This document shows, piece after piece, positions 1 to 64,000 of a stretch of DNA of 64,000 nucleotides. The position numbers and the translations under genes were made by a program. The stretch is taken from positions 11,906,001 through 11,970,000 of the forward strand of contig CM075992.1 in NCBI GenBank assembly GCA_038087875.1. The letters run 5' to 3'. This DNA comes from Malacoraja senta (taxonomy: Eukaryota). The notes beneath the pieces are model-generated. The model was not told the DNA's origin, ran no database searches, and saw nothing but the letters and a program-made list of their open reading frames with translations. Numbering within the stretch: the stretch's first letter is position 1; every line of letters begins with the position of its first letter.

Positions 1-1858
1 CATCATCTGTCCTGCCACCAGCACAAGCCTAACTGGGTCCCCTGCTAAGTGCGAGGAATTTACCACATTTTTCACCAGCAAGGTAAAGAACATAAGAATG
101 AATATTTCCCCTCCCACCCGTGACCTGGCTCTCTCATTGGTCTGTTCTTCAAAATTGGACTGTTTCCAAACCGTTACTCTACCCTCCCTTGTAAAACTGA
201 TCACCACCATGAAACCTACTACCTGTCCCCTCGACACTGTCCTCTCTGCCCTCCTAAAGGATGTCATTACAACAGCTGGTCCCAGCATCCTCGCCATCTT
301 CAACAGTTCTCTGGCCACTAGCACTGTACCTACCTGCTTCAAGCATGCGGTGGTCCAACCACTCCTGAAAAAACCTAACGTCGACCCCACCTTGCCAAGC
401 AACTACAGACCCATTTCTAAAATGCCTTTCCTCTCAAAAGCTCTTGAAAAGGTAATTTTAAGTCAACTTATACCTTACCTTCACCAAAACATTATCTTGG
501 AAACTTTCCAATCAGGTTTCAGGGCTCACCATAGCACAGAGTCTGCCTTGCTGAAGGTACACAATGAACTACTGCTCACCGTTGACTCCAGCGACTGTGC
601 AATTCTGCTCCTTCTTGACCTCAGCGCAGCATTTGATACAGTCGACCACACCATCCTAATTGACCGTCTCTGGTATGGGGTTGGTATTGATGGCACTGCC
701 CTGAGCTGGTTCATCTCCTACCTCAAAGGTAGGAGTTTCTCGACTAACATAGGCAACTCATTCTCCTCCCCAGTTAATCTCTGCTGTGGGGTTCCACAAG
801 GTTCCATCCTTGGCCCCATTCTCTTCTCCCTGTATATGCTCCCCTTAGGCCAAGTCATTGAAAGGCACGGCATTTCCTTCCATTGCTACGCAGACGATAC
901 ACAACTCTATCTCCCCCTGAAGCCCAAAAACCAATCAAATCTGTTTAGCCTTACCCACTGCCTCGAGGATATAAAGTGTTGGATGGCCCAGAACTTCCTC
1001 CAACTAAACGAGAGTAAGTCTGAGGTCATCCTTCTCGGCCCCTCGGACTCAATCAAAATGATAGCAGGCAGCCTTGGAAGCCTTACCCCACTACTCAAAC
1101 CTCACGTCAAAAACCTTGGCGTGATATTTGACTCAGCACTGAAATTTGACAAACAAGTCAATGCCGTGGTAAAAGCTAGCTTCTTTCAGCTTCGGACGAT
1201 AGCTAAAATAAATCAATTCCTCCAGTTTGATGACCTCGAAAAGATCATCCACACATTCATCTCCTCCCGCCTAGATTACTGCAACTCCCTTTACACTGCC
1301 ATCAGCCAATCTTCCCTGCCCCGCCTGCAACTGGTCCAAAATGCCACAGCGAGACTCCTGACGGGCACCCGAAAAAGGGACCACATCACCCCGATCCTGG
1401 CCTCTCTCCACTGGCTCCCTGTGCGGTTCCGTATAAACTTCAAGATCCTCCTCCATGTCGACAAAGCCCTCAATGGGCTTGCCCCTACCTACATAAAAAG
1501 TCTTCTCACCCACCACTCCACCTCCAGGCCCCTCAGATCGGCCGACTTAGGGTTGCTGAATATCCCACGGTCTAGGCATTAGGTCAGGGGCGACCGCGCC
1601 TTTGCGGTTGCAGCCCCTAGACTGTGGAACAGCATCCCCTTTCCCATCAGAACTGCCCCCTCCATCGACTCTTTTAAGTCAAGACTAAAGACTTATCTAT
1701 ACTCCCAAGCCTTTCCTGACGTCCTCTGAGTGAGGGCTACATGTATATATGTATGTAGTTTGTTTTGTTTGTGCTATTCTTATAACAAATGTAAAGCACT
1801 TTGGCCAACGAGAGTTGTTTTTTAAATGTGCTATATAAATAAATGTGACTTGACTTGA
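1..1858 (+). mobile_element. L2-clade LINE, 3' part (RT ORF 98-1582, one premature stop, frame continues to ~1728)
   Basis: RT motifs [43 protein letters not shown]. After the stop at 1580-1582 the frame continues as VRGDRAFAVAAPRLWNS. The 3' end has tgtaaagcactttgg...aataaa and a (GACTT)n tail. Confidence 0.9.
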
Positions 1859-2480
1859 TATGAGCAAAGAGGTCCTTCTGCAGTTGTATAGGGCCCTAGT
1901 GAGACCACACCTGGAGTATTGTGTACAATTTTGGTCCCCTAATTTGAGGAAGGACATTCTTGCTATTGAGGGAGTGCAGCGTAGGTTTACAAGGTTAATT
2001 CCTGGGATGGCGGGACTGTCATATGCTGAGAGAATGGAGCGGCTGGGCTTGTATACTCTGGAATTTAGAAGGATGAGAGGAGATCTTATTGAAACATGTA
2101 AGATTATTAAGGGTTTGGACACGCTAGAGGCAGGAAACATGTTCCCCATGTTGGGGGAGTCCTGAACCAGGGGCCACAGTTTCAGAATAAGGGGTAAGCC
2201 ATTTAGAACGGAAACGAGGAAACACTTTTTCCTCACAGAGAGTTGTGAGTCTGTGGAATTCTCTGCCTCAGAGGGCGGTGGAGGCCCGTTCTGTGGATAC
2301 TTTAAAGAGAGAGCTAGATAGGGCTCTTAAAGATAGCATATTCAGGGCATATGAGGAGAAGCCAGGAACGGGGTATTGATAGAGGATGATCAGCCATGAT
2401 CACATTAAATGGCGGTGCTGGCTCGTAGGGCCGAATGGCCTACTCCTGCACCTATTGTCTATTGTCTGTTGTCTATTGAT
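1859..2480 (+). mobile_element. CR1-clade LINE 3' end
   Basis: LQLYRALVRPHLEYCVQFWSP...RRMRGDLIE C-terminus, CR1 3' UTR gggccgaatggcctactcctgcacct and a (CTATTGT)n tail. The L2 abuts it mid-ORF. Confidence 0.9.
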
Positions 2481-2620
2481 TTTCCAATACTCCTCTATGT
2501 ACCTGAAACCAGCTGCTATGGCCTTGCCTCTTCCCATTCATGCCAAGTTCAAAGCACAGGCTCCCCAGTGAGGCAAAACAGTAAAGTATTAAATACAAAA
2601 ATATCAGTGTCAGCACCCAC

Positions 2621-2773
2621 CTTCGCAGCGTCTGCTGTCTGTGAAGTTACGTTGTTTGCTCAGGTGGAAATATCCTGCCTTACAGGTACAGTAGTAGCTT
2701 CCCACTGTGTTGTGACAATCAGTGTTGGGGCCACACACTGTTTGTGCAAAAATTCCAATACATTCATCTTCAT
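2621..2773 (-). CDS. Exon encoding a calcium-binding EGF domain, adhesion GPCR E family (CD97/EMR)-like
   Basis: 153 bp phase 1-1 exon with acceptor ctcctcctccatccag and donor G|gtgggt. Translates as (D)[50 protein letters not shown]: six Cys, the cbEGF D-x-D-E-C start, C-x-N-T-x-G-S-Y-x-C-x-C, and a long final loop with NFT as seen in EGF-TM7 receptors. Confidence 0.85.
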
Positions 2774-3269
2774 CTGGATGGAGGAGGAGAAAAAAGATCC
2801 ATGCTTTAATAAAAACCAAGAAGGGATGAGTGGTCTATTGCCCATGCCAGCCCTCACACTCCACAGCTGATCATTCCTGGTCCTATCGTGACCTGTCCCT
2901 CCATCTCCACCATCCCTTGATTCAATCAACATTCACAATGTCAGCCTGGTGTGTCCTCAACAACTGTGGCTCCACAGTGAGGAACAGGAAGACTCACAAC
3001 CTTCTGAACAAAGGGACCTTTCCTCAGCCCAGGCCTAAACGGACAAAGCCGCTGCCTCTCTGCTCCTCTGTTACTCCCACATCTACATCAGCAAACTTAG
3101 ATTCTTTCTGTTTTTTGTGAAGTGTGTTATGTCATTACAAGGAGTCTTGCCTACCCCTGCTTCTCACAATACCCCTCACTCCTCCCCCCACTTACCCCAC
3201 CTGGCCATCACCACATCCCTCCCAGTGGACCCCCTCCCCCTTCCGTTGTTCCCATCCCCCACTACTCTT

Positions 3270-3615
3270 CCCATATTGATTCACTCTTCACCTTGCTTTC
3301 CTATCAAATTCCAGAATCCGCAGCCTTTTCTTGTTTCCACATCACCTCCTGGTCCCTGTCTCTATTTCCACCCTTCCCATCCTCACTCCATCTACTAATT
3401 AACACTTCCTCATCTGTATCCACCTATCACTTGCCACACTTGCCCCAATCCCTTCCCCACTCTTTGCAGTGGCTATCTCCCTTCTATTCTTTCTGCCCAC
3501 ATGAACGTCAGAACCTGTCTATTTTCCACCAGAGATGCTGCCTGACCCACTGACAACTCTCCTTTTTTGTGCAAGATTCCAGCATCTGTGATCTCTCGTG
3601 CCTTCTGGACCACCT
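3270..3615 (+). mobile_element. Degenerate Penelope 3' end
   Basis: Matches the 3' region of the Penelope copies at 50010-50255 (ccagagatgctgcctgaccc..., ccagcatctg). Confidence 0.6.
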
Positions 3616-3932
3616 CATGTTTCACTCTCATTCAAATATTTATCACAAGAGAAATAGAACAATTTTCTTGGTCTTTTCACAATCGAAGGCTTTGGTGCGA
3701 TCTGAAAGTAAGGGAGGTTAGCTTTGTCCAAGCTTCCATTGCTGAGACACTGACTCTTGAGGCAATGCGATTCCGGAATGAGCAGTCTTCCCTTGATAGG
3801 GTTAGAGACACCTGGTGATTGAAGGTAGGGAGACTGGGAATCTTGAGGCAGAGTGAGGTACCCTGACCTTGCCTCAGCTTTCCCCATCTTGGCGTCATGG
3901 ATACGCGTTGAACCATCCATACCATCCGCCAT

Positions 3933-4510
3933 TCAGGAACTGCAGATGCTGGCTGATCGAAAAAGACACAAAGTGCTGGAGTAACTCAGCAGACCAGGTA
4001 GCATCACTGGAGAACAGGTACAGGTGACATTTCGGGTGGTTGTTGTGGGGGGGGGGGGGGTGGAAGAAAGCTGGAAGAGGATTTGGGGCAGGACAAAGTC
4101 TGGCAAGTGATATGTAGATACAAGTGGGGAAGGGGCTGATTGACAGATGATAGGACAAAGGCCAGGCATGAAAAGACAAACAATGTGAGATTACGATAGA
4201 AAAGGTTGAATGATAAAGCCATAGAAAGGTGTATAGATGGAAGGGGACGGAGGTGGAGAAATAGGTGAGAATCCGGCTTGGCCACAGGGTAGAGACGGGG
4301 AATAAAAGGGGGGAGCAAAAGGGAGAGGATTTTTTTCGGATTAGTTACCTCATATTGGAGAACACAATGTTCATGCCATTGGATTGTAAGTTAAAGCCAT
4401 ATACCAGATGCTGTTCCTCCAGTTTGCGCATGGCCTCACTCTGGCAATGGAGGATACCCAGGACAGGTCAGTATGGAAATGGGAAGGAGTTAAAATGGTT
4501 AGGAACCAGC
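3933..4510 (-). mobile_element. Penelope fragment (GIY-YIG C-terminus and 3' terminal repeat)
   Basis: Has the gaactgcagatgctgg...ctggagtaactcagc terminus; 4345-4500 resembles 14915-15080. Confidence 0.7.
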
Positions 4511-6344
4511 AGACAGTGCCCGAGGCCAGGATCAAACTCAGGTTCCTGGCGCTGTGAATCAGCAGCTCTGTCAGTCGTGCCACTGTGCCACTAATAAACT
4601 ATATCACATGTGCTGATATACGATGTATATCGTTGTATCATGGGTTATCCAGTCAAATCACATACATAGGTACAACAGGTGGTGCAAAAAGAGAAAGAAA
4701 ACAGAGTGCTGAATATAATGTTACAGCTACAGAGAAAGTGCAGCCAAGAAAAAGTGCAAGAGCTGTAACAAGGTGGAATGTGTTTCAGGCACAAAACTTG
4801 CCACACGCATCTCCTTTAAACTTTGCTTCTCTCACCTTAAAGATACGCCCTCCAGTATTTGATATTTCCATCTGCCATTTCTCCTCAGATCCCTGTAGCT
4901 GATCTATATCCCACTGTATACTTTGACAGCCTTCCTACAGTCTGTGACTCCTGCAATCGTGGTGTCATCTGCAAATTTACTAAATACCCAATAACATTCA
5001 CATCCAAGTCATTTATATATATCACAAACAGCATAGGTCCCAGAACAGATCCCTGTGGGACTCCACTTGTCACAGACCTCCAACCTGAATATTGTGTTTC
5101 CGCCACAGTCCTCTGTCTTCTATCTGTAAGGCAATTCTGAATCCATATGACCAAGTCACTGTTTATCCCATGCATCATAATGTTCTGAATCAACAAACCA
5201 TGGGACCTTTATCAAATGCCTTACTAAAATCCATGTAGACAACAACCACTGCTCTACCCTCATTAATCATCTTCATCAACTCCACAAAAGACGACATGAA
5301 GTTAGTAAGACACAATCTAGCATGAACAAAGCCACGCTGACTGTCTATCTTACCCATTCTCTTCCAAATGGGTGTAAATCTGTTACTGAGAAATTCTGTC
5401 CAATATCTTCCTCGCTGATGTGAGGCTTATTGAGCTAAACTCCCTGGATTCTCTCTACTTCCCTTCTTACACAAAGGAACAACATTAGTGACCCTTCAGT
5501 CTTCTGGGATGTCGTCAGTGCTTAGAGAAGATGCAAAGATCTTTGTCAAGGCTCCTGCTCTCTTGTTGCTTTCAATAACCTGGGATAAATCCTATCAGGC
5601 CCTGGGTATTCATGCACCTTAATGGTCTTTAAGAGTCCCAACACCTCCTCTTTCTTGATCTCAAACTGCTCTTGCATATTAGTATTCTCCACACTGATCC
5701 TCCATGTCTTTGGTGTAAAGAGATGCAATATACTTGTTTATTTACTTGACCCTTGACCAAGTACAAGTTCCCTCCCTTATCCTTGAGTGGCCCAACCTAA
5801 TCCCTGCTGACCCTTGTTTTTAAATGTAGGTAGAAAATGTAGGGTTTACTTTAATCTGATTTGCCAAAGTCAATTTGTGGCCCCTTTTGGCCCTTCTAAT
5901 TGCCTGCTTGAGTTCTTTGCTCCTTGATTTACATTCCTTTAAATAATTCCTTTAATTCTGTCTTAAACTTGCATACAGTTGTTCTTTCCTTTTGACCCAA
6001 TTTACAACCTCTTCAGTCATACTAAGTTCTCTTACTTTGCAATCCTTATCCCTCCTGCTTACTGGAACATGCCGGTCCTGAAATTTAATCAAATGGCCTT
6101 TAAATGACTGCCACATGTCAATGTGGACTTACTAACAACTGTTTCCAATATTACCTCCTGAGCTCCCGTCTAATAACAACATAATGTGCAAATCCAATTT
6201 AGTACCTTACAGCAAAGTCCAAATTTATCCCAATATAAAACAAACTAAAACATACGGAGTCATGATCAATATCCCCAAAATGCTCTTCCACCGTAACACC
6301 AGTCACTTGGCCTGATTGTTTTCCCAACACATGGAAAAGTATGT

Positions 6345-6790
6345 TTAAGAAGGAACTGCAGATGCTGGAAAATCGAAAGTAGACAAAAATGCCGGAGAAA
6401 CTCAGCGGGTAAGGCAGCATCTATGGAGCGAAGGAAATAGGCAACGTTTCGGGTCAAAACCCTTCTTCAGACTGATGTGACAGTGGAGGGGGGGGGGAAG
6501 AAAGGAAGAGGTGGAGCTAGAGGGCTGAGGGAGAGCTGAGAAGGGGAGGAGAAAGTAAGGACTACCTGAAATTAGAGGAGTCAATGTTCATATCGCTGGG
6601 GTGCAAACTGCCCGAGCGAAATATGAGGTGCTGCTCTTCCAATTTATGGTGGTCCTCACTCTGGCCATGGAGGAGGCCCAGGACAGAAAGGTCAGATTCA
6701 GAATGGGAGGGGGAGTTTAAGTGCTGAGCCACCGGGAGATCAGGTTGGTGATTGCGAACCTAGCGGAGGTGTTCGGCGAAGCGATCGCGA
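6345..6790 (-). mobile_element. 5'-truncated Penelope insertion
   Basis: Very similar to 14686-15140. Flanked by the repeated host sequence atggaaaagtatgtt (6330-6344 and 6795-6809), consistent with a target-site duplication. Confidence 0.85.
6441..6473 (-). ncRNA. Minimal type I hammerhead ribozyme motif in a Penelope end
   Basis: Minus strand reads CTGAAGA-A-GGGTTTTGACCC-GAAAC-GTT. Confidence 0.6.
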
Positions 6791-8089
6791 AATAATGGAA
6801 AAGTATGTTCTCTTCTCGGGATGGACTATCCATGTACTGTTTCAAGAAACCATTGTGGATCTAGCTCACAAATTCTGCCCTGTCTAAACTATTGGTACTC
6901 AGTAAGTCCCAATCCATATGGGGAAGTTAAAGTCATCTACTGAGATAACCCTGTGAGTTTGACATCTTTCCGTCTTCATATTTGTTCTACTATGTCCTGC
7001 TGGCTATTGAGGGACCTAGGGAGCTGGAGTAACTCAGCAAGACAGGCAGTATCTCTGGAGAACATGGATAGGAGACGTTTCAGGTTGGGATCCTATCCAT
7101 GTTCTCCAGAAATGCTACATTATCCACCGAGTTACTTTAGCATTTTGTCTCATTTTGTTCTTCGTTTGTCCTTTCTTTGAGGCGTGCTGGTTATAACCTC
7201 CACCTTACCCATAGTCCTTCTACATGCTGACCTTCTATTCTGATGCCAGCCCCACTGCTTCTCTCATTTAAACCCTCCTGAGTAGCACGTGGATATTGAG
7301 TACAAGGATTATAGGTCCCATCCAGTTCAGGTGCAACCTGTCCCTCTCGCAAAGGTGACGTCTGCCCTAAAGAGATCAATATGGTCTAAAAATCTGCCAT
7401 CTGCCCCCTGAGCCACGCATTCATCTGTCCTATCTGTCCGTTCCTACCCTCACTTACATGTGGCACGGGAGTAATCTGGTGAGTAGGTCCTGCTTTTTAA
7501 TCTTTTGCCTAACTTCCTATAAACATTCTACAGGACCTCATCCCTTTTCCTACCCATGTCATTTGTGGAAGACATTCACTGTTTCCAGCTGCTTATCCTC
7601 CCCCTTGAGAATGATCTGCAGCCACTTAGAGACATCCAGGATCCTGGCACCTGGGAGTCAACACACCATTCTGGAGTCTCGTTTGCTGCCATAAAGAGTT
7701 GTTAGTGGGTAGACATTTCAAGAGCATGTGGATGATTTACCACAATTGTTCATTCCTGTGTAAAAATAGCAAACCAATTAATGATAGAATTTTGTACTGT
7801 CTTTGCAAAGGAGGATACTAATGATCTCCAAGAAATGTTGAGGAATACAAGGTCCACGTAAAGGGAAGGAACCAAATAAAAGCCGTACTATTGGGGAATT
7901 TGGGGTATTGTAGGGATAGCAGACTGATAAATTGCCTGGGCCCGGTATCTGCATCCCGGAGTAATTTAGGAAGTGATCCTTAAAAGAGCAAATGTGTTAA
8001 TTTCAGGAATAGTTGCAATTGAAAGGAGAAGGTCACAATATTAAAAGGTCAGAAGGTCATATTTAGGGAGCAACTGACATTAGGAACAA

Positions 8090-8820
8090 GGAGTGGAACT
8101 TTTAAGTCAGCAGCCACTTCATGACACATTAAGTTTTGTAGCTGAAAGCAGTTCGCATCCTGGAGTGACTGCTACTAGCGGATGCATGATAAGGAAGGCA
8201 GACACTAGAGGAGCGGCCTGTTGGGAGTGACTGTGCTGAAGGTAACTGCGAGGCTTTAGCTCGACAGGGTTTGGTGTGGCGGGTGATGGTGGGATAAGGT
8301 GTGGTCAGTGCTTTTTCTTTCTTTCGTAAATCTTCTGTTGTCTAGTACTGTAGAGACGGCAGTTAGGGGAGGAGGAGAGGAGGCATCTTCCTCCTGCAGG
8401 ATGTGGGAAGTCAGGGAGACTTACAGTGTTCCTGAGGACTACACCTGGGTGAGGTGTGCCCAGCTGCAGGTCCTTACAGGTGGTGTTAGGGCACTGGAGC
8501 AGCAGCTGGATGACCAAGGGATCATCTGGGAGACTGAGGAGGTCATAGATAGCACAGTCACAGTTAGGTGGTCATGCCGAGAATATGGGCAGATTGTAGA
8601 TGGATGATCACCAGGAAAGGGAGCAGGCAGAGAGTGCAGTAATCCCCTGTGGCCATTCCCCTTGACAACAGGTATGCTCTTTTGGATACTATTTAGTAGG
8701 GGGATGTCTGGTCAGGGGAGAGCAGCAGCAGTCAGGTCTGTAACATTGGGCGTGGGTCTGAGTCACAGCATGGAAGGGTGAAGACAGGCAGAGCCAAGGT
8801 GATAGGGGACTTGAATGGAG
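8090..8820 (+). mobile_element. CR1 5' region / ORF1 remnant
   Basis: SSCRMWEVRETYSVPEDYTWVRCAQLQVLTGGVRALEQQLDD resembles the zinc-finger/leucine-zipper region of CR1 ORF1. Confidence 0.6.
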
Positions 8821-9049
8821 AAACAAGGGACTGCATGTGCTGGTTTATGATAAAAGACACAAAGGGCTGCAGTAACTAACTCAATGTGTTAGGCAGCATG
8901 TTTCAGTTTGGGATCCTTCATCAGACCTTTCAAACTTCAGGATCTTTCTTCAGATTAAATATTTTAAATGGCCTCTGCAATCAGTGTTCCTGACCTGAAA
9001 TGTCACCTATTGAAGTTCTCCAGAGATGCTGCCTGACCTGCTGAGTTAC

Positions 9050-9890
9050 TTTATGGCCATGTGTAGTACTGACCAGTTTTGGTCATCCAGCCACAGGAAT
9101 GATGTCATTAAGTTGGAAAGCAGACAGAGAAGGTTTTCAAGGATATTACCATGACTTTAGGGGGTGAGCTATAGGGAGAGGTTGGGCAGTCTAGGAGTTT
9201 ATTGCTTGGAGCGTAGGAGGCTGGAGGTTGATCCTCCAGAGATGTAGGAAGTCAGAAAGGATTTAGGTTGACACAGCTGGTCGAGCTGCTGCCTCACGGT
9301 GCCAGAGACCGAGGTTCGATCCAGACCTAGGTTCGATCCTGACCTTGGGTGTCATCTGTGTGAAGTTTGCACGTTCTCCCTGTGACTGTGTGGGATTACT
9401 TTGGCTTCTCCGGTTTCCTCCCTCATCCCAACGATGTGCAGGTTTGCAGTTGAATTGGCCCTTTGCAAATTCCCCCCAGTGTGTAGGGAGAGGATGAGAA
9501 AGTGGGACAAAACAGAACTCATGTGAATGAGTGATCAATGGTCAGCATAGTCTTGGTGGACTAAAGAGCCTGTTTTCATGCTGCATCACTAAACCAAATA
9601 GATACAGTGAATGCACAGTCTTTTACCCACAGCAGGGGAATCAAAAACAAGGAGACGTGTTTATGGTAACACAAACCTGAGGGAGGCTTGTTCACTCAAG
9701 GATGGTGGGGATATGGAATGAGCTGCCAGAGGAGGTAGTTGAGACAGGTGCTATCAACATTTAAACACACTTCGACAGGTAGATGGATAGGAAAGGTTGA
9801 GTAGGATATGAGACAAACGTGGCCAAATGTGAAGAACTTTGATCAGCATGGACAAGTTGGGCCGAAGGGCCTGTTTTCATGCTCTGATAA
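9050..9890 (+). mobile_element. CR1 3' end, split by a SINE
   Basis: Degenerate RT C-terminus at 9050-9260 resumes at ~9600 and ends in gggccgaagggcctgttttcatgct. Confidence 0.7.
9268..9600 (+). mobile_element. tRNA-derived V-SINE (HE1-like)
   Basis: B-box ggttcgatcc (locally duplicated), V-core tgtgtgaagtttgcacgttctccc...ccggtttcctcc, and a CR1-like 3' tail. Confidence 0.8.
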
Positions 9891-9915
9891 ATGGAGAGGC
9901 TGTATTAATTAGGGC

Positions 9916-12900
9916 CACCTTCTGCCGCCAGCGGTATGAGTAAAATGGCGGCGGTGCGGGCACATCGCGACGCCCCGTGTCTCCCAAGAATCCGAGAAAT
10001 TGAAGAAATTGCGACAATTCCCCTACCTGTCTCAAGGCTGCTCACACGGAGCAGTCTTGCATCCGTTTTGTACAGCCGACAGGAACTTCTGGACTTCGGT
10101 TCAACAACTTTCTGCTCGATCTCCGTCTCGCTCCTGAGCTAGTCAGAGCAGCGGAGCCGCGGGGCGGCAGAACACCAGCGCGCACCAAGCCAGCTCGGCC
10201 GACCGGAAGCACCAACAGAGGGCGCCGTGAACGAAAGAACCGCCGGGGATGCAGAGGTGGGTTAAAGGCCAGGTTAGAGCTCGCCCCACACAGGCTAGCG
10301 ATTCCTAGCCTTTTCCTCGCCAACGTGCGCTCACTGGCAAACAAAATGGACGAACTCCGGCTAAGGATCACCTCCCACAACTGGATCAAAGACTGCAGCA
10401 TCTTGATCCACACTGAAACTTGGCTCAACACCGACGTTCCTGACAGCGCCATCCAGCTAACGGGGTGGCATTTACTCCGAGCGGACAGGACAATAGACTC
10501 CGGTAAGACCAGAGGTGGGGGTCTGTGTATTTATGTAAACAAAGCATGGTGCACGGACACCACCATCATCGAGAGTCACTGCTCAGCTAACCTAGAGTTC
10601 CTCTTGGTTAGATGCAGACCGTTCTATCTGCCCAGAGAATTTACCTCCACTGTTGTGACTGCAGCCTATATTCCTCCTGATGCTAATGCCTAGCTTGCAA
10701 TGAAAGATCTGGTAACTGCCATTAGCAAACAACAGACTCACAACCCCGAGGCAGCCTTCATTGTTGCGGGTGACTTCAATCACTCCAACCTGAAGACTGT
10801 ACTCCCCAAATTCCACCAACATGTCTCCTTCGCCACTAGAGAAGACAAGACACTGGACAAAGTCTACACCAACATGGCTGAAGCTTACAAAGCCGTCCCC
10901 CTCCCCCACCTTGGACAGTCTGATCACCTCTCATTGTTCCTGCTCCCAAAGTACTCCCCACTCATCAGACGGGTTAAACCCACTGTGAGCACAGTTAAAG
11001 TCTGGTCAGAGGAGGCGGACTCCACACTTTAGCAGTGTTTTGGAAACACTGACTGGAAGGCGTTTGCAGCCCAGGCCACCCTTGACTCCCACACGGACAT
11101 TGACTCCTATACATCCTCTGTTCTGGACTTTATAAACTCCACCATCAACAGTGTCGCCTCCCTCAAACGGGTGACCATATTCCCGAATCAGAAGCCATGG
11201 ATGACAGCGAGGTCAGGCTACTGCTGAAAGCACGGGACACCGCTTTCAGGTCAGGCGATGCCCGAGCCTACAGTTCATCCAGGGCTAACCTGAAGAGGGG
11301 CATAAAGAAGGCCAAGCACTGCCATAAGCTCAGGATTGAGGAGCACTTCAACAACAACTCTGACCCCCGACGCATGTGGCAAGGCATCCAGGCCATCACG
11401 GACTTTAGACCCACCAACACCACCCCCACATCCAGCAACGCCTCCTTCCTTGAGGAGCTTAACCACTTCTATGGCCGCTTCGATAGGGACAATCTAGAGA
11501 TGGCCATCAAGGCGGTGCTCCCTGCCGATCACCAGCCCCTCACACTCACCCCCTACGACGTGTACGTGGCACTGAGTAGGACTAATGCACGTAAGGCTGC
11601 TGGCCCAGACGGCATCCCCGGGCGCGTCCTCAGGGCCTGTGCTGCGCAGCTGACAGACGTCTGGACTGACATCTTCAACCTGTCACTTGCCCAAGCAGTT
11701 GTGCCCACATGCCTTAAATCCACCTCCATCGTGCCGGTGCCAAAACACTCCACTGCGGCAAGCCTCAACGACTTCCGCCCAGTTGCACTTACTCCCGTCA
11801 TCACCAAGTGCTTCGAGAGGCTGGTCCTAGCACACCTCAAAGGCTGCCTACCCCCCACATTGGATCCCTATCAGTTTGCCTACCGCAAGAACAGGAGTAC
11901 GGAGGATGCCATCTCAACGGCACTTCACTCCGCCCTCTCCCGCCTCGACAACAGAGACACTTACGTAAGAATGCTGTTCATCGATTACAGCTCAGCATTC
12001 AACACCATCATACCCTCTAAACTGATCACCAACTCGGTGACCTGGGCATCGACCCCTCCCTCTGCAACTGGATACTGGACTTTCTAACCAACAGACCCCA
12101 GTCTGTTAGGTTAGACAAGCACACCTCTTCAACCCTCACCCTGGCGTTCCACAGGGCTGTGTGCTGAGCCCCCTCCTCTACTCCCACTTCACCTATGACT
12201 GCACACCTGTACATGGTACTAACACCATCATCAAGTATGCAGATGATACAACGGTGATTGGCCTCATCAGCAACAATGATGAGTCGGCCTATAGGGAGGA
12301 GGTCCAGCTCCTAGCAGCATGGTGCGCTGACAACAACCTGGCCCTTAACTCCACGAAGACCAAAGAGCTCATTGTAGACTTCAGGAAGTCTAGGGGCGGC
12401 ACGCACACCCCCATCCACATTAACGGGACGGAGGTGGAACGTGTTTCCAGCTTCAGGTTCCTGGGGGTCAACATCTCCAATGACCTCTCTTGCACCCACA
12501 ATACCTCAACTCTGGTCAAGAAGGCTCACCAGCGTCTCTTCTTCCTGAGGAGACTAAAGAAGGTCCATCTGTCTCCTCAGATTCTGGTGAACTTCTACCG
12601 CTGCACCATCGAGACCATCCTTACCAACTGTATCACAGTATGGTATGGCAACTGCTCTGTCTCTGACCGGAAAGCACTGCAGAGGATGGTGAAAATTGCC
12701 CAACGCATCACCGGTTCCTCACTCCCCTCCATTGAGTCTGTCCAAAGCAAGCGTTGTCTGCGAAGGGCACTCAGCATCGCCAAGGACTGCTCTCACCCCA
12801 ACCACAGACTGTTTACCCTCCTACCATCCGGGAGGCACTACAGGTCTCTCCGTTGTCGGACCAGCAGGTCCAGGAACAGCTTCTTCCCTGCGGCTGTTAC

Positions 12901-13083
12901 ACTACTCAACACTGTGACCCCGGTGACTGCCCCCTCCCCACGGACACTCCTCCCACCAGGATTTATTAGATGTATTTATTGCTCATATTTATGTCGCTCT
13001 TCTAGGGAGATGCTAACTGCATTTCGTTGTCTCTGTACTGTACACTGCACAATGACAATAAAGTTGAATCTGAATCTGAATCT
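9916..13083 (+). mobile_element. Near full-length Rex1/Babar-type LINE (APE endonuclease + RT), lightly disrupted
   Basis: APE motifs NVRSLANKMDEL, TETWL, GGGLCIYVNKAWC, YIPP, AGDFNH. RT motifs [45 protein letters not shown]. Ends with aataaa and (GAATCT)n. A few stops and frameshifts. Confidence 0.9.
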
Positions 13084-13102
13084 TCATTAGAATTTAGGAG
13101 AA

Positions 13103-13490
13103 AAAAAAAGAAAAAAAAATTGAGGTCAGGTAAGGGGGGGGATGATAGTTGAAGAGTTGGTATGTCCCATTTACGTAATGCTCATAAAAATATTTGTTTC
13201 TCTCTTTTTCCTCTTTCTCTCTCTCTTTCTTTCCTAGGGTCTATTTCTTAACTCTTTTTCTTTTGTTTTTAATTTTGCTCTTATAGGGTCTTCGTCCTTT
13301 TTTGTTGTCACATTTCCTACACTTTCACTTTTTCCTTCACTTTCTTCTTTCTTTCAATCTTTTCCTTTTCTAGTGTAAAAAATAAATGGAGTACATTAAT
13401 TGTAAGAAGATATAAATGACGAGTACTAATGTATGTGGTTGTAATGTAATGTACTTCTAATAAATAAAAATTAAAAAAAAAAAAAAAAAA
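13103..13490 (+). mobile_element. Poly(A)-tailed retroposed 3' UTR (L1/Tx1-like) with target-site duplication
   Basis: Pyrimidine-rich non-coding body, aataaa, and a poly(A) run at 13473-13490. TTAGGAGAA occurs on both sides (13094-13102 and 13491-13499). Confidence 0.7.
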
Positions 13491-13860
13491 TTAGGAGAAT
13501 GAGAGGGATGTCATAGACTCTACTGAACACCAATAGAACTGGATGCAAGAAGGTGTTCCTGATGGTCAGGGACTCTTGGGCCAGAGGTCACAGGCTAAAG
13601 GTCAGTGGTCAGCCAGTTAAGAAGGGGGCTGACAGGAAATGTCTTCTCCCAGAGAATGGTGATTCTGTGAAATTCTCCACCACTGAAATGTGTTGAAGCC
13701 AAATCATTAAATATATGTAAGTGGTTGGATATTTCTGGGGTTAAAGGAAACAAGGGCTGTGGGTAAAGCTGCAACTGGACACAGAGTGTGGGTGATCAGT
13801 CGTGACCATTCTGAACAGGTTCGATGGGCCAAATGGCCTGCTCCTGCTACACATTCTGTT
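13491..13860 (+). mobile_element. CR1 3' end
   Basis: Degenerate RRMRGD... C-terminus and a gggccaaatggcctgctcctgct 3' motif. Confidence 0.7.
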
Positions 13861-14090
13861 GCTGTGATATCCAGAAGCCCACCTGCCCTGGTCCAGTCTG
13901 TAAGTGTGGATGTTGGGACACAACAGCCTGCCCATTCACCTTCAACTCCAAGGGATCCTTTACTTGTGAATAGTCCAAGAACATGTGTTGCTTATTTCTT
14001 TAGCCAAGCCCTGGCTGACAGGTAGTGATACAAAGGATAGAATAGAACGATAGAATGAACGTTCTCAAGTGAAATTGTATTCTGACTCAC

Positions 14091-14177
14091 CAATACACGT
14101 CCTATTGGTTGCTTTCACGTATCCTTCTGTACAGTCTTTGGTTGGAACTAGAAACGTCAGATGGCTTTTGTAAATCA
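14091..14177 (-). CDS. Upstream exon of the same EGF-TM7-like gene
   Basis: 87 bp phase 1-1 exon with acceptor ccctgttctggttgtttttgcag and donor G|gtgagt. Translates as (x)IYKSHLTFLVPTKDCTEGYVKATNRTCI and splices in frame onto 2773 to give ...TCI-D-EDEC. Confidence 0.7.
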
Positions 14178-14685
14178 CTGCAAAAACAACCAGAACAGGG
14201 TCAGATATTGGAAGAATCCATGTCCATACATTATTCCGTTCCCACAGAGCTGCAAAGAAGGAGAATGATTATGGTTAATGCTTTGCCAATTGACAACATT
14301 AACAGAAAAGTTCAGCAGCTCCTCAAATATGTGATGAAGAAAACTGCTGAGAGCTGTTAAAGTTAGTCATACACCAGTTAGAGTTAGTCATACAGCAGAG
14401 AAACGGGCCCTTGAGTCCGTGCAACAATCAACCGCCCACCTCCATTAATCCTACATTTTATATACACTCCTCTGCCACTTGATCCTCGACTTTCTGACCC
14501 AGAGCACGATCAGTAGGGAGAGGTAAAAACACATCCTCCACAATAACTCTCAACACAGTTGTCCCACTGGATCCCTTCTCAGTCCCTGCTATACTCCCAA
14601 AACACTCATGACTGTGTGGACAAATTCAGCTCAAACTCAAGAGTCAAGAGTGTTTTATTGTCACATGTCCCAATCACAAAAATGA

Positions 14686-15540
14686 TTAAGAAGGAAGTGC
14701 AGATGCTGGAAAAATCGAAGGTAAATAAAAATGCTGGAGAAACTCAGCGGGTGAGGCAACATTCATGGAGCGAAGGAATAGGTGACGTTTCGGGTCAAGA
14801 CCCTTCTTCAGACATGTGTAGGTGTGGTGGGGGTGGGAAGAAGAAAGGAAGAGGCAGAGACAGTGGGCTGTGGGAGAGCTGGGAACAGGAGGGGAAAGAG
14901 GGAGAAAGCAAGGACTACCTGAAATTGGAGAAGTCAATGTTGATACCGCTGGGGTGTAAACTACCCAAGCGAAATATGAGGTGCTGCTCCTCCAATTTAC
15001 GGTGGGACTCACTGTGGCCATGGAGGAGACCCAGGACAGAAAGGTCGGATTCGGAATGGGAGCGGGAGTTGAAGTGCTGAGCCACTGGGAGATCAGGTTG
15101 GTTATTGCGAACTGAGCGAAGGTGTTGAGCGAAGCGATCACCAAGCCTGCGCTTGGTCTCACCGATGTAGAGCAGCTGACAACTAGAGCAGCGGATGCAA
15201 TAGATGAGGTTGGAGGAGGTGCAGGTGAACCTCTGCAGCACCTGGAAAGACTGCTTAGGTCCTTGGATGGAGCCAAGTGGGGAGGTAAAGCGACAATTGT
15301 AGCATTTCCTGCGGTTACAAGGGAAAGTACCAGGGGAGGGGGTGGTTTGGGTGGGAAAGGACGAATTGACCAGGGAGTTATGGAGGAAGTGGTATCTGTG
15401 GAAAGCCGAAAGGGGAGGAGATAGGAAGATGTGGCCAGTGATGGGATCTTGTTGGAGGTGGCGAAAATGTTGGAGGATTATCTGTTGTATGTGACGCCTG
15501 GTAGGGTGGAATGTGAGGACAAGGGGGAATGTGAGGACAA
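14686..15540 (-). mobile_element. 5'-truncated Penelope element (GIY-YIG endonuclease and 3' repeat)
   Basis: PCNRRKCYNC...NLIYCIRCSSCQLLYIGETKRRLGDRFAQH...GINIDFSNF. Confidence 0.9.
14781..14813 (-). ncRNA. Minimal type I hammerhead ribozyme motif
   Basis: Minus strand reads GT-CTGAAGA-A-GGGTCTTGACCC-GAAAC-GTC-AC: intact core boxes, helix II and a GUC cleavage triplet. Confidence 0.7.
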
Positions 15541-15640
15541 GAATATGTAAACATAGCACTGTTAACAATATAACCAATGAATTGGAAATTTCAGTATATA
15601 TACTGTATATATATATACACTGAAATTGGAAATTTCAGTA

Positions 15641-18480
15641 CATAGAAACATAGAAACATAGAAATTAGGTGCAGGAGTAGGCCATTCGGCCCTTCGAGCC
15701 TGCACCGCCATTCAATATGATCATGGCTGATCATCCAACTCAGTATCCCGTACCTGCCTTCTCTCCATACCCTCTGATCCCTTTAGCCACAAGGGCCACA
15801 TCTAGCTCCCTCTTAAATATAGCCAATGAACTGGCCTCGACTACCCTCTGTAGCAGAGAGTTCCAGAGATTCACCACTCTCTGTGTGAAAAAAGTTCTTC
15901 TCATCTCGGTTTTAAAGGATTTCCCCCTTATCCTTAAGCTGTGACCCCTTGTCCTGGACTTCCCCAACATCGGGAGCAATCTTCCTGCATCTAGCCTGTC
16001 CAACCCCTTAAGAATTTTGTAAGTTTCTATGATCCCCTCTCAATCTCCTAAATTCTAGAGAGTATAAACCAAGTCTATCCAGTCTTTCTTCATAAGACAG
16101 TCCTGACATCCCAGGAATCAGTCTGGTGAACCTTCTCTGCACTCCCTCTATGGCAATAATGTCCTTCCTCAGATTTGGAGACCAAAACTGTACGCAATAC
16201 TCCAGGTGTGGTCTCACCAAGACCCTGTACAACTGCAGTAGAACCTCCCTGCTCCTATACTCAAATCCTTTTGCTATGAAAGCTAACATACCATTCGCTT
16301 TCTTCACTGCCTGCTGCACCTGCATGCCTACTTTCAATGACTGGTGTACCATGACACCCAGGTCTCGCTGCATCTCCCCTTTTCCAAGTCGGCCACCATT
16401 TAGAAAATAGTCTGCTTTACTGTTTTTGCCACCAAAATGGATAACCTCACATTTATCCACATTATACTGCATCTGCCACACATTTGCCCACTCACCCAGC
16501 CTATCCTAGTCACCTTGCAGTCTCCTAGCATCCTCCTCACAGCTAACACTGCCCCCCAGCTTAGTGTCATCCGCAAACTTGGAGATATTGCCTTCAATTC
16601 CCTCATCCAGGTCACTAATATATATTGTAAATAGCTGGGGTCCCAGCACTGAGCCTTGCGGTACCCCACTAGTCACTGCCTGCCATTGTGAAAAGGACCC
16701 GTTTACTCCTACTCTTTGCTTCCTGTTTGCCAGCCAGTTCTCTATCCACATCAATACTGAACCCCCAATGCCATGTGCTTCAAGTTTGTATACTAATCTC
16801 TTATGTGGGACCTTGTCGAAAGCCTTCTGGAAGTCCAGATACACCACATCCACTGGTTCTCCCCTATCCACGCTACTAGTTACATCCTCGAAAAATTCTA
16901 TAAGATTCGTCAGACATGATTTACCTTTCGTAAATCCATGCTGACTTTGTCCAATGATTTCACCACTTTCCAAATGTGCTGCTATCCCATCTTTAATAAC
17001 TGACTCTAGCAGTTTCCCCACTACCGATGTTAGACTAACTGGTCTGTAATTCCCCGTTTTCTCTCTCCCTCCCTTCTTAAAAAGTGGGTTACGTTTGCTA
17101 CCCGCCAATCCTCAGGAACTACTCCAGAATCTAAAGAATTTTGAAAGATTATTACTAATGCATCCACTATTTCTGGAGCTACTTCCTTAAGTACTCTGGG
17201 ATGCAGCCTATCTGGCCCTGGGGATTTATCGGCCTTTAATCCATTCAATTTACCCAAAACCACTTCCCGACTAACCTGGATTTCACTCAATTCCTCCAAC
17301 TCCTTTGACCCGCGGTCCCCTGCTATTTCCGGCAGATTATTTATGTCTTCCTTAGTGAAGACGGAACCAAAGTAGTTATTCAATTGGTCCGCCATATCCT
17401 TGTTCCCCATGATCAACTCACCTGTTTCTGACTGCAAGGAACCTACATTTGTTTTAACTAATCTTTCTTTTTACATATTTATAAAAACTTTTGCAGTCAG
17501 TTTTTATGTTCCCTGCCAGTTTTCTTTCATAATCTATTTTTCCTTTCCTAATTAAGCCCTTTGTCCTCCTCTGCTGGTCTCTGAATTTCTCCCAGTCCTC
17601 TGGTATGCTGCTTTTTCTGGCTAATTTGTACGCATCATCTTTCGCTTTGATACCATCCCTGATTTCCCTTGTTATCCACGGATGCACTACCTTCCCTGAT
17701 TTATTCTTTTCCCAAACTGGGATGAACAATTTTTGTAGTTCATCCATGCAGTCTTTAAATGTCTTCCATTGCATGTCCACCGTCAACCCTTTTAGAATTA
17801 ATTGCCAGTCAATCATGGCCAATTCATGTCTCATACCCTCAAAGTTACCTTTCTTTAAGTTCAGAACCATTGTTTCTGAATTAACAATGTCACTCTCCAT
17901 CCTAATGAAGAACTCAACCATATTATGGTCACTCTTGCCCAAGGGGGCACGTACAACAAGACTGCTAACTAACCCTTCCTCATTACTCAATACCCAGTCT
18001 AAAATAGCCTGCTCTCTCGTTGGTTCCTCTACATGTTGATTTAGATAACTATCCCGCATACATTCCAAGAAATCCTCTTCCTCAGCACCCCTGCCAATTT
18101 GATTCACCCAATCTATATGTAGATTGAAGTCACCCATTATAACTGTTTTGCCTTTGTCGCATGCATTTCTAATTTCCTGTTTGATGCCATCCCCAACTTC
18201 ACTACTACTGCTAGGTGGCCTGTACACAACACCCACCAGCGTTTTCTGCCCCTTAGTGTTTCGCAGCTCTACCCATACCGATTCCACATCCTCCAAGCTA
18301 ATGTCCTTCCTTTCCACTGAGTTAATCTCCTCTCTAACCAGCAACGCTACCCCACCTCCTTTTCCTTTCTCTCTGTCCCTCCTGAATATTGAATATCCCT
18401 GGATGTTCAGCTCCCAGCCTTGGTCACCCTGGAGCCATGTCTCCGTGATCCCAACTATATCATAGTCATTAATAGCTATA
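15641..18480 (-). mobile_element. Young 5'-truncated CR1 (HER1-like) LINE, ORF2 with a few frameshifts
   Basis: [69 protein letters not shown]. Tail is (TTCTATGT)n at 15641-15664. Confidence 0.95.
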
Positions 18481-18619
18481 TATTCATTGATTATATAGTC
18501 AACAGAGTGCTATGTTTACATATTCTGTTGTGCCGCTGCAAGTAAGAATCTCTTTTTTAAATCTTTGTTCGAGGTGTACCGTGGCCCTATCCCCGAACTC
18601 TACCTCCGCTACATCGACG

Positions 18620-18639
18620 ACACACACACACACACATAT

Positions 18640-18696
<57 letters not shown>

Positions 18697-18720
18697 CATA
18701 TATATATTAGTATATACACA
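18620..18720. repeat. (CA)n / (TACATA)n microsatellite
   Basis: Visible directly in the sequence. Confidence 0.95.
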
Positions 18721-18780
18721 CAAACAAAGGAACAAACAATAATAGTGCAAAAAGACAAAACTAATGTCCCCAAGTCTATG

Positions 18781-19822
18781 TAGAGCAATGTTACAAAATT
18801 TTGAGATTTAAAAAATCTAGTCTGCAATTTATCCCATCAGATAAAGCATAAAAAGAAGTTTAATTTGACACCTAATTCACTTTCATATCTTCTGTATTAA
18901 AAAAGTTATGGCCATTTTCATACTCGGAAATTAGCATCGTGTTCCATATTGCTTTTCCATTGACTTAACACAAAAGCTGTGATCAAGGACAGTCAAAAGC
19001 CCATAACCTTCTTAAAAATTAAGAGAACTGAATGAAATGTTCAGTTATTATAGATTGAAGCATTCTGAAACAAATATGAAACAATCTTACTTGGATGACC
19101 TGAAATTAAAGCATATAATTAGTTAGTTACCCAATTGTAGCTAATTACAAAATTTGATTACTAGACCTAAATATCTATCCATTTAAGAAAAAGTTAACAT
19201 TTTTAAAAAGCCTAAGTGTCCAAATAACATTCACACAAGTATTCACAATATAACATTATTTTTAAATCTCATTGTCATTAATTTATAGGCCAAATGGAAG
19301 GAATTTAGTGTTTAATTCCTGTAAATTAATGGGCATTTAAATCATCTTGCGAGTGGGATTTTGTGGAATGCGCTGGTTTGGAACGTTGCAGTTGCAGTGA
19401 ATTAAACCCCAATATCGGCAGGAAAAATACTGCTGGTTGGTATATTTACATAATCACATTTTCGCAACTTGAAATTTTTATTAAAGGCATCCTAAGAAGC
19501 AAGTTTATATGAAAAAATAAACGGCGTACCTTGCCTTGTCCCGTGCGTGAAATCCGTCCCATTGTCGGCATTGACGGCATTTGAAGATGATTTTAATTGT
19601 ACTCCAACAATTTAATTATCCAGCGCTAATTTTAATAATCTTAATAAAATGGCAGTCGAAGCGATTTTTCTTTAGCGGCTAATTTACCTGACAGACATCG
19701 ATTTGAATAGGCTGCCGAAATATCGCATTTTAAACCCGCCCCCTCTCAAAGGCGCCAAAATCGTGCACATGGGCAGTGACAGAACTGCAGCGCCACTGAA
19801 GGTAAGTATTGTAAAATATCTA
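18781..19822. mobile_element. Probable non-autonomous DNA transposon (~1 kb, AT-rich)
   Basis: Imperfect terminal inverted repeats: tagagcaatgttacaaaa versus the reverse complement of the right end, tagatattttacaata. TA at both ends, no convincing ORF, composition distinct from the flanks. Confidence 0.45.
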
Positions 19823-20754
19823 CTTCTTGCATATGTCACTGAGCTGGCATTTGGGTATAGTAGGTAAGCAATTAAGAAGGCTAATGTCTGTTGGCTTTTA
19901 TTGCATGTGCATTTAAGTAGCAGAATAGAAAGAGGATAGGTAAAAGGATAGGAAAGGTTTAGAGGGATATGAGCCAAACGTGGGAAAATAGGACTAGCTT
20001 AGATGGGGCACCTTGGTCGTCATGGACGAGTTGAGCTGAAGGGCCTGTTTATGTGCTGAGTGACTCTATAAATAGAAAAAGCACCCTGCCCCAAACCATT
20101 GCCTGTCCATCCCCCCACAGATGCTGCAATGACCTGTTCAGTTACTCCAAAAAAGTGTTTTGTTAAAGTTGCAGCATCTGCAGTTTTTTGTGTCTGGAAC
20201 TTTTTCTTCCCAGCTGTTATCAAGAAACTAAAATGGTTATAACTGGTGAGCGGTCCTGAGATACTATTTGTCTCATTGAACCTCTGATTATCATTAATCG
20301 GACTTTATCATGCACTAAAACTTTATTTCCTTTATCATGTATCTGAACATGTGATAATAAACTAAACTCTACCCACCAGGTGGCAGTATACTCCATCAGC
20401 TGGAGGCTCAGATGGTGAAGCTTCCTCGTGCATTGAGAGCTCAAACTTGCTGCCATGTAACCAGTACCTTAGCAATGACACCTCATTGGGAGCATTGCAG
20501 ATACATGTGGTTCTGTGCAGAACAAAATAACAGGAGTCCACTAACCATCAAACACTAATCCAATATTAGACATGGACATATTAATCCCTTTTATTTTAAT
20601 TCTCCCCATATTCTCACCAACTCCCCCCAGATTCTATCATTCACCAATCACTCAGGATAATGTACAGAGGGCCATTAACTTACAAATCCACACATCTTTG
20701 GGATGCAGGAAGAAATCCGAGCTTCCAGTTTGGGTTTTGTGAAGTCTTTACCCG

Positions 20755-21030
20755 AGGGCAGCAAAATGGTGCGGTTGGTAGAGTTGCTGTGTCACAATGA
20801 CGTCAGGTGCTGCCTGTGTGTAGTTTGCATGTTCTTCATATTACTGCGTAGATTTCCTTCATTATCCCAATGACGTGCAGGTTTGTAGGTTATTTGGCCT
20901 CAGTAAATTAACTCTTAATGTGTGGAGAGTGAATGTGAAAGTGCAATAACATAGAACCAGTGTGAACAGATGATCAGTGTGGACTCAGTGGGCCAAAGGG
21001 CCTGTCTCCATGCTGTATCTTTCAATCAAC
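20755..21030 (+). mobile_element. Degenerate V-SINE (HE1-like)
   Basis: ggtagagttgct head, tgtgtgtagtttgcatgttct core, gggccaaagggcctgtctccatgctgtatct tail. Confidence 0.7.
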
Positions 21031-22879
21031 TATCACTTACTCTAGATCTCATCACCGTCTTGGTCCAAACAGGAATCCGGGAGCTGAATTCCAGAGTGAA
21101 GTTCTTAAATCCAACTTCCTCACCCATTCTCAAAGCTCCTCATGCTGATTGGATTTGAGGAACGTTTAAACCATCAAAAATATAATTTAGGTTCTTGAGA
21201 TGTAAATAACTGCTCAACATTACATTGGGGATGAATAGACTGAGATGAAGAACAATGATGCTTCCTCCCTGTCACTAATCCAGGTTTGCTTCGGAAGAGA
21301 ATGTTGTGTGCTTTCCTTCATCTGGACTTGGTTCACACTGATGTGGGTGACATAAAGCTGCCTCTCCAATAGCCCGGCACCAAATCAGTTGTTTAGTGCA
21401 ACCAGTCATAGTCATAGAGCAGAGAAACAAGCACTTCAGCTCAATTCATCCATGTCGCCCAAGATACTTCATTCAAGCTAGTCCCATTCACCCATGTTTG
21501 GCCGATATCCCTTTAAACCGTTCCTATCCATATTCCTGTCCAAGTGTTCCTGTTATTGTATCTGCCACAACTACCTCATCTTGCAGCTCATTTGGAGCCA
21601 CCACCCTCTGGGTGATGATTAAAAATAATCAGGTGCCTTCTACTCTGATTCACAATCCCAGCAGTAACTGAATGTCTCAGTAAGGGTTTTTAAAGCAGAC
21701 TTAGATCGGAGCTGTATGAGGAGGTTTCTCTTTATACAGATGGTCACATATGTCTGACTTCTATTGCTTTTACAGAGGAATTCAAGTTCTAGGTGAGTGT
21801 GGAGAGACTGGGTACAAAGGATGGGGAATTGTTTTGTGGATACAGATGTTGGATTGCAAAGCTTGTTAAGGGGAGATTCAAAAATGTCTTCAAAAACACA
21901 GTTGATAGAATGAAGAGGGGGAAGCTGTTACCTGTGATTGAGGGTTAGTTAGGATTTGTGGCACCAGAGGTGAGATCGGTATTTGGCGTGAAGTTGAATG
22001 GGGGTTTGAGGACACAGTTGGTTAAGTTCTCTGAGAATTTGTGTTTAGGTTATGGTTGTGGTTGGCCATTAATTTCCGAAAATATCCCTGTAACACTATC
22101 AAGCAAAGGGATCAGATGGAGACCAGACTTGAATGAGAGTAGGACCAGGTTATAGGTCGACATGGTTTGATGCAGGAGATTTCAAATTAATTTCCGTGTA
22201 GTGCAGAATAAAAGCCTTATCACCCGACATTGAGAAGATCATGTTGGTTCTTTTAGGTATTAGATCCTGTTTATATTATAATTTTTTTTTAAAGGAGATT
22301 AAGGTTCAGAACAAGTCAGACTGATAGGATGTGAATACATTTTTGGCAGATGTCTGTTCGGTTCATGTATTAAGTTCTCAGTCATCTTTAATCCAATCCC
22401 AATAATCATTGTTTCCAGCAATAAATATGTCTTTAATTGCACCAATTATTCATAATCATAAGGTCTTAAGGAATCGGCGTAGAGTTAGGCCATTCAGCCC
22501 ATCAAGTCTACTCGGCCATTCAATCATGGCTAATCGATCTCTCCCTCCTAATTCCTGCCTTCTCCCCAAAACCTCTGACACCCGTACTAATCAAGATTTT
22601 AATCAAAATCATATTTACTACCAGAGTTGTCTTTGCACGGAGATTGCTTGATGGAGCAATATTTATGGGACAGAGTAAAGGAAATTCTATTTTGTACCCA
22701 GCCCATGTCATATCACCCATACATGCTGAGGGAACTACCCATGATTTGGTAAAGTTAGTAAAGTCCATGATACCTGCATTTCCTGCCACCCTCTTGCGCC
22801 TCTGTCCAGTGCCAAAGCCCTAAATCGGGTTTCAAAAAAATGCTGGATTCTCACAGGATGAAGTTCTGGTCAATAATTT

Positions 22880-23080
22880 GTGTAAGAAAGAACTGCAATG
22901 CTGGTTTAACTCAATGGTAGACACAAAATGCTGAAGTAACTCAGTGGGACAGGCAGCATCTCTGGAGAGAAGGAATCGGTGATGTTTCGCATCGAGACCA
23001 TTCTTCAGACCGATGTCAGGCTGAAGAAGGATCTCGACCTGCAACGTCATTTCAGTTACTCCAGCATTTTGTGTCTACCT
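22880..23080. repeat. Fold-back unit of two inverted Penelope ends
   Basis: ggtagacacaaaatgctgaagtaact (22916-22941) pairs with agttactccagcattttgtgtctacc (23055-23080). Degenerate hammerhead cores on both strands. Confidence 0.75.
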
Positions 23081-23249
23081 TCTGGTCAATAATCATCCTC
23101 AACCATGTCTGCTCACACAGATGGTATGCCCACTCCTGCAGTGATGCCTGCTATGGACAAACTGTCTGCTGGATTCCTGCTCTACTAAAGTGACTTAATT
23201 GGCTGGAAGAACCTTAGGATATGGTGAGTGTTGAATAACGCATACAGAG

Positions 23250-23840
23250 TCAAAAACCCTGCAAGTTAGGATGTTATATTACAGTTCTACAAGCTGTTGG
23301 TGAGGCTACAATTCTGTTCAGTTTTGGTCACCGTGTTATAGGAAGGATGTTAAACTGGAAAGAGTGCAAAGAAGATTTACAAGGATGTTGCCATGATTCA
23401 AGGACGTGAGCAATAGGGAGAGGTTGGGCAGGCTAGGACTTTACTCCTTGATCTGTGCGGTGATCTTGTCGAGGTGTATAAAGTCATGAAGGGAATAGAT
23501 AGGGTGAATGTATACTTTTACCCAGAGTGCGGGAATGAAGAATTAAAGTTCTTCATTGTTTCATAACTTCATAGACATAGGTTTAAAGTGAGAGGGGAAA
23601 GATTTCATAGCAACCTGAGGGGCCCACTTTTGCACACTAAGAATGGTGTTTATGGAATGACCAGCCAAAAGAGGTTGTTGAAACAGTTAATAAAAAAACA
23701 TTGAAAACATATTTGGACAGCCACATGGATAGGAAGAGTTTAGAGGGATACGGACCAAATGCAGGGAGGTGGGACTAGTGTAGCTGGGGCATCTTGATCG
23801 GCATAGGCAAGTTGGGCCGAAGGGCCTGTTTCTGTGGATT
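23250..23840 (+). mobile_element. CR1 3' end
   Basis: Degenerate RT C-terminus and a gggccgaagggcctgtttctg 3' motif. Confidence 0.75.
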
Positions 23841-24339
23841 ATGACGTGATTACCTATTGTGCATGGAAACAAGCCCTTTGGCCCATCATGTGCATCCGAC
23901 CAAGTTTGTAGACTAGGTTATTCTCATTTGCCTGCACTTGGGCCAAACACATTTAGTTTAGTGATACAGCATGGAAACAGGCCCTTTGGCCAACCGAACC
24001 CATGACTTTCATCAATCACCCGCTCACACATGTTCTATGTTTTACCAGTTTCTCATCCACTCGCTACATATTAGGGGCAATTTAAAGCAATTAACCTACA
24101 AATCCACACATCTTTGGGATGTAGGGGGACACCAAAGCACCTGCAGGAAACGCACACGGACTGCCTGGTGCCGTGAGGAAGCAACTTTACCAGATGCCCC
24201 ACTTTAACCTTAAACCCACCATAGCCAAATAGCTGTCCAAATATCCATTAGAAGGAGTCATTGTTTCTGTAACTTCCTCTGGCAGCTCTATCTCGTGGAA
24301 CACTAATCTTAAAAAAAGACACAAAGTGATGGAGTAATT

Positions 24340-25555
24340 TAGCAGTGACAAATATGCAGTGCTGTTCCTCCAGTATGCATGTGGCCTCACTCTTGTAATG
24401 GAGGAGGCCCTGGATATATTGTAATACTATGTTTCATTTTGGTCACCCTGTTATTGAGAAAGATGCCAGTTGCCTGGAAAAGGTGCAGAGAAGACAGAAA
24501 TAATTATACCATCGAATGTCAAGTTGAGGAATATCAACCCTACATTGTTGGACTTGGTCAGTGGCTGACAGGTTTGTGGCTTCCGGTTTGGTGAGAGTTC
24601 TAGGGGTTGCATACACCGAGGCAAATGGAGAGGATCTGTAATCCTCCTGATCCAGAAGATTGAGGTCGAGGGTATGGGAATGGGAAGAGGAGTTAAAATG
24701 GTTAGCAACCGGGAGATCCAGCAGCCTTGGCAGAGCGATCACGTGATAGATGAAACAATCACTGAGTCTACGGGTGGTATCGCCAATATGTGGGCGGTCA
24801 CATCGGGAACAGAGGAAGTACAAGTAAACCTATCTCACCTGGAAGGTCAGCTGGGGTCTTTGGTTGGAGGTGAGGGAAGAGTCATAGAGACAGGTGTTGC
24901 ATCTCCTGCAGTTGCAGGGGAAAGGACCTGGTGGTTTGGACAGGAAGGGATGAGTGAACCATGAAGTTGTAGAGGGAGTGGTCTTTCTGGAACGTGAAAC
25001 GGGGTGGGGATGGGAAGCTGTGACTGGTGGTGGGATCATGCTGGAATTGATGGAAATGTAGAAGACTGGTATGTTGAGAGACTGGTGGGGTGAAAGGCAA
25101 GTACCAAGGCAGCTCTATCCTCATTCCACCTCTGAGGGGGACAGCGAGAGCAGAACTACAGGACACAGAGGAGACGCAGGTGAGGGATTCATCTATGACA
25201 GCAGGTAGGAAACCACGTTTACAAAATAATGAAGACATCATGGATATGTTAGAATGGTAAGGCTCATCTGTGGAGCAGATGCTGTGGACATGGAGATATT
25301 GAGAGTAGGGGATGGCAGGGTGGAAGGAAGTGTAGTCCATATAACCGTGGGTGTCAGTGGGTTTGTGTTAGAGGCCAGTTAATAGTCAACCCCTTGTGAA
25401 GTAGACACAGATTAAGAAAGTGGAGAGCAGTGTCGAAGATGGATAAAGTGCATTTGAGGCCAGGGTGGAAGGTAGTGGTCAAGTTAATGAAATCAACAAG
25501 TTTTGCATGGCTGCTCTGATGCGGTCAGTAATGTAGCAGAGAAGGAGTTGGGGAT
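24340..25555 (-). mobile_element. Degenerate Penelope element (RT C-terminus and GIY-YIG)
   Basis: DYTSFHP..IPYSQYL, PCNCRRCNTC, HIGDTTRRLSD remnants. Confidence 0.75.
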
Positions 25556-26389
25556 TGGAAACTAACCTCATCTATCTGCATGTGATCCCTATCCCTCCAT
25601 ATACATGTGCCTATCTAAAAGCCTCTAACATGCAAGTCTTGTACCTGCCTCCACTACCACCCCTGGTAGCATGCTCCAGATACCCACTACTCTCACTTTT
25701 GTTTTACACCAAAAACTTGCCTCGCATGTCTTCTTTAAACATTGCTCCTCTTGCCAATCGTATGTTAAGATCCATGCAAATCCTTCCTTCTATGAAGTAA
25801 AAAGTCATGTTTGGCACATTGCCATAATTGCCATTTACCCATTCAAAATGTCAGCTACAAACCAAGGTTACACAGCGTTTCAGACAACCAGTTGGCAGAA
25901 CTTGTAAGTTCAACATAAGTAAAATAAATCCTGTTCCAAATGAGGTGATGTACTGGCCAGGACAGAATATGGTGGCAATTTTGTATTCAATTTATTGTCA
26001 TTATCTCATAAGAGACAACGAAAGGAATTTTCCTTGCAGTCATGTAACATAAAAATAAATAATAAATTAATTAATTAATTTTTTAAAAAGAACAAACGCA
26101 GAAGCCCATGACACATCACAACCCCACAGCGGCACCAAAGTTAAGGAAGGTACCATAGTCCAGCCAGCCTCCCCGCCGATCTTCCCAGCTGTTCACCCGT
26201 GGTCGGGGCCTGGCAGTGAAGGCAGTTGCTGGTTCTGATGTACCTCAAACATGACACAGTGGCGCACAGTTAGAGTTGCTGCCTTACAGCGTCAGAGAAC
26301 CGGCTCACCACCAGAGAGACTCAAACACTTTCTACCAGAATTCTGCCTGCATTAGAGGGTCTTAGCTGCAAGGAGAGATACTCTGGGTA

Positions 26390-28630
26390 AAAAACCTGCA
26401 CCTTCACCCAATCTATTCCCCACAAGATCTCATGCACCTGTGTAACAGCACCCTTCAGCCTCCTGTGCTCCAAGTAAGAAATCCTAGCCTGCCCACCCTC
26501 TCCCTATATCTCAGGCTCTCAAGTCCTGGCAACATTGTTGTCAATTTTCTCGGCACTCTTTTCATCTGATAAACATCCATCCAAATATTAGAAAAAATGT
26601 TTAATAATAGATTAGACAAATTTGTAGAAAAGAATAAATTAATCACAGAAAGTCAATATGGATTCAGAACAAATAGATCAACATCACTTGCAATACTAGA
26701 ATTAATTGAAGACATCACAAACGCCATTGATAAGAAATTATATGCAGCTGGGATATTCATTGACATAAAAAAAGCATTTGATACAATTAATCATGATATT
26801 TTATTTAAAAAATTGGAGAGGTATGGAATTAGAGGAATAGTACTGGACTGGATTAAAAGCTACTTAAGTAACAGGCAACAGTTTGTAAATCTGGGTAGTC
26901 ATAATTCTACATGCTTGGACATTGTGTGTGGTGTACCACAGGGGTCAGTGCTGGGCCCAAAATTATTTATCATGTACATAAATGATATTTGTAATGTGTC
27001 CAATGTCTTGAGGCTGGTTTTGTTTGCAGATGATACAAATATTTTTTGTTCTGGGGAAAATTTAAAACAGCTATTGGATAAAATAATAAAAGAAATGGGT
27101 AAATTGAAAATATGGTTTGATAGGAATAAAATTTCATTAAATCTGAGTAAAACTAAAATAATGTTATTTGGTAATTGTAGAATAAATACACTAGTAAGTA
27201 TAAAGATAAATGGGGTGGAAGTTGAAAGAGTGCATGAAAATAAATTTCTTGGGGTTATAATTGACGATAAAATAAGCTGGAAATCACATATTAAACATGT
27301 AAAATTAAAATTGTCAAAAAGTATCTCTGTATTATACAAAGCCAAGCAAGCTCTGGATTACAAATCACTCCGTATTCTTTATTGTTCATTAATTTTACCC
27401 TACTTAAATTATTGTGCAGAAGTCTGGGGTAATAATTATAAAAATTCGATACACTCATTAACCATGATGCAAAAAAGAGCAATTCGTATTATCCATAATG
27501 CTAAGTATCTGGGTCATACGAATCCATTATTTTTAGTCAAAATTATTAAAATTAGAAGATTTGGTCACATTCAAAACAGCTCAGATAATGTTTAGGGCCA
27601 AAAATTAAAATTTACCTGGAAACATTCAAAAATTATTTAACGACCGTGTGGGGGGGTTACAATTTAAGACGAATATTTAACTTTAAGAAACAAAAAGTCC
27701 GTATGACTAGAAAAACCTTTTGTATTTCGGTTTGTGGAGTAGGAGTGTGGAATAAATTGAACGGGGAATTGAAGCAATGCACAAACATGAATCATTTTAA
27801 AATGATATATAAAAAAATAATTCTCAAGGGGTACAGGGATGGAGGGGATGGTTGACAAGTGGGGGTTGATGTTTATCTTGCTTTACTATTGTTTACTTAT
27901 GTTTGGGTACTTCAGATATGAAGTTTGTATGTACATAATAGTTGTATGTATATATATGTCTGTAGGTATTATGGGAAATTGCCTAGGGTAGTATTATTAT
28001 TAGTAATGAATTGATTTTTAAATATGATAGAAGTGTTGGGGAAAAGGGGTGAGATTTAATAAGTTATTCTTCTTCTCACTCCTTTTCGAGCTTGTACAGA
28101 CACAGAGTTGGACATTGGAACTTTGATTTTGTTCTTCTCATTGCTTTGTAAATATTGATTGTAATGTCCAATTGTTTGATAATTTCGATTTTGTTAATAT
28201 TAATGTCTTTAATGTCTTTACTTGTTCGGAATAAATAAATAAATAAATAAATAAAATAAAAAATATAGCAAAGTGAACAAAACGGAACACAATACTCCAA
28301 ATGCAATCTCACCAACATCATGTACAACTGTACCACAACATCCCAACTTCTATATTCAATATCCTGACCGATGAACGTCAATATACTGAAAGCCTTCTTA
28401 ACCACCGTGTGGTCACCCATTATGTGTGATGCCACTGATAATGATCTAGGTCCCTGCACTCCATATCATTCTGCTCTGCAACACTCCCAGGGCTCTGCCA
28501 TTCACTATGAAGGCCCTGCCCTGGTTTAACTTCCCAAAATGCAAGACCTCAGACTTATCTGCATTAAACTCCATTAACCTCAGCCCACTTGTTCAACTGA
28601 TCATGATCCTGTTGTAATTTCTGATAACCT
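26390..28630 (-). mobile_element. CR1 fragment split by the LINE at 26579-28262
   Basis: CR1 sequence stops at ...aaacatcc (26578) and resumes at atatagcaaagtgaac (28263). LYMMLVRLHLEYCVPF motif. Confidence 0.7.
26579..28262 (+). mobile_element. AT-rich 5'-truncated LINE, Crack/Daphne-like (L2 group); RT ORF 26597-27595
   Basis: [54 protein letters not shown]. 3' UTR ends in (AAAT)n. Confidence 0.8.
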
Positions 28631-28705
28631 CTATGTTCTATGTTTTTGCTGCACTTGCCAGGGGATTTCTACGACCTCCCCTTCTATGCTCGATTCTTCA
28701 CGATG

Positions 28706-29020
28706 GTTTAGTTTAATTTAGTTTAGAGATACAGCGTGGAAACAGGCCCTTCGGCCCACCGGGTCCGCACTGACCAGCGATCCCCACGCATTAAAACTAT
28801 CCTACACACACTAGGGACAATTTACACTTATACCAAGCCAAATAACCTACAAACCTGTACGTGTTTGGAATGTGGGAGGAAACCAAAGATCTCAGAGAAA
28901 ATCCACGAGGTCACGGGGAGAATGTACAAAGTCTGTACAGACAGCACCCATAGTCAGGATCGAACCCGGGTCACCGGCGCTGTATGGCAGCAACTCTACC
29001 GCTGCGCCACTGTGCCACCG
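28706..29020 (-). mobile_element. Full-length V-SINE (HE1-like); mirror copy at 63673-63987 (+)
   Basis: A-box tggcgcagcgg, B-box ggttcgatcc, V-core, CR1-like 3' tail ending in (TAAAC)n. Confidence 0.9.
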
Positions 29021-30189
29021 TGGTTATAAATATTGAGAATAACTGATAAGTCATTGTACATTGTTGATGCCACAGCTAATGTATCTGTAAAGCTGCAGCA
29101 AGTAAGAATTTCATTGTTCCGGTTCACATCCGTTCCATTTGACAATTAAACACTCTTAAGTAGAAACAATTAGTTTGTACAAAACACAAAATGCTGGAAG
29201 AACTCAGTGGGTCAGGAAACACCTTTGATGAGAATGGACAGACAACATTTCAGGCTGGGTCACTTCTTCAGACTGTGTGTAGTAGTGGGGAGAAAGCAAG
29301 AAAGGTCAAGGTGGGTGGGAAAGGGTTAACAGAAGTGAGAACAAACAAGCTGTGGAAAGTAGCTGAAGAAAAGCAGATTCACACAAGCTGAAGCAGAAAC
29401 AGAGGAGGGGGGAGGGTGTAAATAGGGGAACTGGAGCTATGACCTCTGGGGCCCCGGGAAGGGAGGGAGGGAGGGGAAGGATGAGGTTGAGGGAAGGGAG
29501 CGTGGGAAAGGAGAGAAGGTTGGTGTTGAGAGGAGGTAGGTAAGGGGGAGGAGAGAATGGGTTTGTTGAGAGAGGGGGAGAAGCAGGAGAGGACAGAGAA
29601 GGCTGGTGTTGAGAGGGGTATGGGGAGAGGAGGGGATTGGTGTTGGAGGAGGAAGGTGAGGAAGGTGAGGAAGTTAGTGTTGAGAGGAGGGTCAGGAGAG
29701 GGGGTGGGTGTTCAGTGGGAGAGAGGGGAAGTGAGGGGGGTCACTATTGTGAGGAGGGGTGAGGGAGAGGAAGAGGTGACCGGCAGGGAATGCTTGAAAG
29801 CCGCCTTTTCCACAAATGTATTGCTGACTCTCAGTTTGCTGGAGAAATGGTCTCAACTGGGTCAAGCATCAAACTCCATCGGTTTAGGTCACTGTATACG
29901 CAAGGTTGCCCTCAGGGATAATATTTGGATCGGCCTGTAATTGCCAACAAGCAGCTTCCTGCAATGGTGATTTTCAAACTGGAGTCTTGGGACTAAATTA
30001 AATGTTTTTGTACATTTGGATTTGGCATTGAGTCGCTGGGACAGTCAGCTGATCGAGCTTGGCCAGCCTCTGGAACTCTGAAGGGCCGTGATGGAGATGG
30101 AGTAACTTGCACTGTGATATTTGAATGTCATGGAGATTAAGTCAGAGTCTGCATCCAAAATCAGACTGACATCAGTCTCTGTCAGTTAT

Positions 30190-31850
30190 GGAGGGAATCC
30201 CGTTGCAGCAACATTTTACTCTTTACCCCACTGCCCCTGATTCCTCACAATCATCCCTGGGTCCTGGCCACTGGGTTCAGCCTGGCCAATGCCAGCAGCC
30301 ACCTCACTCAACTGACCATTTATTGCACCACAGCCACCAACATGGGTTTCATCAACAAAACTGGAGATGGTCTCCTCACATCTCCAGCATATCGTCAACC
30401 TGAGCCTGAGCCTGGAGAGGGTTCCTGTGATGTGGAAGACGTACTGCCCGGACCCTGTATAATAGAGGACATGTCCCAGCTCCTCCAATGACTACAGACC
30501 AGTGGCGCTGACCTCACACATCATGAAGTCCCTGGAGAGGCTGGTCCTCAGTCACCTGCGACCCCTGGTTAAACCCTACCTTAACCCCCTGCAGTTCACT
30601 TAACAAACAAAGGTGGGGGTGGAGGACGCCATCATCCACCTGGTCCATCATTCCTATGCTCACCTGGATAGGCCAGAAAGCCCTGCGAGAACCATGTTTG
30701 TTTACTTCTCTCCTGCTATTAACAACGTCTGGCCTGCACTGCTAGGGAGCAAACTGATGAAGATGAGGCTGGATGCTCCATTGGTGTTCTGGATCACTGA
30801 CTACCTGACTAGACAACAACAGTATGTCAGGCTGTGGTATGTCAGACATGGTAGTGAGCAACACACGGGCTTCACAGGGGATGGTTCTCGGTCCCTTCCT
30901 GTTCACCATCTACAACTCGGACTTCAGATACAATGCAGACTCCTGCCACCTGTTGAAGTTTTCAGATGTCTCTGCAATTGTGGGCTACATCAGTGAGGGA
31001 AGGGAAGCTGAATACAGAGGTATAGTCAACGACTTTGTTGAGTGGTGTGGGCGGCATCACCTGCAGCTGAACACCAACAAGACTAAGGAGTTAGTGGTGG
31101 ACCTCAGAAAGAGAGGAACACCCGTCCCCTGTCTCCATCATGGGTGTGGATTTGCAGTTTATCTAGGAGTACAAGTACCTTGGAGTGTACCTGGCAGTAA
31201 ACTGGACTGGTCCAGGAACGCTGAAGCACTGTATAAAAAGGGTCAGAGCCATCTGTTCTTTCTGAGGAGACTCCACTCCTTCAACATCTGCAGTAAGATG
31301 TTGCAGATGTTCTACCAATCTGTGGTGGCCAGTGCCATCTTCTACGCTGTTGTGTACAGGGGTAGCAGGGCAAAGGCTTTGGATACAAACAGATTTATCA
31401 AGCTCATCATGAAGGCAGGCTCCATCCTTGGAGTGGAGTTAGATTCATTGGAGGTCATCTTGGAGGGGAGGATGCTCCTCAAACTGTGGAGCATCTTGGA
31501 CAATACAGCTCACCCCCTCCATGACACACTGGTCAACCTGAGGAGTGCCTTCAGCAACAGACTGGTTCCTCCAAGATGCAGCACAAAACCCCACAGGAGA
31601 TCCTTCTTCCCTGTGGCTATCAAACTATACAACTCCTCGCCCTTCTGTCATGGGGTAGACTGACTCCAACCCATCCCCCCCCCATCCAATCCCCTCCACC
31701 CCATTATTTGGACATCCTCAATCCTGGACTTTCCACTCGTCACTTTAATTTAATGTTTCATGTATTTGTTGTGTTTCAGTACTGTTGGCAGACCAATTCT
31801 CCCCCCCCCCCCCCCCCCCGGGATAAATAAAGTTATATCATATCGCATTA
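30190..31850 (+). mobile_element. Degenerate Rex1/Babar RT fragment; mirror copy at ~60865-62520 (-)
   Basis: NDYRPVALTSHIMK, GVEDAII, QGMVLGPFLFTIY, KTKELVVD, RRSFFPVAIKLYN, followed by an aataaa tail. Confidence 0.85.
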
Positions 31851-32049
31851 TCCGGCAACAGTTTACAGCTTTTGTCCTGTGATCTTGGCATATGAGTCCA
31901 CTCGACAAGGAGCATATCCCACATGGGTAGCTTACAACCCATCGGTATCTTAATTGAATTCTTCAATTCCAAGTAATATCTCCTTACCGTCTCTCTATGT
32001 CCTGTGGCCCCTCCCGGCACTGTTGCGTACCCATTTCTCCCATTATCTC

Positions 32050-32235
32050 TCACCCAACCACTGCAAAAAACTATATTAATATTTGTTATTTGCACTATAT
32101 TTGTTATTTATGGAACTTTTCTTTTTTTCCCCGTTATATACAATGTTTACATATTCTGTTGTGCTGCAGCAAGTAAGAATTTCATTGTCCCGTCCGGGAC
32201 ATATGAGAATAAAAACACTCTTGACTCTTGACTCT
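32050..32235 (+). mobile_element. Short LINE 3' UTR fragment with (GACTCTT)n tail; related pieces at 14636-14680, 15541-15585, 18483-18555 and 29080-29160
   Basis: Shared motif atgtttacatattctgttgtgctgcagcaagtaagaatttcattgt...aaaacactcttgactc. Confidence 0.6.
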
Positions 32236-34004
32236 GCTCCTTTCCCCTCCTTTGAAGACTCGTCTCCCATCCCTGACTATCCCATTGCCATTTAATTCCA
32301 TCTTTCCCCCGCCCATCTCCTCCCCACACAATTCACTCCTGTTTCCTTCTTATCTGACAGGCTTTTTGTTTCCTCTTCATCTCTATCATTTACTGCACTC
32401 ATCTGCCAAACACCCCACCCCCAGATATATCCACATCACTTGCCAGGCCCCACGCCCATCCATCTTTTCCAACTTTCTCCCCACTACTCCATCAGTTTGA
32501 AAGGTCACGATCTAAAATGTCATCTGTCCAATCCCTCCACAGATGCTGCCTGACCCACTGAGTTGCTCCAGCACTTTGACTTCTGTATTTGACACTTTTA
32601 GTAACCATGTCCGTGATGACCTGTTGGGATACTAAAGTCAATGAGCAAGACCCACACAAGGGCCGGTCAGTTCCGAGTACGTTAAGTGGACATCATGACT
32701 GGTTCTTTATGGAACTCTGACCTTCTGGATTCAGACGCCGTTAACATCTTTACATTGGCACTTCTCACAAAGGGATCCCTGTAAAATCACACCACAGGCC
32801 TCTCCTAGAGAATAATTTTCTATTCAATTTTTGGAAGGCACACTGGCTGGGCAAGATCCCCGCATCGAGTGTAAGCCACAGAGTCGCGATTAGTTGGAGT
32901 AGGGCGATTATCAGCACATCGTGATTTAGGCAGAAAGAATGTGGTAAGCATGATAACAGATATGGTAAGAATGTTTAGTTTAGAGATACAGCGTGGAAAC
33001 GGGAGCTGATTTCGTGAGAACTGGGAAATCCATGCATTTGAAAGATCGATTATCATTTAATAATAGAAAAAAAGAAAAGTTTAGTCAAACCGCAGAGCAA
33101 AGTATTGGGAACCAGCAGAGAACATGACCCTCTTGCCACCCCCGTCCCCCACGATCACACTGACCATGATGCCGATCTACGCTGATCCCAATTACCTGGA
33201 TGAAGCCGGTATTCACTTACATCTTTCCTTTCCAAGCACTTGTCCAAACCGATTTAAACATTGTAATTTCCCCTCTCTCATCTTACATCAAAACCTTAAG
33301 TTCTATATTCAACAGCCTTGTGGAAAAAGACTGACTCGGGCGTTCTCCGTGGAGGGAAATAGAGAGACAACATTTTGGGTCGGGACCTTTCTCGCACAAC
33401 ATCCTGGTTAACCTTTTCTGCCACTCTCACCATTACTATAACATTATTTTGGAAGTTTAGTTGAGTTTACAGATACAGTATGGAAACAGGCCCCGTGGCC
33501 TATTGAGTCATGCCGATCATCAATCAATCACCCTTTCACATTAGTTCTATATTATCCCATTTTCTCATACACCCTACATACGTGCGGCAATTTACAGAGG
33601 CTAATTAACAAGTCTTTGGGATGTGGGAGGAAACTGGAATACCTGGAGGAAACTCAACTTATCTTTGCTATAGCAGGGTTTCCAAAACTCAACATAATAA
33701 ATCAAATGCAATAATCTGTAAATGATTAAATCTATAGACATTTTCGTCAATTGGGATCAAACCTGCTGAAGCCGCTTCCCATGGTCATAGAACATAGAGC
33801 ATGTCTGCACGATGCATATCCCTGTATTCCCTGCATAACCATGAGCCTATCTAAAAACCTCCTAAACACCACAATTGTATCTGCCTCCACCACCAGCCCT
33901 GGCAGCAACGTTCCAGACACCCAACACACTGTTAAACAACTTGTCCCGCGCATCTTCTTTAAACTTCTCTATAAACTGTTGCCCGCTTACCTTAAAGCTA
34001 TCTA

Positions 34005-34440
34005 CACAAAAAGCTGGAGCAACTCAGCGGGACAGGCAGCATCTCCGGAGAGAAGGATTGGGTGACGTTTCGGGTCGAGACCCTTCTTCAGTTTGGGAAA
34101 TGTGAGATATAGACTATGATGTAGAGATAAAGAACAATGAATGAAATATATGCAAAAAACTAACGATAATAAAGGAAACAGGCCATTGTTATCTGTTTGT
34201 TGGGTGAAAAACGAAAAGCTGGTGCGACTTGGGTGGGGGAAGGATAGAAAGAAAGGAAATGCCAGGGTTACTTGAAGTTAGATAAATCGATATTCATAGC
34301 ACTGGGCTGTAAACTGCTCAAGAGAAATATGGGATTTGCGTTTAGCCTCACTCTGACAATGGAGGAGACCTTGGACAGAAAGGTCTGTGTGGGAATGGAA
34401 AGGAGAATTAAAGTGTTTAGCAACCGGGAGATCAGACCTT
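34005..34440 (-). mobile_element. Penelope 3' fragment; mirror copy at ~58275-58715 (+)
   Basis: LPVAKHFNSP...MNIDLSNFK C-terminus plus terminal repeat. Confidence 0.8.
34061..34091 (-). ncRNA. Minimal type I hammerhead ribozyme motif
   Basis: Minus strand reads CTGAAGA-A-GGGTCTCGACCC-GAAAC-GTC-ACC. Confidence 0.65.
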
Positions 34441-35889
34441 AAAACTGTGCTCTCTCGGCTTTGGCATTTCCACCCTGGGAAAAAGGTTCTGATTGTCTAC
34501 CCTGTCTATGCCTCTCGTTGTTTGGTACAGCCATAATGATCATGCAGAGTCGGGGAAAGCAAGCCCCTGACTGTCTGAAGAATGGTCTCGACCCAAAACA
34601 TCCCCCATTCCTTCTCTCCAGAGATGCTGTCTGGCCCGCTAACTCCAGCTTTTTGTGTCTATCTTCGGCGAAAGCAGAGGCGACATTGCGGCTACACAGC
34701 AGCGGAACATGTGGGACTCACTCACACCTTCACTAATGGTCTTCGAGTGCAGCGCGCACCTTTTCAAACTAATATTTTTTAAGAAGTTCCACCCACACAC
34801 TGCCTGAGGACACAACATGTACCAGCTTTTCCCCACGTACTATTGAGTCTACAATTGTCTTGTATTCATGAATGAGCTTCCACAGTTCAAGGCGATCACT
34901 TTCTGTATTGCAACATTGCAGGGAGAACAGTTTCACGTTGCGCTGACCGCTACAACTGCCAGCAAGCTGTGGGCTTCTTGGAGACTCCCACCACTGTGCG
35001 AGTGAAACCACGACTATTTTTAGTGCACAGGGCTGCTCCGGCAGCTGGTGACAACATTCACTCGCTCGGGAGAGAGTGTGGAAAATGGAATGTGCAGAAA
35101 CGGAGTTACCCTGAGATGGGGCAGAGAGGGAGGAAAAGTCACCACGATGAATAAAGATCAAATCAAAGATAGATGTAGCGATATAGATAAGGTGGTGGTG
35201 ACAGGGAAAGAGACTTGGAATAACAACCACGACACGCTGGGAGAGTCAATTAAAATGTAAAGGAAGGTCCCAATCGGAAAGGTCCCGACCCGTTCATTCC
35301 CTCCACAGATGCTGCTCGATCCAGCACTTTGTGTTCGCCAGAAGTCTAATTATCCGGTCTGAACATTATTTAAGAGGTAAGAGAATGGATCCTTTTCTAT
35401 GTATATGAAGGAAGGAAATCGTAAAGCTGAGAAGACCATGAGTAATTCTTACAGAAAAAGATACAACGTTTAACTGTATAATAATGTTGAGACGGCGTGT
35501 TACACGGAGATAAATATCCCTTCACATACCCAATAGAAGGTAGCTGTACACGGCTCGCATCCTGCTCTCAGAAAGATCGAACTGTTGTACGACTCACATA
35601 GTCCAGCAGAACTTCAGCAGCTGTACAGAGGCACGCCCCACAGAGGAGGACATGAAGTTCAGATCCGGCCAGTTCCCAGACCTATCAATGCACCGGACGT
35701 TAAAGCTGGAGGAGACACGTGAGGCTGCAGATGCTGTAATCTGGAGCGACAATCTGCTGGAGGATCTCAGCGCCCAGAGCTGGGTCTGTGGGGCAAAAAC
35801 GGTTCAGTTTGAGCATCAGAGACCGTCCTGATGCAGGGTCTGGACCCAAAACGTCGATAATTTGTGTGTCCCACCCCCCACCCACAGTC

Positions 35890-36534
35890 TACAAATACTT
35901 TGCATCGGAATTGAGCAAGGAGAAAGGCATAGGTGATGGTGAGATTAGTGAGTGTTTAATATTCTCGGGCATGTCGATATTAAGGAAGAGCAGCTATTGT
36001 GTGTCTTGGAGAACATTAAGGAAGACAAGGACATGGAGCCTGGTAGAATCTATCCAAGGATACTAATAGAGGCAAGGGAGGAGATACTTGACCGGGATAA
36101 TCTGGGAAACTATAGGCAAGTAAGACGCCTGCTGTGGTGGCAGGCGTGGCCAGGGTGCCTGTGGCGGCAAAGGCAGGGACCGTGTGGGAATGGTAGGTGT
36201 GGCCGGAGCGGTGGTGGTGGAAGCGTTGCTAACAGCAGGAGAGGCGCCACAAGCCAGGGGTGTAAGATTGAAGAAGATTTTTAAGGACAGGATTTGATAT
36301 TTGCATTTGGGAAATCATGGATTTATTAGTAATATTCAGAGTGGCTTTATGTGGGGCAGGTTCTATCTTACAAATTTGATTGAGGTTATCGAGGTGACGA
36401 CATTAAGTGATGAGTGTTGGGTAATGGATGTAGTCTACATAGATGTAGTTAGTAAATCATTTGACAATGTTCTTCATGATAGGTGGGTTTAGAAGATTAA
36501 ATCACATGGGATCCACGGAGATTTGGGCGATTTG
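35890..36534 (+). mobile_element. CR1 RT fragment adjoining the DIRS-A end; mirror copy at ~56175-56845
   Basis: PGRIYPRILIEAREEI and QSGFMWGRFYLTNLIE...DVVYID..SKSFDNV. Confidence 0.75.
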
Positions 36535-39450
36535 ATAGTAAGATTAAACGAGAATTTACCAGTTTGAAGTTTGATCTTTATTTTATGAGTTACGATGAGG
36601 GATTACGTGAAGAGCCCGTCCAGCCGCACACGCGTCAATCTTCAAAGCAGCGGTGTGAAATCACAGACAACAATTACTGAAGTGTGATAGTAAGATACGT
36701 AAAGACTAGAACTACCAGCTCGATCTTTATGAGGGTGTGAGTGGAGGGCACGTAATCCCTCATCGTAACTCCTCATAAAATAAAGATCAAACTTCAAACT
36801 GGTAAGTTCTCATTCAATCTTGCTATTTTACTTCGGAGTCACGTGAGTGACTACGTGAAGATTTCAAAGCTCTGTGATTTCACGCCATTGATTCAAATCC
36901 AGGTGTCTCACTGCATTGATTGACTAAATGAATAAAAGCAATCAACAATGCATAACCACAACATAAATGTAATCAGTTAATGGTTTTATTTATCACAACA
37001 ATAGTAACCCCTTTATCATAATGGGGGACTTAATACTGAATCCAAAACAGCACCACCAAATAACCCAGGATCTTTAATCTCCTTATGGTAATACTTGTGA
37101 AACATCTGTTCACTTGCCCATCCTGCGGCCGTGAGGATATGGTCTATTGGAACGTCCAAATCCTTGGCCACCGATGTTGATGCCGCCCTGGTGGAATGAG
37201 ATTTAAATTTGTCAGTATCAATACCTGCATCAACCTGCTTCAGCCATCTTGAAATAGTCTGTACCGACACTTTCTTATGCGGTTTTTTATAGCTGACAAA
37301 GAATGCTGATTCTGCACCTCTTAAGGTTCTGGTTGCTTCAATGTAACATCGTAAATGTGCTACTTCACATAGACGTGGATCCGTAGGATATGCTGAAAAC
37401 CCCAACTTACATCCTGTGAACACAGGTCTACTCTGTTTAAGCAAATCATAGACATAGAATGTAATGGCATCTGCTGCTATTTTCATCCTGTCTATTTGTA
37501 ATTTCTGCAATGTTTGCACTCTCTGTGTTGAAACCAGTGCCCTGAGCATAACTAACTTCATGGTAATTTTAGCCAATGACAGAACTTCAATAGGCGTCCA
37601 TTGGCGAAGGAACATAAGCACATCTCTTACATTCCAGATTTCTATATACCTGGGTCTTGGAGGATTGGAATTTAAAAATTCCCTTCATAAACATACAGAC
37701 CCAAGGGTGTGATCCTATAGGATTTTGTTCTGATTCCCTGCATAGATATGCAGAAAGAGCACTCCTTGCAGTATTGATCACACTATAGCTCAAATGCAAA
37801 TCAAAATAAAGAGTTGAAAGAAACTCTAACACATCTGAAATGTCTGCAGTGTGATATGTAATATTCTTTTGTGAACAAAACACCTCCCATTTCCTTATAT
37901 AAGAAATGTACTGCTTCTGGGTACTATTCCCCCAGGCTGCCACCATAATATCCACAGTACGCTCTGATAATCCTCTTCCGAGATACGGACTTCTTAGAAT
38001 CTGCAAATCAATAAAACAATACGATCATGTAAAGGATGTGATTCACCAGTTACATGGTGCACAAGCAGGTTTTCCTGCTTAGGAATAATCATAAGGGGCC
38101 TTGTGATCATTTTTAACACCAGAGGCTACCACGGCTGTGTAGGCCAGTCTGGTACCACTAAAACCCCTGAAGCGGAGTCCTGTTTAATTTTCTGTATACA
38201 CCGATTAATGAGGCAAAACGGAGGAAATGCATACAGAAACTTAAAATACCCCAATGTATCGAGAAAGCATCCACCGCTACTGCACCAGGATCAGGTTCCC
38301 ATGACACATACTTAAGCAATTGGTGGTTAAGTCTTGATGCAAACAAATCTATCTCTGGCATCCCGAACCTAGCCACAATTTTATTAAATTTTTCACGATC
38401 CAACATCCACTCTGTATTGTCTGAATTTATGTGACCTTGTGTCTGCAACTATGTTGAGTCTACCTGATAGGTAGATTGCCGAAAGCCAAATCTTTCTGGT
38501 AATACACCAGGTCCAGATCACGTTTGCCAATCTATCACAAGATTCTGACTTGATACCACCCATATGATTAACATACGCTACAGCTGTAGTATTGTCAATC
38601 TGTACCTGAATATGTAATTTTTTAATATTAGAACAATAAGCTTTAAGCCCGTAAAATGTTTCTAAAAGCTCTAGGTAATTTATACCTTGATCTTGGAGCA
38701 AAGGTACTTCCTCCACATTCCATCTACCTCCACAGCTGGAAACAGTATTAGTGGCGCCCCAACCTAGAGCACTTACATCAGTCTGTAGAATAATGGAAGG
38801 TGTTGCAACCAGAATTTGTCTGGAAGCCTTAGAGACATTGTTAATCCTCCATTCTAATTCCGTAATAGCCTCAATTGTTAATTGCATGGGCCTGTCAAAA
38901 TGTCCTGCATTCATCCTTAATCGCTGCAAATGCTGATAATGCAGTGGTCGAAACCGTACAGCTGGAAAAGAAGCAATTAATTTGCCCAAACAAGCTTGTT
39001 ACCTGCCTAATTGAGGGTTGGTGCTCTGTAATGAGCTTAATACAACCTTCAATTAACTGCAGCCTTTTATCGTTTGGCAAAGTGACTGCCATGTGTTCTG
39101 AATTAATGGTAAAACACAGGTAATCAATTTCTGTGCTTGGTAATAGTTTGGATTTATGTGGGTGAATGATTAATCCTAGCCTCTCGAAAATGAGCTTAAT
39201 TCTTGACACTAATGCTTCTGATGTAGCCAATGTAGTTGATAGCATTCTAAAGTCATGTTTAATTCTTTGGCAATATAACAATATGTCTTATCATGCCATT
39301 GCAGTCCAGAGCTCCTGGCTTAGGAAGCCTTGTTTGAGCTGTGCCTATCAGACACCTGTGGGAGCTACATCTGGTGGTGTCATGGTAATTTCCGCTCACT
39401 AGAGGGGACTGTTGAAGATTCTTTCACAAGAGACTCCAACTATATGCATA
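36535..39450 (-). mobile_element. DIRS retrotransposon A (partial RT, RNase H, methyltransferase-like domain, tyrosine recombinase, ICR and right end), frameshifted
   Basis: YR motifs QRVQTL, HSTRAAS, AGW, FHKYY. RNase H motifs LQTDVSALGWG, INYLELL, IDNTTAVAYVN. IDLFASRLN. Terminal hairpin between 36535-36610 and 36749-36826. Confidence 0.9.
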
Positions 39451-39879
39451 TCAATAAAGTAGTTGAATCTCTGATTTATAGGGATACGCTTCTTGTAATC
39501 ATATAAACGTAATTGCCTATGACAACACCTGGCAGGGTTGCAGTATTTCTCCCACTCTGTCTGGCGTATGAGGGCCATAAGTGCTCCAGTCCTTCCCTGT
39601 AAAACTCCGTTGGCTCCAGAAGGGAGCAAGGACTCTGAGTCACTAGCAGGTGCAATCTGTTTGGTAAATGATGATACCAACAGAGCACCGATCTGCAGCT
39701 AGTCCCGATTCGGCTGCTGAAGGGAGCAGCCTGACAACCCCAAGTCGGGGCAAAGTCATAGCCAAGTCTTGGAACATCTATGGCAGATGTGATTGGGCAT
39801 TTGTCTCAATTAGAACATCTGATGAATCAAATGATAACACAAGAATTGCTCCGTGTTACAAAGGCTTGTCAGGCAGCAG

Positions 39880-40345
39880 CTACTGGTTCAGGGTTGCAAT
39901 TTTTTCTCCCACTCAGATGAAAGGAGTAGTGGAGAAGGTGCCAAAATATATGCACAGATGCCTGAAGCAGCTCCTGGTTCAGGATTGCATATTTTTCCTC
40001 CCGCTCGGATGAACGGAATGATGGAGATGGTGCATAACTATATATGCACACATGCTGGAGGCAGCGCCTGGTTCAGGGTTGCATAAATCCTCCCACTCGG
40101 ATATATGAAGTGATGGAGATGGAGCCATATATATTATGCTCTGTATTACGGAAGCATGCACAGGCAGTTCAACCTGCCCCTGGTTTCAGGGTTGGGATAT
40201 TCCTCCCACCCGAAAGACTATCGGAGATGGTGTCACAAAATATGCTCGGTGTTATGGAAGCATGCACAGACGGTCTGAGGCATACGCATATGGCAACGCC
40301 TGGTTCAGGGTGCAATTTTTTCTCCCACTCTAAGAGAGTGTCGGA
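39880..40345. repeat. Degenerate tandem array, five units of ~90-120 bp; mirror copy at ~52345-52810
   Basis: Core ctggttcagggttgca..tctcccactc recurs at ~39883, 39973, 40067, 40179 and 40299, with a dispersed copy at ~39528. Confidence 0.85.
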
Positions 40346-40525
40346 GATCAGTATGGACTGACTCCAATCATGACCCCGAACATGACAATGTGCCGGGATC
40401 CCATGCTTTAATGCATGATGTGTGACAATCGCATAAGGAAGAGCTGCGTGCTCTTGCCTCTAAAATTGCTGTTCCCTCGGGGATGGACAAGCCACTACAA
40501 GAGGAATTGGCCAGCGGCATCAGCT

Positions 40526-43500
40526 AAGTGGGAAACTTAGCTGGAGTGAAAAGTTCCTTTGCTGTGGTGCCGTGCTGTGTGTTGTTGTTCCAGGTAGCAC
40601 CATGGTGAAGACGAGCAGGGGGAGGGCAGCCGCAGGTAAAGCAAAGGAGAGCCGTGGGAATGCGGTCTGTGAGCGTCTGCCTCGTACCCCTGCACAGTCG
40701 CGGACCGGGAGAGGAGCGACTGCAGACTTAGTGCTATAAAGCACTATCATAGAGCCAACGCCAGCGGGCGTCAGGCCAGGGGGAAGTCTGTGAGGGCTCA
40801 ACTGAGGCGGGCTGCGACGAGTCCCGTACGGGGCTGGATACAGTTTTTGAATGGTATCCCATATGGAGCACCTCATTCAGGGGTTGCTCCACTAATGCAC
40901 ACTCCAGGGGGAGGAGTCGTGTGGGCGGCAGGCTCTAGAAGAGGCCGCGCCGGCAGCACCTGGTAGAGGGCTGTTTGATACTACCCTAATTGGTGAGGTG
41001 AGTGCAGAGGGTCAGCTCAGTTCTGACCCTACTCTGACGGTGACTTCATTGACTAGCGAAGACGGCCGTTGTCAAAGGTCCATCTCTGGCAGCACGATTC
41101 GCTGTCCCGTCAGAGTATGGTGCCACTGGGAGAAGAGCTGGCCTCCACGATATAGAGGCTGCTGGATAGCACCCTCATTGGAAAGGCGCCTGCAGAGGGT
41201 CAGCTCAGTTCTGACCCGACTCTGACGGTGACTTCATTGACTAGCGAAGACGGCCGTTGTCAGAGGTCCATCTCTGGCAGCACGATTCGCTGTCCAGTCA
41301 GAGTCTGGAACCGCCAAGAAACAGGAGACCCGGGAAACTGCGAGTTGCTGAAGGTGCCAGCAGTGAACCGGGTGATATGGAGCCAGATGGGCGTGGGCGT
41401 GCAGTGCCCAGGAGATGAAGCTGCAGATAATCCTGAAATTAATTGGCTTAGGAATCACGGCGTTCGCTAGAACGGTGGATGGAGGGCATCTGTCGGAGAC
41501 GAAGCAAGAGGTACTAGGGTTGCTTTGTGGCACCCATTTTGAGATAAATTGTCTCAGGTAAAGTGCCATTCGGCGCACCATTAATCGCAAGTTTGCAGCA
41601 CTCTGACCAGCCCACCAACATACAGCCGGCCAAATTACTCTTCGGAGAGGACCTCACCAAGAGTGTCAAGGAGATGGATGACGAGGCAAAGACGGTGGGC
41701 TTGATTAAGCCACCTGATGTCGGCAAGTTTGCAAAGAGAAAGCACCCCTACAAACGAGGGACAGATTTCGGGTCTGGACCAGGAACAAGTCGGCCGGCAA
41801 TGCAGATGCGCAATTGGCGTTCTGCAGCGGGAACACGGTTAAACGTGGGGTTTTCCGCCAGGGGCCGGGGACAACGGGATCCACCAGGTACCAAGGAGGT
41901 AGGTGGGCCTGGTTCTCAGGTGTGCATATGAAATGTGGCACAATTAAAATCTGGGATGTGTTAAAGAAGGAACTGCAGATGCTGGAAAATCGAAGGTACA
42001 CAAAAATGCTGGAGAAACTCAGCGGGTGCAGCGGCATCTATGGAGCAAGGAAATAGACAACGTTTCCGGCCGAAACCCTTCTTCAGACTGATAAAGGGTG
42101 GGGAGAAGAAAGGAAAAAAGGAGAAAAGGCGGAGGAGGAGCCGGAGGGCTGAGGGACGGGAGGAGACTACCAGAGGGCTGATGAAGGGGAGGAGACAGCA
42201 AGGGCTAGCAAAATTGGGAGAAGTCAATGTTCATGCCCCCAGGATGTAGACTGCCCAAGCAGAATATGAGGTGCATTTCCTCCAATTTCCGGTGTTGCTC
42301 GCTGTGGCCATGGAGGAGACCCAGGACAGAGAGGTCAGATATGGAATGGGAGGGGGAGTTGAAGTGCTGAGCCACCGGGAGGTCAGGTTGGTTATTGCGG
42401 ACCGACCGGAGGTGTTCGGCGAAACAATCGGCAAGCCTCCGCTTGGTCTCACCGATGTAGATCAGCTGACATCTAGAGCAGCAGATGCAATAGATGAGGT
42501 TCGAGGAGATGCAGGTGAACCTCTGTCGCACCTGAAACGACTGCTTAGGTCCTTGAATGGAGTCGAAGGGGGAGGTGAAGGGACAAGTGTTGCATCTCTT
42601 GCGGTTGCAAGGGAAAGTACCCGGGGAGGGGGTGGTACGGGATGGAAGGGAAGAATTGACATGGGAGTTATGGAGGGAGCGGTCTTTGCGGAAGGCAGAC
42701 ATGGGGGCAGATGGGAAGATGTGGCGAGTGGTGGGGTCACGTTGGAGGTGGCGAAACTGACGGAGGATCACTTGTTGTATGTGACGGCTGGTGGGGTGAA
42801 AGGTGAGGACTTGGGGACTCTGCCCTTGTTGTGAGTGGGGGGATGGGGAGAGAGAGCAGTGTTGCGGGGTATGGCAGAGACCCTGGTGCGAGCCTCATCT
42901 ATGGTGGAGGAGGGGAACCCCGTTCCCTGAACAATGAGGCCATTTCGGATGCCCTGGTGTGGAACGCCTCATCCTGGGAGCAGATGCGGCGTAGACGGAG
43001 GAATTGGGAGTAGGGGATGGAGTCCTTACAGGAAGCAGGGTGGGAAGAAGTGTAGTCCAGATAGCCATGGGAGTCGGTAGGTTTGTAGTGGATGTCGGTA
43101 AGAAGTCTATCACCTGCGACGGAGATAGTGATGTCAAGGAATGGTAGGGAAGTGTCGGAAATGGTCCAGGTGTATTTGAGTGCCGGATGGAAGTTGGTGG
43201 TGAAGCGGATGAAGTCAGTCAGTTGTGTGTGGGTGCAGGATGTGGCACCAAAACAGTCATCGATGTAGCGGAGGTAGAGGTCGGGGATGGGGCCCTGGTA
43301 CGTATTGAACAAGGATTGTTCTACGTACCCGACAAAGAGTCAGGCATAGCTGGGGCCCATGCATGTGCCCATAGCTACGCCTTGTATTTGGAGGAAATGG
43401 GAGGAGTCAAATTGGAAGTTATTGAGGGTAAGGACCAGCTCCGCTAGGCGGAGGAGGGTGTCAGTGGCCGGGTATAGGTTGCTTCTCTGGTCGAGGAAGA

Positions 43501-46192
43501 ACCGGAGGGCTTTGACACCATCCTGGTGGGGGATGGAGGTGTACAGTGACTGGACGTCGATGGTGAAGATGAGGGGGTGAGGGCCTAGAGAGTGGAATGC
43601 ACGGAGATGACGGAGAGTGTCTGAGGTGTCTTGAACATAGGTAGGGAGAGATTTAACCAAGTTGTTAAATACACTTTTCAAAGATTGGGTATTAATCATC
43701 CAGAGATAACCAAATTAACATTCAATTAACATGGTAGTGACTCTGCCCAGGCAGTAAGGGTAGAGCTAATTGACAGCTGTATCAAGCTAATGGAGGCACT
43801 AAGGATACATTCGGGTCATTATAATAGATCCATGCAGTTATCAGCAGAGGCTGTTTCTGGTTTGCAATGGTGGATTCACCATGTGTCCAGGAGTTCTAGC
43901 ATGGTTGTGCTTGACCAGCCTTCCATGATTTTGCAGATGAATGTCAGTGCACTCGGGTGGGGTGTCATGGATACGAGTTTCAGCTGTGGAGGCAGATGGA
44001 CTGAGCAAGAGGCATCGCCTCTGCAGACATGGGGAATTAACTATTGAGAGCTTTTTATGGATAAGGCTTATTGTTCTAACAAAGGTAACCTGCATGTTCA
44101 GTTTCAGATTGACAATACTACGGCAGTGGCATATATATTAATCACATCGGTGGAATCAAGTCGGTATCTTGTGACAGATTGGCTAATCAAATTTGGGCCT
44201 GGTGCATTGAAAAAGATATTTGGTTTTCAACTATTTATCTACCAGGTAGATTCAACATAGTAGCAGACGCCAAGTCACGAAAGTTCCATGACAACACAGA
44301 TTGGATGTTGAACCAGGAGGTGTTCAATAATACAGTACTCATATATGAATGGCAGATATCGATTTGTTTTGCATCGAGGTTTAACCACGAGCTGCCTAAA
44401 TATGTTTCATGGGAACCAGACCAGGGGACAGTAGCAATTGAGGCTTTCTCGCTACATTGGGGTGGTATGTTTTTATATATTTTCCCACCATTCTGCCTCA
44501 TAGGTCGGAATCTGCAAAAAATCAAGCAGGATGCCGCTTTGGGGGTGCTTGTAATACCTAGTTGGCTGAATCAAGCATGATTCCTTTTGATGTTACAGTT
44601 AGCGATCCAACCTCCTTTGGTGGTTCCCAAGCGTAGGAATTTACTGGAGCATCCGCTAACACGGGAAAGTCATCTGTTATGTGATCGTATTGACTTGTTA
44701 ATTTCCAGGTTTTAAGAAGACCATACCTGGGGCGAGGACTGTCTGGGCGAACGGTGGAAATGCTCACTGCAGCCTGGAGAAAGAGTACTCAAAAGCGGTA
44801 TATTACTTATGTAAAAAAAATGGGAGCAATATTGTGTACAAAATAAGATTGACTATAGAACTGCAGGTATTGTGGATAGTTTAGAGTTCCTGTCAACACT
44901 CTACGATGATGAGGGTCTCAGTTATATTGCCATTAATACAGCTTTAAGTGCTTTGTATATTTTGATGGGTCAGGAAAAGATCCTATTGGGTTTTCATCAT
45001 CTCATAGCTCGATTGATGAAAGGAATTTCAACTCCAAACCTCCTAAACCCAGGAATATGGTGATCTGGGATGTAAGTGTGGTCCTCAAGATGCTTCGACA
45101 GTAGGTTCCTGTCACGTCTCTGAATTTGCCAAACTAACCATGAAGGTGGTCATGCTCATGGCATTGGTTCAGCATAGCGAGTGCAGATTTTGCAAAAGCT
45201 TCTGCTAGACAGGATGGAAGTGGCTGAAGAGAATGTTATGTTATATATTTGTGCCCTGCTCAAACAGAGCAGGCCATGTGTCGCAGGTTTGTTAAAATTG
45301 TGTTTTCAGCATAACCTACTGATCCATGTTTATGTGTAATGACACATTTATTTTCATTATATTGAAGCTACAAAGACCTTAAGAAATGTGGAAACAGCAT
45401 TGTTTATCAGTTACATGAAGCCAAACAAGAGAGTGTCAGTGCAGACTATCTCAAGGTGGTTTAAAGCAAATGTTGATTCAGGCAGGTATTAACACTGAAG
45501 TGTATATATCCTTTTCCACTAGTGCAGCAGCAACGTCGTCGGCTAGGGCAATGGGTGTTCCATCGGCCATATTCTTACAGGTGCCGGGTGGCCAAATTAA
45601 TTGGTTTTTAATTTTTTTTACCATCGGCCGATTGCTGATCGGCGAGAGGCTGTTTGCAAATTCAGTATTGTTCTATGTAGTTTCCCCTGGGATAGAGGGG
45701 TTACTGTTTGTTTTGATTATTCAAATCAATTGTTATTGCATGATATTCAATTTCATGTTTAACGAATTATTGATTGTTTCTCATCCAAAGTCAATCAATG
45801 CAGTGGGAAGCCGGGATTTGAATCTGCGGCATAAAATCACAGAGCTTTGAACTCTTCACGGAATCACTAAAGTGACTCCGAAGTTAAATAGTAAGATTAA
45901 ACGAGAACTTACCAGTTTGAAGTTTGATCTTTATTTTATGAGGAGTTACATTGGTGATTACGTGCCCGCCACGCCCAACCCTCTCTCTCATAAAAGGTCA
46001 TATGGTAGTTCTCATGTTGCTGATCTTACTATGTTACTTCATATTTTCTGTTATCTGTGATTTCATACCGCTGCTTTGAAGATTGACGCGCATGCGCCCT
46101 GACAGGTCTTCTTCACCTAATCACCAACGTAACTCCTCATAAAATAAAGATCAAACTTCAAACTGGTAAGTTCTCATTTAATCTTACTATTT
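40526..46192 (+). mobile_element. DIRS retrotransposon B (gag-like region, Penelope insertion, RNase H, MT-like, YR remnants, ICR and right ITR); 5' end deleted in this arm
   Basis: gag-like PGNCELLKVPAVN and LLFGEDLTKSVKEMDDEAK. From 43670: SALGWG, IDNTTAVAY, FASRFNHELPKYVSW, FPPF, then YR remnants. ICR at 45854-45964, right terminus at 46085-46192. Confidence 0.85.
41961..43665 (-). mobile_element. Penelope element (RT + GIY-YIG) inserted in DIRS-B
   Basis: IDVQSLYTSIP, GVAMGTCMGPSYA, YLRYIDD, LPFLD, NLIYCICCSRCQLIYIGETKR. The stops at ~43340 and ~42899 are also present in the mirror copy. Confidence 0.92.
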
Positions 46193-47897
46193 CTCCTCAG
46201 TTGGTAGAGTTACTGGTTCATTGGAAACATCATTGCCATCCTCTCTGGGACAGGTAGCTACCAGCAGGAAGCTCGTCTGGCATATAATATAACTTTATCT
46301 GACTTGTATTTATAATAATCCATAGGCTCTCAATACCAGTATTCCTGATTTTGTGGCGGGTCGAAGAGATTGTATTGTGCACTCTGGCGACTTAGACATG
46401 TGGTTTCAGTCAAAGGACTGCGAGGTAATTCCTGATTCAGCCTTGCATTATACTAATCTTCACTCTGAAGGAAAACGCTGAGTATTCATGGTGACTCTTA
46501 GTCAAGAGTTGACAGGGAACTTGTATTCCCACATCTAAGGGAGACTGTGGTTTCAGCTCTAGTCATTAGCTGCTGATTATATATTATCAGCGATATGTAT
46601 AAATAACTAGATAAAGCATCTTCCGCGGGTAGGAAATACAAAGATTGTTTCCATCCGTAGGATCAATAGAGGAACAGCAGTTCCAAGTGCAATCAGTGAC
46701 AGCTCATCTGAGGATGAGTGGTCTGGCCAAGGTCTAGAGGGGTATATTTCTGATACTTCTCAAGATTACAGAAATATGGTGCAGGCTGAATCGGGTTAGC
46801 ATTAGGCTAATGGGATTATGGGTTTACTTACCCAGTTTAAGATGGATGACTGGGTTTCTGCAATTTATCTGACTCAGAGAATCGCTCTTGTAGTTGCATA
46901 CTCTGTCATATCTACACACATAAGGTACAGATTCTGCTGTTTTGATACAAAGCTAGTGGTGACAGCCTATGCTGCCCTTCTCAGATTAAAGGGCATTATG
47001 TCATCGAGTTTTAGGTAATATGCAAAATTGCAGCTGACAAAACTTATGGGTTGTCGGTAGATATCTTTTGCAATATTACAAATGAGGCAACATGAAATTT
47101 AACAGTACCAATTTGTCTACTCAATCACACCATGGTAGGCGACTAAAGCAACTCTTATTTACTCAGTCACGAGTGATGGCTGGGACAGCCTGTCTTCTCG
47201 GGCAACTAGCTCTGCACGATTGTATGAGAAGCTTGTGAACAACATATGTGAGTCAATTTAAACGGAAGTAACAGAGGTTTGTATGGCTTCCAGTTTAAGC
47301 CTAGAGAAGCTTTTATGTGATAGCACAATTGACATTGCTTGTGCTGCTTTGTCATTTCTGCAGTACCTTAAGTGGGACATAAATGATTGGTTCTTTACCC
47401 ACTATTCGCTAACGTTATGCAGGGTGTCTTTTACTTGACCACTCTAATAGCCTACACTCATTGTAATGTGCGATGTATATCAGTACATTGTTATGCAAAT
47501 ATTCCTCTAATTTTTCTAATGGGACCAGTATCTAAAGATGATTATGCTTTCAGCAACTGATCTCAGCATAAAGAACACAGCCTTTACTCAATCTCCGGTT
47601 TAGTCTCTACGTCATACTGACATTAGGGTAGCTTGTTATAGAAATAATCTCATAAGCAAATGAGCAGGATTGCGTACAGTTGAGGTTGACAGCATACCCA
47701 CCAGAGCAGAGATCAGAGATGTCATTAGGTATACAAGTGCACTCAGCTGCTAGTGCCTATGAAATGGAAGATAGTTCTTTTGTTATTCAATAGTCTCAAG
47801 ATATTGCTGATGGCTCATTAGCAGCCAATAGAATCGATTTCCCTTTCATCATACAGCATGAGGTTTACATAGTGCAGGTTAATCTTATTTTATTTTA

Positions 47898-47920
47898 CCT
47901 ATATACTTTTAAAACTCTGG

Positions 47921-47965
<45 letters not shown>

Positions 47966-48400
47966 CATTTATTTGTGGGTGTCACATTTGGCCTTTGATT
48001 CCTTGTTCCGCCAAAACCACACGCGAAAACTCCGCGATTTTTTCCCATTTCGCTAGACATTACACTTTTACATACCCTAAAACACTCCTTATTAGATTTA
48101 GACATTTTTATGTACACATTTTAAAATAAAATCCACCCCCCCCGCCCCCGCTCACTCATTTTGTCTACTCCTGCTGGCCAGCCACCAGAACGGCCGCTGT
48201 CGCCCGGCTCTGCTCCAAAAACGGCGACATTTTAATTTTTTCCCTGGCGATTTTTGCTGCTGCCGCCCGGCTCTCCTCCACTACCCCCCCCCCCCCCCCC
48301 CCCGGGCCGGCTCTCTCATGCTGGCTCAAGCCAAACATCGGCTCTTCCCTCTCTGCTCTGAAAAGCAGCGGCGGAACAACCCATCTTTGCCTTCAGCAAG
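47898..48400 (+). mobile_element. Possible Helitron-like non-autonomous element 5' region containing (GT)n at 47923-47961
   Basis: Begins cctatatacttttaaaactct followed by a microsatellite, an arrangement seen at Helitron-type 5' ends. No 3' end is visible. Confidence 0.3.
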
Positions 48401-48538
48401 CGTGACAGAGCCGGTGCGTCAACGGCCGTGGCCTGTCGGCCCGCAGCCCCATTGAGGGCGTACGCAACGTCTTGACGGCGTATGCCGCCTACGCCGTCAA
48501 CACGCTGCGTACGCCGTCAAGACGCTGCCTACGCCGTC

Positions 48539-48738
48539 NNNNNNNNNNNNNNNNNNNNNNNNNNNNNNNNNNNNNNNNNNNNNNNNNNNNNNNNNNNNNN
48601 NNNNNNNNNNNNNNNNNNNNNNNNNNNNNNNNNNNNNNNNNNNNNNNNNNNNNNNNNNNNNNNNNNNNNNNNNNNNNNNNNNNNNNNNNNNNNNNNNNNN
48701 NNNNNNNNNNNNNNNNNNNNNNNNNNNNNNNNNNNNNN
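48539..48738. other. Assembly gap (200 N)
   Basis: Run of exactly 200 N; a round number typical of a scaffold join of unknown size. Confidence 0.99.
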
Positions 48739-50256
48739 TATACCCGGCCACTGACACCCTCCTCCGCCTAGCGGACCTGTTCCTTACCCTCAATAACTTC
48801 CCATTTGACTCCTCCCATTTCCTCCAAATACAAGGCGTAGCTATGGGCACATGCATGGGCCCCAGCTATGCCTGACTCTTTGTCGGGTACGTAGAACAAT
48901 CCTTGTTCAATACGTACCAGGGCCCCATCCCCGACCTCTACTTCCGCTACATCGATGACTGTTTTGGTGCCACATCCTGCACCCACACACAACTGACTGA
49001 CTTCATCCGCTTCACCACCAACTTCCATCCGGCACTCAAATACACCTGGACCATTTCCGACACTTCCCTACCATTCCTTGACTGCACTATCTCCGTCGCA
49101 GGTGATAGACTTCTTACCGACATCCACTACAAACCTACCGACTCCCATGGCTATCTGGACTACACTTCTTCCCACCCTGCTTCCTGTAAGGACTCCATCC
49201 CCTACTCCCAATTCCTCCGTCTACGCCGCATCTGCTCCCAGGATGAGGCGTTCCACACCAGGGCATCCGAAATGGCCTCATTGTTCAGGGAACGGGGTTC
49301 CCCTCCTCCACCATAGATGAGGCTTGCACCAGTGTCTCTACCATACCCCGCAACACTGCTCTCTCTCCCCATCCCCCCACTCACAACAAGGGCAGAGTCC
49401 CCCTAGTCCTCACCTTTCACCCCACCAACCGTCACATACAACAAGTGATCCTCCGTCAGTTTCGCCACCTCCAACGTGACCCCACCACTCGCCACATCTT
49501 CCCATCTCCCCCCATGTCTGCCTTCCGCAAAGACCGCTCCCTCCGTAACTCCCACGTCAATTCTTCCCTTCCATCCCGTACCACCCCCTCCCCGGGTACT
49601 TTCCCTTGCAACCGCAAGAGATGCAACACTTGTCCCTTCACCTCCCCCTTCAACTCCATTCAAGGACCTAAGCAGTCGTTCCAGGTGCGACAGAGGTTCA
49701 CCTGCATCTCCTCCAACCTCATCTATTGCATCCGCTGCTCTAGATGTCAGCTGATCTACATCGGTGAGACCAAGCGGAGGCTTGCCGATCGTTTCGCCGA
49801 ACACCTCCGGTCGGTCTGCAATAACCAACCTGACCTCCCGGTGGCTCAGCACTTCAACTCCCCCTCCCATTCCGTATCTGACCTCTCTGTCCTGGGTCTC
49901 CTCCATGGCCACAGCAAGCAACACCGGAAATTGGAGGAAATGCACTTCATATTCCGCTTGGGCAGTCCACATCCTGGGGGCATGAACATTGAATTCTCCC
50001 AATTTTGCTAGCCCTTGCTGCCTCCTCCCCTTCATCAGCCCTCTGGTAGTCTCCTCCCATCCCTCAGCCCTCCGGCTCCTCCTCCGCCTTTTTTCCTTTT
50101 TTCCTTTCTTTTCCCCACCCCTTATCAGTCTGAAGAAGGGTTTCGGCCGGAAACGTTGCCTATTTCCTTCGCTCCATAGATGCTGCTGCACCCGCTGAGT
50201 TTCTCCAGCATTTTTGTGTACCTTCGATTTTCCAGCATCTGCTGTTCCTTCTTTAA
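48739..50256 (+). mobile_element. Penelope element, mirror copy, cut by the gap
   Basis: YFRYIDD, GIY-YIG ORF 49445-50011, hammerhead-like motif at 50130-50160. Confidence 0.92.
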
Positions 50257-51741
50257 CACATCCCAGATTTTAATTGTGTCACATTTCATATGCACACCTG
50301 AGAACCAGGCCCACCTACCTCCTTGGTACCTGGTGGATCCCGTTGTCCCCGGCCCCTGGCGGAAAACCCCACGTTTAACCGTGTTCCCGCTGCAGAACGC
50401 CAATTGCCATCTGCATTGCCGGCCGACTTGTTCCTGGTCCAGACCCGAAATCGGTCCCTCGTTTGTAGGGGTACTTTCTCTTTGCAAACTTGCCGACATC
50501 AGGTGGCTTAATCAAGCCCACCGTCTTTGCCTCGTCATCCATCTCCTTGACACTCTTGGTGAGGTCCTCTCCGAAGAGTAATTTGGCCGGCTGTATGTTG
50601 GTGGGCTGGTCAGAGTGCTGCAAACTTGGGATTAATGGTGGGCCGAATGGCACTTTACCTGAGACAATTTATCTCAAAATGGGTGCCACAAAGCAACCCT
50701 AGTACCTCTTGCTTCGTCTCCGACAGATGCCCTCCATCCACCGTTCTAGCGAACGCCGTGATTCCTGAGCCAATTAATTTCAGGATTCTCTGCAGCTTCA
50801 TCTCCTGGGCACTGCACGCCCACGCCCATCTGGCTCCATATCACCCGGTTCACTGCTGGCACCTTCAGCAACTCGCAGTTTCCCGGGTCTCCTGTTTCTT
50901 GGCGGTTCCAGACTCTGACTGGACAGCGAATCGTGCTGCCAGAGATGGGAACTCTGACAACAGCCGTCTTCGCTTTCCCAGTGGCACTGCATACTCTGAC
51001 GGGACAGCGAATCGTGCTGCCAGAGATGGACCTCTGACAACAGCCGTCTTCGCTAGTCAATGAAGTCACCGTCAGAGTCGGGTCAGAACTGAGCTGACCC
51101 TCTGCACTCACCTCACCAATGAGGGTAGTATCAAACAGCCCTCTACCAGGTGCTGCCGGCGCGGCCTCTTCTGGAGCCTACCGCCCACACGACTCCTCCC
51201 CCTGGAGTGTGCATTAGTGGAGCAACCCCTGAATGAGGTGCTCCATATGGGATACCATTCAAAAACTGTATCCAGCCCCGTACGGGACTCGTCGCAGCCC
51301 GCCTCAGTTGAGCCCTCACAGACTTCCCCCTGGCCTGACGCCCGCTGGCGTTGGCTCTATGATAGTGCTTTATAGCACTAAGTCTGCAGTCGCTCCTCTC
51401 CCGGTCCGCGACTGTGCAGGGGTACGAGGCAGACGCTCACAGACCGCATTCCCACGGCTCTCCTTTGCTTTACCTGCGGCTGCCCTCCCCCTGCTCGTCT
51501 TCACCATGGTGCTACCTGTAACAACAACACACAGCACGGCACCACAGCAAAGGAACTTTTCACTCCAGCTACGTTTCCCACTTAGCTGGAGTTTTAAAAC
51601 TACTTAAAATATCAAAAATACCTTACCAGAAGAGGAGCTCTGTCCTCCTGGTCCATGCACCAATGCGTCCGACGTAATGACGCGCATGCGCCCTGACGGG
51701 TCTTCTTCACGGAATCACTAAAGTGACTCCGAAGTAAAATA
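50257..51741 (-). mobile_element. DIRS-B 5' part with intact left terminus
   Basis: 51679-51741 matches the right ITR (46085-46116) and the first half of the ICR (45854-45890). gag-like ORFs at 50375-51111. Confidence 0.85.
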
Positions 51742-53239
51742 AAGCATATGTTGAGAAAACCTTCAACTACTTTATTCTATTGAACAGTCTGATAACCTCA
51801 ATCACAGATGATGAAGCAGTGCACTATGACTCCTATGGCCAGCCAGATCCATGATGGTCTACCCTGATCCAGGGTAACCAAACTGTTCCTACTTGGAACT
51901 TACAGAGGTTACTATGCAAGGCACCTTGCCAATGTCTCTACATCAACCTGATCTATCCCTGCTACAGTGAAAACGACTAGACAGCCCATGCTGGCAGTAA
52001 ACCCAACCTGGGCCGACAGACTGCTCCATTTCGGAGTTTACGAAGGTTAATAACGATACCTTACTTACCAGCGTCTCTAACCCCGGGTCGATTTTCTTTG
52101 TTGGAGCTTCAGTGAAGTTCCATTTGCAGACCCTATCTATCATGCTTGCCATTTCTGTTAGACAGCTGATGCCGCTGGCCAATTCCTCTTGTAGTGGCTT
52201 GTCCGTCCCCGAGGGAACAGCAATTTTAGAGGCAAGAGCACGCAGCTCTTCCTTATGCGATTGTCACACATCATGCATTAAAGCATGGGATCCCGGCACA
52301 TAGTCATGTTCGGGGTCATGATTGGAGTCAGTCCATACTGATCTCCGACACTCTCTTAGAGTGGGAGAAAAAATTGCACCCTGAACCAGGCGTTGCCATA
52401 TGCGTATGCCTCAGACTGTCTGTGCATGCTTCCATAACACCGAGCATATTTTGTGACACCATCTCCGATAGTCTTTCGGGTGGGAGGAATATCCCAACCC
52501 TGAAACCAGGGGCAGGTTGAACTGCCTGTGCATGCTTCCGTAATACGGAGCATAATATATATGGCTCCATCTCCATCACTTCATATATCCGAGTGGGAGG
52601 ATTTATGCAACCCTGAACCAGGAGCTGCCTCCAGCATGTGTGCATATATAGTTATGCACCATCTCCATCATTCCGTTCATCCGAGCGGGAGGAAAAATAT
52701 GCAACCCTGAACCAGGAGCTGCTTCAGGCTTCTGTGCATATATTTTGGCACCTTCTCCACTACTCCTTTCATCTGAGTGGGAGAAAAAATTGCAACCCTG
52801 AACCAGTAGCTGCTGCCTGACATGCCTTCGTAACACGGAGCAATTCTTGTGTTATCATTTGATTCATCAGATGTTCTAATTGAGACAAATGCCCAATCAC
52901 ATCTGCCATAGATGTTCCAAGACTTGGCTATGACTTTGCCCCGACTTGGGGTTGTCAGGCTGCTCCCTTCAGCAGCCGAATCGGGACTAGCTGCAGATCG
53001 GTGCTCTGTTGGTATCATCATTTACCAAACAGATTGCACCTGCTAGTGACTCAGAGTCCTTGCTCCCTTCTGGAGCCAACGGAGTTTTACAGGGAAGGAC
53101 TGGAGCACTTATGGCCCTCATACGCCAGACAGAGTGGGAGAAATACTGCAACCCTGCCAGGTGTTGTCATAGGCAATTACGTTTATATGATTACAAGAAG
53201 CGTATCCCTATAAATCAGAGATTCAACTACTTTATTGAT

Positions 53240-56174
53240 ATGCATATAGTTGGAGTCTCTTGTGAAAGAATCTTCAACAGTCCCCTCTAGTGAGCGGAAA
53301 TTACCATGACACCACCAGATGTAGCTCCCACAGGTGTCTGATAGGCACAGCTCAAACAAGGCTTCTTAAGCCAGGAGCTCTGGACTGCAATGGCATGATA
53401 AGACATATTGTTATATTGCCAAAGAATTAAACATGACTTTAGAATGCTATCAACTACATTGGCTACATCAGAAGCATTGGTGTCAAGAATTAAGCTCATT
53501 TTCGAGAGGCTGGGATTAATCATTCACCCACATAAATCCAAACTATTACCAAGCACAGAAATTGATTACCTGTGTTTTACCATTAATTCAGAACACATGG
53601 CAGTCACTTTGCCAAACGATAAAAGGCTGCAGTTAATTGAAGGTTGTATTAAGCTCATTACAGAGCACCAACCCTCAATTAGGCAGGTAGCAAGCTTGTT
53701 TGGGCAAATTAATTGCTTCTTTTCCAGCTGTACGGTTTCGACCACTGCATTATCAGCATTTGCAGCGAGCAAAGGTACACACATTAAGGATGAATGCAGG
53801 ACATTTTGACAGGCCCATGCAATTAACAATTGAGGCTATTACGGAATTAGAATGGTGGATTAACAATGTCTCTAAGGCTTCCAGACAAATTCTGGTTGCA
53901 ACACCTTCCATTATTCTACAGACTGATGTAAGTGCTCTAGGTTGGGCGCCACTAATACTGTTTCCAGCTGTGGAGGTAGATGGAATGTGGAGGAAGTACC
54001 TTTGCTCCAAGATCAAGGTATAAATTACCTAGAGCTTTTAGGAACATTTTACGGGCTTAAAGCTTATTGTTCTAATATGAAAAAATTACATATTCAGCTA
54101 CAGATTGACAATACTACAGCTATAGCGTATGTTAATCATATGGGTGGTATCAAGTCAGAATCTTGTGATAGATTGGCAAACGTGATCTGGACCTGGTGTA
54201 TTACCAGAAAGATTTGGCTTTCGGCAATCTACCTATCAGGTAGACTCAACATCGTTGCAGACACAAGGTCATGAAAATTCAACGACAATACAGAGTGGAT
54301 TTTGGATCTTGAAAAATTTAATGAAATTGTGGCTAGGTTCGGGATGCCAGAGATAGATTTGTTTGCATCAAGACTTAACCACCAATTGCCTAAGTATGTG
54401 TCATGGGAACCTGATCCTGGTGCAGTAGCGGTGGATGCTTTCTTGATACATTGGGGTATTTTAAGTTTCTGTATGCATTTCCTCCGTTTTGCCTCATTAA
54501 TCGGTGTATACAGAAAATTAAACAGGACTCCGCTTCAGGGGTTTTAGTGGTACCAGACTGGCCTACACAGCCGTGGTAGCCTCTGGTGTTAAAAATGATC
54601 ACAAGGCCCCTTATGATTATTCCTAAGCAGGAAAACCTGCTTGTGCACCATGTAACTGGTGAATCACATCCTTTACATGATCGTATTGGTTTATTGATTT
54701 GCAGATTCTAAGAAGTCCGTATCTCGGAAGAGGATTATCAGAGCGTACTGTGGATGTTATGGTGGCAGCCTGGAGGAATAGTACCCAGAAGCAGTACATT
54801 TCTTATATAAGGAAATGGGAGGTGTTTTGTTCACAAAAGAATATTACATATCACACTGCAGACATTTCAGATGTGTTAGAGTTTCTTTCAACTCTTTATT
54901 TTGATTTGCATTTGAGCTATAGTGTGATCAATACTGCAAGGAGTGCTCTTTCTGCATATCTATGCAGGGAATCAGAACAAAATCCTATAGGATCACACCC
55001 TTGGGTCTGTAGGTATATGAAGGGCATTTTTAAATTCCAATCCTCCTACACCCAGGTATATAGAAATCTGGAATGTAAGAGATGTGCTTATGTTCCTTCG
55101 CCAATGGACGCCTATTGAACTTCTGTCATTGGCTAAAATTACCATGAAGTTAGTTATGCTCAGGGCACTTGTTTCAACACAGAGTGCAAACATTGCAGAA
55201 ATTACAAATAGACAGGATGAAAATAGCAGCAAATGCCATTACATTCTATGTCTATGATTTGCTTAAACAGAGTAGACCTGTGTTCACAGGATGTAAGTTG
55301 GGGTTTTCAGCATATCCTACGGATCCACGTCTATGTGTAGTAGCACATTTATGATGTTACATTGAAGCAACCAGAACCTTAAGAGGTGCAGAATCAGCAT
55401 TCTTTGTCAGCTATAAAAAAACGCATAAGAAAGTGTCGGTACAGACTATTTCAAGATGGCTGAAGCAGGTTGATGCAGGTATTGATACTGACAAATTTAA
55501 ATCTCATTCCACCAGGGCGGCATCTACATCGGTGGCCAAGGATTTGGACGTTCCAATAGACCATATCCTTACGGCCGCAGGATGGGCAAGTGAACAGATG
55601 TTTCACAAGTATTACCATAAGGAGATTAAAGATCCTGGGTTATTTGGTGGTGCTGTTTTGGATTCAGTATTAAGTCCCCCATTATGATAAAGGGGTTACT
55701 ATTGTTGTGATAAATAAAACCATTAACTGATTACATTTATGTTGTGGTTATGCATTGTTGATTGCTTTTATTCATTTAGTCAATCAATGCAGTGAGACGC
55801 CTGGATTTGAATCTATGGCGTGAAATCACAGAGCTTTGAAATCTTCACGTAGTCACTCACGTGACTCCGAAGTAAAATAGTAAGATTGAATGAGAACTTA
55901 CCAGTTTGAAGTTTGATCTTTATTTTATGAGGAGTTACGATGAGGGATTACGTGCCCTCCGCTCACACCCTCATAAAGATCGAGCTGGTAGTTCTAGTAT
56001 TTATGTATCTTACTATCACACTTCAGTAATTGTTGTCTGTGATTTCACACCGCTGCTTTGAAGATTGACGCGTGTGCGGCTGGACGGGCTCTTCTTCACG
56101 TAATCACTCATCGTAACTCCTCATAAAATAAAGATCAAACTTCAAACTGGTAAATTCTCGTTTAATCTTACTAT
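53240..56174 (+). mobile_element. DIRS-A, mirror copy
   Basis: Same RNase H, MT-like and YR fragments as 36535-39450. ICR at 55843-55954, right terminus at 56067-56174. Confidence 0.9.
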
Positions 56175-58626
56175 CAAATCGCCCAAATCTCCGTGGATCC
56201 TATGTGATTTAATCTTCTAAACCCACCTATCATGAAGAACATTGTCAAATGATTTACTAACTACATCTATATAGACTACATCCATTACCCAAAACTCATC
56301 ACTTAATGTCGTCACCTCGATAACCTCAATCAAATTTGTAAGATAGGACCTGCCCCACATAAAGCCACTCTGAATATTACTAATAAATCCATGATTTCCC
56401 AAATGCAAATACCAAATCCTGTCCTTAAAAATCTTCTTCAATCTTACACCCCTGGCTTGTGGTGCCTCTCCTGCTGTTAGCAACGCTTCCACCACCACCG
56501 CTCCGGCCACACCTACCATCGCCATGGCCAGCAGCCCTTGGGCTGTTCCCACGCGGTCCCTGCCTTTGCCGCTACAGGCACCCTGGTCGCTCCTGCCACC
56601 ACAGCAGGCGTCTTACTTGCCTATAGTTTCCCAGATTATCCCGGTCAAGTATCTCCTCCCTTGCCTCTATTAGTATCCTTGGATAGATTCTACCAGGCTC
56701 CATGTCCTTGTCTTCCTTAATGTTCTCCAAGACACACAATAGCTGCTCTTCCTTAATATCGACATGCCCGAGAATATTAAACACTCACTAATCTCACCAT
56801 CACCTATGTCTTTCTCCTTGCTCAATTCCGATGCAAAGTATTTGTAGACTGTGGGTGGGGGGTGGGACACACAAATTATCGACGTTTTGGGTCCAGACCC
56901 TGCATCAGGACGGTCTCTGATGCTCAAACTTAACCGTTTTTGCCCCACAGACGCTGCTCTAGGCGCTGAGTTCCTCCAGCAGATTGTTTGTTGCTCCAGA
57001 TTACAGCATCTGCAGTCTCACGTGTCTCCTCCAGGGTTAACGTCCGGTGCATTGATAGGTCTGGGAACTGGCCGGATCTGAACTTCATGTCCTCCTCTGT
57101 GGGACGTGCCTCTGTACAGCTGCTGAAGTTCTGCTGGACGATGTGAGTCGTACAACAGTTCGATCTTTCTGAGAGCAGGATGCGAGCCGTGTACAGCTAC
57201 CTTCTATTGGGTATGTGAAGGGATATTTATCTCCGTGTAACACGCCGTCTCAACATTATTATACAGTTAAACGTTGTATCTTTTTCTGTAAGAATTACTC
57301 ATGGTCTTCTCAGCTTTACGATTTCCTTCCTTCATATACATAGAAAAGGATCCATTCTCTTACCTCTTAAATAATGTTCAGACCGGATAATTAGACTTCT
57401 GGCGAACACAAAGTGCTGGATCGAGCAGCATCTGTGGAGGGAATGAACGGGTCGGGACCTTTCCGATTGGGACCTTCCTTTACATTTTTAATTGACTCTC
57501 CCAGCGTGTCGTGGTTGTTATTCCAAGTCTCTTTCCCTGTCACCACCACCTTATCTATATCTCTACATCTATCTTTGATTTGATCTTTATTCATCGTGTT
57601 GACTTTTCCTCCCTCTCTGCCCCATCTCAGGGTAACTCCGTTTCTGCACATTCCATTTTCCACACTCTCTCCCGAGCGAGTGAATGTTGTCACCAGCTGC
57701 CGGAGCAGCCCTGTGCACTAAAACTAGTCGTGGTTTCACTCGCACAGTGGTGGGAGTCTCCAAGAAGCCCACAGCTTGCTGGCAGTTGTAGCGGTCAGCG
57801 CAACGTGAAACTGTTCTCCCTGCAATGTTGCAATACAGAAAGTGATCGCCTTGAACTGTGGAAGCTCATTCATGAATACAAGACAATTGTAGACTCAATA
57901 GTACGTGGGGAAAAGCTAGTACATGTTGTGTCCTCAGGCAGTGTGTGGGTGGAACTTCTTAAAAAATATTAGTTTGAAAAGGTGCGCGCTGCACTCGAAG
58001 ACCATTAGTGAAGGTGTGAGTGAGTCCCACATGTTCCGCTGCTGTGTCGCCGCAATGTCGCCTCTGCTTTCGCCGAAGATAGACACAAAAAGCTGGAGTT
58101 AGCGGGCCAGACAGCATCTCTGGAGAGAAGGAATGGGGGATGTTTTGGGTCGAGACCCTTCTTCAGACTGTCAGGGGCTTGCTTTCGCCGACACTGCATG
58201 TTCATTATGGCTGTACCAAACAACGAGAGGCATAGACAGGGTAGACAATCAGAACCGAGAGAGCATAGTTTTAAGGTCTGATCTCCCGGTTGCTAAACAC
58301 TTTAATTCTCCATCCCATTCCCACACAGACCTTTCTGTCCAAGGTCTCCTCCATTGTCAGAGTGAGGCTAAAAGGAAATCCCATATTTCTCTTGAGCAGC
58401 TTACAGCCCAGTGCTATGAATATCGATTTATCTAACTTCAAGTACCCCTGGCATTCCCTTTCTTTCTATCCTTCCCCCACCCAAGTCGCACCAGCTTTTC
58501 GTTTTTCACCCAACAAACAGATAACAATGGCCTGTTTCCTTTATTATCGTTAGTTTTTTGCATATATTTCATTCATTGTTCTTTATCTCTACATCATAGT
58601 CCATATCTCACATTTTCTGTAAGAAA

Positions 58627-58657
58627 CTGAAGATGGGTCTTGACCCGAAACGTCACC
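58627..58657 (+). ncRNA. Minimal type I hammerhead ribozyme motif (mirror of 34061-34091)
   Basis: CTGAAGA-T-GGGTCTTGACCC-GAAAC-GTC-ACC. Confidence 0.65.
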
Positions 58658-61600
58658 CAATCCTTCTCTCCGGAGATGCTACCTGTCCCGCTGAGTTGCT
58701 CCAGCTTTTTGTGTAGATAGCTTTAAGGTGAGCGGGCAAAAGTTCATAGAGAAGTTTAAAGAAGATGCGCGGGATAAGTTGTTTAACAGTGTGTTGGGTG
58801 TCTGGAACGTTGCTGCCAGGACTGGTGGTGGAGGCAGATACAATTGTGGTGTTTAGGAGGTTTTTAGATAGGCTCATGGTTATGCAGGGAATACAGGGAT
58901 ATGCATCGTGCAGACATGCTCTATGTTCTATGACCATGGGAAGCGGCTTCAGCAGGTTTGATCCCAATTGACGAAAATGTCTAAAGATTTGATAATTTAC
59001 AGATTATTGCATTTGAATTATTATGTTGAGTTTTGGAATCCCTGCTATAGCAAAGATAAGTTGAGTTTCCTCCAGGTATTCCAGTTTCCTCCCACATCCC
59101 AAAGACTTGTTAATTAGCCTCTGTAAATTGCCGCACGTATGTAGGGTGTATGAGAAAATGGGATAATATAGAACTAATGTGAAAGGGTGATTGATTGATG
59201 ATCGGCATGACTCAATAGGCCACGGGGCCTGTTTCCATACTGTATCTGTAAACTCAACTAAACTTCCAAAATAATGTTATAGTAATGGTGAGAGTGGCAG
59301 AAAAGGTTAACCAGGATGTTGTGCGAGAAAGGTCCCGACCCAAAATGTTGTCTCTCTATTTCCCTCCACGGAGAACGCCTACATAGATACTGAGTCAGTC
59401 TTTTTCCACAAGGCTGTTGAATATAGAACTTAGGTTTTGATTTAAGATGAGAGGGGAGAAATTACAATGTTTAAATCGGTTTGGACAAGTGCTTGGAAAG
59501 GAAAGATGTAAGGGAATACCAGCTTCATCCAGGTTATTGGGATCAGCGTAGATCGGCATCATGGTCAGTGTGATCGTGGGGGACCGGTGTGGCAAGAGGG
59601 TCCTGTTCTCTGCTGGTTCCCAATACTTTGCTCTGCGGTTTGACTAAACTTTTCTTTTTTTCTATTATTAAATGATAATCGATCTTTCAAATGCATGGAT
59701 TTCCCAGTTCTCACGAAATCAGCTCCCGTTTCCACGCTGTATCCCTAAACTAAACATTCTTACCATATCTGTTATCATGCTTACCACATTCTTTCTGCCT
59801 GTCACGATGTGCTGATAATCGCCCTACTCCAACTAATCGCGACTCTGTGGCTTACACTCGATGCGGGGATCTTGCCCAGCCAGTGTGCCTTCCAAAAATT
59901 CAATAGAAAATTATTCTCTGGGAGAGGCCTGTGGTGTGATTTTACAGGGATCCCTTTGTGAGAAGTGCCAATGTAAAGATGTTAATGGCGTCTGAATCCA
60001 GAAGGTCAGAGTTCAATAAAGAACCAGTCATGATGTCCACTTAACGTACTCGGAACTGACCGGCCCTTCTGTGGGTCTTGCTCATTGACTTTAGTATCCC
60101 TACAGGTCAACATGGTTACTAAAACTGTCAAATACAGAAGTCAAAGTGCTGGAGCAACTCAGTGGGTCAGGCAGCATCCGTGGAGGGATTGGACAGATGA
60201 CATTTTAGATCGTGACCTTTCAAACTGATGGAGTAGTGGGGAGAAAGTTGGAAAAGATGGATGGGCGTGGGGCCTGGCAAGTGATGTGGATATATCTGGG
60301 GGTGGGGTGTTTGGCAGATGAGTGCAGTAAATGATAGAGATGAAGAGGAAACATAAAGCCTGTCAGATAAGAAGGGAACAGGAGTGAATTGTGTGGGGAG
60401 GAGATGGGCGGGGGAAAGATGGAATGAAATGGCAATGGGATAGTCAGGGATGGGAGACGAGTCTTCAAAGGAGGGGAAAGGAGCAGAGTCAAGAGTCAAG
60501 AGTGTTTTTATTGTCATATGTCCCGGATGGGACAATGAAATTCTTACTTGCTGCAGCACAACAGAATATGTAAACATTGTATATAACGGAGAAAAAAAAT
60601 TCCATAAATAACAAATATAGTGCAAATAACAAATATTAATATAGTTTTTTGCAGTGGTTGGGTGAGAGATAATGGGAGAAATGGGTACGCAACAGTGCCG
60701 GGAGGGGCCACAGGACATAGAGAGACGGCAAGGAGATATTACTTGGAATTGAAGAATTCAATTAAGATACCGATGGGTTGTAAGCTACCCATGTGGGATA
60801 TGCTCCTTGTCGAGTGGACTCATATGCCAAGATCACAGGACAAAAGCTGTAAACTGTTGCCGGATAATGCGATATGATATAACTTTATTTATCCCGGGGG
60901 GGTGGGGGGAGAATTGGTCTCCCAACAGTACTGAAACACAACAAATACATGAAACATTAAATTAAAGTGACGAGTGGAAAGTCCAGGATAGAGGATGTCC
61001 AAATAATGGGGTGGAGGGGATTAGATGGGGGGATGGGTTGGAGTCAGTCTACCCCACGACAGAAGGGCGAGGAGTTGTACAGTTTGATAGCCACAGGGAA
61101 GAAGGATCTCCTGTGGGGTTTTGTGCTGCATCTTGGAGGAACCAGTCTGTTGCTGAAGGCACTCCTCAGGTTGACCAGTGTGTCATGGAGGGGGTGAGCT
61201 GTATTGTCCAAGATGCTCCACAGTTTGAGGAGCATCCTCCCCTCCAAGATGACCTTCAATGAATCTAACTCAACTCCAAGGATGGAGCCTGCCTTCATGA
61301 TGAGCTTGATAAATCTGTTTGTATCCAAAGCCTTTGCCCTGCTACCCCTGTACACAACAGCGTAGAAGATGGCACTGGCCACCACAGATTGGTAGAACAT
61401 CTGCAACATCTTACTGCAGATGTTGAAGGAGTGGAGTCTCCTCAGAAAGTACAGATGGCTCTGACCCTTTTTATACAGTGCTTCAGCGTTCCTGGACCAG
61501 TCCAGTTTACTGCCAGGTACACTCCAAGGTACTTGTACTCCAAGATAAACTGCACATCCACACCCATGATGGAGACAGGGGACGGGTGTTCCTCTCTTTC

Positions 61601-64000
61601 TGAGGTCCACCACTAACTCCTTAGTCTTGTTGGTGTTGAGCTGCAGGTGATGCCGCCCACACCACTCAACAAAGTCGTTGACTACACCTCTGTATTCAGC
61701 TTCCCTTCCCTCACTGATGTAGCCCACAATTGCAGAGACATCTGAAAACTTCAGCAGGTGGCAGGAGTCTGCATTGTATCTGAAGTCCGAGTTGTAGATG
61801 GTGAACAGGAAGGGACCGAGAACCATCCCCTGTGAAGCCCCTGTGTTGCTCACTACCATGTCTGACATACCACAGCCTGACATACTGTTGTTGTCTAGTC
61901 AGGTAGTCGGTGATCCAGGACACCAATGGAGCATCCAGCCTCATCTTCATCAGTTTGCTCCCTAGCAGTGCAGGCCTGACGTTGTTAATAGCAGGAGAGA
62001 AGTAAAAAAACATGGTTCTCGCAGGGCTTTCTGGCCTATCCAGGTGAGCATAGGAATGATGGACCAGGTGGATGATGGCGTCCTCCACCCCCACCTTTGT
62101 TTGTTAAGTGAACTGCAGGGGGTTAAGGTAGGGTTTAACCAGGGGTTGCAGGTGACTGAGGACCAGCCTCTCCAGGGACTTCATGATGTGTGAGGTCAGC
62201 GCCACTGGTCTGTAGTCATTGGAGGAGCTGGGACACGTCCTCTATTATACAGGGTCCGGGCAGTACGTCTTCCACATCACAGGAACCCTCTCCAGGCTCA
62301 GGCTCAGGTTGGCGATATGCTGGAGATGTGAGGAGACTATCTCCAGTTTTGTTGATGAAACCCATGTTGGTGGCTGTGGTGCAATAAATGGTCAGTTGAG
62401 TGAGGTGGCTGCTGGCATTGGCCAGGCTGAGCCCAGTGGCCAGGACCCAGGGATGATTGTGAGGAATCAGGGGCAGTGGGGTAAAGAGTAAAATGTTGCT
62501 GCAACGGGATTCCCTCCATAACTGACAGAGACTGATGTCAGTCTGATTTTGGATGCAGAGTCTGACTTAATCTCCATGACATTCAAATATCACAGTGCAA
62601 GTTACTCCATCTCCACCACGGCCCTTCAGAGTTCCAGAGGCTGGCCAAGCTCGATCAGCTGACTGTCCCAGCGACTCAATGCCAAATCCAAATGTACAAA
62701 AACATTTAATTTAGTCCCAAGACTCCAGTTTGAAAATCACCATTGCAGGAAGCTGCTTGCTGCCAATCACTGGCCGGTCCAAATATTATCCCTGAGGGCA
62801 ACCTTGCGTATACAGTGACCTAAACCGATGGAGTTTGATGCTTGACCCAGTTGAGACCATTTCTCCAGCAAACTGAGAGTCAGCAATACATTTGTGGAAA
62901 AGGCAGCTTTCAAGCATTCCCAGCATTCACCTCTTCCTCTCCCTCACCCCTCCTCACAATAGTGACCCCCCTCACTTCCCCTCTCTCCCACTGAACACCC
63001 ACCCCCTCTCCATACCCTCCTCTCAACACTAACTTCCTCACCTTCCTCCTCCAACACCAATCCCCTCCTCTCCCCATACCCCTCTCAACACCAGCCTTCT
63101 CTGTCCTCTCCTGCTCCTCCCCCTCTCTCAACAAACCCATTCTCTCCTCCCCCTTACCTACCTCCTCTCAACACCAACCTTCTCTCCTTTCCCACTCTCC
63201 CTCCTCTCAACCCCATCCTTTCCCTCCCTCCCTTCCCGGGGCCCCAGAGATCACAGCTCCAGTTCCCCTATTTACACCCTTCCCCCTCCTCTGTTTCTGC
63301 TTCAGCTTGTGTGAAATTGCTTTTCTTCAGCTACTTTCCACAGCTTGTTTGTTCTCACTTCTGTTAACCCTTTCCCACCCACCTTGACCTTTCTTGCTTT
63401 CTCCCCACTACTACACACAGTCTGAAGAAGTGACCCAGCCCGAAATGTTGTCTGTCCATTCTCATCAAAGGTGTTTCCTGACCCACTGAGTTCTTCCAGC
63501 ATTTTGTGTTTTGTACAAACTAATTGTTTAAACTTAAGAGTGTTTAATTGTCAAATGGAACGGATGTGAACCGGAACAATGAAATTCTTACTTGCTGCAG
63601 CTTTACAGATACATTAGCTGTGGCATCAACAATGTACAATGACTTATCAGTTATTCTCAATATTTATAACCACGGTGACACAGTGGCGCAGCGGTAGAGT
63701 TGCTGCCATACAGCGCCGGTGACCCGGGTTCGATCCTGACTATGGGTGCTGTCTGTACAGACTTTGTACGTTCTCCCCGTGACCTCGTGGGTTTTCTCTG
63801 AGATCTTTGGTTTCCTCCCACATTCCAAACACGTACAGGTTTGTAGGTTATTTGGCTTGGTATAAGTGTAAATTGTCCCTAGTGTGTGTAGGATAGTTTT
63901 AATGTGTGGGGATCGCTGGTCAGTGCGGACCCGGTGGGCCGAAGGGCCTGTTTCCACGCTGTATCTCTAAACTAAATTAAACTAAACCATCGTGAAGAAT

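Follow-up and report, generated by a model that had tools for sequence, protein, structure and literature searches.

False heterotype duplications (Ko et al. 2022, PMC9516828; Rhie et al. 2021, PMC8081667) are the described systems closest to the locus reported here. In such cases near-identical copies lie on one scaffold with a gap between them, diverge on the scale of heterozygosity and duplicate part of a gene in a repeat-rich heterozygous genome, features that the present locus appears to share; a gap between the copies is given as a hallmark of false duplications and is absent for true ones (PMC9516828). Our locus differs in that its copies are inverted, an orientation that the accessible text on the known cases does not mention; false heterotype duplications are further marked by half read depth on both copies, by discordant read pairs and by copy-specific k-mers at the one-copy level. 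Hi-C scaffolding is also reported to join duplicates falsely where haplotigs were left unpurged, with a skate among three examples and 21% duplicated BUSCOs in the primary contigs of the thorny skate (HapSolo, PMC7788845). The join mechanism proposed below would be the same, yet the accessible text of that paper gives no join geometry, unlike the inverted join here; a literature search found no description of the inverted form of a haplotig join, and 'invert' occurs 0 times in the accessible text of PMC9516828. True palindromes and inverted segmental duplications resemble the locus in having long inverted arms, a kilobase spacer and a gene start in each arm; here, however, the arms are 98.3% identical and are broken by a gap. 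In ampliconic sex-chromosome palindromes, gene conversion keeps the arms >99.9% identical, and the sequence runs unbroken from arm to spacer.

The window, a 64-kb stretch of the Malacoraja senta assembly, was compared with itself by BLAST and by global alignment. Positions 28693-43476 are the reverse complement of 48739-64000 (BLAST E-value 0.0, well outside what chance would give), which bears out the initial annotation in its claim of an inverted duplication with arms of at least 14.8 kb around a 5 kb spacer and a gap. The outer limit of arm A at 28693 is imposed by the window end and is not a boundary; the outer edge lies beyond the window. The arms and their main differences are as follows:

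28693..43476, left arm (A), 14,784 bp, from self-BLAST and global alignment
48739..64000, right arm (B), 15,262 bp, reverse complement of arm A, beginning at the first base after the gap
28693-40525 versus 64000-52164, collinear minus-strand self-BLAST block 1, 97.3%
40521-41131 versus 51588-50976, collinear minus-strand self-BLAST block 2, 98.4%
41243-43476 versus 50974-48739, collinear minus-strand self-BLAST block 3, 97.9%
51589..52168, 580 bp in B only (largest B-only indel), missing from A at ~40520, with a 5-bp repeat flanking the missing piece
41133..41242, 110 bp in A only (largest A-only indel), within a ~157-bp local direct repeat whose arrangement differs in B

In the global alignment, 14,365 of 14,606 aligned columns match, leaving 241 substitutions (1.65%; 132 transitions and 109 transversions), and the divergence becomes 1.84% once the 28 indel events are counted. 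The innermost 300 nt of the arms hold 4 mismatches. The identity of 98.35% over aligned columns lies below the ~99.9% that marks palindromes maintained by gene conversion, and arms and spacer are not continuous in the assembly, being interrupted by the 200-N gap. Counted in blocks of 500 columns, the divergence shows mild over-dispersion (index 1.55, P 0.03), a result that does not separate alleles from paralogues. The 580-bp segment in B is ordinary transposon sequence, and the difference is probably a deletion in arm A, because the 5-bp repeat occurs at both ends of the missing piece.

The centre of the structure and, in the last entry, the arms contain these features:

48539..48738, scaffold gap, exactly 200 N, the single N run in the window
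43477..48538, spacer, 5,062 bp, single copy
48487..48538, 20-bp tandem repeat, 2.6 copies, in a GC-rich stretch and reaching the gap, the left contig ending within the repeat
43340..43714, minus strand, putative Penelope-type reverse-transcriptase frame, unbroken across the inner edge of A (43476); B has only the part up to 43476
43797..46192, plus strand, second DIRS-like element, in the spacer, 70% identical to the DIRS-like element of the arms
36535..38998, minus strand, decayed DIRS-like element in both arms, with tyrosine recombinase frames at 37016-37684 and 37587-38024

The gap separates the two copies on one scaffold, and arm B begins flush with it at 48739, exactly as had been noted before. 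A 200-N join carries no information on distance or orientation. The frame at the inner edge, which we take to be Penelope-type from its motifs, extends 238 bp past the arm edge on the A side; at a Pfam threshold of E 0.01, no family was found for 7 of 15 frames, three Penelope-type frames included. Because B opens directly behind the gap, in the middle of this frame, its inner edge is a contig end, and no breakpoint is visible there. No long copy of the spacer at ≥90% was found in arm B, where only a 70% older DIRS-like relative and terminal pieces of 38-80 bp were detected. The DIRS-like element of the spacer carries inverted repeats of ~79 bp at 45886-45964 and 46114-46192.

Both arms carry the start of a gene, whose exons in the window are:

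35530..35560, minus strand, coding exon 1, arm A copy, 31 nt with ATG and GT donor
57180..57210, plus strand, coding exon 1, arm B copy, identical to the A copy, same donor
14091..14177, minus strand, exon 2, 87 nt, AG/GT, phase 1-1, signal peptide end and N-terminal cysteine segment, outside the arm in this window
2621..2773, minus strand, exon 3, 153 nt, AG/GT, phase 1-1, calcium-binding EGF domain (EGF_CA, E 1.9e-9)

The peptide of exon 1 matches the N-terminus of the ADGRE-like proteins P0001 and P0002 at 9 of 10 residues (score 39, reached by 0 of 200 shuffles). Exons 1-3 together match P0001/P0002 with compatible phases, giving the signal peptide followed by a calcium-binding EGF domain that is expected of ADGRE (EGF-TM7) genes. 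The EGF exon is 87% and 84% identical to two skate proteins, XP_055486856.1 (Leucoraja erinacea) and XP_032906753.1 (Amblyraja radiata), and the same signal-peptide, short cysteine and calcium-binding EGF exons are found in the ADGRE genes of cartilaginous fish (these two, XP_067877053.1 and XP_067829250.1). A motif scan found no GPS or 7TM exon within the 64-kb window; such an exon would lie to its left. GPS and 7TM are present in P0003-P0005, which have 43-45% identity to the N-terminus of P0001; only the more distant shark and teleost matches carry them, and both skate models are without them, like this window. Homology therefore supports an ADGRE-like (EGF-TM7) assignment, as had been proposed, with the GPS/7TM part of that proposal absent from the window. 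The two exons that the proposal referred to, 2 and 3, are present, and their mirror positions, should the mirror continue, compute to 78516-78602 and 89920-90072, in agreement with the initial annotation. It erred in placing the duplication upstream of the gene, as it had overlooked coding exon 1 with its ATG in both arms. The two exon 1 ATGs are 21,620 bp apart in the assembly and face away from each other. Exon 1 lies within a 348-bp identical stretch, the second longest of the arm; we rejected this as a signal of selection, since its length is about that expected by chance at 1.8% divergence. Only one gene model with this EGF exon type was found in each of the two other annotated skates, a cluster of 1 each. 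The skate protein P0001 has 9 near-identical EGF repeats, and ADGRE genes are prone to duplicate locally. A literature search on ADGRE copy number in cartilaginous fish returned nothing on point by title or abstract start.

A haplotype artefact and a real inverted duplication are both known kinds of thing. We consider it probable that a second haplotype escaped purging and that Hi-C scaffolding attached it head to head, that is, a false heterotype duplication and an ordinary assembly error. The two arms would then be the maternal and paternal versions of a single locus, comprising the promoter, exon 1 and intron 1 of the ADGRE-like receptor gene, in a heterozygous skate. Assembly of both haplotype contigs may have broken off around one difficult point, the first ending at the 20-bp tandem repeat (48538) and the second 5 kb earlier inside the Penelope-type element, and the second may have escaped purging. 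The scaffolder, finding its strongest contacts between the two homologous ends, would have set them against each other across a placeholder gap. Since both ends point in one genomic direction, such a join would require one contig to be turned round, producing the look of a palindrome, and the 'spacer' would be the 5 kb reached by only one haplotype contig. Several observations argue for this reading: the inner edge of B coincides with the gap edge to the base, inside a frame that continues on the A side; the copies flank a gap, the hallmark of false duplications (PMC9516828); each annotated skate has one gene model in a cluster of 1; each of the 54 joins in a YaHS Hi-C-scaffolded assembly is a 200-N gap (PMC12134992); and unpurged haplotigs are a cause of false Hi-C joins. 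The initial annotation was undecided between a palindrome and an uncollapsed haplotype; the gap at the arm edge, the position of that edge in a continuous transposon frame and the allelic scale of the divergence make the haplotype the better fit.

The scale of divergence bears on both readings. Heterozygosity is 1.56-1.6% in the little skate (PMC10115646), pairwise diversity in the thorny skate is 0.0057 (0.57%) at one site with repeats masked (PMC11772779), and heterozygosity in VGP species is 0.1-1.1%, one finch excepted (PMC8081667). The arm divergence of 1.65% (1.84% with indel events) thus matches little-skate heterozygosity, which favours the haplotype reading, and is about three times thorny-skate diversity, which speaks against it, as does the range of most VGP species; all skate values in this comparison come from other skates. 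Word content was compared with 24 public runs, all of them contigs and none raw reads. One unrelated allele at this distance is expected to share 0.60 of arm-A words, and a genome with both arms ~0.80 or more. The two best runs (X21 and X22) contain 0.63 and 0.62 of arm-A words, and B shares 0.60 with A over the same stretch, although coverage and species identity confound these figures. The remaining 22 of the 24 runs contain 0.10-0.22 of the words, reflecting relatives or shared repeats, and were not used as evidence; no run came near 1.0. Logan contigs undergo graph simplification and a 150-bp cut-off (PMC12424806). Being near 0.60, the two best shares lean slightly towards the haplotype reading, a weak argument that fails if the runs come from a sister species or their contigs have sequence missing.

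If the arms were instead a technical palindrome, the same haplotype would have been copied in reverse, through a chimeric long read that folded back or through a contig end full of errors (homotype duplication), and the ~15-kb arms do compare with the read-length palindromes (7-17 kb) seen at gaps in VGP assemblies (PMC9516828). The copies of a homotype duplication are identical or differ by sequencing-error patterns, and neither is the case here. Only 2 of the 28 indels are 1-bp homopolymer slips and 16 are ≥3 bp, while CpG-type transitions number 39 of 132 against 27.4 ± 4.6 expected (5000 random placements, P 0.011). It is on this random-placement test that the CpG excess rests, not on the column comparison, in which CpG columns differ at 58/822 and others at 175/13,726 with 8 substitutions beside gaps dropped and the CpG class partly defined by the differences themselves. 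With 241 substitutions against 28 indel events, few homopolymer slips, the CpG excess and the 580-bp indel, the differences look like real germline mutations rather than read errors. As B also holds 580 bp of transposon sequence absent from A, and a fold-back would give no one-sided 5-kb spacer, a technical palindrome is largely refuted and scarcely credible.

A real young inverted segmental duplication, ≥14.8 kb long and taking in the ADGRE-like gene's promoter and exon 1, with arms that drifted by 1.65% without gene conversion, is the more serious rival, although we hold it to be unlikely. Its true centre would lie inside the gap, for instance in a satellite array from 48487, and the left contig does end in a tandem repeat that may be the edge of an unresolved centre. 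The excess over thorny-skate diversity, the intact and identical exon 1 copies, the retention of both copies by the assembly, and the internal exon duplications in this gene family of a skate, together with its habit of local duplication, all speak for it and in part against the haplotype reading. Yet no breakpoint is seen, as B halts at the gap in mid-element, so that the gap would need to have swallowed either 5 kb of the inner part of arm B or the real junction; a 5-kb spacer between 98%-identical arms should be within the reach of long accurate reads; and identity shows no gradient towards the centre (Spearman -0.15, P 0.44). A second model is also absent in the two other skates, which says little on a lineage-specific event. 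The remaining alternative is that B is a real paralogue belonging at another place in an ADGRE cluster, or a haplotype of different structure, with only its placement or orientation at the gap wrong (a tandem or dispersed duplicate reversed). The freedom of distance and orientation at a 200-N join permits this, but it has no direct evidence and shares the burden of the real-duplication reading, so we regard it as very improbable.

Should the favoured haplotype artefact hold, the locus would be a matter of curation only: gene annotation would be inflated by a second ADGRE-like gene or a spurious 5' fragment, a false gain of a gene or exon, and reads from the promoter and exon 1 would be divided between the copies in mapping. 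A lineage-specific inverted duplication, which we consider unlikely, would, provided that the mirror continues, give two head-to-head ADGRE-like immune receptor genes with intact start exons ~21.6 kb apart plus the gap, a centre filled with transposons and repeats, and arms diverging freely at 1.65%. Within a fast-evolving family of immune receptors, such a pair would be a young duplicate, of interest to specialists in cartilaginous-fish immunity yet of the ordinary segmental duplication kind, and would show a leukocyte adhesion-receptor paralogue newly arisen, at a datable time, in a cartilaginous fish.

The initial annotation had claimed an inverted duplication, and self-BLAST of the window confirmed the observation: 28693-43476 (arm A) mirrors 64000-48739 (arm B) in 3 collinear minus-strand blocks at 97.3-98.4% identity. 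Global alignment of the arms yielded 14,365 matches, 241 substitutions (1.65%) and 28 indel events; the K2P distance is 1.67%, with no gradient in divergence along the arms. The outer limit of arm A is dictated by the window end, which it mirrors. The window's one run of N (200 bases, 48539-48738) is followed directly by arm B, which starts at the next base. This inner edge cuts a reverse-transcriptase frame (43340-43714) that goes on for 238 bp on the A side. As the edge both coincides with the gap and interrupts a continuing frame, it is a contig end. The left contig stops 5 kb later than arm B's edge, within a 20-bp tandem repeat; the stretch 48100-48538, GC-rich with C runs and with this terminal repeat entering the gap, is the likely cause of the contig break. 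Both arms carry a 92-bp tandem repeat (2.8 copies, 79% match; 39875-40134 and 52555-52814), which adjoins their longest identical stretch, 536 bp from 39324.

Only 2 of the 28 indels are homopolymer slips of 1 bp, while 16 measure at least 3 bp. CpG-type transitions account for 39 of 132, versus 27.4 ± 4.6 under random placement (P 0.011), and arm B has 580 bp absent from A, with a 5-bp repeat at both ends. The differences are biological, and both arms are genuine versions of this DNA, either alleles or paralogues. These indel types, CpG transitions and the B-only piece rule out a fold-back read or an error-driven copy, and a technical palindrome is scarcely credible as the explanation of the mirror.

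The majority of long frames are decayed retrotransposon pieces. LINE frames match RVT_1 and endonuclease, and frames at 37016-38024 match tyrosine recombinase; from such motifs we take the window's elements to include DIRS-like and Penelope-type ones. Of the decayed elements, two are DIRS-like (tyrosine recombinase) and share 70% identity; they lie at 36535-38998, 43797-46192 and 53782-56174. Those of arm A and the spacer are in opposite orientation, each with a ~78-bp inverted-repeat pair at one end, and form an older inverted pair inside the left contig. Within the B-only piece, 51678-51744 has short matches (87-97%) to 45853-45890 and 46084-46149, in the terminal region of the DIRS-like element in the spacer; one end of another nested copy is therefore probably included in the piece. 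LINE reverse-transcriptase fragments at 1858-2462 and 15658-16258 (intron 2 and intron 1 region) are 78.5% identical in opposite orientation, and one Penelope-type family has dispersed copies, 66-85% identical, at 6341-6787, 14682-15528, 24812-25514 and 41959-43714.

The mirror is most likely an uncollapsed haplotype, reverse-joined at the scaffold gap, a reading we consider probable. Two haplotype contigs would end near the same point, and joining of their homologous ends would leave one flipped. Joins made by Hi-C or curation are commonly marked by a run of 200 N. One YaHS-scaffolded assembly is described with 200 N at 54 of 54 gaps (PMC12134992), and the HapSolo paper links unpurged haplotigs to the false joining of duplicates during Hi-C scaffolding and gives 21% duplicated BUSCOs for thorny-skate primary contigs (PMC7788845). 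Little-skate heterozygosity, stated as 1.56-1.6% (PMC10115646), counts for alleles at the observed divergence. Such divergence would be high for some skates, as one table row gives a thorny-skate pairwise diversity of 0.0057 with repeats masked (PMC11772779) and most VGP genomes are placed at 0.1-1.1% (PMC8081667); against this objection stands the enrichment of false duplications at 1.5-1.8 times background noted by Ko et al., who also name four hallmarks of false duplication (PMC9516828), one of them an assembly gap between the two copies, as seen here and reported absent from true duplications. Words of 28700-38600 reached shares of 0.63 and 0.62 in the best 2 of 24 public runs and 0.60 in arm B. 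The simple expectation is 0.60 with a single unrelated allele, 0.74 with two, and 0.80 with both arms in the genome and random bubble removal. These shares weakly favour alleles, and a sister species or incomplete contigs could explain them equally; Logan is described as dropping contigs ≤150 bp (PMC12424806).

If the gap conceals its centre, a real inverted duplication is compatible with all sequence facts, and the ADGRE family duplicates readily, P0001 (XP_032906753.1, Amblyraja radiata) having 9 near-identical EGF units; however, arm B's junction must then be lost inside the gap, and we regard this origin as possible but rather unlikely. Conversion-maintained palindromes show identity far above that of the present arms. 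That arm B is a misplaced paralogue is very improbable.

The window holds one host gene, on the minus strand, with these predicted exons.

Exons of the ADGRE-like gene
2773-2621, minus: exon 3, calcium-binding EGF, 153 nt, EGF_CA E 1.9e-9, AG/GT, phase 1-1
14177-14091, minus: exon 2, 87 nt, AG/GT, phase 1-1
35560-35530, minus: exon 1 copy in arm A, 31 nt, ATG start, GT donor, phase 1
57180-57210, plus: exon 1 copy in arm B, 31 nt, ATG start, GT donor, phase 1

A six-frame scan of the window for the 10 N-terminal residues of P0001 returned two best matches, 35560-35531 (minus) and 57180-57209 (plus), with 9 of 10 residues identical; their score of 39, versus 29 for the runner-up, was reached by 0 of 200 shuffled windows. 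The predicted coding exon 1, newly found here, is thus contained in both arms in identical 31-nt copies, and its phase 1 donor is compatible with the phase 1-1 exons 2 and 3. Introns 1 and 2 (~21.4 kb and ~11.3 kb) are full of decayed retrotransposons. The EGF exon matches both candidate proteins, the Amblyraja radiata model at 84% and the Leucoraja erinacea 'ADGRE2-like' model (P0002, XP_055486856.1) at 87%, which places the window in a skate or a close relative. Receptors of sharks and teleosts that carry GPS and 7TM domains match the P0001 N-terminus at 43-45%, which supports assignment of the gene to ADGRE, though the GPS/7TM exons would lie outside the window.

Each of the two skate proteins forms a cluster of 1, and 7TM domains are absent from both models. 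P0002, 144 aa on a 97.7-kb contig, seems to end by read-through of the EGF exon donor, and P0001, annotated 'LTBP2-like', resembles a fragment from the N-terminus of an ADGRE protein. Two other skate assemblies therefore contain the locus in broken form, which speaks neither for nor against a duplicate and suggests that it is hard to assemble. Because exon 1 lies within both arms, the duplication comprises the promoter, exon 1 and the beginning of the 21-kb intron, and with start codons 21,620 bp apart the head-to-head arrangement is already visible.
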